Of a stretch of 64,000 bases of DNA, positions 1 to 64,000 are shown one piece after another (within the stretch, counting starts at the first letter, position 1; each line of letters opens with the position of its first letter). The notes beneath the pieces are model-generated. The model did not search any database and was not told the DNA's origin. It worked only from the letters and a program-made list of their open reading frames with translations. The DNA is from an uncultured Gemmatimonadales bacterium (GTDB lineage: Bacteria; Gemmatimonadota; Gemmatimonadetes; Gemmatimonadales; GWC2-71-9). The stretch covers positions 1,326,352 to 1,390,351 of the forward strand of contig CAWCFX010000001.1 in NCBI GenBank assembly GCA_963795085.1, given 5' to 3'. Both the position numbers and the translations under genes were made by a program.

Positions 1-1269
1 GATGTCGTCGAGCCGCCCCCGCCAGGATGCCTCGCTGTGGGTTGCACCCTCGTAGCGCCGGATCACGAAGTCACGGCCTTCGCCGCGCCCCTGGGCCAGC
101 AGCCAGGCCCGGACCGAGTCATGGGTAGGACCATACTCGGCGTCGAGCCCAACGGTGCCATAGTCGAACCAGTACCGGGCCCCCGCGGGCGCACGCAACC
201 CGCCCCGGATGTCCCGGATGATGTACGGCGTCGAGTCCGGGATCGCCGGCATCGTGCTGTCCCGGAAAACCCGGGCGACCACCGCTTCCGACAGCGGAAA
301 ATGGGTCGAGACGCAGCCGCAGGCGCCGAAGGTCTCCGGATGACGGGTGACGAGGTAGAATGACAGCAGGCCGCCCATGGACGATCCCATGACGGCGGTG
401 TGCTCCGGCCCGGTGCGGGTTCGAAACTCCCGGTTTACCCGCGGCATGAGTTCTTCGGTGAGAAACCTGGCATAGTCAGGCGCCCGTCCCCAGGGCGAAT
501 ACTCCGGCCCCCGCTCGCCGCTGCTCCAGACCCCGACCACGATCACCGGCGCGATCAGCCCCCGCTCCACCAGCCGCACCACCGACTCATCGACTCCCCA
601 GTCCACCCCCGTATTGGCGATGCGAGGGTCGAAGAGGTTCTGCCCGTCGTGCATGTAGAGCACGGGATACCGGGTGGTCGAGGAACTGTCGTAGCCCGGT
701 GGCAGCCAGATCTCGACATGCCGGGTGGGCCCCAGGTGGGCCGAGCGCACGTCGGTCCAGTAGATGAGCCTGCCCCGGACCCCGGACCCCTGCCAGTCGG
801 CGATGTGGCCGCGGATCGCCGCCGCCGCGGCGGCCTCAGCCTCCCGGCGCTGGGCGCCGGTCAGTGCGCGCTTGAACGCCGGGACCTCGTGGCTCACCGA
901 GGTATCCCGGTTGACCTGGAGCTGGAAGTTGGGCGGTGTCGCACCGGTCGCGGTCTGGGCCTCGCGCTCCCAGGACCCGAGCGTGAACTTGTACTCGAAG
1001 GCGTAGCCCGGGCTCACCCGGATCCGGGCGGTCCGTTCCCGTCCCCGGCCCGACATCGCGAGCCCATCGGCGTTCCAGGGACCGAACTGGTCGAGGCTCC
1101 CCGTGATATACACCGTGCCGGTGCCAGCGGGGACCCGGACCCGGATGGTGGCGGTGCAGCAGGCCGCGTCCTGCTGCAGGGCACGCGCACCGGGCGCCAC
1201 AGCCAGCAGCGCGCTGAAAATGAGGGGGAAAAGCAGGAGTCGCTCCTTGCCGATAGTGAACTCGAACAA
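1..1269 (-). CDS. Secreted alpha/beta-hydrolase (esterase) with N-terminal CBM20-like domain; runs off the window start
   Basis: Translated by hand (absent from the ORF track because its stop is outside the window): TTG at 1269, signal-like N-terminus, 'GTVYITGSLDQFGPW', 'YPVLYMHDGQNLFD', nucleophile elbow 'GSSMGG'. Confidence 0.85.
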   Translation of the reverse strand, partial: MFEFTIGKERLLLFPLIFSALLAVAPGARALQQDAACCTATIRVRVPAGTGTVYITGSLDQFGPWNADGLAMSGRGRERTARIRVSPGYAFEYKFTLGSWEREAQTATGATPPNFQLQVNRDTSVSHEVPAFKRALTGAQRREAEAAAAAAIRGHIADWQGSGVRGRLIYWTDVRSAHLGPTRHVEIWLPPGYDSSSTTRYPVLYMHDGQNLFDPRIANTGVDWGVDESVVRLVERGLIAPVIVVGVWSSGERGPEYSPWGRAPDYARFLTEELMPRVNREFRTRTGPEHTAVMGSSMGGLLSFYLVTRHPETFGACGCVSTHFPLSEAVVARVFRDSTMPAIPDSTPYIIRDIRGGLRAPAGARYWFDYGTVGLDAEYGPTHDSVRAWLLAQGRGEGRDFVIRRYEGATHSEASWRGRLDDI

Positions 1270-1326
1270 TGGCGAGGTTAATCGCCTTTCAGGTCAGGCG
1301 TCGAGGTGCTCACTCGTGGCACGACC

Positions 1327-1908
1327 TCAGGGCGCGATCATCTTGGGGGCGTGCTCGTGAAACGTGTAGGCCCGGTTCGGGCAGCTGACGCTGGGATTGG
1401 TGGGACTGAAGGGACCGGCCGGATTGGACTTCCAGAGCCATACGTGGAGGTCCCAGTGGTGAAATTCGGGCGGCATGATGGGGTGGTGGCCCTCCATGGG
1501 ACCGTCAAATCCCCGGCCAAACATCCTGGGCTGGTCCTTCTGGACCTTGGTCGGGACAAACCACTCGGCGGCGACCAGGCGGAGGCTGTCCCCAACCGGC
1601 TCGTAAATAAGGACCTGGGGCCGGAGAGAATCCAGCGGCTGGCCGATCAGGCCGGGATTCAGGAAGTGCACGCCCATGCCGCCGGCAGGATAGGACATCC
1701 GGCCGGCGCTGCCGGCCTCGGGAAATGCAACGCAGGCCAGGGTGGAAAAATACCCGTCGTGGACGGCCATGATGGGGTCCTGGTACCGGGACAGCGCAGT
1801 CTTGATACCCTCCATGCCGGGCGTGGTGGCGGAGCCCCGGTCGGCCTGAGCAGCCAGCGGGGCCGCGGCGAGGAGACCAAGCAGGGCGAGAGGCAGGCGG
1901 CGAATCAT
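1327..1908 (-). CDS. Secreted conserved hypothetical protein (His-rich)
   Basis: Signal peptide; 'GGMGVHFLN', 'LIYEP', 'HWDLHVW' motifs. Confidence 0.8.
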   Translation of the reverse strand: MIRRLPLALLGLLAAAPLAAQADRGSATTPGMEGIKTALSRYQDPIMAVHDGYFSTLACVAFPEAGSAGRMSYPAGGMGVHFLNPGLIGQPLDSLRPQVLIYEPVGDSLRLVAAEWFVPTKVQKDQPRMFGRGFDGPMEGHHPIMPPEFHHWDLHVWLWKSNPAGPFSPTNPSVSCPNRAYTFHEHAPKMIAP

Positions 1909-1990
1909 GGCGTCTCCACGGGTCTAGAGGTGAATGGGCACCTGGGTTGGCCCATAATTGTCACTCCGCGAGCGGATGTCAAACTCCGGC

Positions 1991-2341
1991 CTAGAGAACC
2001 CGCCGGGGCTGGGCGGTAGCGGGATCGCCGGTGTTGGGTGTCCCGGTGGGCTCCATCAGGAGAATATGGGTTTCCTCCTCGGCGACGGGCCGGTGGTCCA
2101 CCCCCGCGGGAACGACGAATACCTCGCCCGGGCCCAGTTCGACCACGCGGTCCCGGAGTTCGATGCGGAGCCGCCCCTTGAGGACCATGAAGAAATCATC
2201 GGTGTCCGGGTGGCTGTGCCAGATGAACTCGCCCTTGACCTTGACCACCATGATATCGTGGCCGTTGAACTGCCCGATGGTCCGGGGGGCCCAATGGTCG
2301 GAGAAACCGGCGAGCTTGCTGGCGAGATTGATGGACGTCAT
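1991..2341 (-). CDS. Cupin domain protein
   Basis: 'FIWHSHPDTDDFF' and 'VPAGVDHRP' cupin motifs. Confidence 0.9.
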   Translation of the reverse strand: MTSINLASKLAGFSDHWAPRTIGQFNGHDIMVVKVKGEFIWHSHPDTDDFFMVLKGRLRIELRDRVVELGPGEVFVVPAGVDHRPVAEEETHILLMEPTGTPNTGDPATAQPRRVL

Positions 2342-2392
2342 GATCTTGCTCCGGCAGCGGCGGGTAGGGCAATCGCGGTGGCGGTCGGTCGC

Positions 2393-2551
2393 CTAGAGGT
2401 ATTCGGAACCTACCCGGCGGGCTACATAGATGCCCAGCCCGGTGCCAACCGCGCTCAACACGACCGCGGTCATGATGCCGACGAAGGCGCCCAGCCACCA
2501 GCCGGCAGCCCCGCCCATGGTGGCACCGACCAGCCAAAGCAGTTTGGTCAC
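2393..2551 (-). CDS. Small Gly-rich membrane protein
   Basis: GTG at 2551; two hydrophobic glycine-zipper-like segments. Confidence 0.6.
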   Translation of the reverse strand: MTKLLWLVGATMGGAAGWWLGAFVGIMTAVVLSAVGTGLGIYVARRVGSEYL

Positions 2552-2715
2552 AACGAGATACCGCCGCCACCGGCGCGAGGCCCGGGGTCGGCAGGCACCC
2601 AACAGCTTCCTCGCGTCGGAGACCGGACAGAATCACACTTTCGGGGACCAGGGCGGGAAGGCACCGGAGGAATCTCGTGCCAGGCAAGGCGGGGGGCAAG
2701 CGTGGCCGGCGGGTC

Positions 2716-4056
2716 TCAGCGGGCGGCGTTCGCGACCTCTTCCAGTAGGGCGTCAAGGTCTGACCGGTCGAGGAACCGGCCTCGGAGGATGACGGCAGAC
2801 ACGTTGCGAACGGCACCAATGTCGTCCAGAGGGTTCGCGCCGAGCAGCACGAGGTCCGCCAGCTTCCCGGGCTGGATGGACCCCATTGAATCGGTGGCGC
2901 CCAGGAAGATCGCGGCGTTGAGTGTCGCTGTGCGGAGGGCGTCGAGGGCCGGCAGCCCGGCAGCGGCGAGAAGCGCCATCTCCTCATGCAGGCTGGAACC
3001 GGGATAGGAGAATGGCACTCCGGCATCCGACCCAGCCAGCAGGGGAATCCCGGCCCGGAAGAGCGTGCCGGCCAGCCAGGCCACTTCCTGGTACCGCTCC
3101 CGCTTTGCGGTGAAATAGTCGGGCCCGCGGGCCAGCCGCTGGGTGCGGCTGGTGAGCCAGGCTTCGCGGAGGGCGGCGGGAATGTAGCCGAGACGTGGGT
3201 CCATCGCGAGGCTGGAATCGTCGGCGAAAGCTTTCAGCCGGGCCACGGCCAACGTGGGCACCTGCCAGGTATGCTGCTGCCGGAATGTTTCCATCACGGC
3301 AGCGCAGGCCGCCGGGTCGGCCGGAAGACAATACGGTTCGATTTCCTCCCGCAGGTGTTCGATACTCCGCTGCCCCGCCCGAGCTGCTTCTTCTACCGTG
3401 ATATCGCCTGGCACATGGCCCGCCACCGACACGCCCACCCTGCTCGCCGCGTCGAGGACGGCGAAGTAGGCCTCGCGGGAGAGGAGCGTATAGACCTTGA
3501 TGAAATCGGCCCCGCCGGCCACGAGGGAGTCCACCGCCCTGCGGGCGGCGGCGGAGTCTCCGATGGCCACCGAGATGTCGGGGTCCACCGGGTGGGCGCC
3601 ATCCAGCATGGGACCGGCCGCGTAAACCCGGGGCACGCGAGTGGATCCCGCACGCAGTGAATCGCGGACCGCCTGGAGCACTTCGAGCGTCCCGCCCATG
3701 TCGCGGATGCCGGTAACCCCATAGGCGACATAGGCCGGAAGAAAGGTGGCGATGGCGTCCCCGCTCCACAGGGCATGGGCGTGCATATCCCACAGCCCCG
3801 GAATGAGGTACTGGCCGCGCCCGTCAACCCGGCGCGCACCGGGCCCCGGCGGCATGTCGGCGGGACGGCCCACGGCGACAATGCGATCCTCCCGTATGCC
3901 GACCCACGCGTGGCGCCGTAATTCGCCCGCGATGACGTCAACGACGGTAATGTCTTCGATGACGAGCGTGAGGGCGGGAGCAGAAGGGGTAGAAGTGGCG
4001 CAGGCTCCCAGCGCGACGGCCGCAAGGAGCCAGGCAGGGCCTGCAAAGGCGGGCAT
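2716..4056 (-). CDS. Amidohydrolase family protein (probable lipoprotein)
   Basis: 'LIPGLWDMHAH', 'ADFIKVY', 'AGSD', 'GKLADLVLL'. Confidence 0.9.
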   Translation of the reverse strand: MPAFAGPAWLLAAVALGACATSTPSAPALTLVIEDITVVDVIAGELRRHAWVGIREDRIVAVGRPADMPPGPGARRVDGRGQYLIPGLWDMHAHALWSGDAIATFLPAYVAYGVTGIRDMGGTLEVLQAVRDSLRAGSTRVPRVYAAGPMLDGAHPVDPDISVAIGDSAAARRAVDSLVAGGADFIKVYTLLSREAYFAVLDAASRVGVSVAGHVPGDITVEEAARAGQRSIEHLREEIEPYCLPADPAACAAVMETFRQQHTWQVPTLAVARLKAFADDSSLAMDPRLGYIPAALREAWLTSRTQRLARGPDYFTAKRERYQEVAWLAGTLFRAGIPLLAGSDAGVPFSYPGSSLHEEMALLAAAGLPALDALRTATLNAAIFLGATDSMGSIQPGKLADLVLLGANPLDDIGAVRNVSAVILRGRFLDRSDLDALLEEVANAAR

Positions 4057-4057
4057 C

Positions 4058-4516
4058 CTAGCGAGGATACTCCCTCCACCGCTCGGTACGAATCAGGGTC
4101 CCCACCGCGGCGCCCAGCAGCGCGCCGCCCGCCACGAAGGCGCCCCGATAGTACCAGCAGATCTCATCGTAGTTTCCGGAGCCGCTGCAGGCATTGCTGT
4201 CGGGACTCAGCAGGATCAGACCGGCGCCGAGCCCGACCCCGGCCCCGACCAGGGTGCCGAGCAGGGTGTGTCGGCGCCGCCCGGCGGACACCTCGAGCCT
4301 GCTGACCAGTTCCACCGGGACCGTCCGTCGGATGCCTTTGAACTCAAAGGCCAGCGTATCGGAATCGAGCGACCGGAAAACCCCGGCCTCGCGGTGGATC
4401 AAGGGAGGTGCCGTCACCCGGATGCGCTGCCCGGGCACCGGCGCCTGCGCGCCGGCGGAGGCCGGCAGGGCGGCCAGTCCAAGCAGCAGGATCAACAGGC
4501 CTCGGGAACTCGTCAC
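4058..4516 (-). CDS. Secreted/membrane hypothetical protein
   Basis: Signal peptide, C-terminal Gly-rich hydrophobic segments, abuts the next gene. Confidence 0.75.
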   Translation of the reverse strand: MTSSRGLLILLLGLAALPASAGAQAPVPGQRIRVTAPPLIHREAGVFRSLDSDTLAFEFKGIRRTVPVELVSRLEVSAGRRRHTLLGTLVGAGVGLGAGLILLSPDSNACSGSGNYDEICWYYRGAFVAGGALLGAAVGTLIRTERWREYPR

Positions 4517-4536
4517 GCTGCCTCCCTGGGAGTGAC

Positions 4537-4965
4537 CTACCTAATGTCGAGTGTAAAGTAGTGCGCCTGAAGGATCATGCCCTTCCGCTGGTAGAAGCGG
4601 TGGGCGTCGGTCCGGGTCACGTTGGACACCAGGCGAAGATGGTCACATGCCGCCCGCTTGCCATGGGCTACCAGCCAGTCGAAGAGTTCCCCGCCATATC
4701 CGCCGGAGCGATGTCCGGACCCGGTCACCAGGTCTTCGATCTCCAGGTACTTGCCGTGGGCCAACCACTCCGAGATGCGGAAACCCGCGACGGCGACGAC
4801 CGACCCATCGAGAAGATAGGCGAGCCGGAACCCGGTGAGGCCTTCCAGCCGGCGGCACAGCGGAACGAACTCTCCCTGGACCAGCTGAGGCCGGAGCTCG
4901 GCCATGACGGGATAGCAGGCCTGGATCTCGAGGTCGGTTTCGGCCAGCGCGATCTGCCCGCTCAT
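4537..4965 (-). CDS. GNAT acetyltransferase
   Basis: ATG 4965 overlaps the upstream stop; 'LEIEDLVT...RSGGYG', 'AHRFY'. Confidence 0.9.
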   Translation of the reverse strand: MSGQIALAETDLEIQACYPVMAELRPQLVQGEFVPLCRRLEGLTGFRLAYLLDGSVVAVAGFRISEWLAHGKYLEIEDLVTGSGHRSGGYGGELFDWLVAHGKRAACDHLRLVSNVTRTDAHRFYQRKGMILQAHYFTLDIR

Positions 4966-5441
4966 GCAGGGGCTCCGGCCGGGGGGGCAGGCATGTCCGC
5001 CCGGTCCCGCATCGTCATGATAGTGGAGACCAGCACGGCGACGGCGCGCTCGGTGCCATCCCCCGCCAACCCCACGACTTCGGCCTGGCACACGCTCAGG
5101 GTGCGCCCGGCGCGGATGACGCGGCCCCGGGCCAGCAGCGCCTCTCCCGTTGCCGGCGCCATGAGGTTGATCTTGAATTCGACCGTCAGGACGCTGGCAT
5201 CGGCAGGCATGAGGGAGTACGCCGCGTACCCGCAGGCGCTGTCGGCGATAGCAGCCACCGCCGCGGCGTGAACATACCCGTGTTGCTGGGTCAGGTCCCT
5301 CCGCATCGGCAACCGGATGTCGACGGCGCCGGCCTCGATGCGCACCAGCAGCGCCCCGATGGTGGCCATGAACGCCTGGCGTCCAAAGCTCGCGCGAACG
5401 CGCTCCTCGAATCCCGAATCAGGAACCACGTTCGGAGTCAT
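4962..5441 (-). CDS. PaaI family thioesterase
   Basis: 'TQQHGYVHA...IADSACG', 'TVEFKINL'. Confidence 0.9.
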   Translation of the reverse strand: MTPNVVPDSGFEERVRASFGRQAFMATIGALLVRIEAGAVDIRLPMRRDLTQQHGYVHAAAVAAIADSACGYAAYSLMPADASVLTVEFKINLMAPATGEALLARGRVIRAGRTLSVCQAEVVGLAGDGTERAVAVLVSTIMTMRDRADMPAPPAGAPA

Positions 5442-5830
5442 TGGACTGGCCTTTCCACCAGGTCCCACCGGTTGCCATACAGGTCCCGGAATACCGCCAC
5501 CATGCCGTACGGCTCCATCCGGGGCGGCTCGTCGAACGCCACTCCGCGCCCGGCCAGGACGGCGACGTCCCCGGCAAAGTCGTCGGTGTGGAGAAAGAAC
5601 GCCACCCGGCCGCCGGCCTGGTGTCCCACCTGTGCCCGCTGCTCCGGGGTCGCTGCCCGGGCCAGGATGACGCCGGTGCCGCCCCCGGGTGGCGCGACCA
5701 GGATCCAGCGCTTGTCGCCGGACAGGGGAGTATTCTCGACCAGGGTGAATCCCAGCACCCGGGTGAAGTAGTCAATGGCCGGGGTGTAGTCGAGGACCAG
5801 GACGGTGACCTGGGCGAGGCGCAGAGACAT
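5438..5830 (-). CDS. VOC/glyoxalase family protein
   Basis: 'FTRVLGF', 'EPYGMVAVFRDLYGNRWDL'. Confidence 0.9.
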   Translation of the reverse strand: MSLRLAQVTVLVLDYTPAIDYFTRVLGFTLVENTPLSGDKRWILVAPPGGGTGVILARAATPEQRAQVGHQAGGRVAFFLHTDDFAGDVAVLAGRGVAFDEPPRMEPYGMVAVFRDLYGNRWDLVERPVQ

Positions 5831-5853
5831 CAGGGCTCCGACGGAATCAAGGC

Positions 5854-6321
5854 TCAGAAGACCGGCTTGAGGGTCATCAGGACCAGCGCCGCGAGCGGGG
5901 TACCGAGGGCCACGCCACCCCAGAGTTCCCACCGCCGGGCAATCCGGTGGTACTGGGCGTAGTCAAAGGCGCCCTGGCTGCCGCGCTCGGCCATGTCGTG
6001 CAGCTGCCGCTGGAGCGGTGCCACCCGGGCCATGAAGGCAAGCCCGGAAATGGTGAACAGGATGATGCTCCAGAGGATCCAGCCGGTGCCGAAGATCGGC
6101 TGGCCGCCGGCCATGGCGGTGGCGATGCCGGCCAGCACGATGAAGAGCACTCCGGGCAGGGTGAACAGACGGTCGCTCCGGATGATGCCCTTCATCGTGT
6201 GGGCCAGCAGGCGGGGATCCCGGGTCCGGGCTGCGTGGGCGTGCCAGAAGAGCCCGGTGACGATGTTGCCAAGGAACGCGATCACCGCGACGAGGTGGGC
6301 GAGCTTGTACCAGAGATACAT
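5854..6321 (-). CDS. DUF2269-like integral membrane protein
   Basis: Four hydrophobic segments, conserved His near the N-terminus, C-terminal 'LMTLKP'. Confidence 0.8.
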   Translation of the reverse strand: MYLWYKLAHLVAVIAFLGNIVTGLFWHAHAARTRDPRLLAHTMKGIIRSDRLFTLPGVLFIVLAGIATAMAGGQPIFGTGWILWSIILFTISGLAFMARVAPLQRQLHDMAERGSQGAFDYAQYHRIARRWELWGGVALGTPLAALVLMTLKPVF

Positions 6322-6517
6322 GAGTGCCCCGGAGAAGCGTGAGAGGTGACTGCTCCCCAAGGTATCCGACGGCATCCCGGCGGCAAGCCCGGCAGTCCAG
6401 CCCATCCGCTTGGTCGCAGGCGTCCAGTTGCGAACTATTCCATCCGCCTTCCCCGGACCAGGCGAAAATCCCCGGTCCGGCCACCCCGGGTGGGGAGGCC
6501 CCCGAATGCGTGCGACC

Positions 6518-7942
6518 TCATGGCTTGTCCGCGGGCGTGATGTTGCGGTTGGTGCGGAACACGTTCTCGGGATCCCATTTCGCCTTGATCCTGGCCAGGC
6601 GGCGCAGGTTGTCGCCCAGGGCCGCCTCGGTGCGCTCCGGTCCTTCGTCTTCGGTCAGGAAATTGATATAGGTCCCGCCGGTCGAGAAGGATTTCATGTC
6701 GTTCCATGCTGCGCGGGCCCACTCCATGTTCTGCCGGTCCGCCTCCGGCTTTTCCCATGCGCCCGCGATGTTGAGCACGTGGCGGGCCCCGCGATTGCCC
6801 ACCGCCGAGTGTCCCTCGTCCCCCCGGTTCAGCGCGCCCTCGACCTGGAAGAAGATGACGGCGGAGTGGGGGGAGGGAATGCGGGCGGCATGGGTCATGA
6901 ACTTGTCGCACAGCCCGGGCTCGATGCCCGGAAGGTATTCGCTCTTCCAGTAGTACCGCCGGCCCTTGGGCTGGGTTCCGTCCAGCAGGGACTGCATCTG
7001 GGCATAGGGCCGCCGCACCAGCGCGTCGCCGGCGGGCTTGCCATGGGCCTTGATGGGGGCGACGATACGCTCGCCTTCGGCCGGGTCGCCGCTGTAACAG
7101 GCCAGGATCGCGACGATGGGCTGGCCGTGCATTTCCTTCGGGAGCCACGGCGCCGGCGGGGCCGGCCGCATGAACACGACGAGGGTCAACTCGGGCGGCG
7201 CGCTGGCGGCGAGGGTCCGGTACAGTTCCAGCACGCCGGGCGCCTCGCTGGCCGGCCAGGCGATCGGGCCGCCGACAATGTCCGGGCCGACGGGGTAGAG
7301 CCGATAGTCGATTCCGGTCACAATCCCGAAATTTCCGCCGCCGCCCCGGAGGCCCCAGAACAGGTCCGGATTCTCCGTGTCGCTCGCCCGTACCGCTCGT
7401 CCGTCCGCCGTGACGACATCCATCCCGATCACGCTATCCGACGTCCAGCCCCAGCGGCGGGTCAGGTAACCGAACCCGCCGCCCAGGGTGAGCCCGGCAA
7501 TGCCGGTGAGCGAGATGAATCCCAGGACGGTCGCGAGGCCGTGCACCTGGGTCTCGCGATCCACGTCGCCCAGCAGGCAGCCGGCCTGGGCCCGGGCCAC
7601 TTTCGCCTGCGGGTCCACCCAGACTCCCCGCATGAGCGACATGTCGAGCATCAGGGCCCCGTCCGCGACGGCCAGGCCGGCGATATTGTGGCCGCCGCCC
7701 TTCATGCACAGGAGCAGCCGGTGTTCCCGGGCGAATTGAACACAGGCGATCACGTCGGCGGTGCCGATGCAGCGGGCCACGAGCGCCGGCTTCCGGTCGA
7801 TCATCCCGTTCCACACCGTGCGTGACTCCTCGTAGCCGGCGTCGCCGGGAAGCAACAGCGGTCCGCGCAATCGCAGGCGCAGGGCATCGAGGAGGCCCGG
7901 GGCCAGGTCGATCTCGCGGCCGTCAGTGGTAATGGCTTTCAT
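6518..7942 (-). CDS. FAD-binding oxidoreductase (berberine-bridge-enzyme-like)
   Basis: 'KGGGHNIAG', 'GLTLGGGFG', C-terminal 'YINF...IKAKWDPENVF'. Confidence 0.92.
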   Translation of the reverse strand: MKAITTDGREIDLAPGLLDALRLRLRGPLLLPGDAGYEESRTVWNGMIDRKPALVARCIGTADVIACVQFAREHRLLLCMKGGGHNIAGLAVADGALMLDMSLMRGVWVDPQAKVARAQAGCLLGDVDRETQVHGLATVLGFISLTGIAGLTLGGGFGYLTRRWGWTSDSVIGMDVVTADGRAVRASDTENPDLFWGLRGGGGNFGIVTGIDYRLYPVGPDIVGGPIAWPASEAPGVLELYRTLAASAPPELTLVVFMRPAPPAPWLPKEMHGQPIVAILACYSGDPAEGERIVAPIKAHGKPAGDALVRRPYAQMQSLLDGTQPKGRRYYWKSEYLPGIEPGLCDKFMTHAARIPSPHSAVIFFQVEGALNRGDEGHSAVGNRGARHVLNIAGAWEKPEADRQNMEWARAAWNDMKSFSTGGTYINFLTEDEGPERTEAALGDNLRRLARIKAKWDPENVFRTNRNITPADKP

Positions 7943-8120
7943 GGTTTTTCCTTCAATAGCGCCGCAGGGGCAGGACGGAGACGGTGTCCTTATTGGTAAT
8001 CGCCCGGGCGGTGAGACTCAAGCCAACGGCACGAGGGCCTGGCCGCCACGTTCGGCCATTTCGTGCAACTGCCGGCGGCAAGGCCGGAATGCCGGCATGC
8101 CCGCGCGCTCGTGCGCCGGG

Positions 8121-8834
8121 CTAGTCCGCCGCGATACGCCGGGCCACCCGTCCGCTGTCGTCGAGAAACTCGATGCCGGCCCTGCCCACGCTGTCCACGA
8201 CCATCCGGAGCCGTTCCACCCCTCCGGCATCATGCAGGCTTACCCGGGCGGCGCCGTCGTGGCGGGAGCGCCCGACATAGACCCGGGGCCGTGCCCTGGC
8301 ATCCTCCTGAAGCCGGCGTTGCGCGGCTGACCGGCCGGGGCCTTCGGGGAGCGACTGGATGGAATCGAGCCTGCGATACAGCGCGGCAGTGGTCGGGCCC
8401 GGGTAGTCCAGGATGCTGAGGCCGGCCCGCCGGGTCCCCCCGTCCTCGATGACCTGGAGCGCGAGGGTCTGATCCCGCTCGTACTGGTCAAAGGTCAGGC
8501 TGCCCACCGAGGTCGTCCGCCCGTTCTCGGTCTTGCCCGAAAAGGTGAGGCCGCCGTTCTCGGTTTGCTCGTCATTGTAGAAAACGATCCCGGGCCGGCC
8601 GCCGGCCGGGCGGCCGATCGCTTCCCCGCGATGGAGGACCCGGGGTGAACGTGCGCTGTTGGCGATCACCATGCGGATGCGCCCGTCGGGTTCGACCAGG
8701 TTGATCCGTTCTACATCGATTTCGGTCATGCGCTCATGTCCCGGCTGGCGGGTCAGGCCGAGCGTCAGCAGGATGCCAGCGACCAGGAACAGGGACGACG
8801 AACCAACCTCAACCAGCGGCAAGCGGGCGGGCAT
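8121..8834 (-). CDS. Conserved hypothetical protein
   Basis: N-terminal TM segment; 'EIDVERINLVEPDG', 'FYNDEQTENGGL'. Confidence 0.75.
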   Translation of the reverse strand: MPARLPLVEVGSSSLFLVAGILLTLGLTRQPGHERMTEIDVERINLVEPDGRIRMVIANSARSPRVLHRGEAIGRPAGGRPGIVFYNDEQTENGGLTFSGKTENGRTTSVGSLTFDQYERDQTLALQVIEDGGTRRAGLSILDYPGPTTAALYRRLDSIQSLPEGPGRSAAQRRLQEDARARPRVYVGRSRHDGAARVSLHDAGGVERLRMVVDSVGRAGIEFLDDSGRVARRIAAD

Positions 8835-8893
8835 GACGGGCTCCTCTGAATGGATCGTCGGAGGGACAGGATGCGAAGGGTCCCGGGTTAAAT

Positions 8894-9181
8894 CTAGGGG
8901 TGGTAGCCGAGCGTCGGCCTGTACCGCTGTAACTCGCTTTGGATGTTCTCAACCAGGGTGGAGAGGGGAACACCCGCGGGTGGCGGCTGCTGGCCCGGCC
9001 GGGGAGCCAGGACGACGGTGCGCACGTAAGGGCCCGGGGCCTGCTGCCCGTGGCCAGTTGTCGGAGCGGCGAGGAGCGAGCCCGCTATCACGGCTCGGCA
9101 CAAATAAGTCAGGCGCTGCAGGGCGATACTCCGGGAAGTCCGGTCTCGCGATTCGCGGGACACCCCCGACGTACGGGTCAT
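8894..9181 (-). CDS. Short ORF, possibly an internally deleted remnant of a secreted protein
   Basis: Signal-like segment followed by only ~50 aa; co-oriented with its neighbours. Confidence 0.3.
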   Translation of the reverse strand: MTRTSGVSRESRDRTSRSIALQRLTYLCRAVIAGSLLAAPTTGHGQQAPGPYVRTVVLAPRPGQQPPPAGVPLSTLVENIQSELQRYRPTLGYHP

Positions 9182-9209
9182 CGAACGCAAAGTTCCCCGG
9201 GCCGTCTCC

Positions 9210-10640
9210 TCAGCGCCGTCGCGTGCCGGTGGTGACCCGGAAAATGGACAGCCAGTGGAGTTGCTCGAACGGTCCCGAGGGACCGGCGGTGAAGCCGATC
9301 CATACGTCCTGGCCCGGCACATAGAACTGGCTTCCGCTAAGCCGGTACGCGGGGTATTCGATGCCCTCGCCAATCCGGACCATGGCATGCCTTCCGTTCC
9401 GGGTGATCACCAGGTTCCCCACGCCGTCCACGGCATACCTGCCGGCAATCGCGTCCAGCTCCCCTGCGCCGAAGGGGCTGTACTCCGGGACCTGGATCGC
9501 GGCCGGGGTCCTCCCTTCCATTATGTCCATCAGGGCCCGGGTGAGCAGCGGCCGGAGCCACTGGGGGATGCTGTTGTTGCTGACGTAGATGACCGAATAG
9601 CCCTGGTCCTCGTCGCGATAGGCGGAACTCCAGAATCCCTGGAGCGATCCCGGGTAGTGGTAGCGCCGCCCCTGGCCGGGGTAGTACCAGCCGAGCAGGT
9701 TGATACCCGAACGTCCGCCATACCCGGTGGCCGGGTCGCGAAGCGTCACGGCATCCCCTCCCCGGGCAAGGGTTTCGCGCTGCAGTATCGGCCGGGTGTA
9801 GAAGGACTGGCTCCACCGGTACAGGTCGCGCGCCGAGAAGTACAGGTTCGACCCGCCGTAAAATCCTTCGTTGTCGAAGACGTCCTCGACCACCAGGCTG
9901 TCGCCATCCGGGCGGTAGCTCATCGTCCGGACACCCTGCCAGTCGCCCAGCCTGGGCCAGCGGAGGAACGTGTTATCCAAATGAAGTGGCCCGAACACCC
10001 GCTCCTGGAGAAAGGCGTCCCAGCGCTGCCCGGTCAGCCGTTCGACTACGAGAACGGCGACGTCGAAGCCGATGCTGCTGTACCGGAAGCGGGTGCCCGG
10101 TTCGAAATCCAGGGGAACCGCCTGCTGGCGCAGCAGGTTGACCAGCAGCGCCGTCGTCCTGACCTGGTCGGCCGGCATCAGGTCGTTGAAGAAGTCGTAC
10201 TCGGCCTCGGGCAGCCCGGTGGTGTGGCTGATCAGGTCCCGGACCCGGGTCTGGGGATGAGGATACTCCGGGAGATGCTGCTGGACCCGGTCGTCGAGCT
10301 TCAGCCGGTCTTCCTGCACCAGCATGAACACCGAGGCCGCCGCCAGGGTCTTGGTGATGGAAGCTCCATCGGCCGGAGTATCCGGCGTGAAGGCCACGCC
10401 GGCCGCCAGGTTGGCCGGCCCGAAGCCCCGGGCGTACAGCGGCTCGCCGGTGCGGCCCAGCACCACGGCCCCGTTGAAGAGCCCGCGTTCATGAAGAGAC
10501 AGGAGGAGGCTGTCGGCCCTGGCTCGAACCCTGTCCGCCGGCGTTTGCGCCGTGAGACAGGGGCCGGCGAGCGTCACCAGCAGGGCCGCGAGACCGCAGG
10601 GCCGCATCATGGCAGCAGTCATAGGCAGGGTTCGTTTCAT
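9210..10640 (-). CDS. Serine hydrolase (class C beta-lactamase-like)
   Basis: SxxK 'ASITK', 'DLISHTTGL', 'FRYSS'. Confidence 0.9.
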   Translation of the reverse strand: MKRTLPMTAAMMRPCGLAALLVTLAGPCLTAQTPADRVRARADSLLLSLHERGLFNGAVVLGRTGEPLYARGFGPANLAAGVAFTPDTPADGASITKTLAAASVFMLVQEDRLKLDDRVQQHLPEYPHPQTRVRDLISHTTGLPEAEYDFFNDLMPADQVRTTALLVNLLRQQAVPLDFEPGTRFRYSSIGFDVAVLVVERLTGQRWDAFLQERVFGPLHLDNTFLRWPRLGDWQGVRTMSYRPDGDSLVVEDVFDNEGFYGGSNLYFSARDLYRWSQSFYTRPILQRETLARGGDAVTLRDPATGYGGRSGINLLGWYYPGQGRRYHYPGSLQGFWSSAYRDEDQGYSVIYVSNNSIPQWLRPLLTRALMDIMEGRTPAAIQVPEYSPFGAGELDAIAGRYAVDGVGNLVITRNGRHAMVRIGEGIEYPAYRLSGSQFYVPGQDVWIGFTAGPSGPFEQLHWLSIFRVTTGTRRR

Positions 10641-10885
10641 GTCAGGGTCGAATTGTTGTGTTCGACCGAGGGCGAGCCTGGCCGAATCCAGTTGTCGAGG
10701 GTCAGACGCAGATCTCCGTCACCGGAGCGCCATCCCGGAGCATGCGATAGGGACCCAGGGTCTCCGGGATGTCGAGCAGAGTAACCTGGAGGCTGATCGA
10801 CTGTCCCGCCAGGTTTCCCCAGTCGCGGGCGGGATGGGGACCCGTCGGCCCGGACGGGGTTACACTGCCGGGAAGAGCCAGGGGC

Positions 10886-12574
10886 TCACCTTCGGGCGTC
10901 CGGCGGGACTCGTGGCGGCGAGCCTCCACCGGTGACCGCGAGCAACTCGGCATAGAAGGCCCGGGACCGGGTCTCGTCGCCGCTGTCCCGGGCGGCCCGC
11001 GCCGCGCCCAGGAGGCTGTTGAATCGCCGCGGATACAGGTCCAGCGACCGCTGGTAGGCGGCCAGCGCGTCGGCGGGATGGGACTGTTCCATCAGCATGT
11101 CTCCCAGGAGTTCCCACCCGGGAAGGGTGGGCGCCGGGGTGACCGCGTGTTTGGGGGTCGCGGCTTCCAGCTCGGCCGCCTGCCGCAGGAGTGCCAGGGC
11201 GCCGGCCTGGTTGCCGGTGGCGTGCGCGACCCACCCTTCCAGCTCGAGCCGCAGCACCTGGATGTTCCGGGCGAACAGGGTTTCGCCGGACCGTTCGGCT
11301 GCATCCTGCAGCGCTCGAAGACGGGCCACCGCCGTCCCCGCGTCCGCCCTGTCGCCGAGGTGGGCAGCGCCCAGCCCGCGGGCAAACCAGGTCACCGCCT
11401 CCGGCCAGGGAAACTGGTCCCATGCGAGCGCCGGCGGATCCCGCGGCGCCAGGCCCGCGGCGAGGGCCCAGTCCCCCCGCTCAAGCGCGTACCTCGCCCG
11501 CGTGCTCGCCAGGTGAAAGGCTGTCTTGAAAGTTGGCTGGAGATTGGGGGTCCGCTCCAGCCGGGCCACTTGCGCCGCCGCGGAATCATCCTTGCCTTGC
11601 TGCAGATAGGCGTACACCAGGTATTCGACGGCGTGGGGAAACTCGTCCCAGACGAATTGGCCCCGGTCGCCCGCCGGGCTGGCGAGGGCCGCTTCCGCCG
11701 CCCGGCGGTTTCCCTCGACCACACGGTCCCATTCACCGAGACGGGTGTAGATGTGCGTGGGCATGTGCAGGGCGTGGGGATTCTCCGGGGCGACGGTCTC
11801 GTATTGCCGGGTGATGTCCGGGGATTCCCGTTCCCGGCCCGGCGCATCGTTGGCATGCACCAGGTAGTGCATCGCACCGGGGTGGTGGGGATTCTTCCGG
11901 TACACGGTCAACAGCAGGGCCGCGGCGCGGTCCGCGTCTCCCGACCGGGTGGTGTCGGACGGGGCCACGGCGAGGAGCGCCAGCGCATGGAAGGCGGTGA
12001 TTTCGGGGTCGGCGGGGTAGGCCGCATGCGCCGCGGCCATGGCCTCCTTCCACCGGCGAATGCGCAACCAGTAGTCGGCCGAGTCCGGGTCACGGAAGAA
12101 GGCCGCGGCGGCTTCCACCAGCGAGCGTTCCCGCCCGCTGGGAGGCGCGAGGGACCGGGCCCGCCCGACCGCCTCCCACCCTCGCCGGAGTTCCGCATTC
12201 CCCGGACGGGTGGGCCAGAGTGGCTGAAACAGCGTCATCGCAATCCCCCAGTGGGCCATGGCGCACCGGGTATCTCGTTGAGCCGCCTGCTCGAAGGCCT
12301 CTCGCGCGCGCGGGTAGGTCATGTGGTGAAGGAGGGCCACGCCGCGGGTGAAGTCTTCCTGCGCGGCGGGCGAACAGGACACGGGGAAGCGAACCGTACC
12401 CAGGCCAGGGGGTGCGTGGTCCTGGCCCCCGACTCTGCTCGTGACCGACAGGACGAGAAAGCTGATGGCCAGCGCGGCGCGGCCGGCGCGAAACCGGGGC
12501 AGAGGCCGGCGGGGTGGTCTGTACCTGAGGTTTACGATCACGTTATTCCGGATGAAGTTCCGCCCCGCGCCCAT
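10886..12574 (-). CDS. Secreted TPR-repeat protein (start uncertain)
   Basis: 'HPGAMHYLVHA', 'PHALHMPTHIY', TPR-like helices. Confidence 0.85.
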   Translation of the reverse strand: MGAGRNFIRNNVIVNLRYRPPRRPLPRFRAGRAALAISFLVLSVTSRVGGQDHAPPGLGTVRFPVSCSPAAQEDFTRGVALLHHMTYPRAREAFEQAAQRDTRCAMAHWGIAMTLFQPLWPTRPGNAELRRGWEAVGRARSLAPPSGRERSLVEAAAAFFRDPDSADYWLRIRRWKEAMAAAHAAYPADPEITAFHALALLAVAPSDTTRSGDADRAAALLLTVYRKNPHHPGAMHYLVHANDAPGRERESPDITRQYETVAPENPHALHMPTHIYTRLGEWDRVVEGNRRAAEAALASPAGDRGQFVWDEFPHAVEYLVYAYLQQGKDDSAAAQVARLERTPNLQPTFKTAFHLASTRARYALERGDWALAAGLAPRDPPALAWDQFPWPEAVTWFARGLGAAHLGDRADAGTAVARLRALQDAAERSGETLFARNIQVLRLELEGWVAHATGNQAGALALLRQAAELEAATPKHAVTPAPTLPGWELLGDMLMEQSHPADALAAYQRSLDLYPRRFNSLLGAARAARDSGDETRSRAFYAELLAVTGGGSPPRVPPDARR

Positions 12575-12576
12575 AC

Positions 12577-13854
12577 TCAGCGGGACACGAAGATCTCGAA
12601 AAACGCCTGGGCGAAGGGGGAGCGTTCGACCTCGGCGTCACCCAGCGGGTTATCCCACCATACGCCTTCGCTGTTGGCCAGCAGGATGAAGGTAAGCCCC
12701 AGGTCCGGGATCTTGAGGTACAACGCCGAATAGGCGTCCTCCCACCAGCCGGAATGCCAGGCCACCATGTGCCCGGCAGCCTTCTGCACAAACCAGCCGA
12801 CGCCGTAGGGCAGGGGGGTGCCATTGTTCGCCTGATGGGGTGTCAGCATCATCTCCCGCCAACCGGGAGAAATCAGCACGCCACCGTCCAGCGCGAGATC
12901 GAACTTCACCAGGTCCAGCACGGTCGTGATCACTCCGCCCGCGGCGCCATCGCCCTGGGCCGGGCGCGGTGGAGCCCGCTCCAGCGCACCCGACGGACCC
13001 ACCCGGTGGGGGGGCGCCAGCCGGCGGACGAGCTCCTCCCTCAGCGGCAGGTCGCGGTGAACCCGGGCCGACTGGGTCATGCCGGCTGGCCTGAATACGT
13101 AGCGTTCGACGAGCTCGGAGAACCCGGTGTCCGTCACGGCCATGATGGGGCGCGATGCCCAGGAAAACAGCACCGGGTTGTAGGAGAAGCGGGTACCGGG
13201 AATGCCCGTCGCCGTGTGTGTCAGCAGGTGCCGCAGGGTGTGAATCGGAGGTTGGCAGCGAAGGTCCCTGGCGAAGATGGATGGCTGCCGGCTGAATGCC
13301 TCGCAGAAGTCAGCCCATTCACTGTATTCTGCCATCGGCCGGTCCAGCTGGAGCCGCCCGTCCTCCGCCAGGCGAAGCGCGACCACCGCCGAGATCGGTT
13401 TGCTGACCGAGGCGATGTCGTAGACCGTCTCGGCGCTTGCCGGTATCCCCGCTTCGAGGTCGGCCTCGCCCAATCCCGCCGCGATCACCAACTCCCCGCG
13501 TCGTACCACCGCGAAGGACAGCCCGGGAATGTGCTGAGCCCGGCGGAGGGAATCGAGCCGGTGGACGAAGGTGGCGATGTCGGGCCGCGCGGACGCCGGC
13601 GCCGCCTGGCTCTGCAGGGTGCCGGCGCCGGCGGCGAACAGCGGGACGAGGGCCGTCGCGATCCGGATGTTACACCCGCTCGCGTATCGGTGGGCCCTGG
13701 TTTCGATGCCAGTAGCCGACGTCGATCCACTGGCCGAACTTGATCCCCACTTCCGGGAAATGGGCCCCTTGCGTCGCCGCTGGCGAACTGCAGCACGGCC
13801 ACCAGGTGCACGGCCGATGTGTGACGGTGGCGATCCTGAAAAGGCGCCGCTCAA
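12577..13854 (-). CDS. Serine hydrolase; true start probably near 13668
   Basis: SxxK 'ASVSK', 'HLLTHT', 'SYN', 'WHSG'. Confidence 0.85.
   Translation of the reverse strand: MSGAFSGSPPSHIGRAPGGRAAVRQRRRKGPISRKWGSSSASGSTSATGIETRAHRYASGCNIRIATALVPLFAAGAGTLQSQAAPASARPDIATFVHRLDSLRRAQHIPGLSFAVVRRGELVIAAGLGEADLEAGIPASAETVYDIASVSKPISAVVALRLAEDGRLQLDRPMAEYSEWADFCEAFSRQPSIFARDLRCQPPIHTLRHLLTHTATGIPGTRFSYNPVLFSWASRPIMAVTDTGFSELVERYVFRPAGMTQSARVHRDLPLREELVRRLAPPHRVGPSGALERAPPRPAQGDGAAGGVITTVLDLVKFDLALDGGVLISPGWREMMLTPHQANNGTPLPYGVGWFVQKAAGHMVAWHSGWWEDAYSALYLKIPDLGLTFILLANSEGVWWDNPLGDAEVERSPFAQAFFEIFVSR
13670..13765 (-). pseudogene. C-terminal fragment of a Pat/YncA-type GNAT acetyltransferase
   Basis: Frame reads AHFPEVGIKFGQWIDVGYWHR...*, typical of the C-terminus of this family; rest of gene absent. 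Confidence 0.65.
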
Positions 13855-14339
13855 TGAGTCACCGGTGCCAGCTGGAAACGGCCCTCAGCGGTCGGCCCGA
13901 TGAAGGACACGTAGCTCCAGGCTCCCACCAGGCGGTCCCCTTGCCAGCGGCCCAGGAGACCGACGTTGTTGTCGGCGTTGCCGGGGGAAAGGTCCACCAG
14001 GACCCCTTCGGGGGTCGTCGCGGCCCGAAGTGCTCCGCTTCCCACCTGGGGACCGACCTTGGTCCTCCGGTCGGCTCCTTCGGCCCACTCGATCGTCCAC
14101 GTGCCCCGGGTCCGCCAGTCGCAGCAGGCTCCCCCGCCATCAGACGTGTCTGCCGGGACCGAGACTTCTACCGCTTCCATTACCAGGGTGCCACGGAGCA
14201 CCGGACGGCCCGCACCGTCCCTGGCTTCGTACTCATAGGTCCCGGGGGCAACGGTGCCCAGCGCCAGATTTGACCCGGCCGGGTCGCGGCCTGTGCATGC
14301 GACCAGGCAAACGACAATGACGGCGATCAGCCTTGGCAT
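13851..14339 (-). CDS. Hypothetical lipoprotein
   Basis: GGAGG RBS, ATG 14339, lipobox 'LVAC'. Confidence 0.75.
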   Translation of the reverse strand: MPRLIAVIVVCLVACTGRDPAGSNLALGTVAPGTYEYEARDGAGRPVLRGTLVMEAVEVSVPADTSDGGGACCDWRTRGTWTIEWAEGADRRTKVGPQVGSGALRAATTPEGVLVDLSPGNADNNVGLLGRWQGDRLVGAWSYVSFIGPTAEGRFQLAPVTH

Positions 14340-14503
14340 ATCCCCTCCATGATTGGCATGACCGGGAGACTCCTCCCGCCGGCGCGGGGTCACAGCCCCG
14401 AGAGCGCCAGCGGGACCCCCTTCCCACGCTTCTGCCGGAACCCGCGCCGGTGACCGCGAGAGCAGGTTCGCGTAGCAGGTCCGGGCCCGGGCGGGCCGCC
14501 CCA

Positions 14504-15028
14504 TTAACTGAGACGCTTGTAGAAGATCACGGCATCGTGGGGGGTGCCGTCGTTGTCCAGGGCGAACCCGGGAATGCAGCCCGCTTCGGTCCAGGCCCGT
14601 CGGCGATAGAGCCGCTCCGCGGTGTCTCCTCGCCGGGTATCGAGGGTCAGCAGGGTGATCCCTTGTTCCGCCGAGACCCGTTCGATTGCCTCCATCAGCC
14701 GGGTGCCCAATCCTCCGCGGCGCGCCCCGCGATCCACCAGCAGCTTGGCGATGTCGCCCCGGTGCGGCTGGTTGGGCGCCCAGGCCGGCTGCATCTGCAC
14801 GGTGCCCACGATGCCCCGTTCATCGCGTGCCACCAGGACCAGCGGACCCGGTGTGCGGTCGAACACCCCTCGCCACCAGTGGCGCGCCGTATCGAGGGGA
14901 AGCGGGGCCAGGAAGCTGGCCGCGGCGCCGCCCTCCACCGCATCCACCAGCAGCCGGGCCAGGTCGTCGAGGTCACCACCGGTGGGTGCCAGGAGCCGCT
15001 CGATGCGTGGACCGGCCGGCGCGATCAC
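14504..15028 (-). CDS. GNAT acetyltransferase
   Basis: 'NQPHRGDIAKLLV...ARRGGLG', 'LLTLDT'. Confidence 0.9.
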   Translation of the reverse strand: MIAPAGPRIERLLAPTGGDLDDLARLLVDAVEGGAAASFLAPLPLDTARHWWRGVFDRTPGPLVLVARDERGIVGTVQMQPAWAPNQPHRGDIAKLLVDRGARRGGLGTRLMEAIERVSAEQGITLLTLDTRRGDTAERLYRRRAWTEAGCIPGFALDNDGTPHDAVIFYKRLS

Positions 15029-15360
15029 CCGAGGTTCTCCTGGATGAAGCGGGGACTCAGGTGGACATCAACCTGGACCAGGGGATCGGTGCCGATACAG
15101 CGAAAGCCATGGACTTCTCCCGCCTTGATGACCAGGATATCGCCGGCGCCCGCCTCGAAGCTCTCTCCGTCGACCGTCCAGAGCCCGCGCCCCTCCAGGA
15201 TGAATTGGACCTCGTCGTACGGGTGGCGATGGGGGCCGGGTCCTTGCCCGGCCTCACCGCGAAAGAGGAACGTCGAAATTCCTACATCCCCGTGCGTGGC
15301 GCCAACGAAGTGGTGCGAACTGCCGCGGAAGGGCAGGTCCTGTTGCCGGGTTCGGTACAC
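15025..15360 (-). CDS. Cupin domain protein
   Basis: GTG 15360; 'GPGPHRHPYDE', 'AGEVHGF'. Confidence 0.85.
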   Translation of the reverse strand: MYRTRQQDLPFRGSSHHFVGATHGDVGISTFLFRGEAGQGPGPHRHPYDEVQFILEGRGLWTVDGESFEAGAGDILVIKAGEVHGFRCIGTDPLVQVDVHLSPRFIQENLG

Positions 15361-15380
15361 GTGGCTCCCTCCGCCGGGGG

Positions 15381-16052
15381 TTACCGCGGTTCGGCGGCCG
15401 TTGCGGCCAGCCGGGCGATGATCGTGTCCATCTGCTGCTCCCGCTGCCTGGCCCACCGCCCGAGCGGAACGATGGCGTAGCCCAGCATGCCGGCACCCAG
15501 CGCGGATATGAATACAATAGAGGGAAGGGAGCCGGCGAGGTTCCCCGCAACCGCCGCCGTTCCCATCATGGTCGCGGTGACACCCAGGGTGGCAAGGCCG
15601 GCCCCGATCAATGGGCGGGCGTTCCCCTTGTAGGTGCGGAGCACCAGCCGGTGTCCCTCGGGGGTCGGCTCCAGCAGGGCCTGCAGGTTCCCGTTGGTCC
15701 ACTGGCGGAAGGACCCGTGGGCACTGACCGTGCCCCGGGCCCTGAAGACCTCCCGCAACTCCACCACCAGCTGTTCCCACTCGGCCTCGGACAACTTGTG
15801 CGGAAGGTTGATGGACCGCTCCACGCCAACCCGGAGCCCGAGGAACCTCGGGGGAGCCGGCGCGCGGGCCTGGTCCAGCGTCAGCGCGGCCTGGGCCACG
15901 GCAGCCGCCGGGATGCCGGCTTCCTGGCCGATCTGCTGAAGGTCGTCCAGCGTCATCCCTTCCTGGCCGGGCCCCAGGAGGGCGGGTGCCTGGGCGCCTT
16001 CGGCGGCCTTCAGAAAGATGCGAGCCGCTTCCTCGTCATTGTATCGGCGCAT
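15381..16052 (-). CDS. Conserved membrane hypothetical protein
   Basis: Coherent ORF with two C-terminal TM segments. Confidence 0.8.
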   Translation of the reverse strand: MRRYNDEEAARIFLKAAEGAQAPALLGPGQEGMTLDDLQQIGQEAGIPAAAVAQAALTLDQARAPAPPRFLGLRVGVERSINLPHKLSEAEWEQLVVELREVFRARGTVSAHGSFRQWTNGNLQALLEPTPEGHRLVLRTYKGNARPLIGAGLATLGVTATMMGTAAVAGNLAGSLPSIVFISALGAGMLGYAIVPLGRWARQREQQMDTIIARLAATAAEPR

Positions 16053-16438
16053 CAGGCCAGGCTCTTCCGGATTTCGCCCACCCGCGTCCGGACCAGCCGC
16101 TTGACCAATGCCGAGGGAAGCGGCCGGTCCAGGGGAAACCGGACCGTCCCCTTGGACATGGAATACGGCTTGAGCTCTGCCGCGTGGGCGCGCCGGACAG
16201 CGGCGCCCAGGGGATAGAGGCTGCAGTGGTTCTTCCAGGCGGCATACCAGACCAGGACCTTCCCGTCCAGCCGGAACGCGGGGATGCCATAGCTGAACGC
16301 CTCCTCCGCGCTGGGCGCGGCCGCCCGGATCGCGAGCCTGACCTGCCGCAGCATCCGACGGGCGGGAAGCGGCAGGCCAGCGAGATAATCGCGCACGAGG
16401 GCGGCGGGGGTGGCCCGCCGAGCCTTGCTGCTCGCCAT
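16052..16438 (-). CDS. DUF1801/YdhG-like protein
   Basis: '[12 protein letters not shown]', '[14 protein letters not shown]'. Confidence 0.85.
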
Positions 16439-16558
16439 GGATGGAGTCACCGGTTGGGGGGAGCCGGAAATCAATGAGTAATCAAATTACGGTAGTGCCG
16501 TCGTGATGCCAATCGCGGGTGGGGTGTTCAGGCTGGAGGGGTAGGCGTGACGGCGGCC

Positions 16559-17518
16559 TCAGGGCAGATCGACCCAGTTCTCGACAGTCCCGGGGTCGGT
16601 GAACGATTCCCCCGAGCATTGCAGTGGACTGGCATCCCGGTCGGCACGGGAAATAAGGAAAGAGTCGCGGGTGACGACGCCCAGGCCCGCATACCCGGCG
16701 AATACCGAGTCCGCCATCGCCTCGAAGTAAGAGACCAGGCGATAGCCGTTCTCCTGGCTGCGAAAGCGGATGGCGACGTCGGACAGCGTCTGGGAGCCGA
16801 TGTGGGCGCCGAGGGTGTCGCCGGCATTGACCGCTTGGCCGACGGCCAGGCCGGAGACAGGGTTGACGTGGAAGATGATCACGGTGGCCGCGGGATACCC
16901 GGCCGGGACGATCTGGACCTGGGTCCCGAACGTCATCTCCGCCTGGAGTGACACGATCCGGCCGGCCACCGGCGAGCGGATGGCCAGCGCGCTCCAGTCC
17001 ACGTTGGACCGGGGCTGGAAATAGTGCTTCATGCTGCGGCAGGACTCGACCCCGTCGGAGTAATCGTGCCCGAAGCCGGAGCGAAACCGGGAGATCCGGG
17101 CCAGGACGGTGTGATCGATATAGTCCCGGGCGATGAACCGCGGTACCCCGAGGACATCCGGGTCCCAGGTGGCAATGACGGTGATCGTCACCGAGTCGCT
17201 GCGGCCGTCCACCGAGGCGACGATGCGGGTGGTACCCTCGCCCGTGCCCGACACCAGGCCACCCGGCGAAACGGTCGCAACACCCACGTTACGGGATACC
17301 CAGGTGACCACGGCGCCGGTAACCGGATCGTTCGCCGCGTCCCGGATTTCGGCCGCGACCTGTAGCGTGCCGTCGAGTTGGATCGTGGCATATGCCGGGG
17401 TGAGCAGTACCGACGCTACTGGGGGCAGGGCAGGCTGGGTCGTGCTCTCCCCGCCGGCGCAGGCGAGCAGCGCGACGAGGAGACCAGCCGGATGGCGGAA
17501 CCGCCAGGAGAGGCGCAT
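16559..17518 (-). CDS. Lipoprotein with Ig-like (Big_2) domain and unknown C-terminal domain
   Basis: Lipobox 'LLAC'; 'VTWVSRNVGVATVSPGGLVSG'. Confidence 0.8.
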   Translation of the reverse strand: MRLSWRFRHPAGLLVALLACAGGESTTQPALPPVASVLLTPAYATIQLDGTLQVAAEIRDAANDPVTGAVVTWVSRNVGVATVSPGGLVSGTGEGTTRIVASVDGRSDSVTITVIATWDPDVLGVPRFIARDYIDHTVLARISRFRSGFGHDYSDGVESCRSMKHYFQPRSNVDWSALAIRSPVAGRIVSLQAEMTFGTQVQIVPAGYPAATVIIFHVNPVSGLAVGQAVNAGDTLGAHIGSQTLSDVAIRFRSQENGYRLVSYFEAMADSVFAGYAGLGVVTRDSFLISRADRDASPLQCSGESFTDPGTVENWVDLP

Positions 17519-17565
17519 GCGGCCCAGTATCGGACGGGGGAGGGGGAACTAAAGCACGACCCGGG

Positions 17566-18090
17566 TCAGCGGCCTCCTGGAAGGAACTCGGCCGGGATCG
17601 GGAGGCCCTCGCGCTCGCCGGCCCACTGGGCGTAGGTGATCCACCAGCGGCCATGCTCGAAGATCAACTCGATGCTGTTGATCCCCCGGCCCCGCTGCGG
17701 TCCAGTCTCGGTGGGGGAGGTCCACTCGTAGGTGCTGAACACGTGGGCCATCCCTCCGAACTCCCGCACCACGCGGTGCACTTCCCGCTCGAAAAAGCCA
17801 TGCTCGGCCAGATCGGCGGATTGTTCCGCAAAGGTCGCATGGTCCACGGCCTGCCACCGCCGTGCCGAACCGGATCCCACCTGGAACATGAAGCGCACGC
17901 CCGCCGTGTATAACGTGCTGTCGCGAGCCCAGTCGCGAGACTGACCGGCGGGACCCGACACGACTTCATAGAACGCGCCAATGATGCCGTCGAGCGTGGC
18001 AACATCGCCGGGGTTGGCGGAGCGGCCGGTCAGACCCTGGGCGGCCAGCGGCGCTGAGAGAATGATGGACGTGATGAATGGGGCCAGCAT
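17566..18090 (-). CDS. Secreted NTF2/SnoaL-like hypothetical protein
   Basis: 'DVATLDGIIGAFYEVVSG', 'AHVFSTYE', 'RGINSIEL'. Confidence 0.8.
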   Translation of the reverse strand: MLAPFITSIILSAPLAAQGLTGRSANPGDVATLDGIIGAFYEVVSGPAGQSRDWARDSTLYTAGVRFMFQVGSGSARRWQAVDHATFAEQSADLAEHGFFEREVHRVVREFGGMAHVFSTYEWTSPTETGPQRGRGINSIELIFEHGRWWITYAQWAGEREGLPIPAEFLPGGR

Positions 18091-18303
18091 CGCTCGGGGG
18101 TACCTGCACGGGCGCATGGTACGGACTCCAGAAGGGGGAGGAGGGGGGGGAATCTGGGCCAGCCTTACAGTCCCCGCAATGTGGCTTCGGCCCGCCTCGA
18201 TTCCACCACGGGATGGACCATTTCCGCCAATGGTGGGCTGGTTTTCCGGGCAGTCGGTCCACCGGCACACAGTGCAAGCGATTGTGGCATAATTACTTAG
18301 GGG

Positions 18304-18332
18304 TTCCGTTATCGCTCATAGGGGTTTATATT
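18304..18332 (+). promoter_or_regulatory. Candidate sigma70 promoter for the 18381-19242 gene pair
   Basis: TTCCGT-N17-TATATT in an AT-rich divergent intergenic region. Confidence 0.35.
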
Positions 18333-18380
18333 ACAACTGTTGCAAAGAGACACAGTCGCCCGCTTTACCGAGGAGGACTT

Positions 18381-18806
18381 TTGGCTGAAATCAAGGATTT
18401 TATCGCCGCCGCATCGGCCCAGCTTCACGAGCCGGAGGACCAGACCAGGCAGGCCACCGGAGCGCTCCTGGCCACCCTGCAGAGCCGGGTGGAGCCGAGC
18501 GACTTCAAGGAACTGCTGGCCGCGCTTCCCGGAGCCCAGGACCTGGTCGCCGCTCCGGCGGCCGGCCCGGCCCCTGCGCCCCGGCCCGGCCTGATGGGTG
18601 CCGCGCTCGGCTCCATGGCCGCGAAGGTGAGCGGCCCAGCCGGTGCCCCCGGGCTGATCGGAATGATCCAGAAGACCGGTTTTGCTCCCGGCAAGGTCGC
18701 GGGGCTGGTGAAGAAGTTCGTGGAATTCGCGAAGGGCAGCGCCGGGGACGGCCTGGTCAAGAAGCTCTTCGCCCAACTACCGGAACTGGCAACGCTGGCG
18801 GCGTAG
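18381..18806 (+). CDS. DUF2780-like protein
   Basis: AGGAGG RBS then TTG 18381; helical Ala/Gly-rich sequence. Confidence 0.7.
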   Translation: MAEIKDFIAAASAQLHEPEDQTRQATGALLATLQSRVEPSDFKELLAALPGAQDLVAAPAAGPAPAPRPGLMGAALGSMAAKVSGPAGAPGLIGMIQKTGFAPGKVAGLVKKFVEFAKGSAGDGLVKKLFAQLPELATLAA

Positions 18807-18834
18807 GTCTGCGCCAGCTGAAAGGAGAACGGAC

Positions 18835-19242
18835 ATGGTTTACAAGATTGAGCAGATCGAAGGCATCGGTCCCCATTTTGCCGAGCGGCTGGGGACGGCG
18901 GGCGTGCATACCACGGAAGACCTGCTTGCACGGGGCGCGACCCCCGAAGGCCGCCGCCAGCTGGAACTCGCGACCGGAATCAGCGCCGAGCAGGTGCTGA
19001 CCTGGACCAACCAGGCGGACCTGATGCGCGTCTCGGGTATCGGCTCGGAGTTCGGGCAGCTGCTGGAGGCATCGGGCGTCAACACCGTGAAGGAGCTGGC
19101 CCAGCGGAACGCCGAGAACCTGGTCAACGTCATGACCCGGATCAACGAGGAGAAGCACCTCACCAGGGTGCTGCCGCCGCTCAAGTCGGTGACCAAGTGG
19201 ATCGAGCTGGCGCAGACGATGGAGCCGGTGCTGACCTACTAG
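18835..19242 (+). CDS. DUF4332 helix-hairpin-helix protein
   Basis: AAGGAG RBS; 'IEGIGP', 'ADLMRVSGIG', 'LAQRNAENL'. Confidence 0.9.
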   Translation: MVYKIEQIEGIGPHFAERLGTAGVHTTEDLLARGATPEGRRQLELATGISAEQVLTWTNQADLMRVSGIGSEFGQLLEASGVNTVKELAQRNAENLVNVMTRINEEKHLTRVLPPLKSVTKWIELAQTMEPVLTY

Positions 19243-19269
19243 CTGGCCGCTGTCCCTGTTCCAGCAGTA

Positions 19270-19307
19270 CCGAAGCCCGTTTCCCCGCGAGGGGAGGCGG
19301 GCTTCGG
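19270..19307 (+). terminator. GC-rich hairpin after DUF4332 (possible terminator)
   Basis: CCGAAGCCCGTTTCCCC-GCGA-GGGGAGGCGGGCTTCGG; weak U tract. Confidence 0.5.
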
Positions 19308-19514
19308 GCGTTACGGTGTGCCGGGAGGGTGACAATGCTGGACCAGCCCGGTGCTAACCGGGGCCCGGCACCGTGTCGAGGCGCACCGGCGGGCTGCGGG
19401 AATGGACCCGACACCTCTCGATCCGGATATGTCCTCTCACAAGGGTGAACCGGCCCCCTGTCGGCCCGGATATTTGCACTCACAACGAGGGAGTGCCAGT
19501 GTGAGGAGCGGTCT

Positions 19515-19880
19515 CAGTCCGGTGGTACAGCAGAACCAGTCCGGTGGAGCAGCGGTACCACGCCGGTGGTGCAGCAGGAGTATCCCCGTGAAGGAGTGGA
19601 TCAGCGCCGTGTCGGCCCGGACCGGGACCCTGATGTAACGGACCAGTCTCCTCTAGAAGCGGACCAGTCAGCTGTCGGTCCGGTACCGAGACCCTATTGT
19701 AACGAACCAGTCCCCGGTAGAGGCGGACCAGTCGGCTGTCGGTCCGGTACCGGCCCCCTGCAGTAGTGGATCGGTCCCCTGTTCCACCGGTACCAGCCCG
19801 GTAGTGCAGCGGAACCAGTCCGGTGGTGCAGCGGAACCAGTCCGGTGGAGCAGCGGAACCAGTCCGGTGGAGCAGGCGAA
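19515..19880. repeat. Degenerate ~22-bp periodic repeat tract
   Basis: CAGTCCGGTGGWGCAGCGGAAC-like units at 19515/19537/19559 and 19794/19816/19838/19860, plus two ~64-bp units (TGTAACG at 19634 and 19698). Confidence 0.85.
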
Positions 19881-20094
19881 GTATCCGTTTTCAGGAGTGA
19901 AGTGCGAAGCTGCAGGACCGAAGTGGGACGCTGACGGGTCGAACCAGCAGGGTGTGGGGGCGGAGCGAAGGCTTCCCGAGAACGCAGTGCGAGGGTGGGG
20001 GTCCTTGCGCAGGCCCGTGGGGCCGTCGAGGTTGCGCCGGTACCCGAACGAGGGGGAAGCCATTGGCGTCCGCGTTGATTTCGATGGGAAAAGC

Positions 20095-20874
20095 ATGACC
20101 CGGAGTCCGGTGGATTGGCTGGAGCCGGTGGCGGAGGCCGCCCGGGTGGCGGGGGCCGTGGCCCTCCGGCACTTCGGGAAGGGCATTGCCGTGGAGGCGA
20201 AGGGCGATGGCAGTCCGGTCACCGAGGCAGACCGCGCGGCCGAGCAGGCGGTGCGGTCCTGGATCGGGGAGCATTTCCCTGGCGACGCGGTGCTGGGCGA
20301 AGAGTTTGGACTCACCGCGGGAACTTCCGGCCGCCGCTGGCTGGTGGATCCCATCGATGGCACCCGGAGTTTCGTCGCCGGGGTGCCGCTCTGGGGGTCG
20401 CTGGTCGCGGTCCTCGAAGGGGAGACCGTAGTTGCGGGAGCGATCTACTGCGCCGCGGCGGGCGAGCTCGTCGTGGCCGCGACCGGGTCGGGGTGCTGGC
20501 ACAACGGTACCCGGTGCCGGGTCTCGCAGACGTCCCGGCTGGCCGAGGCCACCCTGCTCGTCACCGACCGCCAGTTCCCCGTGCACCCGGCACGGCGCGG
20601 CCGCTTTGACGCCCTGGCGGACACGGCCCGCCTGGTGCGCACCTGGGGCGACTGCTTCGGGTACGTGATGGTGGCCACCGGGCGCGCCGACATCATGGTG
20701 GACGACGTCATGAACCCATGGGACGCAGCCCCCTTGCTGCCGATCATCACGGAGGCGGGTGGCCGGTTTACCGACTGGCAGGGCAGGTCCACCGCATTCG
20801 GCGGCGATGCGATCGCCACGAACGCGCTGCTGGACGGCGCGGTCCGGTCGGTCCTCGGCGAGTCAGCGCCATGA
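20095..20874 (+). CDS. hisN: Inositol monophosphatase family, likely histidinol-phosphate phosphatase
   Basis: 'SPVTEADR', 'GEE', 'WLVDPIDGT', 'RTWGD', 'WDAA'. Confidence 0.75.
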   Translation: MTRSPVDWLEPVAEAARVAGAVALRHFGKGIAVEAKGDGSPVTEADRAAEQAVRSWIGEHFPGDAVLGEEFGLTAGTSGRRWLVDPIDGTRSFVAGVPLWGSLVAVLEGETVVAGAIYCAAAGELVVAATGSGCWHNGTRCRVSQTSRLAEATLLVTDRQFPVHPARRGRFDALADTARLVRTWGDCFGYVMVATGRADIMVDDVMNPWDAAPLLPIITEAGGRFTDWQGRSTAFGGDAIATNALLDGAVRSVLGESAP

Positions 20875-20906
20875 ATGAGTGGGCGCTTCGCTTCTGCCCG
20901 TCCGGG

Positions 20907-21872
20907 CTAGGCGGGCGGATCCGTCTCGTGGTCGAAGTGGATGCCCGGGCGGGCGCCCCGGTGGATCCGCAGTTCGAAGAGATCCGGGCGCGCGTAGTGG
21001 CCCGCCACGTCCAGCTGCCAGCGGGGACCGACCAGCTGATGGGGCTCGACGTCGGCGTACAGGATGCCCTCCGCCGAATCGAGGGGGCCGGCCACGATCC
21101 TGCCGTCGGGATCCACGATGACACTGAGACCCGGATTGATCCAGCCTTCGACCGCTCCGAGGTATTTGCCCTTGAAGTCCAGGTTATCGGGAATGTCGTC
21201 CTTGTGAAACGCCTGGCAGGCGCCGACCACGAAGCAGCGGCCTTCCTTGGCCACGTGCCGCAACGTGGAAATCCAGGGCTCACCCCGGTCCCAGGTCGGT
21301 GCGACATGGATCTGTTCGCCGGCCGCCGCCAGCGCGTAGCGGGCGAGGGGCATGTAGTTCTCCCAGCATAGAAGGCCGCTGACTCGCCCGAAAGGGAGAT
21401 CCAGCACCTCCAGGTCATACTCGGCGCCCTGGCCCCACACCAGCCGCTCTCCCGCCGTGGGGATGAATTTCCGGTGCCGGCCCAGGGTCCGGCCATCGGC
21501 ACCCAGATAGAGGATGGAGTTATAGAGGGTGCCGTCGCTGCTCTCGTGGTTGCGTTCGTTGACGCCGATCGCGACCGTGAGGCGGCAGTCCGCGGCGGCC
21601 TCCGCCAGGCGGCTCACCGCGGGTCCGGGAATGGAGACCGCGTTCTGGTGGAGTTGGGCGTAGAGCCGGCGGAGGGCATGGGTCTGGCCAGGCGGAATGA
21701 ACCAGACCCACAAAGGATAGGCCGGCAGGAACGCCTCGGGAAAGACGGCGAGGGAGGCGCCGCCGCGGGCCGCCTCTTCGATCAGCCGGCAGGCCTTGTC
21801 GAGCGTCGCCTCCAGGTCGAGAAACACCGAGGCGGCCTGGATGGCGGCGATCCGGAACGGCTCACCTGTCAT
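20907..21872 (-). CDS. Nitrilase (carbon-nitrogen hydrolase)
   Basis: Catalytic E-K-C triad: 'FPEAF', 'HRKFIPT', 'LCWENY'. Confidence 0.92.
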   Translation of the reverse strand: MTGEPFRIAAIQAASVFLDLEATLDKACRLIEEAARGGASLAVFPEAFLPAYPLWVWFIPPGQTHALRRLYAQLHQNAVSIPGPAVSRLAEAAADCRLTVAIGVNERNHESSDGTLYNSILYLGADGRTLGRHRKFIPTAGERLVWGQGAEYDLEVLDLPFGRVSGLLCWENYMPLARYALAAAGEQIHVAPTWDRGEPWISTLRHVAKEGRCFVVGACQAFHKDDIPDNLDFKGKYLGAVEGWINPGLSVIVDPDGRIVAGPLDSAEGILYADVEPHQLVGPRWQLDVAGHYARPDLFELRIHRGARPGIHFDHETDPPA

Positions 21873-22245
21873 GGGGATCCTCCGGGGTGGCCTCCATGGC
21901 CGAACCCTGCGTTCGTCCAGGAACCTGGCGAACATCCGCGTCCCGCTGGCTGGCCAGGACCCGCTCGGCGAATTCTACCCGTTCTTCCAACTCCAGCACG
22001 TGGCTTCGCATCTCGTCGAATCGTTCCTGCAGGTCCTCGGCATCGTCGAGATCGGCTTCGGTCCGGGTCCCGGCCTGCCGCCGGGTCATCAGGTGCCGCG
22101 CTCCCAGTGCGAATCCCGCCGCCAGTCCGGCGTGGAGAGTGGCATGAACAGGTTCGCCGGGCTGGGCCGCGAACCACACCGCAGCCAGGTTGACCACTGC
22201 CAGGGTCAAGGAAACCGGTATCCAGGCGGGGTGTCGGAACCACAT
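21862..22245 (-). CDS. Membrane hypothetical protein with coiled-coil tail
   Basis: Two TM segments; 'ELEERVEFAERVL'. Confidence 0.75.
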   Translation of the reverse strand: MWFRHPAWIPVSLTLAVVNLAAVWFAAQPGEPVHATLHAGLAAGFALGARHLMTRRQAGTRTEADLDDAEDLQERFDEMRSHVLELEERVEFAERVLASQRDADVRQVPGRTQGSAMEATPEDPHDR

Positions 22246-22486
22246 GGAACACTCCTAGGGAACGGCTGTTTCCGGCAGTTGCTCCGGAGAGTCTTCCAGG
22301 GACTCATCCTGGCTGACCCTGAAAGAGAACCAGATCCGGGCGCTACAACCATGGCTAACAACAGCCCCTTCAGCGGTCCGGAGGAGGGGCTGCGAAGGGG
22401 GGACTGCCGCCGTCGGGGTTCTTCGCGGTTCGCTCAGGGCGTGATGCCGACCTGGACCCGTGCCGGCGCGATAAGATCGCGTCCGT

Positions 22487-23686
22487 CTAACGCACCGCGA
22501 TCGGCGCCGTCCAGCGGAACGGCCCCCACTCCATCACCAGGCTGCCCGACCGCTGGTCCTTCGGCTCCACCGCGATCGTGAACGTCTCGGCCGGGGCCGC
22601 CAGCGTCTCGGTGGCAAGCGCGGTCCGGCCGATATCGTGGGCCGGGCCATACCCCGTTCCCCACTGTCCGGTCTGGCGGTTGACGATCAGGGTCACGCCC
22701 TCCCGCCGGGGCAGAGTCCACAGCGTGTAGGTCCCCGGCTCGAGGTCTATGGTGCCGAGAGTGATGGGGACCGAAGTGGAGAAGTGGGTCGCTTGGTTGG
22801 CCCCGGTCCGCCACACGACGTCGTAGGGGATCACCTCGCCGAGGAGCGTCCGGCCGCGGGCAAGGGGGCGGCCATAGTCCACCAGGAATGCCGCATCGCC
22901 GATCCGGGCCCGCAGGGTATCCCGCAGGCTGAGGGCGGGCGCCGCTCCACCCGCTCGCTCCGCCGCGACAAACCGGGCCGCGATCGGCTCGATCTCAGGC
23001 GCCTGGGCCAGGCGATCCACCACGACCCGATAGGTCGAGCGCGCCCCGGAGTAGGTCAACAGCCGGCCACGCTCGTCCAGGGTGGCCACCCCGCTCCCCG
23101 CCAGCCAGTCGTGCCGGATCTCGGCGATCCCGCCGGGCTGGACCCGTACCATCCCCCGGTGCATCGGCACCGGGTAGCGAGGGAACTCACGGTCCGGATA
23201 GAACTGGCGGAACCGGACGGCGCTGTCGGGGCGGTCGGCCGCGCGCGCCGCCGCAAGGGTGAACATCCGCTCCAGCAGGCTGTAGGACTGGGGGACATGG
23301 GGGACGGTGGGCATGCCGTCGGTCGCCATCGCGATCGTGTGCGTCCCCCGGCTGTCGGTCAGCCGGACCCGGACCGTGTCGGGGCCGAACTCCGCCCTGA
23401 TCCGCCGCTCGCCGGAGTCGGGCTCGGCCGAGGGGATGCGGACGTGCATGTCCATCCGGCGGATCGTCCCGTCGGGCGCCAGGTCCAGCTCGGTGCGCCG
23501 GATTCGAAGCTGGGGAAAGCGGTCCAGCCCTTCGCTGACGATGCGGTCGGGGTAGCGCGAGACTGCCTCGATCGAAACGGTGTCCCGGCCCAGCCGGGCG
23601 ATGAATCCGTACCGCTCTTCCGGCTCCGGCGCGGCACAGGCGGCCAGCACCAGCGAGAAGGCGACCGCGGAGGGTGTGCGACTCAT
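22487..23686 (-). CDS. Lipoprotein with C-terminal DUF2911 domain
   Basis: Lipobox 'LAAC'; 'DYGRP', 'VWRTGANQAT', 'QTGQWGT'. Confidence 0.85.
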   Translation of the reverse strand: MSRTPSAVAFSLVLAACAAPEPEERYGFIARLGRDTVSIEAVSRYPDRIVSEGLDRFPQLRIRRTELDLAPDGTIRRMDMHVRIPSAEPDSGERRIRAEFGPDTVRVRLTDSRGTHTIAMATDGMPTVPHVPQSYSLLERMFTLAAARAADRPDSAVRFRQFYPDREFPRYPVPMHRGMVRVQPGGIAEIRHDWLAGSGVATLDERGRLLTYSGARSTYRVVVDRLAQAPEIEPIAARFVAAERAGGAAPALSLRDTLRARIGDAAFLVDYGRPLARGRTLLGEVIPYDVVWRTGANQATHFSTSVPITLGTIDLEPGTYTLWTLPRREGVTLIVNRQTGQWGTGYGPAHDIGRTALATETLAAPAETFTIAVEPKDQRSGSLVMEWGPFRWTAPIAVR

Positions 23687-23796
23687 GGCAATCGTGTGGT
23701 GGGGAACGGTGAAGTGGCAGTGGAGCGCCGCCGAGATCGTGGTGGTTCCGACGGCGCTGAAGGCGGGAAAGTTCCACCCGCGGATGGCCCGCCGGA

Positions 23797-25086
23797 TCAG
23801 GGCCGCCGCGCCTGGTGTCGCGCGGAGCCGAAGAGGGCCGCGTGCGGCGTGGCGGCGTGCACCGTGCCGTGGGGCCACGCGGGTCGATCGAATGTTACCC
23901 CCCGCCGCGACGAGGCTCCCTCGCGGAACCCTTCATCCCAGGACAGCGCACCGGTCATCCGGTCGAGCCGGGCCATCAGCACCCGCGCCTCGCCGTCGTC
24001 CTGCCCGACGATCACGATCCGGTCGCTCCCGGGATCGACCGCGGCCCAGTGGGGCAGGACCGTCGAATCGGTCTCCAGCGCCGAGACCTCGATGGGGTGG
24101 GAGGGGTCCGCGAGATCGAGGCTGACGATGCGATGATCGTACGCGATGGGCATGACCGAGTAGCGACCGACAGCCACCGGCACCGCGCAGCCCACCCGGC
24201 GCGGTTCGCGCATCGAGTGCACCAGGGTTACCGCCGGGTGCTCTGTCTCCAGGTCGGTCACCAGGTAGAATCCGCAGTAGTACGTATTGAGCATCGCGGT
24301 GCGCCCGCCCGGCAGGGCACGAATCTCGAACGGATAGTAGTGGATCGAGTCGCCGGCGAGCGGCGGGACCGCGATCGTCTTGAGGAGCCGGAAGTCGGAA
24401 AGCCGCCAGACCTGGATCACGTCCGCGGTACGTTCCACGTCCATGGGGGTGCTGGTGGTGACCGCACGATCGATCTCGGGGAGCACCTCGATGCCGTAGG
24501 TGCGAATGCGCGCGCCGGGAAAGGTCGAGTCGGCCGCCGAGGCGCTGCGGAGGAGCCGGCCCGCCGGGTCAAACTCGGCGAGGCCGCCGGGATCTCCGGG
24601 GATCGCGCCATTCCCGAACTGGAGGGACGCGATGACGTTGCCATTGGGAAGCCGGGCGAAGCTGTGCGGCCGACGGAACCCGGGCACGCTGTCGATGCGA
24701 TGCGCCAGGCGGGGCGCGAGCGGGTCGGCGAGATCGAGCAGGAAAATCGTGCCGGCCATGTAGTCGCTGGCGAACAGTGAGCGGCCGGCCGGCAGGGTGA
24801 ACTCAGTGTGGTGCGCCATGGCGCCGCCGATCCCGATGGCGCTGGAGGCGAGGACCGTGCCGTAGGTGGCGCTGGCCGTATCGGCATCGAGGACGGCGAG
24901 AAAGTTGCCGGCCCCAGGGGCAGACGCCTGGTGATCGCCTGCGTCCGAGGCGGCGCCATGGGGGCCGGCCCAGATGAAGAGATATTGTGCGGGAGTGACG
25001 GAGGAATCACGCGGCGTCGGGGAACAGGCGGCAACGACGGGAACCGCCAGCACGACGAGCGCCTGGCGCAGCGTCGGTCGAACCAT
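23797..25086 (-). CDS. Selenium-binding protein (SBP56)-like beta-propeller lipoprotein
   Basis: 'FLAVLDAD..SATYG', 'AHHTE', 'PHSF', 'PHW', 'PHAALF'. Confidence 0.75.
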   Translation of the reverse strand: MVRPTLRQALVVLAVPVVAACSPTPRDSSVTPAQYLFIWAGPHGAASDAGDHQASAPGAGNFLAVLDADTASATYGTVLASSAIGIGGAMAHHTEFTLPAGRSLFASDYMAGTIFLLDLADPLAPRLAHRIDSVPGFRRPHSFARLPNGNVIASLQFGNGAIPGDPGGLAEFDPAGRLLRSASAADSTFPGARIRTYGIEVLPEIDRAVTTSTPMDVERTADVIQVWRLSDFRLLKTIAVPPLAGDSIHYYPFEIRALPGGRTAMLNTYYCGFYLVTDLETEHPAVTLVHSMREPRRVGCAVPVAVGRYSVMPIAYDHRIVSLDLADPSHPIEVSALETDSTVLPHWAAVDPGSDRIVIVGQDDGEARVLMARLDRMTGALSWDEGFREGASSRRGVTFDRPAWPHGTVHAATPHAALFGSARHQARRP

Positions 25087-25358
25087 GGCTCTGGGCACGA
25101 AGTGTCCTTGTTGCGGTGAGCGGTCGGGGATGCGGTTCGGGTCGGTCCTCGCTTCCCAGCTCGAGAACCTCACCGGCGCTCGTCAATTCTTGCTCAAGCA
25201 GCGCCCGCTGTCCATCCCTCACCCTGCTGGAGCGGACTCCACCGATCCCGGGATCGGGGTCCGCCCGAGGGTCGGACTCGCACGAGCAGGAGGTGGCCGT
25301 CCACTGCGTGGTGGTGGGCCCGGATCGGGTCTGCCGTCGGGTCCGTCCGCGCTGGCAA

Positions 25359-25392
25359 TTGTCGCGGTCACCCCTTCCGGTGACCGCGACAA
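25359..25392. terminator. Perfect 14-bp hairpin downstream of the CHAT operon
   Basis: TTGTCGCGGTCACC-CCTTCC-GGTGACCGCGACAA; no long U tract. Confidence 0.5.
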
Positions 25393-25459
25393 CCGCCCGT
25401 CTCCCCGGCCCCCCTCCGGATCGGAGGGTGAATCATGGCCGGGTGGACGGGTCGCCAGC

Positions 25460-27568
25460 TCAGGGTGTCACGTTGACCTGGATCCGGGCCGGCGCGTTCG
25501 CTGAACCGAAGCGGCGCTCGTGACCGTCACCCGCCGCGGCGACCGTCACCTGGTAGGATCCCGCCGCGGGCCAGGTCAGGGCAATCACTTCGTCCCGCGC
25601 GGGATTCAGCTTGCAGGTGCCCCGGCCGGCCTGCCACTGGCACCCGGCCCGCGGCGCCGGCGCAGCGCCACCGGTCCAGGTGACGCGGTACTCGACCTGC
25701 TCCCGGTAGGGGTAGCACGACGGCATCCGCAGCCGGAAGGAGGCCGGCTGGGTCGCCACCGCCGGCCCGGCGGCGGTGGCCGTCGCCACCAGGGCGCTGG
25801 ACCCGCCCGGCGCCATGTCTCCGAACCAGAGATGCCGGTCGTTCATCAGCTGCTGGACATAGGGCGAACCCACCACCTTCCGCATGACCAGCGCTTCGGC
25901 CCGGAGTTCCAGGCCCCAGTCGAGGTCGGCGGTCAGCGCGTGGTTCGCCTGGCTGGTGGACCCGCTTCCCTCCGTCTGGGTCCCCGCGACCGCGGCACAA
26001 CCGGACGCGGTGCCCAGCAGGTAGGGCTGCGGGCCCGCGCGCGCGCTCAGCGCCTCGTAGTTGAAGTTGAGCTGCAGGGCGGTGTAGATCGCCGGTTTGA
26101 CCCTTACGGTCCCCTCCACCTGGACATCTTCGCTGGCGGTCACGGGTGAAGGCTGTCCCCGGGACTTCGCGCGGCATCCGCTGCCGCTGCAGGAGAACTC
26201 GAACTGGTTGCGATCCGAATTCCGGAGCTGAAACCGGCCCGCCGCCGCTCCGTCCGCGGTGACTTCGATGTTGCCCTCGATATAGGCGCTTACGTCCAGC
26301 TCGGCTACCGGCACGCCGCCGATGATGATCGGGAACACCTGGATGGGGATGACCGGCCCGCCGGTCGGCGGAATGGTGAAGGTCCGCTTGAACCGGCCGG
26401 TCGCCGTCACGGTGGTCGTCAGCACCTCGGCCACCGCCATGCTGCCTTCGGCCGAAAGCGCCTTGGGACGGACCGCGAAGGGAATGCAGGGGATGTAGAA
26501 GAGTTCCAGGCGCGCCTTGAAGTCGGCGTCCATGGGGACGCCGAGGCTCACGCTGCCCCGTGCCGTGCCGGTGGCGGAACCGCGGGAGCCGGATTCTTCC
26601 AGGGACACGGTCATGGTGGGCTCGATCGAGAAGCGCACCGGGATGTCATTCAGGGCCAGGGTCCGCTCGGTAAAACACGTGGCGGTGGCGTCCCACGCCT
26701 CGGCGAGCTTCCGCTCGGCCCGGGTCCATTCGCTCACCGCGTGATCGTAGGTCCGCCGCCATTCGTCGGTCACCGCCTGGCCGGCGCAATCCCAGGAATC
26801 GTACCAGTTGCCGCACTTCTTCTGGGCCGGCTCGGTGGGGCGCACGTCGTCGGGCACCGGGTGCGCGGCGATCCACTCCCGGGCCAGGTCGAGGTTCACG
26901 ATGTACTGGTCCGACTCGGTGATCGGGGTGCGCCGCACCAGCATCTGGAGCAGGCGCCGGGCCCCGTCGGGCAGGCCGGGCGCCTCGGTGACGGCCGTGA
27001 GTCCCCGGAGGTGGAGCACGTTGCCGGTGACGGATCGCCCGTTCACCCGGGTGGTCAGCGCGCTCGTCGAGACGCGGGTCAACTCGGGACGGGCCGCGGT
27101 GCTGACCTCCAGGGTCCGGGGAGGACCGTACGCAATGGACGGCAGGGTACTCATGACTTCGGGACGGACCGCCGCAGCGGTCGGCCTGGTCGGCTCCTCT
27201 ACCCGGCGGGCTGGTGGTGCCGCGGCGGCCGGTGGCGCTGCGGGAGTGCGGGTCGATGGCGCGGGCGGCGCCGCGGAGGCCGCGGACGGGCTGCTGGTGA
27301 TCGCGCAGCAGGAGGAGCGCCCATCGAGCGATACCATGCTGGTCCGGAAGTTGGCAAAGACGGCCTGGCCCACCTTGATCGTGGCGAGGCTGCGCCGGTC
27401 GGTCACCCGGAACGTGAAGGTCTGGCCGGTGGCGGTGACCCGCGCCGTGACCAGGCCGCGAGGGGCGTCGATGGCGGTGACGCCGCAGCAGGGAGCCACG
27501 GATTCCTGTCCCCCGAGCGGAACGGCTCCGGCGGCGAGCAGGGCGGCCAGGGCGATGAAGACTTTCAT
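25460..27568 (-). CDS. Large secreted Cys-rich hypothetical protein
   Basis: Signal peptide, 'PCC...SCC' N-domain, Pro/Ala linker, beta-rich body; ATGA overlap with the upstream gene. Confidence 0.8.
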   Translation of the reverse strand: MKVFIALAALLAAGAVPLGGQESVAPCCGVTAIDAPRGLVTARVTATGQTFTFRVTDRRSLATIKVGQAVFANFRTSMVSLDGRSSCCAITSSPSAASAAPPAPSTRTPAAPPAAAAPPARRVEEPTRPTAAAVRPEVMSTLPSIAYGPPRTLEVSTAARPELTRVSTSALTTRVNGRSVTGNVLHLRGLTAVTEAPGLPDGARRLLQMLVRRTPITESDQYIVNLDLAREWIAAHPVPDDVRPTEPAQKKCGNWYDSWDCAGQAVTDEWRRTYDHAVSEWTRAERKLAEAWDATATCFTERTLALNDIPVRFSIEPTMTVSLEESGSRGSATGTARGSVSLGVPMDADFKARLELFYIPCIPFAVRPKALSAEGSMAVAEVLTTTVTATGRFKRTFTIPPTGGPVIPIQVFPIIIGGVPVAELDVSAYIEGNIEVTADGAAAGRFQLRNSDRNQFEFSCSGSGCRAKSRGQPSPVTASEDVQVEGTVRVKPAIYTALQLNFNYEALSARAGPQPYLLGTASGCAAVAGTQTEGSGSTSQANHALTADLDWGLELRAEALVMRKVVGSPYVQQLMNDRHLWFGDMAPGGSSALVATATAAGPAVATQPASFRLRMPSCYPYREQVEYRVTWTGGAAPAPRAGCQWQAGRGTCKLNPARDEVIALTWPAAGSYQVTVAAAGDGHERRFGSANAPARIQVNVTP

Positions 27569-29118
27569 GGGGTGACCTCCGACTGGAATGCGGCCTGTGT
27601 CAGCTGTTTGAACGATCCCACCGCCGCGACCAGCCGGGCCAGGGCGGCCTGGGCCGACGCCTTGTCGGACGCGCGCTGGAACTCCTGGTACGCGCCGCGG
27701 ACATCGCCCAGCTGGTTCGGCATGGTCGTCAGCATCCGGAGGCCGGCGGTGAGCAGGTTGGTGTTGCGATAGCGGGCGATGAACTGGGGCAGGCTTTCCA
27801 GCACCAGGCCGAGGACCGCGTCGAAGCGGTTCAGCCGGGGGCCGCAGCAGGAGGCGACGAACGGCGAGGGGCCGGTGGCGTCCTGGGAGAATCCGTTGCT
27901 GGAGGTGGGAGCCGTGTCGGACGATTGTTCGACCGCCACCGTGAGGTCCTGGACGAAGGCCTCCATCTCGGGGACCTGTTCATCGAGCGGGGATTCAAAC
28001 GCCGGCATGGCGGGCCCGGCCTGTCCGGCGGTCGGTACGGGCGTGGCCGCGGGCACTACACGGTAGCGGAAGATCATGCCGTCGTCGGCCACCACGTACG
28101 CCCGGTCCCGCCGGGGAAAACTCCAGGCCCGCGGCGTGTTGGGAAAACGGAAGGCCCGGGAATTCCACCGTCCGCCGCCGTCGGTGGTGAAGCTCATCTT
28201 CTGCTCTTCGAGGTACCAGCCCACCTGGGGATCGGCAAAAATCAGGTTCCCGTACCTCCCCACGCTGGCGAGCAGGCCCCGCCAGGTGACGCCCCCATCG
28301 GTCGTGCTGGAGAGCTTGCCATCGCTGGTCCGGACGATGCCGGTGTTCTCGTCGGTGAAGAAGAGGTCGGTAACTCCCACTACTTCCGGATCGCCCGGGC
28401 CGGCGAAGAACTCCCAGCTCTCGCCCCCGTCCGTGGTGCGGGCCATGATGGCCGGCCCGGGGCAGGGGCCGACGCACTGGGTGGCGGCCACCAGGTAACC
28501 CACCTCGGGAGTGGGGAACTGGATGCGGAGCACATCGCAGTTGATCTGGCGGGTGGCGCCGCCCAGGGTCGCCTTGAACTGGCAGGTCGTGACGGCGCGC
28601 CAGGTTTTGCCGCCGTCCCGGGTCTTGAAAAGGGTATGCGGCACGGTACCCATGCCCACCCGGCCCGTCGCGACGCCATCGTTCGGCGTCGTCATCACCA
28701 CCTGCTTCGTGTAGTCCGGTGCCCGGCCGAGGTCCTCCCAGGTCTCTCCGTCCACGGTCCGCAGAACCCGGTTGTCCTTGAGCGCCCAGCCGTGGACCTC
28801 GTCCAGGAAATACAGCGAGGACACCCGGTCTTCGTCGGCCTCAGGGTCGCCGCCCATCTGGGCTGTCCAGGTGGCTCCGCCATCGCTGGTATGCAGGATG
28901 GTCCCCTTGTCCCCGGCGACCCAGCCCCGGTCCATGGTGACGAAGAAAACTTCCTGCAGGTCGATGTCTTCGGGGTAACTCACCGGTTCCCAGATGCCCT
29001 TGAACGCCGGCTGGGCGGAGGCCCGTTGCTGGGCCGCGAGCGGAAACGGGAGGAGAAGCGTGAGGGCGACAGTCCACCCTGCCAGGGCGGACGGGAAACG
29101 TCGGGCGGTGGATCTCAT
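27565..29118 (-). CDS. Secreted YCF48/BNR-repeat beta-propeller protein
   Basis: Repeated 'T.DGG.TW' and 'F....GW' motifs; signal peptide. Confidence 0.85.
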   Translation of the reverse strand: MRSTARRFPSALAGWTVALTLLLPFPLAAQQRASAQPAFKGIWEPVSYPEDIDLQEVFFVTMDRGWVAGDKGTILHTSDGGATWTAQMGGDPEADEDRVSSLYFLDEVHGWALKDNRVLRTVDGETWEDLGRAPDYTKQVVMTTPNDGVATGRVGMGTVPHTLFKTRDGGKTWRAVTTCQFKATLGGATRQINCDVLRIQFPTPEVGYLVAATQCVGPCPGPAIMARTTDGGESWEFFAGPGDPEVVGVTDLFFTDENTGIVRTSDGKLSSTTDGGVTWRGLLASVGRYGNLIFADPQVGWYLEEQKMSFTTDGGGRWNSRAFRFPNTPRAWSFPRRDRAYVVADDGMIFRYRVVPAATPVPTAGQAGPAMPAFESPLDEQVPEMEAFVQDLTVAVEQSSDTAPTSSNGFSQDATGPSPFVASCCGPRLNRFDAVLGLVLESLPQFIARYRNTNLLTAGLRMLTTMPNQLGDVRGAYQEFQRASDKASAQAALARLVAAVGSFKQLTQAAFQSEVTP

Positions 29119-29173
29119 CGGAGTGGCCTCGGGGTGAGAGGTGCACTCCTGAGTCCCCCATCGTCGCCGCCTG

Positions 29174-31873
29174 TTACAGGCCCGGCGGCGTGGGGTCTCC
29201 CACCAGGACGAACGGAGCCCAGGCGGCCGGATGACCATCCAACCCCGCCGTCCGGATCCACTGCCGCCGGACCTCTCGCAGGGCCTCGGCCGGATCCTGC
29301 CCCGCGTGCAGGCGGCGGTACAGCTCGGTCATGAAGCGAAGGGTGGAACGATCCGTCACCGGCCAGAGCGACACCAGCACGCTCCGGGCGCCGGCCGAGA
29401 GAAAGGCGTGGGACAGGCCGACGACCCCCTCCCCGCGGACCCGCCGTCCCAGCGCGGTCTCGCAGGCGGACAGGGTGACCAGCTCGGCGGTCAGCTGGAG
29501 TCGCCGGATCGCCGGGGGGTCCAGGAGACCGTTGGCCATGACCAGGTGGGACTGGTCCGGCTCCCGGTCGTTGACGCTGGCATGGGTCGCGAAATGGAGA
29601 TAGCGGTAGCGCTCCGGGCGCAGGCCGAGCCAGCGGTCAACGGTCCCCGACCGACCGGTCAGGAGGTCGGCGCCCGCGGCACGGTAGAGCCCGGCGAGGG
29701 CTCCGGCTTCTTCCTCGGCGTACGGCAGGCTGGGACGCCGCGCCGCGGTGCCCCGCACGGCCATGGATGCCGGGGAGGCGGAGTTGCCCTGGGGATTACC
29801 GACCGCCAGGATAGCCCGCTCCCACGCGGGCCGGGCATTTGACTCGGACAACTCGGCCAGCACAGTGGCCGAGGGACCGTAGACGATCCGGTGGGTGGCG
29901 CCGAGCGGTTCGGCGGTGACGTCGGGGAGCAGCACCTCGAGGGGAAGCTGCGCGAGGGGGCCGTCCACGATGGCAAGAAGCGTGGGGTTTTCCCCGGCCC
30001 GGAGCGGAAGCAGGATGTCGCGGTAGAGCCGCGCCGCTGCCGGCCGCCAGTCCGCCGAGCCGGGCCGCTCGATGGCCCGGCGAAGAAACTCCACCATCGC
30101 CTGCAATGAATCCGACGAGCCCAGGCGACGGCCGCGGATCGTCGTCCCCGTCACCGACCAGCCGAACACCGAGCTGTCGCCCCAGAAGATGGTGAGGAGC
30201 GTGGTTCCCGAATCTCCGAGCAGCCGTTGCTGGATATCGGCCAGCGAGGCCGGCGCGGGATGGATGGCAGTTCCCGGCTGTCCCGTCCTCGTGCCGCGCC
30301 GCTCCAGGGTCGCCAGGGAATCCTGGAGGACCCGGAGCTCCTCTCCGACCACGCGGACCTGGGCCGAGTCGCCGCCGGCGGTGGATTCTTCGAATCGCTC
30401 GCGCAGCCTCTGCTTGAGCAATGCTTCGGGCGAGACCCGCCGGTCGGCGTTCCGCTCGGCCATGACTTCCAGCAGCATCCGGGCGCGGGCCCGTTCCGAC
30501 ACGGCGAACGCATCGGCCAGCCGGTCTTCGGCGAGCAGCGTGCGGATCGCGCCTTCGTAGATCGCCCAGCGTGGCTCCGCGATGCCGAGCTTCAGGTCTC
30601 CCATGGCCAGCCGGCCGCGCCAGGATTCGAGCAGGTCCACGCCCTGCAGGAAGAACCGGGACGCGCCGGGGCGCCCCTCCAACTCGGTGACGCTGCCCCG
30701 GAGGGCGAGGACGGTGAGGTCCGCCTCGGGGGATCCCAGGGAGTCGGCGACGACCGCGGCCACGCCGAGCAGCCGGCGCGCCTGCCGGGGATCGCCACGG
30801 CCGAGGGCGAGCCGAGTCTGCCCGGCCAGGATCCGGAACCGCTCGTAGGCGAAACCGCCCGCGAGCGCCAGCGGCAGTGCCCGGGCCAGGACCGCGTCGG
30901 CCGAGTCGGGCTGACGTTCCGCCGCGGCGATCTCTCCCAGATTGGCGAGGGCAATCACCTGGTAGATGGCTGGATATCCGGTGGGGAGGGCCAGCGAACG
31001 CTCGAGGTGATTCCGCGCGGCCGGGACATTGTTGACCTTGAGGTAGTAGTCGGCCAGGGCGTTGTGGGCATAGACCATCGAGCCGGTATCGCCGAGGGCC
31101 ACCGCCGAGGCGAGCGATTGGGTCATCAGGTCGATGGCCTGGTCATAGCGGCCGGTATAGGCCCGCAGACCGGCGAGGTTGCTGATCAGGTAGCCGCCGG
31201 TGGAGGTGTCGGCGATCCGGCGGGTGATCGCGAGGCCTTCCTCGTAGGCGGCCGCCGCCTCGGGCAGGCGCCCCACCGCGGCATACTCTACGCCCATGCT
31301 GTTGAGTACGCCGGCCAGCTGGTTGGGCGTGCGGCCATGGCGCCGCTCCAGGGCCAGCGCCCGCTCCGTCTCCGCGACCGAGCGGCGGAACAGTCCCCGT
31401 CGCGAGTAGATGGTGCCGAGCTGGGTATGGACCCGGGCTTCCAGCTCGCCGATCGCGAGGCGCTCGGCCAGGTCCTGGGCCCGGGCGCAGTCCGCGATCG
31501 CCTGCTCGGAGCGGCCCAGCCGGGATCCGAGCGCGCAGCGCTGCAGGAAGGTCCAGCCATGGCGGGAGGAATCGGCGCCGGCGAGGAGAAACGCGTCCCG
31601 GATGGCGGCGTCGGCACTGTCGGCCCGGCCCTGCCGCATCAGCGTCTCCGACCACCCGATCTGGGCCCGCCACCACCCGGCGGTGTCACCGGCGACGGCG
31701 AACGAATCGCGGAGCCGGCGATACTCCGGGTGGGCCCGGGCAAAACGGCGCTCGGCCCGGAGGCTGTCGGCGACCGCGAATGGCGAGATGGAGGACGGCG
31801 GCGGGTCGCCCCCGCACGCCGGGGCGAGCAGGAGTGCGATGGTCCACCACCAGGAAGCCTGGCGCGGGCCCAT
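29174..31873 (-). CDS. TPR-CHAT (caspase-like) protease with N-terminal export signal
   Basis: TPR repeats; catalytic 'HFATHA' and 'LSACET'; 'SLWPV', 'WAPF'. Confidence 0.92.
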   Translation of the reverse strand: MGPRQASWWWTIALLLAPACGGDPPPSSISPFAVADSLRAERRFARAHPEYRRLRDSFAVAGDTAGWWRAQIGWSETLMRQGRADSADAAIRDAFLLAGADSSRHGWTFLQRCALGSRLGRSEQAIADCARAQDLAERLAIGELEARVHTQLGTIYSRRGLFRRSVAETERALALERRHGRTPNQLAGVLNSMGVEYAAVGRLPEAAAAYEEGLAITRRIADTSTGGYLISNLAGLRAYTGRYDQAIDLMTQSLASAVALGDTGSMVYAHNALADYYLKVNNVPAARNHLERSLALPTGYPAIYQVIALANLGEIAAAERQPDSADAVLARALPLALAGGFAYERFRILAGQTRLALGRGDPRQARRLLGVAAVVADSLGSPEADLTVLALRGSVTELEGRPGASRFFLQGVDLLESWRGRLAMGDLKLGIAEPRWAIYEGAIRTLLAEDRLADAFAVSERARARMLLEVMAERNADRRVSPEALLKQRLRERFEESTAGGDSAQVRVVGEELRVLQDSLATLERRGTRTGQPGTAIHPAPASLADIQQRLLGDSGTTLLTIFWGDSSVFGWSVTGTTIRGRRLGSSDSLQAMVEFLRRAIERPGSADWRPAAARLYRDILLPLRAGENPTLLAIVDGPLAQLPLEVLLPDVTAEPLGATHRIVYGPSATVLAELSESNARPAWERAILAVGNPQGNSASPASMAVRGTAARRPSLPYAEEEAGALAGLYRAAGADLLTGRSGTVDRWLGLRPERYRYLHFATHASVNDREPDQSHLVMANGLLDPPAIRRLQLTAELVTLSACETALGRRVRGEGVVGLSHAFLSAGARSVLVSLWPVTDRSTLRFMTELYRRLHAGQDPAEALREVRRQWIRTAGLDGHPAAWAPFVLVGDPTPPGL

Positions 31874-32499
31874 TACTCAGGCGGGAGCGGAAGGAGGGGT
31901 GAGCGGGCCAGGGGCCGCCGCAACTGGTCGAACGCCTCCAGCTCGAAGTAGGTCGTATCCACCCCGCCGGCCGGGCCCAGGGAGTCCCGGGGGATGACGA
32001 CAACGGTATCGGTGAGCTCCCGGCTGAACCGGGGGGTGCCGTCGCCGGCGGAAATACGGACTCGATAGGCGGTGGCGCCCGCGACGGCCGGCCAGCTGAG
32101 CCGCCAGGCTCCGTTGACGGAGGCGGCTCGGGCGGTGAGACTGTCGGTGCCGCCCCGCACCTCGTCGGGGAGATCCCGGCGCGGGGCCAGGACCTGCCAG
32201 GTGATCACGGTGGCCAGGAGCAACCCCGCCGCCACCGCGAGCGGCATCCAGCCGCGCCGCCGGGCGGAGGCGGGGGTGACCCGGTCGCCGGGGCGCGCCG
32301 CCCGGACCTGGGCGCCTCCCTTGACCAGGGCCCAGCAATGCTCGCATCCGAAGTAGTGCGCTTCAAAGGCGGACGCGACCGGCTCGGGGAGTTGCCCCAG
32401 CAGGTAGCGGCGGTCCAGGTCCTCCTGGTCCACCCGCTCGCAGGTGATCGGTTGGTCGTTCACAGGATCAGAGTCCCCGAAGGTGTCCTGGCGTTTCAT
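31873..32499 (-). CDS. zf-HC2 anti-sigma factor with TM helix and extracytoplasmic domain
   Basis: 'FEAHYFGCEHC' (HxxxCxxC), TM segment, beta-rich C-terminus. Confidence 0.85.
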   Translation of the reverse strand: MKRQDTFGDSDPVNDQPITCERVDQEDLDRRYLLGQLPEPVASAFEAHYFGCEHCWALVKGGAQVRAARPGDRVTPASARRRGWMPLAVAAGLLLATVITWQVLAPRRDLPDEVRGGTDSLTARAASVNGAWRLSWPAVAGATAYRVRISAGDGTPRFSRELTDTVVVIPRDSLGPAGGVDTTYFELEAFDQLRRPLARSPLLPLPPE

Positions 32500-33026
32500 G
32501 CTTGCCGCTCCTCCAGCAGCGCCGCCAGCCGGGCCAGGGCCCGGTGTTTCCTGACCCGGAGCGCGCCCGGCGTGATGTCCAGGCGGCGCGCGGTTTCGCT
32601 GCTGTCCTCCTCCTCGAAGTAAATCCGGTGGAGCAGGTCCCGGTCGTCCGACGCCAGCGCGGCCAGGCCCCGGCGAACGACCCCCCGGGTTTCCTCGTTG
32701 ACCAGGGCATCGAGGGCTTCCGGAGCCGCTTCTCCGGTAGTCGCACCGCGGACCCGGGCGAGCGCGCGTCCTTCCCGCTCCCGGGAGCGGTAGTGATGCA
32801 TGCAGAGATGGGTGGCAGTCTGGAAGACGAAACCGGGGAGCGCATCGGGGTTCTCCACCCGGCCCTGGCGCAGCGCCTCGGTCACCCGCCGGAGGACTTC
32901 CTGCGCCAGGTCCTCGGCCAGCGCCGCATCGCCCAGCCGGCGCGCGCCGAAGACCCGCAGCCGCTCCCAGAATCGGGCCGCGAGGTCCTGTTCCAGCGCA
33001 CTCTGGGCGGGCGGGTTAGGCGTCAT
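32496..33026 (-). CDS. ECF RNA polymerase sigma-70 factor
   Basis: 'AEDLAQEV' region 2; 'ETARRLDITPGALRVRKHRA' region 4. Confidence 0.92.
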   Translation of the reverse strand: MTPNPPAQSALEQDLAARFWERLRVFGARRLGDAALAEDLAQEVLRRVTEALRQGRVENPDALPGFVFQTATHLCMHHYRSREREGRALARVRGATTGEAAPEALDALVNEETRGVVRRGLAALASDDRDLLHRIYFEEEDSSETARRLDITPGALRVRKHRALARLAALLEERQA

Positions 33027-33210
33027 GGTCTGGCGGTGGGGATGGAACAATCTCGGGGTTGCCCGGCGGGGCCGCAAGGTGAACGCGCGACGCTCCGGCC
33101 CGTTCAGCGCGCCTGGCACTTCACCCGGTCATGCCAGGTCGTATCCCCCGGCGAGCATTCCCAGGCAGAGGGCCAGCGGGAGCCAGGTGTCCTCGAAGCA
33201 GGGCCAGGTT

Positions 33211-33735
33211 TCAGCGATCCTGCGCTTCGGCGGCCGGGCCAGGTGCAGTCACCGGGGGACCCAGCCGGCGCATGACATACACGGTCTCCGCTCCACCAGG
33301 CGCCGATGGATGAAGCGTGGCGGTCCATTGGTCCGGCGTATTCCGGGTGTAGGTAAAACCGCCGCTTGTCGCACCCGGACGCCGAAACTGGATGCGATCC
33401 GGCTGGACCATCACCGCCTGGTATTGAGTCTGGCCGTCCCTCGAGCTCACCACCACGCCCTGACGGAGCTCGAACCGGGACGAATCGGTCGCGGCCTGGA
33501 GGGTCGAGTCGCTGAAGGAGCGCATGTGGATCGTGGAGTCGTCGATACTGCGATACTCTTCATAGAACGCGGCGTACGCGCCTCCGCTTCCGCGCCAGGC
33601 TCCCTCCAGCCACTTGAGTTGCTGAAACTGGCTGACGGTCACCCCGGCGTCCTGGCTGGCGCACCCCGGCGCCAGCGCGGCGGTGGCGGCCAGGAGTAAG
33701 AGCATCGTGGCAACGGGTGTGGAGCACCGCGGCAT
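33211..33735 (-). CDS. DUF6265-like secreted protein
   Basis: AGGAGG RBS; 'LKWLEGAWRG', 'FYEEY'. Confidence 0.7.
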   Translation of the reverse strand: MPRCSTPVATMLLLLAATAALAPGCASQDAGVTVSQFQQLKWLEGAWRGSGGAYAAFYEEYRSIDDSTIHMRSFSDSTLQAATDSSRFELRQGVVVSSRDGQTQYQAVMVQPDRIQFRRPGATSGGFTYTRNTPDQWTATLHPSAPGGAETVYVMRRLGPPVTAPGPAAEAQDR

Positions 33736-33943
33736 ATCTCCTCCTTTGTGGGATATCGGCAACCGGGCCCAGGCGTGTTCGGCACCTGGTTCAATATCGC
33801 GAACTCGGGTCCGTCGTGGCGGGCGACGCGATGCCGTCAGGGCCGGCGGCGCCGGGTGTGCGACGCCCCCACCGATGAGAATACCAGCCGGCGAAGGGTC
33901 GGAAGGTCCACGTCCGCCAGCGCCGGGCAGCCACACATTGTTG

Positions 33944-34171
33944 TCAGGGGGCACTGGTGCCCGGGCCGCCAGCGCGCCCGCGCGCCGCACCGATGACGAA
34001 GCCCAGCAGGGCAGCCAGCGGCCCCAGAACGAAGGCACCGGTCATGGACGCTTCCATCGAGCGATCATGCTGGTTGGCGGACACGAGATACACGAAGAAC
34101 CCACCGCCCACCGCTCCAACCAGATATCCGGGCACCGCCCACAACAGGCCAACCAGCAAGCGACGCATCAT
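33944..34171 (-). CDS. Small membrane protein; former integron cassette gene
   Basis: Two TM segments around 'SANQHDRSMEASMTGAF'; bounded by GTCAGGGGG / CCCCCTGAC complementary ends. Confidence 0.75.
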   Translation of the reverse strand: MMRRLLVGLLWAVPGYLVGAVGGGFFVYLVSANQHDRSMEASMTGAFVLGPLAALLGFVIGAARGRAGGPGTSAP

Positions 34172-34184
34172 TCGATCATTCCCC

Positions 34185-34269
34185 CCCTGACGGTTTATGC
34201 GTGAACGGCGTTGGCACTCCGCATGGGGCGGAGAGCCGGCGCGAAGGGGTATCCAGGCGGCTGCTAGAA
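34185..34269 (-). repeat. Decayed attC of the main array family
   Basis: CCTGACGGTTTATGCGTGAACGGCGTTGGCACTCCGCAT...GCCGGCGCGAA...TCCAGGCGGCTGCTAG aligns along its length with the family consensus. Confidence 0.7.
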
Positions 34270-34416
34270 CCGCAGCCGTGGAGATCGGAGTGGCCTGGCG
34301 GGCGCCTTCGACGCCTACTTCGAGCGTGCGACTCCCGCACCCAGGGTGCCCTGAGAGACGGGCGGTCGGCCAGGCACGGCAGGCACCGCTGCGCGAGGGT
34401 CGGGCAAACCCTCCGG

Positions 34417-36642
34417 TTACACCTGCAGGCCCACCCGGGCCAGCAGCTCCCCGTACCGCGGCGCGCCAAACTCCAGGCTCCAGAGGTTTTCCGCCCGAAG
34501 CCCGAGGGCATATGGGTCCCGGACGTCCAGGCCCCGGTGCATCCACCGGTAGAACGCGTCGCGATCGCCGAGGTGGAGGTGGAGCGTGGCGATCGCCGGG
34601 GCGCAGACGGTGGGGTCGCTCTCCGCCCGGTGTTCCAGTTCCTCCAGCACGACCCGGGCTTCCGCTTCCCGGCCCAGGCCCGCCAGGGCGCAACCGCACT
34701 TGGCGGTGGGCCAGCTGGCCCGGTGGCTGAGCGCCATGGCGCGCTCCAGCCGCTCGAGAGCCGGGGCATACTGGTGATTCGACAGGTGGATATACCCGGC
34801 GATGTGATAGCCCTCGGGGAACTGGGGATCCAGCTCGATCGGCCGCTCGGCGAGCGGGAGGGCAGCATCATACTCCCCGCGATAGGTCAGGAGGGTGGCT
34901 TCGGTCAGGAAACCCATGAACCCCAGTGGGTCGAGCCGGCGGCCTTCTTTTGCGGCCAGGGTTCCGGCCGCCGCGTCTCCCGCGAAGGCCAGGTAGAAGG
35001 CGTACATGAAATGATCGAAGTTCGCCCCGGGCTCCAGCTCGGCCGCCCGGGCCCAGAGGCGACGCGCTTCCGGCCAGTTCCAGTCGCGGTAGGTGGCCAC
35101 CGCCGCGAGCAGTGCGTGGGCCGGCCCCGAGCGCGGGTTCGCGGCCAGGGCCCGGTCGGCGAGCGACTGGATGCGGGCCCAGGCGGAGGTCGGCTCGAGG
35201 TAGCCGAAGAAGGCCGAGATCACCAGCGGTGACCCCAGCGTGGTGTAGGCCGGCGCGAAGGCGGGGTCGCGCTCCATGACCTGTTCCAGCAGCGGCGCCG
35301 CATCGGGGAGCCGCATCAGCGACTGGCCCAGCATGTGCCGGGCGCGGAGGTACAGCTCGTAGGTCTCGCTGTCCGTCTGCGGCGCGGCCCGGTCGGCCGC
35401 TTCCTCGTCGGTGAGGCGGGCCCGCAGCTCGCCCACGATGCTGCCGGAAATCCGCTCCTGCATCTCGAATACGTCCTCGATGGTCCCCCCATACTTCTCC
35501 GCCCACAGGTGGGAGTCGGTGGTGCCGTCGATGAGCTGGGCGGTGATCCGGAGCTGGGACCCGGCGCGGCGCACACTGCCTTCCAGCAGGTAGCGCACGT
35601 CGAGCATCCGGGCGACCTCCTTGAGGTCACGGGTACGCTGGTAGGCGGCGGCCGCCGAGTTCCGGGCGATGACCCGGAGGGCATTGATGCGCGACAGGTC
35701 CGCCGTGAGCTCCTCGGTCAGCCCGTCGCCGAGGTACGCGTCGTTGGGATCCGGCGAGAGGTTGTCGAAGGGAAGCACGGCGATCGAGCGTCCGCCCGCG
35801 GCATCCCGCCGCGCCGCTTCCGGGGTCCCGGCCGCGAGCAGCGCGTCGGCAAAGGCGCGGGCCGAGGGGAACCGGGCGGCGGGATCGCGGTCGAGGGCGC
35901 GGGCGATGGCCTCGTCGCACGGCTGGGGCACCTCGGCGCGGAGGGTGCGGGCCCGCGGGGCTTCGGTGGTGAACCGCTTGACCAGGATCGCCTGGTAGCT
36001 GTTCCCGGTGAAGGCCGGTTCTCCGGTGAGCAGCTCGTAGAGAATGCAGCCCAGCGCATAGACATCGGATGCCGGCCCCACGTCCGTCTCGCCGGAGGCC
36101 AGTTCGGGGCTCATGTAGGCCGGGGTCCCCAGGGACGTGCCGGCCTGGGTCAGGGCGGGCTGATCGCCGGCGCGGCGTACCTGGGCGATGCCGAAATCGG
36201 TGAGCAGGGCGTGGCCCCGGTTGATCAGGATGTTCTCCGGTTTGAGATCGCGATGGATCACGCCCTCGCCATGGGCGTACTCCAGGGCGTCCGCGATCTC
36301 CCGGATCATGCGAATCGCGGTGGCGACGTCGAGGGTCTTCTCCCTATCCAGCAGCGCGCGCAGGGACTCGCCTTCGATCAGCGGCATGACGAAGAAGAGC
36401 TGGCCGTCCAGGTCGCCGGAATCGAAGACCGGGACGATGTGGGGGTGCTGCAGCCGCGCGGCCGTTTCGATCTCCCGGAGGAACCGGTCGGCGCCGATGG
36501 TCGCGGCGATCGCGGGCAGCATGACCTTGAGCGCCACGTCGCGGCCATGCCGGGTGTCGCGCGCGCGGTGAACCACGGCCATGCCGCCCCGTCCCAGTTC
36601 GGTGGTGACCGTGTACCGCTGGGCGATCATCCCTGTCGTCAT
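34417..36642 (-). CDS. Ser/Thr protein kinase with TolB-like and TPR domains
   Basis: 'LGRGGMA', 'VALK', 'HRDLKPEN', 'DFG', 'SIAVLPFDNLS', TPRs. Confidence 0.95.
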   Translation of the reverse strand: MTTGMIAQRYTVTTELGRGGMAVVHRARDTRHGRDVALKVMLPAIAATIGADRFLREIETAARLQHPHIVPVFDSGDLDGQLFFVMPLIEGESLRALLDREKTLDVATAIRMIREIADALEYAHGEGVIHRDLKPENILINRGHALLTDFGIAQVRRAGDQPALTQAGTSLGTPAYMSPELASGETDVGPASDVYALGCILYELLTGEPAFTGNSYQAILVKRFTTEAPRARTLRAEVPQPCDEAIARALDRDPAARFPSARAFADALLAAGTPEAARRDAAGGRSIAVLPFDNLSPDPNDAYLGDGLTEELTADLSRINALRVIARNSAAAAYQRTRDLKEVARMLDVRYLLEGSVRRAGSQLRITAQLIDGTTDSHLWAEKYGGTIEDVFEMQERISGSIVGELRARLTDEEAADRAAPQTDSETYELYLRARHMLGQSLMRLPDAAPLLEQVMERDPAFAPAYTTLGSPLVISAFFGYLEPTSAWARIQSLADRALAANPRSGPAHALLAAVATYRDWNWPEARRLWARAAELEPGANFDHFMYAFYLAFAGDAAAGTLAAKEGRRLDPLGFMGFLTEATLLTYRGEYDAALPLAERPIELDPQFPEGYHIAGYIHLSNHQYAPALERLERAMALSHRASWPTAKCGCALAGLGREAEARVVLEELEHRAESDPTVCAPAIATLHLHLGDRDAFYRWMHRGLDVRDPYALGLRAENLWSLEFGAPRYGELLARVGLQV

Positions 36643-36771
36643 GGCTCACCTGTCGGGCGGTCGTGGGAAGGGGTCGGCGCCCCGGGACGGTCGAAGTTCG
36701 GCCGGTGTTCAGGCCGAGGGGGCAGGGCGTACCGCGGGGCAAGCGACGGCCGCCCCGTGGCCCGGGCGGGA

Positions 36772-37782
36772 TCAGCGGCCGTGATGGCGGGCGATCTCCT
36801 CGGCGGACAGGCGGAGGAAACGGGCCGCGTTGTGGTACAGGATATCCCGTTTCTGTGCGGTGGTCAGGAATGGCGCCTCCTCGATCACCGCGATCGCACG
36901 CTCGATGACGCCGGGCCACACCATCTGGTCTGATCCGAACATGATGCGCTTGCCAAAACCCGCGTCAACGATTCCCTGGAGGTAACGGTAGAATGCCGCG
37001 CGCGGCTGGGTATAGACAATGACGCCCACGTCCAGGTACACCTGGGGGTGCGAGTACAGCAGTGCCAGGAGATCATCCAGCAGAGGATACCCCGCATGCA
37101 TGGCATAGAGCCGCAGTCGCGGGTGCCGGACCAGCACCTCCTCCAGGGTCAGGGCGCTGTGAAGGCGGGCGCGATACTGGCCGGCACCGAGGTAGGCTAC
37201 CCCCGGTGGCCCGGGGCCGAGGTGGATACCCACCGGGAGGTCGAGTTCTTCGGCCAGCGACCAGTACGGCTCCATTCGCACGTCGTCCGGGAGTATCCCG
37301 GCATACTGGTTGGTGATCTCCCCGAGCACGTCCAGGTGGCCACCCGCGTGCAGCGCTCGCAATGAGTCTGGTGGCGGTTGCCGGGGGCCGATCTGGAACA
37401 TCAGGGCAGGGATCAGCCGCCTGGGGGCGATCCGCCGCCACTCGGCGACCCGGTCAAACGGGCCGCTCAGGACCCCGTAAATATTTCGCCGCTCCATGAC
37501 CGCAAGAGTTTCGCGCATCAGGGCTTCGTCGGTGAGCGGGGACCATACCGGGTTGGGGCAGGGAGGGTGCTTGAGCATGGCCATGAAATCGGCGCCATAG
37601 GTCCCCGCCTGATCCCAGGCCGGGAAGGGATTGATTGGCGTGCACATGCCAACCGGCGGCGATCCCTGGTGGTCCGCGCCCAACGCATGGAGATGCATGT
37701 CAATGATGGGCAGGACCGGCTCCTGGGCCCGGGCCACCTCCGCTATCAGGGCCAGGGCGAGCGCCAAACGTGTGATCCTCAT
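36772..37782 (-). CDS. Amidohydrolase_2 family protein
   Basis: 'IIDMHLH', 'MHAGYP', 'MFGSD'. Confidence 0.9.
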   Translation of the reverse strand: MRITRLALALALIAEVARAQEPVLPIIDMHLHALGADHQGSPPVGMCTPINPFPAWDQAGTYGADFMAMLKHPPCPNPVWSPLTDEALMRETLAVMERRNIYGVLSGPFDRVAEWRRIAPRRLIPALMFQIGPRQPPPDSLRALHAGGHLDVLGEITNQYAGILPDDVRMEPYWSLAEELDLPVGIHLGPGPPGVAYLGAGQYRARLHSALTLEEVLVRHPRLRLYAMHAGYPLLDDLLALLYSHPQVYLDVGVIVYTQPRAAFYRYLQGIVDAGFGKRIMFGSDQMVWPGVIERAIAVIEEAPFLTTAQKRDILYHNAARFLRLSAEEIARHHGR

Positions 37783-38234
37783 CGTTTCCGCGAAAGAAGG
37801 ACTAGGAAGTTGGCCCGGTCAGCCGGATCGCGCCAGAGGTGCGCCCCCTTCGCCGCCGCGTGAACGAGGCGGTCCAGCGGAACGGAACCCGGGCCAGGGC
37901 GAGAAGGCCGGTTCGATCATGGGGAAAATGACCTCGCCGAGCCGAGGACCAGCGGGCTGCCGTAGACTCCGGGCAATTTCTAGCGGCCCCGGTCCGGCAA
38001 AAGCGGTCCGAACGTCTGACCTCGGGAGAGCAGGACAGGCGCGGGTGGTGGCTGGCCAGGGCGGGGACCGCGATGCGAGGACTGGCATTTCTGTGAGATA
38101 TCGAACCGGGACCTCCCGATCCGCGCAAGAGCGGTGTTCGCCGCCGGCGGGGAACCGTGCCACGGCGTCGCGTGGCAGGCAATGAAGGAGGCGGTTGGAA
38201 TGGGGCGACCCGCCCGAGCAATCGGAGGCGGATC

Positions 38235-38465
38235 TCACCCGCCGGCGCGGTAGGCCCGGAGCCAGTAGGAGAACGAGGTCCCCGCGCAGAAGACGAACAC
38301 CAGCAGTACGGTCAGCCGGCCGATATTGGCGATGAGCCAGAAGAACCCCGTGAGGTCCAGATCGGTCCCGCCTGTCCATTCCATCCTGAGAAACCCAAAA
38401 CCCGCCAGGGCGGCGAGTGCGCCGAAGAAGACCGACAGGGCCTTGTGAGCTTGGGCGGGTCTCAT
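38235..38465 (-). CDS. Small membrane protein
   Basis: 76-aa ORF, two TM segments. Confidence 0.55.
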   Translation of the reverse strand: MRPAQAHKALSVFFGALAALAGFGFLRMEWTGGTDLDLTGFFWLIANIGRLTVLLVFVFCAGTSFSYWLRAYRAGG

Positions 38466-38534
38466 GCGGGCACCAGGGTGCAGACGATCGGCCTGCCGGG
38501 ATCGACGGGCGTACGGTTATCCAGGTGGCAGGCG

Positions 38535-39941
38535 CTAGCTCGCCCGGGCCACGATATACTGTTCGATCTTTCCATCCGGGCGGGTCATCATCGTGAGATC
38601 CATCACCACGTCGCCGGCGCGAATCCGGTAGCTGCGGATGCGCAGGCCGCCGCGCACCTCGGAGCCGGTGGAGGCAAACTCCGATGGCGTACCCAGCGGG
38701 CCCAGGCTGGAGGCGTAGTCGGCCAGTACCCCCGTGGAGAAGAAGGCGGCCGCGTTGGGGGTGAGGAGATCGCGGTCTATCGTGCCCCGCGCCACCCCGG
38801 CATAGACCCGGCGGGCCATCTCGTGGGCGGCCTGGTCGCCGGTGTCGGGACGGGCCAGGATGACCGCCGCGATGCGGGAAGCCAGCTGTCCCGCCGCGCC
38901 GGCGCCACCGGGATAGATGTTGGTGAAGACGACGATCGCCGCCCGGTCATCCGGGTACACCAGGTTGCTCGTCGTGTACCCCGAGACCGCCCCGCCGTGG
39001 GAAATCCTCCGCCGCCCGCCCGCCACGCCCACGTTGACGCCGAGTCCGTAGCCGGTGGCCGTGCCCGCGGTGAGCAGGGCCGTTGTCTGGAGCGCCCGGT
39101 AGGAGGCGGGCTTCAGGAGAGATTGGTTGATCATGCTCAGATCCCAGGTGGCCAGGTCCCGGGCGGTCATGGCGAGCTGGCCGGCGGCGAAGAGCCAGCG
39201 GGGTCCTTCCTTGGGTGCCTCTCGCAGCGGGCCGAGCCCATGCCGGAGGTAGGCGCCGGCATCGGCCGTGGAGAGCGGGCCGGCATCGTAGTCGGCGACG
39301 GTGGCCATGCCCAGCGGAGCAAAGATGCGCCGGTTGAGAAACTCCATGAAGGGCACGCCCGCGACACGCTCGACGATCGCGCCCGCAAGCACGTAGTTGG
39401 TGTTGCTGTACTGCCAGGCGGTGCCGGGCTCGAAATCGAGCGGCTGGCCGGCCCATTTCTTCGTGATGGCGTCGGCGGTCGTCGGCAGCTGCATCGCGCT
39501 GTACACGTAGTCCTGGGGCCAGTAATCCTGGTAGCCCGATGTCATCGACAGCAGCTGGCGTATCGTCACGTCGCCGGCGCGGGTCAGCGCGGGGAACCAC
39601 TTCGCGACCGGGTCGTCGAGGGACAGCTTCCCCTCCTCGGCCAGCAGGAGGATCGCCGCCGCGGTGAACTGCTTGCTCACCGAGCCGATCGCGTAGCGCA
39701 TCCCCGGCGTGGCGGGCATTCCCAGGCGGCCCTCTCCATAGGCCTGCTCGTACACCAGTTCGCCCCCGCGCACCACGGCCACCGAGGCGCTCGGCGCGCC
39801 AGTGCCGGCCAGTACCGAAGCCGCCGCGCTATCGACCCGGGCCCGTTCGGCCTGGGTGAGCTGCTGGGCGGGCAGGGGAGCCGCCAGCAGGCAGGCGAAC
39901 GCGAGGACGTTCAGGCGGACGGCGCAGCGGGTGTGGAACAT
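38535..39941 (-). CDS. Serine hydrolase (beta-lactamase family)
   Basis: 'GSVSKQF', 'YSNTNY', 'HGG'. Confidence 0.92.
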   Translation of the reverse strand: MFHTRCAVRLNVLAFACLLAAPLPAQQLTQAERARVDSAAASVLAGTGAPSASVAVVRGGELVYEQAYGEGRLGMPATPGMRYAIGSVSKQFTAAAILLLAEEGKLSLDDPVAKWFPALTRAGDVTIRQLLSMTSGYQDYWPQDYVYSAMQLPTTADAITKKWAGQPLDFEPGTAWQYSNTNYVLAGAIVERVAGVPFMEFLNRRIFAPLGMATVADYDAGPLSTADAGAYLRHGLGPLREAPKEGPRWLFAAGQLAMTARDLATWDLSMINQSLLKPASYRALQTTALLTAGTATGYGLGVNVGVAGGRRRISHGGAVSGYTTSNLVYPDDRAAIVVFTNIYPGGAGAAGQLASRIAAVILARPDTGDQAAHEMARRVYAGVARGTIDRDLLTPNAAAFFSTGVLADYASSLGPLGTPSEFASTGSEVRGGLRIRSYRIRAGDVVMDLTMMTRPDGKIEQYIVARAS

Positions 39942-40156
39942 GGGCGGACTCCCCTGGAAGGATCGAGCATGTCACGGGAAAACGTGCACCGGATGGTGCC
40001 CGTACCTGATGTACTGCGGCACCATGGAGGCGCCTTGGCAACTGCCTGTGAATGTAGGTGGGCAGCCCAGGGTCGCCAAGCGGGGTTCAGCAGGGGCGGA
40101 ACCAGGTGGCCGCAGCCGGGATGCGATTGCCGCCTCGGCCCCGGGAAGCGCCCTCC

Positions 40157-40711
40157 CTAAGGGCGCGGAACTTCGTATTGCAGCTCGGCGAACCCGGTTC
40201 CGACCTGTCTGACCGAGACCAGGCGCAGGGACGGGCTGGTGATTGCACGCGGCAGCAGGGGCTTTCCGGTACCCAGGGTGACCGAGCCGACCTGCACACA
40301 CAACTCGTCCAGCAGGCCGTGGTCGTAGAATTGTCCCGCCAGCTCTCCCCCGCCCACGATCCAGATGTTCTTGCCGCCGGCCGCAACGGCCATGTCCCGG
40401 TGCACCGGACGGACGTCCCCGCGGGCGAAGCGGATATCCCCGCCGGGCGCGGCGTGACGGGTGCGGGAACTGAATACCCAGGTGGGTTGCCGATACGGCC
40501 AGGGCTGCGGCGCACCGGCGCCGGACCCGGCGAGGTGGCGCAGCAGCCACTCGTAGGTGGCGGACCCCATGGCGAGCGCGCCGACCTCGCGAATGAAGGC
40601 CGGGTAACTGGTCGCCTCGATGTCGCCGAGGGGAAAGAGCCAGTCGAGGGAATCGTCCAGGGTGGCGATGAATCCGTCGAGGCTGGCCGCGGTGTAGTAC
40701 TGGGTCTTCAT
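40157..40711 (-). CDS. Dihydrofolate reductase-like (RibD C-terminal) protein
   Basis: 'AASLDGFIA', 'MGSATY', 'IWIVGGG'. Confidence 0.9.
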   Translation of the reverse strand: MKTQYYTAASLDGFIATLDDSLDWLFPLGDIEATSYPAFIREVGALAMGSATYEWLLRHLAGSGAGAPQPWPYRQPTWVFSSRTRHAAPGGDIRFARGDVRPVHRDMAVAAGGKNIWIVGGGELAGQFYDHGLLDELCVQVGSVTLGTGKPLLPRAITSPSLRLVSVRQVGTGFAELQYEVPRP

Positions 40712-40727
40712 GGGTGGTTGCTCGCGC

Positions 40728-41306
40728 CTATTCGCACCCGATGATGTAGTCCACCTTGTTGTCCCCGGTCCCGGTCGTCCCGCTGGCGCAGCCCTGGCTG
40801 ATGGCGGCGGACTGTCCCATGCCGTTGTTGTAATAGTACGTGCCTCCCTGCGACCGGGCCGCCTTCGCGATCGCGAAGAGATTCCCCGCGGGCACCTGGT
40901 ATCCCTCCATCCCGAAGTTTCCCGTCCTCCCGTCCAGCCACCAGCGCCCCGGAAGGACGGATCCCAGCAGGGACTTGATATAGAGCGCCTCGGCCAGGTT
41001 GATCTGCCGGCCGTTGATGAACACTCCCGTGGTGCCCGCGGAGGCGGTAGGCGAGACCGGGCCGTATCCATGGCCGGGTTTGAGCACGCCAAACGCTTCC
41101 CGCCCCACGACTCCCCAGAGTCCGCTCGCCGAGTCGTACCAGAAGTTTCCCCCCAGAGGCTGGGTGCCATAGGTCCGGACAAACTCGGCCCGCTGCGTGG
41201 GAGTGAGGATGTTCCCGTTGATCACGGTTTGGGTCCGGTCGGTCTGGGCGGCCGCTGGCGGAGCGAGGACCGTGATCATCACGACGAGGGACAGGCTGCG
41301 GATCAT
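40728..41306 (-). CDS. Secreted hypothetical protein resembling a plant XLG/EDR4 domain
   Basis: Signal peptide; 'FWYDSASGLWG', 'ASAGTTGVFINGRQI'. Confidence 0.75.
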   Translation of the reverse strand: MIRSLSLVVMITVLAPPAAAQTDRTQTVINGNILTPTQRAEFVRTYGTQPLGGNFWYDSASGLWGVVGREAFGVLKPGHGYGPVSPTASAGTTGVFINGRQINLAEALYIKSLLGSVLPGRWWLDGRTGNFGMEGYQVPAGNLFAIAKAARSQGGTYYYNNGMGQSAAISQGCASGTTGTGDNKVDYIIGCE

Positions 41307-41414
41307 GGCGTCTCTCCGGACCACAGGTTGGACCGCGGTATCGTTTCGCTCCGCGTTCACTGGACCACTCGGTGTCCCCTTCAATTTGCACCGGGGACGG
41401 GATTTCGCCAGCGC

Positions 41415-42263
41415 TCACCCGCATCCTTCGCTCTCGACGCGGGCCAGGGTGGCGGGGTCCGGCCGGCGCCGGGGCCGGAGATCTTCGCGCCAGCGGCGCT
41501 CGATATCGGCCAGGGTCTCGCCCCCGAGAAGCGAATCGGGCCGGGAGCCCTGTTGCCACAGCTGCTTCACGGCGGCAGTCCCATAGCGTTCCAGGATATG
41601 GTCCGCCAGGGCGGCGGCCTGGAGGTAGGCGCGGAGGTCGGGTTGCTCGCGGAAGCGGGCGAGCATCGTGTCGAGGGGAATCCAGCCGTGCCGGGCCGCG
41701 AGGGCGAGCAGGATGTCGGCGTTGGAATGCCGCGCGCAGGTCCCGTCGGCCGCCTGGGCCAGTCCCTCCACCAGCCAGTCGTTGCCGGGCGCCGGCCGAC
41801 CCCACGCATGCTGGGCGACGACATGCATGACCTCGTGCCGCTCGAACGCGCGCCAGTCCGGGTTCGTCACCAGGAAAACGGCGCGGGCGGAGGGTTGGGC
41901 AAAACCGGTCGCGCGGCCGCCGATCAGGGACGTCATCTGGGCCCGGCTTTCGATAAAGAACAGGTCAATCGGACCAGGGAGGGGGGGCGCCTCGGTGAGG
42001 GTGAGGGCATGGGACAGGGCTCCCGGCAGCCGGGCCAGCAGGCTGTCCTGGTGGGCCGCCGGGTAGGAACCGGCCGCGAAATACACCCGAAATCCCGGCA
42101 CACTGCGATGCAGCCAGGTGAACGCGGTATCGCCCAGGGCCGATGCCGCGAGTCCGGCCGGGGCCTGTGCGTCGATGGTTGGCGGACCGGCCAAAGCCAC
42201 GGTGAGGATGGCCCATACCGGGGTGATTATCCTGGGCGTGGGTGTCAGATACGAGGTGTGCAT
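41415..42263 (-). CDS. Secreted gluzincin (peptidase MA-like)
   Basis: 'HEVMH' plus 'WLVEGLA'. Confidence 0.8.
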   Translation of the reverse strand: MHTSYLTPTPRIITPVWAILTVALAGPPTIDAQAPAGLAASALGDTAFTWLHRSVPGFRVYFAAGSYPAAHQDSLLARLPGALSHALTLTEAPPLPGPIDLFFIESRAQMTSLIGGRATGFAQPSARAVFLVTNPDWRAFERHEVMHVVAQHAWGRPAPGNDWLVEGLAQAADGTCARHSNADILLALAARHGWIPLDTMLARFREQPDLRAYLQAAALADHILERYGTAAVKQLWQQGSRPDSLLGGETLADIERRWREDLRPRRRPDPATLARVESEGCG

Positions 42264-42523
42264 GGTGACCTCGCAACGGTGGAACGAGACAGCCGGTGCC
42301 GGTCGTCGAGGTGAAGCGTCAACGCACTGAGGCACCCGGCCGACGGTACTGACGACTGGCCGGCACGCCAAAAGCACTCAGTCATGGATAGGAGGATGGC
42401 CTTCGGTCGTGATCCGGGCCCGCGAGGCTGATTCGGTACCAAGGGCGGTCTTTCGATGATATGCGGCCTGCACTGGGGCTCATGCCACGCCGGCGAGGAC
42501 CTCATGCCGGGGGTGGCGCACCG

Positions 42524-42850
42524 TTACGCGCCGGGCGCCTGGTACCGGACCTGTTCGGCCTTACGCAGTGCCGCGATGGTTTCATCGACAGTCAGGAGGA
42601 CCGTCGTTTCCAGCGAGCTGAGCGCGCCGCCGCCACTGACCGCCAGCGCGACCGCGGCCATCGACACGTTGTCGGGAGCTTCCCAGAGATTGTACCCGTC
42701 GTGGGTGCCGAAGGCGTACCAGAACCCATGGAGCTTGCCGCCCACCGACTCGATGTACGCCTGGGCGGCCTTTCGGCGATCTTCCGGGTTCCGGATCAGC
42801 CTGGCCCAGGTCTCCGATGTGTAGCTGAACCTCGATAGATAGAGCGGCAT
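42524..42850 (-). CDS. GYD domain protein
   Basis: AAGGAG RBS; 'ESVGGKLHGFWYAFGTHDG'. Confidence 0.88.
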   Translation of the reverse strand: MPLYLSRFSYTSETWARLIRNPEDRRKAAQAYIESVGGKLHGFWYAFGTHDGYNLWEAPDNVSMAAVALAVSGGGALSSLETTVLLTVDETIAALRKAEQVRYQAPGA

Positions 42851-43126
42851 CGTCTGTCTCCTTCTTCGGCGGCCATGTGAGTCGCATGAAGGTGGCCGCC
42901 AGCTCTCTGGCGCGCCGCCCTGGGATGCCCATTGGCTGGGGGGTGCTCCAGCCGCACCATGAATGTTCCATATCCCGGCACCATCCACCAGTCCGGCGGG
43001 GTGCCGGTACCCGATCATCGGCCCGAGACACGCGGCGGTTGGGGCGGCGAAGGAAAGGCTCTCCCGTCAGGTTTCAGTCGTTCCGTCCCGCGGCACCTCC
43101 TCACTACGCCGACAGGTGCCCGGCTG

Positions 43127-43405
43127 TCATGCCTCGCGAATATGAAGGCGTGAACCGGGGCCAATCAACCGGCGCAGCTCCGCGACCGACGGAGCGTGAG
43201 CGAAGAGAAGCGCGACGTGACTTTCATCAGGCGTCACGTTGCGGAAGGACTCGATGCCCGTGATCTCCCAGGCCGCGGAACCGGCCGGGTCTTCCGGGGC
43301 GGCGAGCATCCCGACACGGATGGCGCCCTCGACAACTTCCCCGGCGATCACCCGCCCATGACCCTTGATCGCGAATATCGACTTTACCAGGAATGTCACG
43401 GCCAT
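43127..43405 (-). CDS. Small EF-Tu domain II-like beta-barrel protein (possible upstream start at 43549)
   Basis: '[27 protein letters not shown]...ITGIESF'. Confidence 0.65.
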
Positions 43406-43581
43406 CGGTGCCCATCCCTTGATATTTGCGATCGCCGTCAGGCTGCCGGTGCCGGCGGGGGTGCCCACGCGGAGGAGGCAATACCCGGGCATGGAGTGGA
43501 TGGGTAGCATGGGCGCCGGCCCGAGACGCCGCGAAGGCCAGGTGTTCATGGCCACACATCCTCCCGGTGCTCGCTGGAGCA

Positions 43582-43680
43582 GCGCAACGACTGCGTTCAC
43601 CGGCCGGCCGGGCTGCAGGGAACGCGATGTCCTGGGACAGCCGTACTGCCGGCCCGGCCACGTGTAACCCGGTGTTAGCC
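43582..43680 (-). repeat. attC site of a different family closing the catalase cassette
   Basis: Minus strand: GGCTAAC-N5-GTTACACG...GGTGAAC-N6-GTTGCGC; catalase TAA lies in R''. Confidence 0.75.
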
Positions 43681-45132
43681 GCCGGTGACGCCCTTGGCGA
43701 TGCGGTCGCCGATCTCCTTGTCGATGTTGCGCCAGTATGCGAACGCGCGCTGCAGCACGGGCTCGGAGACGCCGGCCTTGAGGTGCCCGACGACGTTGGA
43801 CACCAGTCGGTTGCGCGCCGCATCGTCCATGACCTTCGCGCACCAGGGCGCCGGCCTGGCCGAAGTCGTCGTCGTCCTTGTGCAGCGTGTAGGCGGCGCG
43901 GATGAACTCGCCGTCGGCTGCCCAGGTGGCCACCTCGGGATAGCGTTCGCCGTCCGCCTTCGGGCCGCCCTTCGAGTTCGGGGCGTACACCGGGTCCGAC
44001 ACGTTGTGGACCCGCATCGCGCCCGTCCTTGCTGTAGCTGTGCACCGGGCACTGCGGCGCGTTGACCGGGATCTGCTTGTAGTTGACCCCCAGGCGGTGA
44101 CGGTGGGCGTCGGCGTAGGCGAACAGCCGCCCCAGCAGCATCTTGTCCGGGCTGACACCGATCCCCGGCACGAGGTTGTTCGGTTCGAACGCCGCCTGCT
44201 CGATCTCGGTGTGGTAGTCGGTCGGGTTGCGGTTCAGCGTCAGCCGGCCGACCTCGTGCAGCGGGTAGTCGCCGTGCGGCCACACCTTGGTCAGGTCGAA
44301 GGGGTTGAAGCGGTAGGTCCTGGCTTCCTCGAACGGCATGATCTGCATCCTCAGCGTCCAGCTGGGGTGTTCGCCCCGCTTGATGGCATCGAACAGGTCG
44401 CGCCGATGGTAGTCGCCGTCCGCCCCCGCCAGCCGGTCGGCCTCCGTCCTGGGTGAGGAAGTCGATGCCCTGGTCGGTCTTGAAGTGGTACTTCACCCAG
44501 AACCGCTTGCCTGCCGCGTTGACCCACATGTAGGTGTGGCTCGAGTAGCCGTTCATGTGGCGCCAGTTCTTCGGGATGCCGCGGTCACCCATCAGCCAGG
44601 TGACCTGGTGGGCCGACTCGGGCGACAGCGTCCAGAAGTCCCACTGCATGTCGTGGTCGCGGAGGCCGTTGTCCGCACGACGTTTCTGCGAGCGGATGAA
44701 GTGCTGGAACTTCATCGGGTCACGGATGAAGAACACCGGCGTGTTGTTCCCCACCATGTCGTAGTTGCCCTCGGTGGTGTAGAACTTGAGCGCGAAGCCG
44801 CGTGGGTCACGCCAGGTGTCGGGGCTGCCGCGTTCGCCGGCCACCGTGGAGAACCGGATCAACGTGTCCGTCTTCGTGCCCGGCTGGAACACCGCGGCCT
44901 TGGTGTAGGCGCTGACATCCCTGGTCACCTCGAAGTGCCCGAAGGCTCCGAAGCCTTTCGCGTGGGGCTGGCGCTCGGGAATCCGCTCCCGGTTGAAGTT
45001 GGCCATCTGCTCGATGAGGTAGTGGTCCTGCAGCAGAATGGGTCCATCGGGCCCGACGGTCAGCGAGTGTTCGTCGCTGGAAACCGGGATCCCGGCATCG
45101 GTCGTCGTGGGCTTGGCGCCGTCCTGTGTCAT
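43675..45132 (-). CDS. katA: Monofunctional heme catalase with three +1 frameshifts (sequencing error or pseudogene)
   Basis: '[13 protein letters not shown]', '[13 protein letters not shown]', 'VGNNTPVFF', '[11 protein letters not shown]'; shifts near 44445, 44022, 43836. Confidence 0.9.
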
Positions 45133-45166
45133 GCTCAATCTCCCGTGAAATCGCGGTGGGACCGGA

Positions 45167-45264
45167 GCGATGCGGCTCGCGGTGTGGGTGGCATTCGCGC
45201 TCCACGCCTCCTGGTGTCCCGCTGGTGGCGTGGCGCGAATGGCCACTGCAGGCGCGTACCAGGC
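45167..45264 (-). repeat. Decayed attC of the main family (type B) between DUF5661 and catalase
   Basis: GTGGCATTCGCGCTC...TCCTGGTGTCC...GGCGCGAATGGCCACT.CA.GCGCGT matches the 60196/60619 copies; both core sites mutated. Confidence 0.85.
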
Positions 45265-45538
45265 GCGCCTGGACGTCCAATACGCATCTGCCTCTGCTTC
45301 AAGCTTGTCGAGGCGAGAGTAGTAGTCGGCGAATTCCTTGAGGTGAGCCCCGGCAATCTTTCCCGTGAGGATCAGGTCATCGTTCGTGACATCCTTGTCC
45401 GGATCCCGCGCGCCATGTTCCAGCTCAAACTTCAAGGCCGCGGCGAAACTGCTCAGGGTCGACCACCTTCCAATCTAACCCCAAACTGTCACCAACGTGC
45501 TTCCCCTCGTCAGCGCTGATCATGCGTGTTGTGGCCAT
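45259..45538 (-). CDS. DUF5661 family protein with a frameshift near 45428; stop codon lost
   Basis: '[13 protein letters not shown]...[27 protein letters not shown]'. Confidence 0.8.
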
Positions 45539-45569
45539 CGGAACCTCTCCCGGGCTGGAACGATGCACC

Positions 45570-45629
45570 ACCCGGCGGTGGGCGCGTGAGCGGCATTCGG
45601 GGTCACACGGGCGAGGCACGCGTGATGCC
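45570..45629 (-). repeat. Decayed, internally deleted attC
   Basis: ACCCGGCGGTGGGCGCGTGAGCGGCATTCGGGGTCA matches the family arm at 28 of 36 positions; lies just upstream of the DUF5661 start. Confidence 0.6.
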
Positions 45630-45830
45630 TTGCGCGTGCGGCGGCCAGCGCAGACGGAGGGGGGGCACGAATGGCGATGACGGGGCGGCTTCGTCTGCCT
45701 GCGCCAACCGGCCAGGCCTCGTCGACACGCTGCTTGCCCTTGCGCAGTGACACCCGGTACGTTGCCTTCTAAGGTGCCCGGGTGTCGGTCGGATGCAAGC
45801 CGGGGATCCCGGATGACCTGGGAGGCAGGC

Positions 45831-46313
45831 ATGAAGAAGTGGGTGAGACGCATCCGCGGCGCCATCGGGACGGGACTGACCTGGGCCGCGGCATGGTTCG
45901 GCGCGGGGATGATCATGTTGCTGGGGTCTCTGCTGGTCACCGGCAGTACCGGCGCCGACGTCCCCTACCCCCTGGGGTTTGGGGCCTTCGGCTTCGTCGC
46001 CGGCGTCGCCTTCTCAGGTATTCTGAGCCTTGCCGAGGGACGTCGCCGGTTTCACCAGATGTCCATGTCCCGCTTCGCGGGGTGGGGGGCGGCCGGTGGT
46101 TTCCTGCTGTCCGCGATCCTCGTCGTGGCCGTGGCCCTTGGGGAGGACCCGGGCTTCCTCGGAAACCTCGTGGTGCTGGGCCCCATCTTCGCGGTGGCGG
46201 GCGCGGGTTCTGCCGCGGGTTCGCTGGCCCTGGCCAGAAGGGCCGAAGACCGGGCCTTGCCGAAGGCCAGTGACGGCGAGACCGGGGGCGGGTCGTCTGA
46301 AGGAGAGCCATGA
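45831..46313 (+). CDS. Membrane hypothetical protein
   Basis: GGAGG RBS; four TM segments. Confidence 0.8.
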   Translation: MKKWVRRIRGAIGTGLTWAAAWFGAGMIMLLGSLLVTGSTGADVPYPLGFGAFGFVAGVAFSGILSLAEGRRRFHQMSMSRFAGWGAAGGFLLSAILVVAVALGEDPGFLGNLVVLGPIFAVAGAGSAAGSLALARRAEDRALPKASDGETGGGSSEGEP

Positions 46314-46452
46314 GGCTGGCAGGGTCAGTATCGCCGATGAGCTCCGAAGCAAGCACCCACCGCCCTCGAACCTCGAGTATCACAGGGGATCCCGGTCTGG
46401 GGCCCGACGGACGGCGCCGCCCTACGCCGCAAGAAGGTGATGGGCCTTCGCC

Positions 46453-46857
46453 CTAGGCACCTTTGTTCTTCTCGTCCCAGAGCTTCGGCTCCCAGAGTTC
46501 GACCTTGTTCCCGTCTGGATCCATGATCCATGCAAACGTGCCGTTCGCGTCCGCATCCGGTCCGCCGACGATGTCCACGCCACCAGCACGGAGCTGCTCC
46601 AGCAGTTCGCCGAGGTTGTCGACCCGGTAGTTGATCATGAACGACGACGTGCTCGGGCTGAACCACTTGCTGTCCTTGCCCGCGACATGCCATACCGTGA
46701 GGCCGTGATCCTCGGCCTTGTCGTCCGGCCACTTGAGAATGGCGCCGCCAAAGTCTTCCAGCCGCAAGCCCAGGTGTTTCCGATACCATTCGGCCAGTGC
46801 CGCGTGGTCGCCCGTGCTCTTGAAGAAGACGCCGCCGATACCAGTAACCCTCGCCAT
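46453..46857 (-). CDS. VOC/glyoxalase family protein
   Basis: 'RVTGIGGVFFK', 'FMINYRV', 'DPDGNKVELWEP'. Confidence 0.92.
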   Translation of the reverse strand: MARVTGIGGVFFKSTGDHAALAEWYRKHLGLRLEDFGGAILKWPDDKAEDHGLTVWHVAGKDSKWFSPSTSSFMINYRVDNLGELLEQLRAGGVDIVGGPDADANGTFAWIMDPDGNKVELWEPKLWDEKNKGA

Positions 46858-46880
46858 CGTTTTACCCCTCCCCTGGTCGC

Positions 46881-46975
46881 CGTTAACAGTCGTGCGCCTG
46901 AGCGCCGTTCGCTTCACCCAATGACTGGCGGTCCTGGCAGCCGCAGCCGAACGTGGCTCCGGGCGGATGGCCGCC
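46881..46975 (-). repeat. Heavily decayed attC
   Basis: TAACAGTCGTGCGCCTGAGCGCCGTTCGC...TGGCGGTCC...CGAA...CTCC is colinear with the consensus; lies just upstream of the VOC start. Confidence 0.5.
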
Positions 46976-47078
46976 CTGAGCCTGCTCGACCGCCGTCGCC
47001 GACCAGGCGAGAAAGCCGGTGACCACGTCCTCCCGTACGCTCGCGCCTGCCCGTTTCACCTGCCTGGTGCCAGGCAGC

Positions 47079-47510
47079 CTACGCCGTCACGTCACGGCCT
47101 GGCGGCCGGTAGATGAGGGCAATGACGATACCCGAGCCGACCCATTGCAGGAAATAGGCGACGGCCTGGAGCAGGGCCAGCCGGAGCCCGATGTTCAGGC
47201 TCACGTAGTTGTGCAGCATGAACGAGCCCGCGGTGAAGACGCCGACCAGGACGCCAAAGCGGAGCCCCTGGGTGAGAACGGGGCCCTCGCGAAAGGCGAG
47301 GGCGTAGAGCGCGGCGAGCGCCATCATCGCGATGAGCAGGGCCACCATCCCGACCGGTGCCACCCGCTGCATGGACTCCGGCGGGCGGTACACGGCCGTA
47401 TACTGGCGGACTTCGTCGGCCAGGGGCAGGACGGCGAAGAGCAGGAAGCCGATCGCAAAGTACGCGACGGTGGCACCCAGGCCGGCGAGCGCAATGCGGG
47501 AGAAGTTCAG
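47079..47510 (-). CDS. Membrane protein; start codon appears as CTG
   Basis: Frame open from CTG 47510 (LNFSRIALAGLG...), in-frame TGA at 47522; four TM segments. Confidence 0.7.
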   Translation of the reverse strand: MNFSRIALAGLGATVAYFAIGFLLFAVLPLADEVRQYTAVYRPPESMQRVAPVGMVALLIAMMALAALYALAFREGPVLTQGLRFGVLVGVFTAGSFMLHNYVSLNIGLRLALLQAVAYFLQWVGSGIVIALIYRPPGRDVTA

Positions 47511-47919
47511 GGGTTCGTCTCACGCTTGACGGTGACAGGTGGTCGAGCGAGCGTCCTGCGGCGAACGCCGGCGAGCCCGCCGCTTCCGACAGCACCGGCA
47601 TGCGACGGCCGCGATGCCCGGGTAGCCGGTGTCCTCAGAACGTCGCCCGCCCGTTGGTGACCACCCGCAGCACCGACTGCTGGGGAAGCGGGCCTCATAC
47701 GGGTCGATCACCGCTGCACAGGCACGCCTGCTGTCCCCCGGGGAGCGCATCGCATGGCTGTCGCTTCGCGTCGAACCACCGGCTCATCGCGTTCGGATCA
47801 GCCATCAGGGGGCCTCAGGCTGTGTCGATTCTGGGGCTTGGCGTGGCAAGAAATCTGGGGTCGCTGCTCGGGGCTGGCAAGGTAGCGGTGGGTATGGTCT
47901 AGTCGCCCCGGTCCGGGTC

Positions 47920-49128
47920 TCACAGGTAGCTCAGCCACGCGTCGCTTCGCCGCCGCTTGACCGCCGCGAACCACCGGCAGGCCGGGTACATCGCGACCAC
48001 GACGGCCGCCCACACCAGGTAAACCACGGGCAGCGAGTAGCCCCACCCGGGTGGCGGGCTGAAGGGATAGTGCGCCAGGTCCGGGGACTCGAACATCCAG
48101 TGGGCGGAGCCGTAGCGCACGTAGCAGGTGAGGACGGCGAGCAGGTGGATGAATGCAAAGTGCAGGATATAATAGAAGAGCGGCACCTTGCCGATGATGA
48201 GCGCGGGGCGAAGCATGCGGGGAGTGCCCCGGTCCACGGCCCAGAGGAGGAGCATCGCCGGCCCCAGCGTCATCAGCAGGAACAGGAGCGACGGCGGGTA
48301 CTTGGTGGTATTGAGGAACGAGAGCACGGTAAATGCCACCTTCGGTTGCATCGCCCATGGAGCGGCATCACCGTAGATGTTGAGTGCGCGAAGCGCGACG
48401 AACGCCGCGCTCAGGCCCAGGCCCAGCCGCAGGAGGAAGGTGCGGCGGCGGTCGCTCGCCCAGCCGTAGACCCATCCCAGGCCGTACCCGACGGCGGTGA
48501 CCCCGATCCAGGGAATTAACGGATAGGCGGCAAACACGACATGCCCAGGGCTATTGAGCACGAAGCCGGGAACGTGCAGGATGGTCCAGACCGGGTTCGC
48601 GAACTGGGCGCCGTCGAGGAGGTTGTGACCGGCGATCATGACGAGCCCGATGGCCACCACCGCGCCAACCGGCAGCCGTACCAGGGCCGCGAGCGCGATC
48701 ATCGCCCAGCCGAGCGCCCACAGCACCAGGAGCATCGTCACCCGGTAGTCCACGTTGAACTGGTACGCCAGGCATCGGAGCACCACGATCTCCAGGAAAA
48801 TCAGCCAGAGGCCCCGGGTGAAGAGGAACCGGGAGAGTTCGGCCGGGGTCTTCCGCCGGAGCGACAGGCTGGCACCGGTTCCCGTGAGCAGGAAGAAGAC
48901 CGGGGCGCAGATGTTGGTCACCCAGCGGGTAGCAAACAACGCGGGCGAAGTCGTGGCCAGGTCGGTTGGGTTCGCGCCCGGCATTCCGAAGAAGTCCCGG
49001 GTGTGATCCAGCGCCATGATGATCATGATGATGCCCCGCACCACGTCCACCGACTCCAGGCGGTGGGTCGCGGGAGGGGCGGCACCGACGGCTGACTCCG
49101 AATCTATTGCCTGCGCGTTGAAGGCCAT
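47920..49128 (-). CDS. DUF1624 / HGSNAT-like membrane protein
   Basis: 'SVDVVRGIIMIIMALDH', 'KYPPSL'. Confidence 0.9.
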   Translation of the reverse strand: MAFNAQAIDSESAVGAAPPATHRLESVDVVRGIIMIIMALDHTRDFFGMPGANPTDLATTSPALFATRWVTNICAPVFFLLTGTGASLSLRRKTPAELSRFLFTRGLWLIFLEIVVLRCLAYQFNVDYRVTMLLVLWALGWAMIALAALVRLPVGAVVAIGLVMIAGHNLLDGAQFANPVWTILHVPGFVLNSPGHVVFAAYPLIPWIGVTAVGYGLGWVYGWASDRRRTFLLRLGLGLSAAFVALRALNIYGDAAPWAMQPKVAFTVLSFLNTTKYPPSLLFLLMTLGPAMLLLWAVDRGTPRMLRPALIIGKVPLFYYILHFAFIHLLAVLTCYVRYGSAHWMFESPDLAHYPFSPPPGWGYSLPVVYLVWAAVVVAMYPACRWFAAVKRRRSDAWLSYL

Positions 49129-49159
49129 GACCGCCGGAAGCGAGAGGGGTGGGGCCGGG

Positions 49160-49756
49160 CTACGCCCGGCGGACAGGGTAACGCAGGTGGGTAACGCCGA
49201 CGCCCGGCGTCACGGCCGGAGTGCCCAGGCTGATGGGCGGGCCGGCGAGGCGGTCGAAGAGTCGCACGCCGGAGCCAAGAAGAACCGCCGCGATATCGAC
49301 GTGGATCTCGTCGAGGAGGCCGGCGTTGAGGCACTGCTGGATGGTGTCAGCCCCGTGGACTCCCACGGATTTTCCCGCGGCGGCGGCCTTGGCTTGGCTC
49401 ACGGCGCTTGCGATCCCGTCGGTCACGAACTGGACCGTCGAGCCGGGGCGCGGCCATCCCGCGGGGACGTGGTGGGTAAGCACGAAGGCCGGTCCCCAGG
49501 CATGATTGCCGCCCCAGCCTTGGGCGACCTCGAAAGTGCGCCGGCCGGTAAGCACCGCCCCGAGTTCGGACCAGAGTCCGCGGAGGTGCCCGGCGCTCGG
49601 CCCGGACACCTTGAACGTCATGGGGTCAGACCCTCCGGTCTGGAAGGCGACGTCTCCCGAGGAGAAGTACCAGTCGAACACCGCGGCCACCCCGTCGTTG
49701 CGGTCGGCGACGTAGCCGTCAAGCGACATGGACATGATGGCGACAACCTTCGACAT
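49160..49756 (-). CDS. Dihydrofolate reductase-like (RibD C-terminal) protein
   Basis: 'MSMSLDGYVA', 'GRRTF', 'GLLDEIHV'. Confidence 0.9.
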   Translation of the reverse strand: MSKVVAIMSMSLDGYVADRNDGVAAVFDWYFSSGDVAFQTGGSDPMTFKVSGPSAGHLRGLWSELGAVLTGRRTFEVAQGWGGNHAWGPAFVLTHHVPAGWPRPGSTVQFVTDGIASAVSQAKAAAAGKSVGVHGADTIQQCLNAGLLDEIHVDIAAVLLGSGVRLFDRLAGPPISLGTPAVTPGVGVTHLRYPVRRA

Positions 49757-49785
49757 TCTGACGTTCCCTGGTGTGGGGGCGTGGG

Positions 49786-50157
49786 TCATCGGGCCGGGCT
49801 GCCGAACGTCATGCGGTGGCCGTCCGGGGTCTGCAGCGCAAACTCCCGCATGCCCCAGGGCTTGGTCACGGGCGGGACCCGGACCGGTGCCCCGCGGGCA
49901 GAGAGCTCGGCGTACAGGGCGTCGATGTCGTCGACCGTGACATAGGCAACATACGAATGGTCCCCCAGCTCGCTCGCCGGCACGGAGTCGATGCACTCGC
50001 CCAGGCCGACCCGGAAGTTGTCCCGGGAGAGCCAGCTCCAGCCGTCCGACTCATCACCAAAGTCTCGCTGGAAACCGAGAGTGTTCAGATAGAAATCGGT
50101 GGCGGTCCGAAGGTTGCGAACCGCCAGGATGAGCCGTATTCCTTCGAATCGAGCCAT
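49786..50157 (-). CDS. VOC/bleomycin-resistance family protein
   Basis: 'FYLNTLGF', 'PWGMREFALQTPDGH'. Confidence 0.9.
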   Translation of the reverse strand: MARFEGIRLILAVRNLRTATDFYLNTLGFQRDFGDESDGWSWLSRDNFRVGLGECIDSVPASELGDHSYVAYVTVDDIDALYAELSARGAPVRVPPVTKPWGMREFALQTPDGHRMTFGSPAR

Positions 50158-50426
50158 TGCGTCCTCTTTCCCCTGTTGGTGCCCGCCAAGCGGGCCGGCG
50201 CGGCGCGTCGTCCAGGTGCCAGTGGGCTGCCCTGCAGACACCAGGGCGAGCGCGTCCCCGGTCAGCGGGAACGGCCGGTCAGACCTGCCTCTCCCGCTCC
50301 CCCGATCACGGTTCCGGGCTCTTCTTCATGGCGGTGAGACGCGCCCCGCATGTCCACGACACAACTCGGATGTGGCCTGGTCGTCAGGCCTCACCGTTTC
50401 CCGATGACCGATGCCGCCCTGACTCT

Positions 50427-50777
50427 TCAAACGTGAGTCAGAATATTCACGAGGCGCCCAAACGGGTCCCGGACAAAGAAGCGCCGCACGCCCCAGGGCT
50501 CAACGACTGGGCCGTAGGCAATCTCGAAACCGCCTTTCACAAACTTGCCGAACGCGATGTCCAGGTCATCGACCTCGATGGAGAGATCGGGCACTGGTGT
50601 GCCGGATCCGCCCTCCCTCAGGAAGCTGATCTGGACCGGCATCGTGATCGTGCTGCCATACGTGCGTATCCAGGTCATGTCCATCAGCAGATCCAGGCCG
50701 AGGATCTCCCCGTAAAAGGGTTCGGCAAGGGCGGGATCCACCGCGGTGACGTTGGCGACAATGCGTTGAACCCTCAA
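50427..50777 (-). CDS. VOC/glyoxalase family protein
   Basis: 'FYGEILGL', 'EPWGVRRFFVRDPFG'. Confidence 0.9.
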   Translation of the reverse strand: MRVQRIVANVTAVDPALAEPFYGEILGLDLLMDMTWIRTYGSTITMPVQISFLREGGSGTPVPDLSIEVDDLDIAFGKFVKGGFEIAYGPVVEPWGVRRFFVRDPFGRLVNILTHV

Positions 50778-51003
50778 GGTGCCTCCGATCGCCGGTCAGT
50801 GACGAAGTGGTATTCTACGACCCAGCCCGGCGGGCCGCACCCGGTAATCCTGTGCCCTGGTCGCCCAAAATGCAATCTGAAGAGAGACCCCTCGCCGTGG
50901 CGGCAGCACCGCCGGATCGGGCATCCCGCGGCCGCGTCCAACTCGTCGAGACTGAGATTAACCGCTGTTTCCACTTGACACCCTGGCATGCCCGGAGTGG
51001 TAC

Positions 51004-51123
51004 GGGTTGATGTCCCCGCATCAGCGGCAGGGCGCGGAGTGTTTCGGGGGACGTACCCGGCGGACACAGGCCTTGCCAGCCTGGCCGCCGGCCGAGCGCG
51101 GACGGCTGCATGCGGTGGTTCCG
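51004..51123 (-). repeat. Probable decayed attC of another family
   Basis: Minus strand AAC-CACCG-CATGCAGC...GCTGATG-CGG inverted arms with one extra base; core GTT lost. Confidence 0.5.
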
Positions 51124-51187
51124 AGGTATCGGCGTAACGGGGCATACGTGCGGCACCCATCCGGAAGAGCGAGAAAAGTTCCGGATA

Positions 51188-52129
51188 CTAGCGAGAGAGA
51201 AGCAGTCCGGCGCCCGTGCCAGCTGACATCAGGACGAAGCCGAGGAGGGTCCAGGCTTGTGCGGGGATGATCTCCTTCGTCGTGTCGGGCTGGGCCAGGA
51301 GGCGGCGGGCGGCAAGAGCGACCGGGGGGAGGCCAATGAAACCCAGCGCCGTGAGTGCCGGCAACCCGGTGACCGGGAGAAGCGCCAGGAGCAGGAAAGC
51401 CGCCGTGACGATCGCGGCGAAACCGCGGGCCGACCACTTCCGCCCGAGGATGACCACCAGCGTTCGTTTCCCGGCTTCGCGGTCAGCGCGGCGATCAGGA
51501 AACTCGTTGATCAAGAGAAACGCACCGATGAGAAGCGCGAGCGGCATCGAGAGGAGGGCTGTCTCTGGCGTGAGGTGGTGTCGTTGGACAAGGTAGGTCC
51601 CGGCGGTGATGAGCGGTCCATAGACCAGGGCGACCGTGAGTTCCCCCAGGCCCCGGTACGCGAGCTGGAAGGGGGGAGCGTGGTAGAAGAATGCGAGGGC
51701 GACACCGACAACGCCGACCCAAAGGATCCCCGGTTCCCGCCACAGCACGATCCCGATCCCGCAGGCGATTCCCCCGGCGTAGAGGAGGGCCGCCATGATG
51801 ATCGTCTGGCGCCGAGTCATCAGGCCGTCCACCAACACCCGTTTGCCTCCGGAAAAGGGGCTCCGATCCTGCTCGGTCACGCCTCTGTCCGTGCCCGAAT
51901 CCCAGTCAAAGACCTCTCCAGAGGTGTTCTTGGCAGCCTCGAGAAGGAAGATCCCGACGATGGTCCAGGCGAGCCAGATGAGGCTGATAGTGCCGTCCCG
52001 CGCGGCGGCGGAGAATCCCAGCCAGATCGAGGACATCGAGGCCAGGGTGATCTTCGGGTCCGCCACCCGGGAGAACCCCTTCCTGTAACTGGAAGGCGGA
52101 GCCAGGTTCACGCCACCCCCAGTGGTCAA
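51188..52129 (-). CDS. menA: UbiA-family prenyltransferase (MenA-like)
   Basis: 'NTSGEVFDWDSGTD', 'SPFSGG', 'LAYRGLGE', 'NEFPD...D...GKRTL'. Confidence 0.85.
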   Translation of the reverse strand: MTTGGGVNLAPPSSYRKGFSRVADPKITLASMSSIWLGFSAAARDGTISLIWLAWTIVGIFLLEAAKNTSGEVFDWDSGTDRGVTEQDRSPFSGGKRVLVDGLMTRRQTIIMAALLYAGGIACGIGIVLWREPGILWVGVVGVALAFFYHAPPFQLAYRGLGELTVALVYGPLITAGTYLVQRHHLTPETALLSMPLALLIGAFLLINEFPDRRADREAGKRTLVVILGRKWSARGFAAIVTAAFLLLALLPVTGLPALTALGFIGLPPVALAARRLLAQPDTTKEIIPAQAWTLLGFVLMSAGTGAGLLLSR

Positions 52130-52186
52130 ACCGGAGTCCGGATCGTCACCGCCGATCCAGTCAGCGGGCCGACACCGTGGTAAGCC

Positions 52187-52280
52187 GCCGAACGGTTTGC
52201 GGAGTGGAATGCGCGCTCATCGTGTCCCAACATCCGGCAGGTGAGCCGGCACGGAATGAGACGCCACTCGCCGGTCAGGC
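52187..52280 (-). repeat. Decayed attC of the main family
   Basis: GCCGAACGGTTTGCGGAGTGGAATGCGCGCTCATCGTGTC...GAATG...GCCACTC...GTCAGGC. Confidence 0.8.
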
Positions 52281-52287
52281 GGCCGCC

Positions 52288-52776
52288 CTAGGTACGAGGG
52301 CGAAGTGTCTCATGCTCGAACACGATCGCCAGGCCGGAATCCACCGCGACGAGCAGGGCGGCGTAGATGTAGGGCACCGTGTCCCGCTGTCCGGCACCTT
52401 GCCACCGGAAACCGCCGGTGACGATCACCTGGTCCGCGCCAATGGCGTCGAACGTCAAACCCTCCCAGGCGAAGAAGGCGGGAGGAGACCACGGCCCCCG
52501 GTACCTCGCATCAAGCTCGGCCCGGGTGGACCGGCGGGCCACGCCATTGAAGACGACGAGGGCGCCCTCCGGGTGGTAGAACCCGGCGATGGCGTCCCGG
52601 CGCGGCGTGGCCAGGGCGGACCCGTACGCCTCGTAGTGGGCCGCCGCGGCAGCCCGGAGATCCATCGGGGGGCCGTCTCGCCGGGGTGCCGGAGTCGCGC
52701 CCGGAGCGCAGGCCGCGGCGAGCAGGGCGAGAGCCATGAGGGTCATCCCGAAGCGATGGGTCAGGAGGGTCTCCAT
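52288..52776 (-). CDS. NTF2-like lipoprotein; former cassette gene
   Basis: Lipobox 'AAAC'; flanked by two decayed attCs with near-complementary ends. Confidence 0.75.
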   Translation of the reverse strand: METLLTHRFGMTLMALALLAAACAPGATPAPRRDGPPMDLRAAAAAHYEAYGSALATPRRDAIAGFYHPEGALVVFNGVARRSTRAELDARYRGPWSPPAFFAWEGLTFDAIGADQVIVTGGFRWQGAGQRDTVPYIYAALLVAVDSGLAIVFEHETLRPRT

Positions 52777-52784
52777 TCAAGGCT

Positions 52785-52836
52785 GCCTGGCGGTTGGCGC
52801 CGGAGCGGCCGATCAGGGTCTTTCCGGCGCGAATGG
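52785..52836 (-). repeat. Decayed, internally deleted attC
   Basis: GCCTGGCGGTTGGCGCCGGAGCGGC...CCGGCGCGAATGG, within 10 bp of the downstream start codon. Confidence 0.6.
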
Positions 52837-53067
52837 GTGAATATTGAACCTGGCACTGCGGCACCGCGAATGTCGCGTCATCCGGGGCCGAGGGCGACGC
52901 CGCCGGCCGCTCGTAAGGTGGAGGGGGAGCGCGGGAGCCGCAATTGGGGCACGGGTGAGGGCGCCAGTCCGGGACGTCGGTGCCCCCAATGGGCCGCACC
53001 GAGTGGCGTGCCGGGGGACATGGGTAGCACCGGTCTCGCAAGAGGAGGTAGAAGTGCCCGCCAACGG

Positions 53068-53646
53068 CTAGCCAGCACTTGACCCAGTGAAGCGGGGGAG
53101 CCGGTTCCTGGTCGCTGCAACGTGGTGGCGTGCGTGGTACAGCGTGAAGTAGATCATCTCGCGAGCGGTGATCTTCCCCAGTAACGGATGGGGCAGCAAG
53201 ATCATATTCAGCTCCTTCTCGTTCCACGACGCTAGCGCCTTCTGAAGCCGATCGTTTGCCCGGTGCCAGCGTGCGAGCAACTCGCGACGACGGGCATCGC
53301 CCTGGGATGTCGGCAGGTCATGGCGATTGGGAACGAATGGCGCGGAGGCGCGACCGCCCGCAGCCAGCCGGAGAAGATAGTCATCCCGTAGTGCAGGGTA
53401 GCTACGTCCGGAACTCCGGGATCGACCGAATCGAATACGCAGGACAATCCGCGGAACTGCGAAACCCCTCGCCACCGCGCTCACCGCAGAAGTGAGATGG
53501 GCCAGCTGCTCGGCGGCGGTCCAGGCGCTGTCCGCCCGCATGACGAGTTCCTCTGGAGTGAGCGAAGCAAAGAAATCTGCAACGTCCACTTCCGAAGCAG
53601 ATAAGGCCGATATCAGGTTTTCGCGAGTCCAGTGCTCGGTTTGCAA
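53068..53646 (-). CDS. DinB family protein
   Basis: GAGGA RBS and TTG; 'WTAAEQLAHL', 'PHPLLGKIT', 'YHARHH'. Confidence 0.88.
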   Translation of the reverse strand: MQTEHWTRENLISALSASEVDVADFFASLTPEELVMRADSAWTAAEQLAHLTSAVSAVARGFAVPRIVLRIRFGRSRSSGRSYPALRDDYLLRLAAGGRASAPFVPNRHDLPTSQGDARRRELLARWHRANDRLQKALASWNEKELNMILLPHPLLGKITAREMIYFTLYHARHHVAATRNRLPRFTGSSAG

Positions 53647-53681
53647 GGAATCCTCAGGGTCGATGGACGTTCTCACAGTGC

Positions 53682-53775
53682 GGCTGACGGGGTTCGCTTG
53701 GCTGGCCATCGGGCTCGGCGTATGGGGCGTCCCGCGGGAAGCGGCGCGGTTGGCCGGTCCAGGCGCGTGTTAGGT
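53682..53775 (-). repeat. Decayed attC of the main family
   Basis: GGCTGACGG...TATGGGGCGTCC...GGCGCGGTTGGCCGGTCCAGGCGCGTGTTAGGT. Confidence 0.85.
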
Positions 53776-54213
53776 GGCGCCAAGCTGCCGTGCCTCAATG
53801 CGGCTCGCTATCGCCTGGGCGATGGCACTGGCCAAAGGGCGGTGCCGGCGGTGAATCCGCAAACTGAGTGTGACGCCGCGCACCCCCGGCACCCCGTCGA
53901 AGGCCTCTCTCTCGCGCGCTCGCAAGTCCAGACGGGGCGACCACCAACCCCCGACGACCCACGCGCCGGCAATACATTCGCTCGGCAACTCCAGCCAATC
54001 CGGCGGGAGCTCATTCACCTCGGTGCCAACGCGGTCAAGCGACACCTGCTGGACCGTCTGGACTTCGGCCCATTCGAGCGTAAGGCCCTGCTCGGTCACA
54101 CGAAGGATACCGTCCGCTCGGTGGCTGACCGACTCGATTCCCCTGAACCCCATGGTGTCCCATCCCGGGCGCTTGAGACGAAACGGCAGTGGGTCAAGGC
54201 GCGGACTAGACAA
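53770..54213 (-). CDS. Cassette hypothetical protein
   Basis: ORF fills the cassette; TAA in R''. Confidence 0.75.
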   Translation of the reverse strand: MSSPRLDPLPFRLKRPGWDTMGFRGIESVSHRADGILRVTEQGLTLEWAEVQTVQQVSLDRVGTEVNELPPDWLELPSECIAGAWVVGGWWSPRLDLRAREREAFDGVPGVRGVTLSLRIHRRHRPLASAIAQAIASRIEARQLGAT

Positions 54214-54261
54214 AAGCGGTCCCCGGTGTTGGTGGTGAGGCGAAGGGGGTGGCTCGGCGCC

Positions 54262-54369
54262 GCCTGACGAAACGCGCTTTAGCTGCGGCCTGCGGCGGCC
54301 GCAGACAAGATAGACCCGTTCGCTCTCAGGCGGACGCCGCGGGCCGACAGCTTCAAGCGCTGGTTAGGC
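54262..54369 (-). repeat. attC of a different family (R' = GTCAGGC)
   Basis: GCCTAAC-N5-CTTGAAGC...GCTAAAG-N8-GTCAGGC with long inner inverted arms. Confidence 0.85.
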
Positions 54370-54732
54370 AGCGGCATTCCATGCCTCTTCAAGCCATCGA
54401 CGGGCGTGGGCATCTAGGTCGGCCTTCGAACGGAGTTCAAGATGGTGCATGAATCGCCCGGGCGCTGGCTGGACGACTTGCTTCCAGCGGCGGGACCGGT
54501 CGCGGCGTTGCAGGGCGATCGAGAGCACCAAGGGAGGACGTTTGCCGCGGAGGTACTGGGCGGGGACCCAGACCCAGGCAAAGGCGCGGCGGCGTCGGAA
54601 CGCGACCTGACTCCTGGTGACCCGGATGCCTGTGGGCCCAATGCCTAAGAGGAGCTCCTGAACTCGGTCGAATAGCGGCCGCGAGGCGGGGTACCGAGAG
54701 AAGAACTTGTCAATCGACGTTGACGGGGTCAT
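54364..54732 (-). CDS. Cassette DUF5655-like protein
   Basis: 'TRSQVAFRRRRAFAWVW', 'RFMHHLEL'; TAA in R''. Confidence 0.8.
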   Translation of the reverse strand: MTPSTSIDKFFSRYPASRPLFDRVQELLLGIGPTGIRVTRSQVAFRRRRAFAWVWVPAQYLRGKRPPLVLSIALQRRDRSRRWKQVVQPAPGRFMHHLELRSKADLDAHARRWLEEAWNAAA

Positions 54733-54792
54733 TTCGCAGCTTCCCGCGACTTGTAACGAGCCGAATACCAAGGGAGATAGCGGCTTGCTGCT

Positions 54793-54889
54793 GCATAACG
54801 GTTTGCGCTTGAGTGGCAACCGCGCTGATCATGTCTCAGCGTCCATCGGGCGGTCTGGCGCGAATGGCCACTCCAAGCGCGTGTTAACA
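54793..54889 (-). repeat. attC (main family, mosaic)
   Basis: 97-bp copy. Confidence 0.92.
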
Positions 54890-54894
54890 GCAGC

Positions 54895-55461
54895 TTAGCA
54901 GGAGGCTAGCTGAGCGGGGCTGCGGCATAAAGCGATCCTATCAGACTTCATCTGACCCGAGGATGAGGCAAACGTAACCCGCGTCAGTGGACGCTGTGTT
55001 TTGAAAATGTGCTTTTGCTCGTTGAACCGAATCGCGAGTTGGCCTGGCATGGACCAGTCGACAGATAAGACCGTCGTATCACCTACAGCCGGAGGAGACT
55101 GGATCTCCACACGGTCGGTCGGAGTACTACCCACTAAGTAAATCATACGCGCTATCATGGGACGGTTTTTCGTTGGGAACGCCATTTGAAGTAGAATCGC
55201 TTCACTGGAATCACCGAGAATGACACTGAAAAGTGGACTCCACTCGGGGTTATGTCGCAATGCCCCTACGACAAGGTGAGCGTCCAAATGGGTGGCTGGG
55301 GTGAGGTCTTCAATGGTCCAGTTAGAAAAGTGTCCCTCTGGGGTGTCCAGGTCGAACGAGAACGAGCTGAGCCCGATGCTTGTTGATGCCTGCCCGGCCA
55401 GAGGAGTAGAAATGGCAGCGACCGTCAAGATCCAGAGGATACCGGCGCTTAGCGGGCGCAT
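54895..55461 (-). CDS. Cassette secreted hypothetical protein
   Basis: GAGGAG RBS, signal peptide, beta-rich. Confidence 0.75.
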   Translation of the reverse strand: MRPLSAGILWILTVAAISTPLAGQASTSIGLSSFSFDLDTPEGHFSNWTIEDLTPATHLDAHLVVGALRHNPEWSPLFSVILGDSSEAILLQMAFPTKNRPMIARMIYLVGSTPTDRVEIQSPPAVGDTTVLSVDWSMPGQLAIRFNEQKHIFKTQRPLTRVTFASSSGQMKSDRIALCRSPAQLASC

Positions 55462-55491
55462 GAGATATCTCCTCAAAGAGGGTGTGCTGCT

Positions 55492-55588
55492 GCTTGACGG
55501 TGTGCGCTTGAGCGGCAACCGCGCTCAGCATATGGGGGCGTCCAGCGGGTAGCCGGGCGCGGTTGACCGCTCCAAGCGCGTGATAGGC
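55492..55588 (-). repeat. attC (main family) with both core triplets mutated
   Basis: R'' GCCTATC, R' GTCAAGC. Confidence 0.9.
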
Positions 55589-55594
55589 TGCCGT

Positions 55595-56140
55595 TTAGTG
55601 CGATCCCAACCCGAGCCCAACTGTCCAGATCGGGGGATTCCTGTCATCATAGAGAGTATGAAAGGTGACGCCGGCGGCCAGCGTTATGCCCACGCGCCTG
55701 CTCAGAGGCACTCCTAGGCCGGATCGAACCCCGAGGCCCAGGCCGGTGCCGTCCTGGATTCTGCTTTGGGTCGGGCCCCCGGCATTGATCGAATAGGAAT
55801 ACAGAGGGACGTTACTGTGCAACACCGAAGCCCCAAGAGCAACAAAAGGACTGAGCTTTTGTGACTCGCCTTGGGAGTACAGAATCTCGCTTCCCAACGC
55901 GATCACTTGGCGATGTTCGGAGAACTGGCCCATGCCCACCGAGGAGTAGCTAAAGGGTACTCCGATGCGCCAATGAGATGAAATCCGCCGGGCCAAGCCG
56001 ATGCTGAATCCCACCCCATCATTGCCGAACGCGTGTGTATAGTGCCCGGAAGCATTCCAAGACCACGACGGAGTGTCCTGCGCGTTACCAGGAGCCGTAA
56101 TGATGCAGGGAACCAGCAACATCAGTGAGCGAAGCGTCAT
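55595..56140 (-). CDS. Cassette small outer-membrane beta-barrel protein
   Basis: Signal peptide, alternating beta-strand pattern, 'SPFVALGA'. Confidence 0.7.
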   Translation of the reverse strand: MTLRSLMLLVPCIITAPGNAQDTPSWSWNASGHYTHAFGNDGVGFSIGLARRISSHWRIGVPFSYSSVGMGQFSEHRQVIALGSEILYSQGESQKLSPFVALGASVLHSNVPLYSYSINAGGPTQSRIQDGTGLGLGVRSGLGVPLSRRVGITLAAGVTFHTLYDDRNPPIWTVGLGLGSH

Positions 56141-56163
56141 TTGCCTTGATCTGGATTACGGCA

Positions 56164-56261
56164 GCCTAACGGTTTGCGCTTGAGTGGCAACCCGCGCTCA
56201 GCATATAGTGGCGTCCAGCGGGTACCTGGGCCCGGTTGACCGCTCCAAGCGCGTGTTAAGC
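56164..56261 (-). repeat. attC (main family, mosaic)
   Basis: 98-bp copy. Confidence 0.93.
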
Positions 56262-56576
56262 AGCGCCGTTGGGATCTGGATCAGTCCCCTTCGACCGCTC
56301 GCCAGGCGCATATCCAAACATTTCTTTGGCAATGGCGCGAAACTCTTCGGCCCCAAAGGGCTTGTCGGGCACCCTTCCGGGGTCTGCTTCACGCATACTG
56401 AGCCAGAACACTCGTCCGAACAATGTTTCAATGCGTTCCTGCTCCGCCGCAGATATGGCTCCAGGCGAGTAGTGGAGGCCAAAGTCCCCGCAGGTATGGA
56501 GCTCGTGAGCCGCCGCGGCGAGATCGAGGTCCCCTGCCAGGTAGCGCTGAACTATTGCGAGTGAGTTAACATTCAC
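56256..56576 (-). CDS. Cassette hypothetical protein
   Basis: AGAGG RBS, GTG start, TAA in R''. Confidence 0.7.
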   Translation of the reverse strand: MNVNSLAIVQRYLAGDLDLAAAAHELHTCGDFGLHYSPGAISAAEQERIETLFGRVFWLSMREADPGRVPDKPFGAEEFRAIAKEMFGYAPGERSKGTDPDPNGAA

Positions 56577-56592
56577 GAGGCCTCTTGGCGCT

Positions 56593-56690
56593 GCTTAACG
56601 GTTCGCGCTTGAGCGGCAATCCGCGCTCAGCATATGGGGGCGTCCAGCGGGTAGCCGGGCGCGAATGGCCACTCCAAGCGCGTGTTAGGC
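56593..56690 (-). repeat. attC (main family, mosaic)
   Basis: 98-bp copy. Confidence 0.93.
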
Positions 56691-56694
56691 GGCC

Positions 56695-57189
56695 CTAGAA
56701 AGTGAAGCCCACTTGAAACCGGGGAAAGGCCAGACTCGACATCCCCAGGTTCGGCTTCCCCCACAGCGGTGGAACCACTGCCAGTCCAAAATCAGTAAAA
56801 ACCCGCTGATTTCTCATCCACAGGCGCTGGCCAAACTCGATAAGGAGTGACCCTGAGTTCCGGAGGGAGCCCCATCCAATCCAGGTGCCAAGCCCAAAGT
56901 ATGACTGGCAATCGCTAAAGAATCCTGAACCCAAAGCAACCTCTGCGTATGGCGTCACGCCATCCCTCCCAACTCCAACACCTAACAGAACAGGGGAAGA
57001 GCCGATTGACTCGGTAAAGCGCACACCGAGCGTGGCGGTATTGGCTCCCAATCCGATGGCAAGGAAGTGCGTGTGGTTGGGATCCCACTGCTCGAGGGGC
57101 GAGGGATCTTGCGCAGCACTCTCATTCGCGGCTACCAGAAGAAAGAGAGCGGCTTTGGCCAAGGCTTTCCCAATCACGGTGCTCTCCAT
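56695..57189 (-). CDS. Cassette outer-membrane beta-barrel-like protein
   Basis: Signal peptide; C-terminal beta-signal-like 'FQVGFTF'. Confidence 0.7.
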   Translation of the reverse strand: MESTVIGKALAKAALFLLVAANESAAQDPSPLEQWDPNHTHFLAIGLGANTATLGVRFTESIGSSPVLLGVGVGRDGVTPYAEVALGSGFFSDCQSYFGLGTWIGWGSLRNSGSLLIEFGQRLWMRNQRVFTDFGLAVVPPLWGKPNLGMSSLAFPRFQVGFTF

Positions 57190-57194
57190 GGGCC

Positions 57195-57292
57195 GCCTAA
57201 CGGTTTGCGCTTGAGCGGCAACCCGCGCTCAGCATATCCTGGCGTCCATCGGGTGGCTCGGCGCGGTTGACCGCTCCAAGCGCGTGTTAGGC
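57195..57292 (-). repeat. attC (main family, type A)
   Basis: 98-bp copy. Confidence 0.95.
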
Positions 57293-57850
57293 GCCGATTC
57301 GCTGGACTGCCCCTTGGGCATCGCGAATCTGGGTGTAAACCTGCCGCGCATTCTCGATCATCTCAAAACTAGGGGGCTGAAACTTGCTCATACCAGGCCA
57401 GCCCGCCCCGGCAAAGAAGCTATATCGCGGGTCACCGGAACCCAAAGCGATAGTTCCACTACGATCGCCCGCCTCTTTCAAGGATACATCGGCTAAGCCA
57501 TGGAGGGTCAGACTCTTTACACCCTTGGCGGTCCGAATGATCACCCGTTGATCGGTAAGGCCATAGTAGGTGCGGCTGCGTTGATAGCTGTCGAAGAAGA
57601 AGCGCCCGACTGTGATATAGAGGCCCACCAACACAAACGGTATGCCCCAAAGGGCAAAGAAGAGTGGCCCGCTTTGGCGCAGAGCGCTCACTTCCCAAAA
57701 CACGGCGAACCCACCCCACATCAGACTGAAAGGGATCATCACGGTGTCCGCAGCTCGTAGTCGGACTCCTTGACGTGGGCGGCCGGACCAGAGCAGGCGC
57801 TCGCTGGACCCAAGTTCTCTCTGAAGCTGGTGTTGAGATTCAAAGTCCAT
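57287..57850 (-). CDS. Cassette membrane protein with bacterial PH-like domain
   Basis: 'ERLLWSGRP', two TMs, 'TYYGLTDQRVII'; TAA in R''. Confidence 0.85.
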   Translation of the reverse strand: MDFESQHQLQRELGSSERLLWSGRPRQGVRLRAADTVMIPFSLMWGGFAVFWEVSALRQSGPLFFALWGIPFVLVGLYITVGRFFFDSYQRSRTYYGLTDQRVIIRTAKGVKSLTLHGLADVSLKEAGDRSGTIALGSGDPRYSFFAGAGWPGMSKFQPPSFEMIENARQVYTQIRDAQGAVQRIGA

Positions 57851-57869
57851 TGGGATCTCGGCTATCGGC

Positions 57870-57967
57870 GCCTAACGGTTTGCGCTTGAGCGGCAATCCG
57901 CGCTCAGCATATCGTGGCGTCCATCGGGTGGCTCGGCGCGGTTGACCGCTCCAAGCGCGTGTTAGCG
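57870..57967 (-). repeat. attC (main family, type A)
   Basis: 98-bp copy. Confidence 0.95.
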
Positions 57968-58475
57968 CCGCGCTCTGTTGGAGAGATCGAAATGCTTGAA
58001 CCTCGGCTGCGGGCAGTCTGATGAAACTGCCAACAGCTTGTCCCTCAAGGTTGCCCACCTGTCAGGTTGAACCCTGCCGCGTAAACCCAGCTGATCGCGA
58101 ATCCGACCAGCGCAAGGACATGTTCCGCGGCTGCGGATGCCAACTTGCAGTCTGCAAAGCCTGAGAGGACTAGTAATCTGCCGGGCATGCTGCCTCATCA
58201 GGCCACAGACAGTCGCGGACTGGGCGAGTCCGGAGACTGGCTCAAAGACATCGCCGGCAAACTCAGGCACCCGTGAAGCATGGCTCGAGTGTTACTCGCA
58301 TCACGAATCACAGGCGAGATCCCCGCGCCAGCAACCGACGGACCTCGCTTGTCCGCGAGAGCCAGTACCGTCGCTTCGTGGTCCGCAGAGACACTCAGGC
58401 GGCGGCTGTGCGTCGAGGTCTCCGATTGCGACTCGACGCGATCGAAATATCCGCATCATAGGATCCTTGGCGCGC

Positions 58476-58573
58476 GCCTAACGGTTTGCGCTTGAGCGGC
58501 AATCCGCGCTCAGCATGTGGTGGCGTCCATCGGGTAGCCGGGCGCGGTTGGCCGCTCCAAGCGCGTGTTAGCC
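58476..58573 (-). repeat. attC (main family, type A)
   Basis: 98-bp copy. Confidence 0.95.
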
Positions 58574-59074
58574 GCACGCCCGGCTGAGAGCGACCCAGAG
58601 TCGTGAGCGGCAACCTGCATCCGAGCGCCATATCAGCTGCCGATGCAAGGCTCGGACCCGCCGAGCAACTGCAGTGCCGAGTCGGCACTACAGCCCGAGT
58701 CGCTTGCACGTCCGTGATATGACGTCCACGATGTCGACGGGCTGCACAATGCTAGACTTGTCAGCTTGACGAACGACGGACGTCCGTACCGTGAGTTCGG
58801 AGACCAGGGCGATCGCCTGCGAGGACTCGGCGACTCAATCAACGCGTCCTTGGCCCAGCGTAGTCGGGACTGCCGCTAGGGGCATCCGCCATCGTGCAAG
58901 ACTCAAGCCAGGCGCGAATGAAGGTCTGCGTGCGCGGCTGCCAGGCCGCAGCAGACGAGTCCGGATGAGGCACCGCGGTGCAGCGAGCTGCGACCGAGCA
59001 GCATGGCTGCTGCATTTCCATGTCGAGATGCGCCAGCATGGCTGCGTAAGGCCATTGGAGTCGTCCGAGCAGCG

Positions 59075-59172
59075 GCCTAACGGTTTGCGCTTGAGCGGCA
59101 ACCGCGCTCAACATGTGGTCGCGTCCCAGCGGGTAGCCCGGCGCGGTTGACCGCTCCAAGCGCGTGTTAGGT
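59075..59172 (-). repeat. attC (main family, type A)
   Basis: 98-bp copy. Confidence 0.95.
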
Positions 59173-59637
59173 GGCGCTTTGCCGGATAGCTGCACGAGCG
59201 GCGATTGCCCGCAACTGTTCATGCGGAAACGGGAATCCCCACTTCTTCTGATAGCCTTGGGCGCCGTGCTCATTCAGCAAAGATTGAAGCGACATGCCTA
59301 TCTGACCGGCGAATGACATTAGGGATGTCCTGCAATCGAAAGAGGGTGCTGCAAGTCGGGCACTGGCCAGATCATCCCCGTTGTCCCCGAGCCCGCGGAA
59401 GACCTGAATTCTGATCTGCATGGCCGGAAGTGGCTCCAGCCGCAAAAGAGTAAGGTGCGGCTCTCCCTCAAAAACCACCTCCTGTGCGGACGCGCCTCCC
59501 AGGAGTCGGGTGGTTGCCTTAGCAAGGTCGCTGGCGCAATCGGTAAGGTCGGAGGCGACAATAGTCGTGCCCTGCCGACCTTCCTTTAGGGTCAGCTGCG
59601 ACCACCCGCTGCCATCCAACACAAGGCTGATTTGCAT
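59167..59637 (-). CDS. Cassette hypothetical protein
   Basis: ORF fills the cassette; TAA in R''. Confidence 0.8.
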   Translation of the reverse strand: MQISLVLDGSGWSQLTLKEGRQGTTIVASDLTDCASDLAKATTRLLGGASAQEVVFEGEPHLTLLRLEPLPAMQIRIQVFRGLGDNGDDLASARLAAPSFDCRTSLMSFAGQIGMSLQSLLNEHGAQGYQKKWGFPFPHEQLRAIAARAAIRQSAT

Positions 59638-59656
59638 AGATGCTTTCGTTAGCGCC

Positions 59657-59753
59657 ACCTAACGGTTTGCGCTTGAGCGGCAACCGCGCTCAGCATGTGG
59701 TGGCGTCCAGCGGGTAGCCGGGCGCGGTTGACCGCTCCAAGCGCGTGTTAGGG
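59657..59753 (-). repeat. attC (main family, type A)
   Basis: 97-bp copy. Confidence 0.95.
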
Positions 59754-59762
59754 AGCACGCGT

Positions 59763-60176
59763 CTATTCTGCCGACTCGGCCAGCGCTTCCCGAAGACGCT
59801 GCTGAGCAGAATCAAGATCAGGCGTGGCTGCTGCAGGAAACTGAGTGACCAATGTGCCACCTCGCGTGATGTACCACTGTGCCTGGCCTGGATCAACATC
59901 CGGATGCCCGGCAAGGACGTCGGTCAGGGGAATGTGATGGAGCCGGTAGACGATCTGGTTCATCGTGACTTCGAACACATGTTTTTCCAACCAAGCCGTT
60001 GCCAATGCCTTCAGAGCAGTCGCATCTGCGATATCCTGAAAACATCCCAACGGGGGCCCGTCAGCTTGAACGATCCAGAAATGCTGAGGTTTAGGGTCAT
60101 CTTGAAAGCGTACCAAAGCCTGCCGTCGCAGCTGGTATATCCCAGTCAGATGCCAAATCGTTGGACCTAACATCAT
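59763..60176 (-). CDS. Cassette hypothetical protein
   Basis: 137-aa ORF fills the cassette. Confidence 0.7.
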   Translation of the reverse strand: MMLGPTIWHLTGIYQLRRQALVRFQDDPKPQHFWIVQADGPPLGCFQDIADATALKALATAWLEKHVFEVTMNQIVYRLHHIPLTDVLAGHPDVDPGQAQWYITRGGTLVTQFPAAATPDLDSAQQRLREALAESAE

Positions 60177-60195
60177 TCGGAGACCTGTGCGTGCT

Positions 60196-60292
60196 CCCTA
60201 ACGGTTTGCGCTTGAGTGGCATTCGCGCTCATCATGTCCTGGCGTCCAGCGGGTGGCCCGGCGCGAATGGCCACTCCAAGCGCGTGTTAGGC
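60196..60292 (-). repeat. attC (main family, type B)
   Basis: 97-bp copy, internally identical to the 60619 copy. Confidence 0.95.
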
Positions 60293-60571
60293 ATCCGCTT
60301 TGGTGGTTGCTTCTCGTCGTGATGTGCGACGCGACAGCCACCACACAAACGTAAAGGCAGTCGGCGGGCCAAAGACGAGAAGTGTTAGCACAGCGGGATT
60401 CCCTGAGATACCAAGTATGCCGACAACTGTTTCTGAGTCGTGCTTGTTCGGGAAGTAAAACTGGTTTATCGATTGGGTGATCACCCAGTCAACGTACGCA
60501 CCTATTATGACCAGCCAGCCCACCCATGCTGCAACCACTCGCCAGCGTGACCAGTGTCTTAGGGGCAACAT
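60287..60571 (-). CDS. Cassette small membrane protein
   Basis: GGAGG RBS, two TMs, TAA in R''. Confidence 0.75.
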   Translation of the reverse strand: MLPLRHWSRWRVVAAWVGWLVIIGAYVDWVITQSINQFYFPNKHDSETVVGILGISGNPAVLTLLVFGPPTAFTFVWWLSRRTSRREATTKADA

Positions 60572-60618
60572 TGTTCACCCTCCAAGTGTCTGCCGCACCA
60601 GCGGAACGCGACGCGGAT

Positions 60619-60715
60619 GCCTAACGGTTTGCGCTTGAGTGGCATTCGCGCTCATCATGTCCTGGCGTCCAGCGGGTGGCCCGGCGCGAATGGCCACTCC
60701 AAGCGCGTGTTAGGC
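60619..60715 (-). repeat. attC (main family, type B)
   Basis: 97-bp copy. Confidence 0.95.
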
Positions 60716-61028
60716 GCCAGCGTGCCAACTGAGCCGGTGAGGTGCCGCTCCACTAAGTCCACGCTAGATCGGCTGAGGTGACCTGCCACACTTGGGACAA
60801 GCGATCAGGCCGGGCACAAGTTCTCGCATGGCTGATGCATCTGCGGGACAGAACCACGGACCGCCAATCCGAAAGTCACGGCGAGCTCCGGTAGCGCTTC
60901 AGTTGCGTCGTGATCAGACGTGAGCTGCAAGGCCATCCTCGAGGTGTCTGGAGAGCCCCATACTGCCTGTGCGCCAGGCTGAGTCTGGGCCAACGTGCTC
61001 CAGCTGAACCCGCACTCGGGCAAAACAC
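60716..61028 (-). pseudogene. Frameshifted Cys-rich (zinc-ribbon-like) cassette gene
   Basis: AGGAGG RBS and GTG; fragments 'FCP', 'WFCPAD', 'CPKCG' fall in different frames. Confidence 0.5.
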
Positions 61029-61056
61029 AGAATCCTCCTGGAAGCGTGCAGGTGCC

Positions 61057-61153
61057 GCCTAACGGTTTGCGCTTGAGCGGCAACCGCGCTCAGCATGTGG
61101 TGGCGTCCATCGGGTAGCCGGGCGCGGTTGACCGCTCCAAGCGCGTGTTAGGT
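61057..61153 (-). repeat. attC (main family, type A)
   Basis: 97-bp copy. Confidence 0.95.
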
Positions 61154-61558
61154 GGCCCGGCTCTGTATACAGTCCCCTAGTGTAGCCGTGGCGCGCCATT
61201 CCCAACGATGCTGTGGGCCGATCACATCGCCGATCCAGACTACCGAACCCTCAAGTACGCCACGGTGTGAGTGCAACGTGAGCCAGGTAGACTCCGAACC
61301 ACCACGCCACTCGATGAGGATAGAATCGGCGTCTGCCTTCCAAGTCCCTCGAAGCGAGAAGAACGTGGCGTGAACGCTATCATGCGAGGTAAGTGCGACC
61401 CATTCAGCAGTACCGTTCTGACCACTTCCCTCCAAACGTACTTCGCGGGGCAGGGTTAGCGCACTGGAGTCTGGATATGCGACAAGGAGGCACTGACCTG
61501 TGCCAGGTAAGACAAGAGGCGACGGCGACGCGGCACACGCAGCCAATAGAGTGAACAC
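61148..61558 (-). CDS. Cassette hypothetical lipoprotein (start uncertain)
   Basis: 'LLAAC'; TAA in R''. Confidence 0.7.
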   Translation of the reverse strand: MFTLLAACAASPSPLVLPGTGQCLLVAYPDSSALTLPREVRLEGSGQNGTAEWVALTSHDSVHATFFSLRGTWKADADSILIEWRGGSESTWLTLHSHRGVLEGSVVWIGDVIGPQHRWEWRATATLGDCIQSRAT

Positions 61559-61611
61559 TAGTCCGAAGCTAGCCGGTATGAACTCGCATCTAACCTTAAA
61601 CGTCTAGGGCC

Positions 61612-61709
61612 ACCTAACGGTTTGCGCTTGAGCGGCAACCCGCGCTCAGCATATGGTGGCGTCCATCGGGTAGCTCGGCGCGGTTGACCGCTCCAAGCGC
61701 GTGTTAGGC
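61612..61709 (-). repeat. attC (main family, type A)
   Basis: 98-bp copy. Confidence 0.95.
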
Positions 61710-61725
61710 GGATGCTGCTGACGTG

Positions 61726-62263
61726 CTAATGGCAAACGACAACACCGCCAAGTGCGTTCACAGCTCGCGGACTATCGTCGGCGCGCACATAATCCTGAGT
61801 CATTGTGAAAAAGCAAGCATCACTGGTTGGCACAAAGATGGCTATCACAAGCCTAAGGGTATCAGCCGTTTTGGCGTCAGGAGTATTGAAACGGACTCCA
61901 AACTTGGCAAAACTGCCAGCGCCAACAGCCATCATACTATCATTCCAAAGACCTCCGACCGCGCTGTTGAGTCAATAGGTGCGAAAGCCAATCCAAAGCA
62001 AGTGGCCGTGCCTTCAGGTGTGAAGCGTCCCAGACATCTGGAAATAGCAAAAGATTTATGGGCCTGATACTGTCAGGGCGACCACGGAATAGCGGATCGC
62101 GGCTGGCCATTATTGCTGCCGGCACCTGGCCAAGAGCAGATTCATACATCGCATATGAGGTCTGATCGTCCACAATTGGCTTGGGGGCGTTCCTACCTTG
62201 AGCAGGAACACAGCCGGCGAGCCAAATGCCGATAAGCCACAACTGGTTCAAGGAGATCTTCAC
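61726..62263 (-). pseudogene. Cassette lipoprotein gene split into two ORFs
   Basis: 61940-62263 (lipobox 'LAGC') and 61726-61935 are consecutive on the same strand. Confidence 0.55.
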
Positions 62264-62270
62264 GGCATCC

Positions 62271-62368
62271 GCCTAACGGTTTGCGCTTGAGCGGCAACCC
62301 GCGCTCAGCATATCGTGGCGTCCACCGGGTAGCTCGGCGCGGTTGACCGCTCCAAGCGCGTGTTATGC
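62271..62368 (-). repeat. attC (main family, type A)
   Basis: 98-bp copy. Confidence 0.95.
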
Positions 62369-62496
62369 AGCGATTCCGCCGCGCGGAGCCGCCGCCAACG
62401 TCTGGCCTTCCTCCGTAGTGTACTCGCCGGCTGGAAATCCGCTACCATCTGCCCGGACGTGTTACGTCCCAGGCTCTCTGCCGAATCCGAGGCTTT

Positions 62497-62781
62497 CCGC
62501 CCGCACCATTGGACGTTTCCGCAGCAACCGCGAGCACGATCCCGCCGCCCATCTGCCCGGGCGCTCCAGGCTGGCATCGGAGGGGCGGGGAACACGGAGC
62601 GGTTGGACGCAACCGCGCGGATCAATCTGCCCCGGCGGCGAAGCGAACGCCCAGCTGGGAAGCGACATGCTTACCCGGACCTGGCCGTACGTGGATCATT
62701 TCACATTCCGCGGGCCGCCGCCATCACCAATTGATGCTTCCTTAGCAACCGCGAGCGCGAACTCGCCGCCCACCTTCCCGG
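62497..62781. repeat. Two diverged 64-bp direct repeats inside one cassette
   Basis: 62497-62560 vs 62718-62781, ungapped, 51/64 identical. Confidence 0.85.
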
Positions 62782-62851
62782 ACCGCGGAAGCCGGACTGG
62801 GAGGCCCGTTTAAGAGGATGCCGTAGTTAATTCTCTGTTGGGACGGCCGCT

Positions 62852-62938
62852 GCATAACGGTTTGCGCTTGAGTGGCATTCGCGCTCATCATGGCGTCCAG
62901 CGGTGGCCGGCGCAATGCACTCCAAGCGCGTGTTAGCG
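62852..62938 (-). repeat. attC (main family, type B), shortened to 87 bp by small deletions
   Basis: Both arms recognisable. Confidence 0.88.
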
Positions 62939-63337
62939 CCAATCACCGGTGGAGCTGAGGACTGCGGATTGCCGGCTGCGGCGCGCGTAACATGCCGCAC
63001 CGGGTTGGGACGGTACTCACCAAGTCACCGACGTCTCAGTTCACCTGTTGGGTCATCGCTCTAGGCCCGGATCTATGATCCGGGGATCAAGCAGGACGGA
63101 TAGGGCTACGAAGCGTCCACCTCAACGGACCATGCCTGCGACGGCACCGATGTCGCAAGTCGTTCGGCGCTATCAGCGCTATCAAGGTCAAAGCACGTAC
63201 ACAATCGCTGTAGGTGCCGAGTAACGGGTCAGATTGCAAATACTCGACTGTTCGTTCGCGATACTCGCGCAATCCACCGAATGGCATAACGCGGTGTCCT
63301 TGGCTGCGATCTCGAAGAACTGAGATGATGGTGCGGC

Positions 63338-63434
63338 GCCTAACGGTTTGCGCTTGAGTGGCATTCGCGCTCATCATGTCTCAGCGTCCATCGGGTGGCC
63401 TGGCGCGAATGGCCACTCCAAGCGCGTGTTAGAC
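63338..63434 (-). repeat. attC (main family, type B)
   Basis: 97-bp copy. Confidence 0.95.
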
Positions 63435-63905
63435 CGCGGCGTCGGACGACTTCCTCGGCTTGGTGATGAGCCGAAGGCCCCCAAAGACCAGCACTACGGC
63501 CAAGAGAAGGCGTGGACCTGTCCAGCTTATGGACGGAAGGAAGCGGCTCCACCCCGCCTGAACTGCCATAAACCCTAGCGTGACAATTGACAGCCATCGT
63601 GCCAAGCGTGACCGGCCTAGGAGAAAGCCACCTGCCGCGGCGCCTACAAAAGCGATGGGCCCCAACTCGTGGAAACCCCGAAACACAAGATCGGGAAAGC
63701 GATAGCCTTGCCTCACCAGAAGCTGGACGGTCAACGCCGCGCCTATCACTAAGCCTCCAATGATGAATCCAGCCCCGGCCCAGCGTTCCGGCCGGTGGCC
63801 GGTTCCCGATATACTGGAGCTTTGGAGTCGCTCCAATGCCCTCGGGTGAGGCGCGCTTTGGCCGAGGGCCTCCACACGTTGAGCTGGGGTTCGGGTCGGT
63901 TTCAC
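63429..63905 (-). CDS. Cassette membrane protein
   Basis: Four TMs; TAA in R''. Confidence 0.75.
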   Translation of the reverse strand: MKPTRTPAQRVEALGQSAPHPRALERLQSSSISGTGHRPERWAGAGFIIGGLVIGAALTVQLLVRQGYRFPDLVFRGFHELGPIAFVGAAAGGFLLGRSRLARWLSIVTLGFMAVQAGWSRFLPSISWTGPRLLLAVVLVFGGLRLITKPRKSSDAAV

Positions 63906-63924
63906 ACGGGATCTCCGGACCGCG

Positions 63925-64000
63925 GTCTAACGGTTTGCGCTTGAGCGGCATTCGCGCTCAGCATATCGTGGCGTCCATCGGGTGGCCGGGCGCGAATGGC
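63925..64000 (-). repeat. attC (main family), truncated by the window end
   Basis: GTCTAACGGTTTGCGCTTGAGCGGCATTCGCG... Confidence 0.9.

What the first reader, a model, noticed from the sequence alone, without database searches (positions are those of the whole stretch)
34185..55588. Fossil integron tail: decayed attC sites form an age gradient extending ~20 kb beyond the obvious array
Seen: copies of the main attC family decay broadly leftwards: 55492 (core mutations), 53682, 52785, 52187, 46881, 45570, 45167, 34185. Other-family attCs occur at 54262, 51004 and 43582. Most sit a few to tens of bp upstream of a start codon. Cassette-end complementarity survives at 33944/34191, 52274/52791 and 53769/54268. 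Known: new cassettes enter at attI, so distal ones are oldest. Inference: a snapshot of cassettes being locked in and turned into ordinary chromosomal genes, which standard attC finders would probably miss.
Basis: partly seen in the sequence, partly recalled or inferred. Interest (0 to 1): 0.85.

Follow-up and report, generated by a model that had tools for sequence, protein, structure and literature searches.

The report
Eroding far end of integron arrays
Beyond the working part of this bacterium's gene-capture array lies a trail of worn-out recombination sites around genes that were once mobile cassettes, and most related bacteria examined show the same wear at the same far end, a visible stage of captured genes losing their mobility.

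Summary
Real, and more general than claimed. The window is the attI-distal end of a chromosomal integron (intI lies on the next contig; the join is inferred). Nine of the 11 named sites pass at least one genome-calibrated test; 46881 and 51004 are borderline. All lie on the array strand, their stems are broken without compensation, and the repeat occurs in four clusters, not scattered like a REP. Here the decay is a step: 0.89-1.0 identity down to 54.8 kb, then a 0.62-0.78 plateau with no trend, and a 9-kb gap before 34185. Six of 15 tail genes have homologues beside attC sites elsewhere (0 of 17 comparison genes). Across 16 arrays of the order, recombination boxes are intact in 235/266 proximal versus 145/275 distal sites (8 of 9 arrays picked blind). 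'Locked in' is supported; 'ordinary chromosomal genes' only partly: two tail genes are frameshifted and the tail is not shared with four congeners. Cury 2016 proposed this stage for CALINs; I found no paper measuring its distal polarity. The scan had earlier noted eroded arrays in other Gemmatimonadales genomes.

The parts
55595..64000 (-). Distal part of the intact cassette array: 14 complete main-family attC sites plus one cut by the contig end; low-GC cassette ORFs (GC3 0.54-0.67) and some ORF-less cassettes
55490..55591 (-). attC, 96% identical to array copies, but both core triplets changed (2 of its 4 changes)
54895..55461 (-). Cassette ORF, 188 aa, no Pfam; a 29% homologue lies inside the intact array of G024
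54791..54892 (-). Last main-family attC with intact cores and boxes; the edge of the step
54364..54732 (-). DUF5655 cassette ORF; cassette ends complementary (11 of 13)
54260..54372 (-). attC of another family, nearly intact hairpin (z -4.9), R' core changed
53770..54213 (-). Cassette ORF; 85% homologue in G061 starts 50 bp after an attC of 56 bits; ends complementary (53769/54268)
53680..53778 (-). Decayed main-family attC (78%), fold no better than shuffles; right half identical in a short-read contig of a public run
53068..53676 (-). DinB_2 family ORF starting just after the 53682 site; its own attC is not recognisable
52785..52810 (-). R' arm only (half-site), 9 bp before the DUF4440 start
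52288..52776 (-). DUF4440-like ORF; 72% homologue in G267 also keeps an R''-like end
52185..52283 (-). Decayed main-family attC (71%)
51188..52129 (-). UbiA prenyltransferase family gene; 0 of 3 homologues beside an attC
51004..51127 (-). Probable decayed attC of another family (L boxes pair, R boxes lost); borderline
49786..50157 (-). Glyoxalase/VOC gene with no detectable attC here; 82% homologue in G178 has attC sites of 55 bits on both sides
49160..49756 (-). RibD_C (dihydrofolate-reductase-like) gene; 1 of 11 homologues lies between two attC sites
47920..49128 (-). HGSNAT-like membrane gene; 0 of 7 homologues beside an attC
47079..47513 (-). DUF1761-like ORF beginning with CTG; 81% homologue in G310 starts 39 bp after an attC of 75 bits; a possible further remnant at 47510-47640 is weak
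46881..46981 (-). Decayed main-family attC; borderline alone, supported by homologues of the next gene
46453..46857 (-). Glyoxalase/VOC gene; 81-83% homologues start 23-24 bp after attC sites of 86, 64 and 26 bits
45831..46313 (+). Antisense membrane-protein gene; homologues are also antisense beyond the arrays of G024 and G234
45570..45644 (-). Decayed main-family attC, mainly the R' arm
45265..45524 (-). DUF5661 gene with one frameshift; homologue in G234 lies between attC remnants
45165..45267 (-). Decayed main-family attC (76%), inner stem kept (z -3.3), both R boxes lost
43675..45132 (-). Catalase gene with three single-base insertions against an 89% identical homologue; its stop codon lies in the R'' box of the 43582 site
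43582..43680 (-). attC of canonical 5/6 spacing with intact AAC/GTT triplets and paired L boxes, weak overall fold (z -1.2)
40157..40711 (-). RibD_C gene in the remnant-free gap; 80% homologue in G150 lies between attC sites of 72 and 64 bits
34417..43549 (-). Gap without attC remnants: kinase-TPR, amidohydrolase, beta-lactamase-family, GYD and unknown genes, all co-oriented with the array
34185..34267 (-). Isolated, shortened main-family attC remnant, 14 bp before a start codon
33943..34171 (-). 75-aa membrane ORF; its stop lies in a 9-nt complement of the 34185 end

Best explanation
This is the old, attI-distal end of a sedentary chromosomal integron. Shown: an intact IntI and an attI-like junction exist on contig C2, the sites have attC anatomy, they decay without compensation and drift towards host GC, several tail genes occur as cassettes in other genomes, and most arrays of the order are worn at the same end. 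Inferred: cassettes enter at attI and are pushed outwards; those between working attC sites keep turning over and stay uniform; once the attC of a far cassette is hit by point mutation or deletion it can leave only together with a working attC further out, and at the far end there are few or none, so dead sites pile up there (a distal ratchet). The frozen DNA then ages like any accessory DNA: sites erode, deletions remove attCs and whole cassettes, some genes persist and approach host codon use, others become pseudogenes, and unrelated DNA or later cassettes are inserted. The result is a step or mosaic rather than a smooth clock.
For: IntI 375 bits against cut-off 265; first cassette on C2 has complementary ends at an attI-like junction. 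Site scores and nulls. Stem changes 64 one-sided, 16 two-sided, 3 compensatory; AT->GC 54 vs GC->AT 32. Homologues next to an attC of at least 25 bits: 8 of 73 loci and 6 of 15 genes for 40-55 kb, against 0 of 67 loci (13 genes) left of 33 kb and 0 of 29 (4 genes) from a control region; Fisher p 0.001 by loci, 0.006 by genes. GC3 rises with distance (rho 0.80, n 30) and the tail copy has higher GC3 than its attC-flanked homologue in 6 of 6 genes. Boxes intact in 235/266 proximal and 145/275 distal sites, proximal higher in 14 of 16 arrays, 8 of 9 of those picked blind; the other side of intI is nearly empty (2 hits in 6 stretches of about 21 kb). Median spacing widens from 0.55-0.8 to 1.0-1.1 kb past the step. 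Converse case: a cassette intact here (57287) has decayed attCs in congener G004, where no intI over the cut-off was found.
Against: The C1-C2 join is not shown. No trend within the tail. Near-intact sites lie beyond decayed ones (43582 here; a 103-bit site at 47 kb in G024; interleaving in G150, G151, G154), which a strict ratchet does not predict. G033 shows no worn end and G296 none up to its contig end. Core triplets are not clearly hit more than loop positions (29/108 vs 38/189, p 0.2), so there is no sign of targeted inactivation. Homologues of catalase (0/7), HGSNAT (0/7), UbiA (0/3), GYD (0/4) have no attC. The GC3 pairs compare different hosts. No recombination or expression data.
Confidence: 0.72

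Rival explanations
1. Plain ageing without a ratchet: no site turns over much; the uniform array is simply the latest burst of cassette gain, laid down in front of the remains of earlier bursts. The step marks the time between bursts.
For: Step then plateau in G000, G024, G023; near-intact sites beyond dead ones; a 99.8% identical duplicate cassette and repeated ORF-less cassettes point to recent expansion; a slight decline already inside the array (rho -0.35, p 0.04).
Against: The worn end recurs in 14 of 16 arrays, more regular than independent bursts need give; the two models are not exclusive and the data here cannot separate them.
Confidence: 0.3
2. The tail is an accessory-gene hotspot into which single cassettes or short runs were inserted off-target (attG-type or attC x attC insertion) and then decayed, like the three other clusters of this genome; it never was the continuation of this array.
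For: Three integrase-less clusters of the same family elsewhere, one spread over 25 kb of co-oriented small genes; the 9-kb gap and the isolated 34185 site; co-oriented small accessory genes continue to 1.3 kb with no attC-linked homologues; Loot et al. show insertion outside att sites.
Against: All remnants share the array's strand and lie only on the distal side, here and in relatives; cassette-end complementarity runs unbroken from 55492 through 54793 and 54262 to 53682. Likely true for 34185 and perhaps catalase, not for 45-55 kb.
Confidence: 0.2
3. The low-scoring sites are working attC sites of foreign families, or sequencing errors, not decayed copies.
For: 54262 and 43582 are indeed of other families and near-intact; the assembly has few contigs and could carry long-read errors.
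Against: Changes are non-compensatory and the R boxes are lost; folds are no better than shuffles for 53682, 52785; a short-read contig matches 53726-53876 without a difference; at most 1 frame split in 69 conserved genes, 20,096 aligned residues; the box test does not depend on family.
Confidence: 0.05
4. A REP/MITE-like intergenic repeat scattered by its own transposase.
For: Palindromic, intergenic, present at four places.
Against: No copy outside four single-orientation clusters; attC boxes, an IntI and cassette-end complementarity are present.
Confidence: 0.02

Closest known systems
Sedentary chromosomal integron with inverted (co-oriented) integrase, as in Treponema (Cury et al. 2016, PMC4889954, passages read; Wu et al. 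2013, PMC3607928, passages read)
   Same: IntI over the TIGR02249 cut-off, attI-like junction, long array of uniform attC sites, low-GC promoterless cassettes, ORF-less cassettes, intI on the cassette strand.
   Different: A worn distal tail of 10-20 kb; three genes and a spacer between intI and attI (3.7 kb); attC with an 8-nt L'-R' spacer and bottom-strand extrahelical C and A/G instead of the typical G and T (Nivina 2020, PMC7439510, passages read).
CALINs with very degenerate attC sites, proposed as an intermediate between capture and definitive stabilisation (Cury et al. 2016)
   Same: Degenerate attC sites around genes that have lost IntI-based mobility; three such clusters exist in this genome.
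   Different: Here the degenerate sites continue an apparently working integron, have a polarity, and were counted across 16 arrays; in the passages read the paper states the idea without positional data.
Cassette de-recruitment and domestication (Boucher et al. 2006, PMC1382264, section 7 and passages read; Loot et al., bioRxiv 2022.09.11.507474, passages read); fused cassettes (PMC8876359, passages read)
   Same: Cassette genes become sedentary after loss of attC; homologues occur both as cassettes and as ordinary genes.
   Different: Those cases concern insertion outside the integron or single attC deletions; here immobilisation happens in place at the far end of the array.
Integrase inactivation freezing whole arrays (Xanthomonas, bioRxiv 2025.06.18.660453, abstract and passages read; Treponema phagedenis, PMC3607928)
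   Same: Cassettes become static and erode.
   Different: The integrase here is full length with no internal stop; only the distal sites are dead.

Membership tests
Complete integron (sedentary chromosomal) | Integron integrase (IntI) in the genome | tested here: met
   TIGR02249 375.4 bits, cut-off 265, positions 1-313 of 315, no stop; Phage_integrase and SAM_4 domains.
Complete integron (sedentary chromosomal) | IntI physically linked to the array in the window | tested here: inconclusive
   Window ends C1 inside an attC; C2 begins inside a cassette with 21 more sites of the same family and strand, then attI and intI. The join is inferred; no contig bridging it was sought beyond the window end (one search covers the window only).
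Complete integron (sedentary chromosomal) | attI at the head of the array | tested here: inconclusive
   At about C2:11790 the first cassette starts with a 12-nt complement of its own R'' end, with no hairpin before it, and a similar junction precedes the first cassette in G007. No attI model exists to score it.
Complete integron (sedentary chromosomal) | Integrase-mediated excision and insertion | not testable with these tools
   No raw reads; laid contigs show no cassette-skipping joint in the array, which shows nothing either way.
attC site (array copies, 54793, 54262, 43582) | AAC/GTT triplets in R boxes, paired L boxes with an extrahelical base, central spacer, bottom-strand hairpin | tested here: met
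   Box scan; fold z -5.35 for 59656 and -4.86 for 54262. 54262 has one changed core base; 43582 folds weakly.
attC site (array copies, 54793, 54262, 43582) | Extrahelical bases typically G and T on the bottom strand (Nivina 2020) | tested here: not met
   Main family has C and A (or G) on the bottom strand (alignments); the paper says 'typically', so this marks a variant, not a non-member.
attC site (decayed tail copies) | Intact R boxes and full stem | tested here: not met
   Core triplets changed in 55492, 53682, 52187, 45167; 6-18 of 23-24 stem pairs kept in the 7 copies from 53682 leftwards. They are relics, not working members.
Gene cassette (tail genes) | Single ORF between an R' end and its complementary R'' end | tested here: inconclusive
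   Met for DUF5655, 53770, DUF4440 and the 75-aa ORF; not shown by the ungapped test for DinB, UbiA, glyoxalase 46453, DUF5661, catalase, 43227.
Gene cassette (tail genes) | Homologue found as a cassette elsewhere | tested here: met
   6 of 15 genes at 40-55 kb; 9 of 15 not (duplicates removed).
CALIN | At least two attC sites, no intI nearby | tested here: inconclusive
   True of the window as assembled and of three other clusters; false for the window if C1 joins C2.
REP/MITE | Many copies dispersed over the genome in either orientation | tested here: not met
   (150 of 4,210 candidates scored).

The most novel reading that the evidence does not exclude
In this order the integron works as a conveyor belt that builds long accessory regions: cassettes are pushed past the last working attC, lose their sites entirely and persist, so that the 50-100 kb tracts of small co-oriented accessory genes distal to the arrays (here 1.3-55 kb) are largely integron-derived. 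The integron's share of the accessory genome would then be several times what attC counts give. In favour: such tracts follow the arrays of G000, G024 and G026, remnants reach 80 kb from intI in G024, and a DUF5661 gene that has attC remnants here and in G234 lies 86 kb from intI in G024 with none seen. Against: 0 of 67 homologue loci of genes left of 33 kb lie beside an attC.
Probability: 0.25. Interest if true: 0.78.

Novelty: new variant of a known kind. Interest (0 to 1): 0.55.

Why it matters
How cassettes leave the mobile pool is an open point of integron biology: loss of attC function was proposed as the route to stable genes, with little positional evidence. An order in which 173 of 301 sampled genomes carry an IntI and most long arrays end in a worn tail gives a natural series, from intact cassette to gene without trace, for the same gene families. 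It also means that array sizes and cassette catalogues based on general attC models stop early and undercount integron-derived genes. The mechanism itself (mutation, deletion, amelioration) is unsurprising, and the functions found are ordinary.

Tried and rejected
Rfam gave no match in the window. PADLOC gave no match for 23 cassette and tail proteins. Sigma-70-type promoter scan of 43.0-55.6 kb: 0 sites, so own promoters for tail genes are neither shown nor excluded. Selective inactivation of the core triplets: not supported against loop positions (p 0.2), weak against stems (p 0.04). My first end-complementarity test failed on known cassettes and was replaced by an anchored one, in which the two control probes were set two bases off. 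By eye the DinB cassette has a gapped end complement at 53066; the ungapped test does not support it (p 0.95). Extension of the fossil to 1.3-33 kb: no remnants and no attC-linked homologues; genes at 19.4-33 kb were not searched for homologues. Searching tail genes against a 131-kb pool of intact arrays gave too few hits to compare zones. Orientation relative to replication could not be read from the weak GC skew of six contigs. Sequencing runs: three DNA runs with 5-6% of the words, contigs only, no RNA holder listed; much of the depth is catalase of other organisms. The fold-based 'strict' site finder missed many intact sites and was replaced by the box scan. dN/dS of 0.06-0.25 against homologues reflects long-term selection across lineages, not selection in this tail, and is not used as proof of domestication. 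Left out: G081 (contig ends 3.4 kb after intI), the second intI of G228, and G027, G033:C2, G234, G032:C4 (4-14 sites, sparse, no fetched intI or a second locus of a genome already counted); G027, G033:C2 and G234 show no significant trend. Supplements were not consulted; those of the bioRxiv papers were closed and could hold positional data.

Full report
Setting. The window is the last 64 kb of contig C1 of a 3.89-Mb, six-contig genome. Earlier notes of the scan call the organism a Gemmatimonadales member; I did not test that name. The right-hand 9 kb holds a repeat of about 98 bp every 0.4-0.7 kb. Twenty-one more copies follow at the start of contig C2, on the same strand, then an attI-like junction near C2:11790, a cupin, a PLP decarboxylase, an AraC gene, a spacer, and an intact integron integrase on the cassette strand (375 bits, cut-off 265). 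The C1-C2 join is inferred.

The sites. I built a covariance model from 19 array copies and a general one from 111 sites of relatives and of the other clusters of this genome; no tail copy was in either. With the first, 55490 scores 107 bits, 54791 96, 45165 44, 54260 38, 52185 34, 53680 32; 46883 and 43586 are at chance level. A weight matrix of the R' arm gives 34185 17.6, 52785 17.4 and 45570 15.4, reached by 1, 1 and 7 of 7.6 million positions outside the attC regions. A profile HMM on 9,962 intergenic tiles puts 34185 and 45571 above every outside hit and 46885 level with 6. 43582 belongs to another family: it has AAC, a 5-nt spacer, paired L boxes with an extrahelical base, a 6-nt spacer and GTT, a pattern met once outside the attC regions. 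54262 is near-intact (67 bits); 51004 is borderline (E 0.22). So 9 of 11 named sites pass at least one calibrated test; several tests were tried per site, which flatters the weakest (52785, 45570). Nothing comparable was found on the other strand or left of 34 kb. The family is not scattered: whole-genome scans place all clear copies in the array and in three integrase-less clusters, C1:621.7-627.2 kb, C1:1096.4-1098.2 kb and C6:416-441 kb.

Decay, not diversity. Against their nearest array copy, 9 tail copies show 64 one-sided and 16 two-sided stem breaks and 3 compensatory changes. Substitutions run AT->GC 54 to GC->AT 32, as expected for drift to the composition of a 67% GC host; misaligned positions would push the same way. 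53682 and 52785 fold no better than shuffles, while 59656 gives z -5.4. A short-read contig of a public run matches 53726-53876 exactly, so that decay is not a long-read error.

Shape. Identity stays at 0.89-1.0 over 35 array sites, is 0.96 and 0.94 at 55492 and 54793, then falls to 0.62-0.78 with no trend (rho -0.14, n 7; random DNA gives a median of 0.58 in this alignment). A step between 54.8 and 53.7 kb fits far better than a line. Better-kept sites (45167, 43582) lie beyond worse ones, and 34185 is 9 kb from the next. This is a frozen mosaic, not a clock.

The genes. I searched 150-300 genomes of the order with tail DNA and proteins, fetched flanks of the best homologues and scanned them with the general model. 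For 40-55 kb, 8 of 73 homologue loci (6 of 15 genes) lie within 250 bp of an attC of at least 25 bits; for genes left of 33 kb 0 of 67, for a control region 0 of 29. The loci were the top hits listed, not all hits. The glyoxalase at 49786 has no site left here but is a complete cassette in G178; the RibD gene at 40157, inside the gap, lies between two attCs in G150; the glyoxalase at 46453 starts 23-24 bp after attCs in three genomes and after visible remnants in others. Catalase, HGSNAT, UbiA and GYD have no attC-linked homologue. GC3 rises from 0.54-0.67 in the array to 0.77-0.90 left of 53 kb (host median 0.86; frameshifted and antisense genes left out), and in 6 of 6 pairs the tail copy exceeds the attC-flanked homologue, in different hosts. 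Fates differ: catalase has three single-base insertions and DUF5661 one, against at most 1 split in 69 conserved genes, and four congeners (64-94% complete) share only two genes of 34-54 kb apart from the kinase family. The tail is accessory DNA, immobilised but not fixed.

Relatives. 173 of 301 genomes of the order have an IntI over the cut-off. Genome-specific HMMs show low-scoring sites on the array strand past the intact run in G024 (20 sites, 39-80 kb from intI), G026, G023, G014 and briefly G032, none in G033; six stretches on the other side of intI hold 2 hits. I then took nine more arrays blind, by integrase E-value among genomes of at most 10 contigs: scores fall with distance in five (p<=0.002), nearly in three, not in one that runs to its contig end. 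A family-independent box test gives 235 of 266 proximal and 145 of 275 distal sites intact, 14 of 16 arrays in this direction (p 0.004; blind set 147/173 vs 95/177, 8 of 9). Kin are not independent, so the p values overstate. G023 and G014 have no intI in the stretch; their polarity comes from the attC orientation.

Mechanism (inferred). Excision needs the cassette's own attC and a site upstream (for the reactions). A cassette with a dead attC inside the array can still leave with the next working site; at the far end it cannot. Dead sites therefore gather distally while the proximal part is renewed. Near-intact sites beyond dead ones show that this ratchet is leaky, or that later cassettes land in the tail, or that the array grew in bursts; my data do not separate these.

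Prior work. Cury et al. [quoted passage not shown] Boucher et al. 2006 described de-recruitment after non-specific insertion, Loot et al. domestication by attC deletion, and integrons are known in Gemmatimonadota. Ten full-text searches and passages of 11 papers showed no description of a distal, polar erosion of attC sites; most subscription papers are not in the library. Earlier agents of this scan saw eroded arrays in single Gemmatimonadales genomes and called them ordinary.

Verdict. A real fossil tail of a known kind of element, with a step rather than a gradient, partly domesticated and partly dying genes, and an order-wide polarity that I did not find in print. New variant of a known kind; interest 0.55.

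Noticed in passing
G000 C2:11790-16487 (L016): intI is on the cassette strand and 3.7 kb from the attI-like junction; AraC, PLP decarboxylase, cupin and a ~750-bp low-complexity spacer lie between. In the arrays examined in relatives intI is co-oriented too, with the first attC usually about 1 kb away.
   Followed up: partly
window 55490-64000 and arrays of relatives: The L'-R' spacer of attC is 8 nt in most arrays of the order (36 of 36 boxed sites here, 52 of 53 in G024; 7 nt in some), with a G as first extrahelical base on the top strand; a 5-6 nt spacer is the recalled norm.
   Followed up: partly
G000 C2:2533-11284 (L016): Proximal cassettes look ORF-less and several are near-copies of one another; already reported by the scan (e1-7604772).
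   Followed up: no
G000 C6:416450-441362, C1:621741-627224, C1:1096417-1098165: Three integrase-less clusters of the same attC family; the C6 one has one good site followed by six worn ones over 25 kb of mostly co-oriented small genes, a second fossil tail.
   Followed up: partly
window 61715-62270 and C2:941-1495: The same cassette twice, 99.8% identical, the window copy with one extra base.
   Followed up: partly
window 57287-57850 and L053 (G004): An intact cassette here has an 81% identical homologue with decayed attCs on both sides in a congener where no intI was found.
   Followed up: yes
window 46453-46857: This glyoxalase clade (67-84% identity, 14 of 150 genomes) is found in every stage from intact upstream attC to no trace, and the copies without trace tend to have the highest GC3.
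   Followed up: partly
window 45831-46313: A membrane-protein gene antisense to the array here and in the distal regions of G024 and G234.
   Followed up: partly
window 1300-33900: 29 of 33 genes share the array's strand; many are small accessory types (cupins, GNATs, glyoxalase, thioesterase, DUF1801, beta-lactamase family) with no attC trace.
   Followed up: yes
window 19507-19899: Short tandem repeats of 22 and 64 bp in a long intergenic stretch.
   Followed up: no
window 29174-33026: ECF-type sigma factor, a 208-aa protein and a CHAT-TPR protein in a row.
   Followed up: no
window 43675-45132: Catalase 89% identical in DNA to a gene of another genus (G230) yet with three frameshifts: a recent arrival already decaying, or local sequence errors.
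   Followed up: partly

Follow-up and report, generated by a model that had tools for sequence, protein, structure and literature searches.

A frame-broken catalase gene beside a large attC array of an uncultured Gemmatimonadales bacterium, probably a fossil integron cassette

Sedentary chromosomal integrons, as exemplified by the Vibrio superintegron and the Xanthomonas arrays, carry largely homogeneous attC sites with occasional foreign ones among them, and most of the cassettes that chromosomal integrons carry are small genes whose function is unknown. The outer core sites of an attC, R'' (RYYYAAC) and R' (GTTRRRY), lie 57-141 nt apart. Clusters of attCs and single attCs that occur without an integrase gene are referred to in IntegronFinder terms as CALIN and SALIN, respectively. 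In the part of the literature covered by a full-text search, no account of a catalase as an integron cassette was found, and nothing relevant on integrons in Gemmatimonadetes. Here, we describe a catalase gene that adjoins a large attC array and that a first-pass annotation of the sequence had taken to be a cassette of that array.

The window, a stretch of 64,000 nucleotides in whose numbering positions are given below, forms the last 64 kb of a contig (C1) in a genome of 3.9 Mb and 6 contigs. Its GC content is mostly 65-72%, and 58-62% in the final 10 kb. A well-preserved part of a cassette array occupies 54258..64000 on the minus strand, comprising a variant attC (54258-54374, minus strand), 16 main-family attCs and one partial copy at the contig end; main-family sites of the window are ~98 nt long, and the 17 cassettes bounded in the main array measure 340-616 nt. 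Decayed main-family remnants were recognized by profile and covariance model on the same strand at 52183-52285, 52781-52844, and 53678-53780. Two covariance models were used, R1 being built from this genome's own attCs and R2 trained solely on 31 attCs of the integron on Gemmatirosa kalamazoonensis plasmid 1; plasmids with class 1 integrons were left out of the training because their arrays were incomplete or lay at the record edge, and the Gemmatirosa array was used instead. R2 recovered 16 attCs of the window, each of which scored higher on the minus than on the plus strand, and a scan of the window at Rfam gathering thresholds gave no matches. Every gene from 42.5 to 64 kb is on the array's cassette strand (minus), and the catalase is no exception. 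Between 42.5 and 56.2 kb, 11 of 11 Pfam-matched ORFs are on that strand (GYD, catalase, DUF1761, HGSNAT_cat, RibD_C, glyoxalase, UbiA, DUF4440, DinB_2, DUF5655, and a weak OMP barrel), and none of the 10 plus-strand ORFs tested there had a Pfam match at the E limits used.

Contig C1 stops in the middle of an attC and contig C2 opens inside a cassette, suggesting that the two ends adjoin and that the array is thereby linked to an integrase gene. Contig C2 holds 21 further main-family copies in the same orientation (361-11394), giving an array total of at least 38 attCs, and 4.2 kb from the last of these lies intI (C2:15552-16487, minus strand), which is open for 328 aa and matches TIGR02249 with 375 bits against a cut-off of 265. 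As an intact intI is present on the next contig in matching orientation, this is probably one complete integron that the assembly has split. Its position on the minus strand means that intI is transcribed towards the array, and the layout resembles the 'inverted integrase' arrangement of the literature. The closest IntI in the plasmid collection searched was that of G. kalamazoonensis plasmid 1 (NZ_CP007129.1; locus L226), with 54.3% identity; IntI1 showed 48.3%. That plasmid has the same layout, with 36 attCs on the same strand as intI, starting 665 nt downstream of it, and it carries no catalase. Three further attC clusters without intI are found elsewhere in the genome described here (C1:621.7-627.2 kb, C1:1096.4-1098.2 kb, and C6:416-441 kb).

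The catalase gene lies at 43675..45132 on the minus strand (1458 nt as assembled; ATG 45132-45130, TAA 43677-43675). It encodes a small-subunit monofunctional haem catalase, was identified by a match to Pfam Catalase (PF00199) with E = 1.2e-110, and is the sole PF00199 gene in the genome. The first-pass annotation had described it as full-length, which is correct as to size: the read-through product has 484 aa, a normal length among homologues, and all 484 residues align. As assembled, however, the gene is not intact but contains three one-base insertions. The frame that opens at the ATG includes positions 1-222 of the 383 of the Pfam Catalase profile and the C-terminal Catalase-rel domain, and the remainder of the catalase domain lies in two other frames, a six-frame search splitting the domain into two pieces. 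Three-frame translation and tblastn with the closest homologue delimited four in-frame pieces (45132-44446, 44444-44022, 44020-43835, and 43833-43678, followed by the stop), with extra single bases at 44445, 44021, and 43834. No single open frame of the assembled sequence therefore holds the full catalase domain, and the proximal-tyrosine motif lies in an out-of-frame segment (44444-44022); with its three insertions, the product would be non-functional as assembled. A 586-codon ORF that runs over the catalase is misleading as a sign of intactness. The ORF looks intact because three +1 shifts amount to one codon and the GC-rich off-frames are without stops, and the case cautions that an open frame in GC-rich DNA can conceal three frameshifts even if it is long and begins and ends where it should.

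Comparison with related sequences located the same three bases. Contigs carrying catalases ~95% identical to that of the window were found in runs of four studies, and each contig covering the positions concerned lacks one base at 44446, 44020, and 43833/4; alignments with homologous catalase loci typically show exactly three gaps. These related contigs (soil, permafrost, and beach-sand metagenomes; four runs) are DNA of other organisms, and in a search for the source reads no public sequencing run contained more than 0.19 of the sampled words. We consider the three insertions rather more likely to be local consensus errors than real mutations, as the protein sequence is without any other sign of decay. 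Of the columns conserved to 97% or more among 104 homologues there are 247, and the read-through catalase deviates at none of them, against a mean of 2.0 deviations in its functional homologues; judged by its translation, the protein bears no trace of relaxed selection. A real pseudogene, and then a very recent one, in which the insertions would be genuine mutations of a silent distal cassette, is the somewhat less probable explanation and challenges the frameshift part of our interpretation alone. It gains from the cleanness of the rest of the assembly, in which no frameshift junction was found in 34,134 aa (72 orthologues compared with one congener) and rpoB, rpoC, two dnaE-type genes, and uvrA each run in one frame, from the full-length Pfam domain matches of the neighbouring cassette-like genes, and from the decayed state of the surrounding attCs. 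The unblemished conserved columns count against it, however, and so does the uniform direction of the three one-base insertions, since pseudogene decay in bacteria is usually deletion-biased and substitution-rich; three insertions with zero conserved-site substitutions fit such decay poorly. Catalases of other organisms that are 90-95% identical are common in the four runs and, being abundant in such samples, could have been the source of error by disturbing read recruitment or polishing for the catalase alone. One uvrA paralogue of the genome is split.

On its upstream side the catalase adjoins a remnant of the array's own attC family. The site at 45163..45269 (minus strand), which belongs to the cassette upstream of the catalase, scores 41.2 bits with R1 (E = 3.1e-10), against 7.7 bits on the plus strand, and nhmmer places it at 45185-45265 with a genome-wide E of 1.2e-7. 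Its end lies 31-47 nt from the catalase ATG, according to the position assumed for the crossover, in agreement with the decayed main-family attC that the first-pass annotation had put just upstream of the start codon. The inner stem is kept and still folds (z -4.9 and -4.5). Both R boxes are lost, making it unlikely that the remnant could still recombine.

The downstream boundary is less clear. A candidate attC of 99 nt lies at 43582..43680 on the minus strand and reads R'' GGCTAAC, 5 nt, L'' GTT[A]CAC ... L' GTGAAC, 6 nt, R' GTTGCGC. As had been noticed initially, the TAA of the catalase falls inside R'' (43680-43674). R'' and R' each agree with 6 of the 7 positions of their consensus, AAC and GTT included, and the inner boxes pair (GTT[A]CAC with GTGAAC) across spacers of 5 and 6 nt, with an extrahelical base on the R''-L'' arm at the same position as in the Gemmatirosa attCs. 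The latter are mostly 94-99 nt long and share the candidate's architecture (CTAAC, 5 nt, GTT plus a bulged base ... GAAC, 6 nt, GTT), but differ from it in sequence outside the boxes. In two tests framed post hoc, the four-box pattern occurred 32 times on both strands of the genome (7.8 Mb) against 9-15 times in shuffles, and it was found within 30 nt of the stop in none of 129 homologous catalase loci, with 7 occurrences anywhere on the catalase strand of these.

The description of the element as a well-formed attC applies to its four boxes and their canonical spacing, but not to its fold, which resembles that of shuffled sequence. Over 43578-43684, z was -0.35 on the plus and -0.74 on the minus strand, 64 and 42 of 200 shuffles, respectively, folding as well, so that no stable hairpin stands out; comparison values are -4.9 and -3.4 for the main family. 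By constrained fold energy, the candidate ranked 150 of 1174 AAC...GTT pairs, a ranking that fails to separate it from background. R'' and R' pair at four Watson-Crick positions and one G-T. The covariance models were equivocal: R1 gave 6.8 bits (E = 1.8 in 16 kb), and R2 gave 10.1 bits (E = 2; rank 32 of 54) across the 64 kb of the window, where three matches outside the array scored equal or higher. In a targeted search of 301 nt, the same R2 score corresponds to E = 0.0093, with the alignment running end to end and box for box, and the plus strand scored nearly as high, with 9.2 bits. The element has no second copy in the genome, and 400 other genomes of the phylum yielded short weak matches to it, the best with E = 1.2e-6.

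Two readings of this locus have to be weighed. According to one, 43582-43680 is an attC and the catalase was captured together with it. According to the other, the catalase arrived by ordinary horizontal transfer, without IntI, in the variable region next to the array, and the 99-nt element, an imperfect palindrome rich in GC, looks like an attC by chance. The unremarkable fold, the E values of 1.8 and 2 at window scale, and the fact that the element is a singleton all speak for chance. Chance accounts poorly, however, for a four-box pattern that falls exactly on the stop codon and on the strand of the array, with its bulge on the expected arm; nor was an intrinsic terminator found between 43000 and 46500. 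We regard ordinary transfer beside the array as unlikely, and the 99-nt element as a putative attC.

If that putative attC is accepted, the catalase cassette would extend over 43588..45179 (minus strand; 1592 nt), between the crossover predicted behind the upstream attC and the G of R', and would begin with a leader of 47 nt (45133..45179, minus strand), which has a ribosome-binding site, with GGGAGA 7 nt before the ATG. The leader opens with (CG)AGCCGC, the complement of GCGGCT(AA), by which R'' of the candidate attC is extended. Complementarity of this kind is frequent in the main array, where the first bases of 10 of 17 cassettes match the R'' extension of their own attC perfectly over at least 11 nt. 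In the best register, the cassette start at 45180 reads GCGAGCCGC against the expected GTTAGCCGC, an agreement of 7/9 for which the background is 3.3% in a test framed post hoc; CG stands in place of the expected TT, and the upstream attC has lost its R'. Contigs of two runs that are ~95% identical to the window match it up to 45177, and in one of these a further 25 letters are unaligned. That similarity to these relatives starts at the predicted crossover, beside the attC remnant, argues against ordinary transfer. Downstream, the same contigs run into the candidate attC as far as 43641 and 43647, where they end, too short to reveal neighbours. Across the runs of the four studies, the region shared with the window is confined to 45177 down to 43641-43675. 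A contig of run X7, with a similar identity of ~95%, departs from the window exactly at the stop codon, where it has a different hairpin; this favours ordinary transfer. No sigma-70-like promoter was found between 43000 and 46500 in a simple consensus scan, and the unit, as is expected of a cassette, has the orientation of the array and no detectable promoter of its own. At 1.59 kb it is the largest recognizable unit, since the 17 main-array cassettes range from 340 to 616 nt, and the initial impression of an unusually large cargo is borne out within the array.

The local excess of frame errors, in a gene that is widespread in the metagenome runs searched, could also be explained if the catalase stretch were DNA of another organism joined into the contig by mis-assembly. 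This is very improbable, given that the unit has the GC content of its surroundings (0.665 against 0.666-0.677), that an attC remnant of the genome's own family lies within 50 nt of the unit, and that its borders coincide with neither a contig break nor a repeat.

The distribution of the gene points to acquisition from outside. Its N-terminal part was not found in any of four genomes of the same genus (64-94% complete), is present in 2 of 24 genomes of the same family (64% and 25% identity), and was found in none of 16 genomes of the same order. The best relatives span many phyla, with identities of 86-94% over the N-terminal part and, at best, 89.7% over the full length. DNA similarity to the genus ends near 41.3 kb, with the exception of a weak 67% match at 45820-46247, and on the short same-genus contigs near the conserved neighbours (38.5-41.3 kb), there was no main-family attC profile match at E <=1. 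Among 160 homologous catalase loci (80 from genomes and 80 from metagenomes), none shares the flanks of the window and none carries a main-family attC. An R2 scan of these loci (1.37 Mb) found an attC-like site in one; the remaining 159 indicate that the clade moves across phyla mostly without attCs, which is what ordinary transfer would predict.

The one exception, designated L119, lies on a metagenome contig (LGVC01000333.1) and provides the catalase with an attC in other DNA that the first-pass annotation had proposed to look for. Its attC (1838-1914) lies 88 nt after the catalase stop and scores 24.4 bits with R2 (E = 0.0017, computed over 472 kb), the sole significant match among the 160 loci. 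The gene is intact, encodes 484 aa, and has 87.5% DNA identity to that of the window. A GTTAGGC core lies 61 nt before the ATG, and the R'' of the attC, GCCTAAC, is perfectly complementary to it; the attC folds well (z -3.2 and -3.95), and the unit has a GC content of 61%, compared with 42% and 46% in the DNA outside it. Within the 5.4 kb examined, neither intI nor an array is visible. A minus-strand ORF at 3-209 of this locus, considered as an IntI fragment, was rejected on search. The starts of the two units vary in step with their R'' boxes (AGCC/GGCT in the window, AGGC/GCCT in L119) and match at 9 of 11 positions in a manual alignment, for which chance was estimated at ~0.03, and a MAFFT alignment of the two leaders and 3' flanks found no clear homology beyond the boxes. 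L119 is a related catalase cassette, distinct from the unit in the window, and in showing that the clade does occur as a cassette it weighs against ordinary transfer.

Capture as a cassette is the best-supported reading, in view of the gene's position and strand, its boundaries, the failure to find it in congeners, and the other catalase that lies elsewhere in an attC-bounded unit, and it is reasonably probable that the catalase was acquired horizontally, was captured as an integron gene cassette, and is now a fossil. The unit is at best a fossil cassette that is probably no longer mobile: three frameshifts, the loss of the upstream R boxes, and the weak support that the models give to the downstream site keep it from being a demonstrably functional one, and to this extent the original proposal of a cassette-borne catalase needs qualification. 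The catalase would have come into the chromosome through insertion by IntI, as a cassette made up of the ORF, the leader of 47 nt, and a 'foreign' four-box attC of its own. Its present place is close to the end farthest from the integrase in a sedentary chromosomal integron that has at least 38 attCs. Recombination sites in this distal region have decayed: the preceding main-family attC is without R boxes and the one belonging to the cassette shows poor pairing, which leaves the unit probably fixed in place. Lying over 30 kb from the integrase end and lacking its own promoter, the catalase is probably silent.

It may be suggested tentatively, and with considerable doubt, that a catalase-cassette lineage circulates among integrons in bacteria of soils and sediments that belong to unrelated phyla. 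If so, integrons would be among the means by which this highly conserved catalase clade has spread so widely by horizontal transfer, and they would carry full-size oxidative-stress enzymes beyond small accessory genes. A catalase cargo of 1.5 kb would then be a readable example of the environmental trade of integrons, here in peroxide defence. The case also illustrates decay at the distal end of a large array.

Compared with known systems, the gene belongs with the small-subunit monofunctional haem catalases represented by PDB entries 9t0l, 1gwe, and 4b7f, to which its N-terminal 229 aa match with E values of 5.7e-117 to 5.3e-99; when read through, it has the group's typical length of 484 aa, and it differs from the group in a frame that is broken three times as assembled. 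L119 resembles the window in belonging to the same catalase clade and in having a GTTRRRY core upstream and an attC downstream, in a unit whose GC content is foreign to its host, but its gene is intact and its attC folds well and is set apart from the stop codon. The array within contig C1, being without an integrase, has the appearance of a CALIN or SALIN, but differs from these in that an intact intI lies in matching orientation on the next contig. With the cassettes of the Vibrio and Xanthomonas integrons, the catalase unit has in common a single ORF followed by its own attC, here a putative one, a stop codon in R'', the orientation of the array, the lack of a promoter, and a setting among attCs that are largely alike, with a foreign one here and there. 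It differs from them in that a housekeeping-type stress enzyme of 1.46 kb stands among cassettes of 340-616 nt, in that both bounding sites are degraded, and in that the gene is frameshifted as assembled.

Some 9 kb of cassette-like genes, all on the minus strand, extend through the distal part of the window's array (45270-54257) and encode DUF1761, HGSNAT-type acyltransferase, RibD_C, glyoxalase, UbiA, DUF4440, and DinB_2 proteins. Along this stretch only four attCs were detectable, each decayed or variant (52183-52285, 52781-52844, 53678-53780, and 54258-54374), and recombination sites appear to have eroded toward the distal end of the array. The conserved core ends near 41.3 kb and is separated from the inferred catalase cassette by three further minus-strand ORFs (41415-43552); no significant attC was found in this interval. 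One of the three is a GYD-domain gene whose TAA falls inside GCGTAAC (about 42530-42524).

An intact catalase cassette was seen on the metagenome contig LGVC01000333.1 (228-1909), where it stands alone. Its attC is clean, and its GC content jumps relative to the surrounding host context of 42-46%; a 412-aa ORF and an AAA ATPase are found downstream. Besides the catalase of the window, the sole frameshift-like break among the genes checked in the Gemmatimonadales source genome was in a uvrA paralogue (C1:523198-525910), which is split near 524543 into two adjacent frames.

The same genome carries three additional clusters of main-family-like attCs that are remote from intI and CALIN-like, located at C1:621.7-627.2 kb, C1:1096.4-1098.2 kb, and C6:416-441 kb, all on the strand opposite to that of the window's array. 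Within the window, the covariance model trained on Gemmatirosa attCs also matched 24648-24713 on the plus strand, remote from the array (20.0 bits, E 0.0038 window-wide); the match is spurious or else marks a stray site. Contig C3 carries short tandem units made of GGAACCC(A/G)ACGTTGAAG-like words, both at its end (396.3 kb) and 17 kb earlier (C3:379.6 kb). A Ser/Thr kinase with TPR repeats is encoded at 34417-36645 of the window. Pooled over the genome and its four congeners, DNA-level paralogue matches to the kinase domain number well over 100, apparently a large expansion specific to this lineage.

On contig C2, three genes that are not cassette-like (C2:12188-14853) separate intI from the nearest main-family attC, the first of the array: the plus strand encodes an AraC regulator, the minus strand a PLP decarboxylase and a cupin. 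In the integron locus of Gemmatirosa kalamazoonensis plasmid 1 (L226; NZ_CP007129.1), two arrays of 15-nt tandem repeats are situated upstream of intI (L226 15461-15887). This plasmid integron and the one described here share an intI whose transcription is directed at the cassette array, both on C2 (1-16487) and on the Gemmatirosa plasmid.
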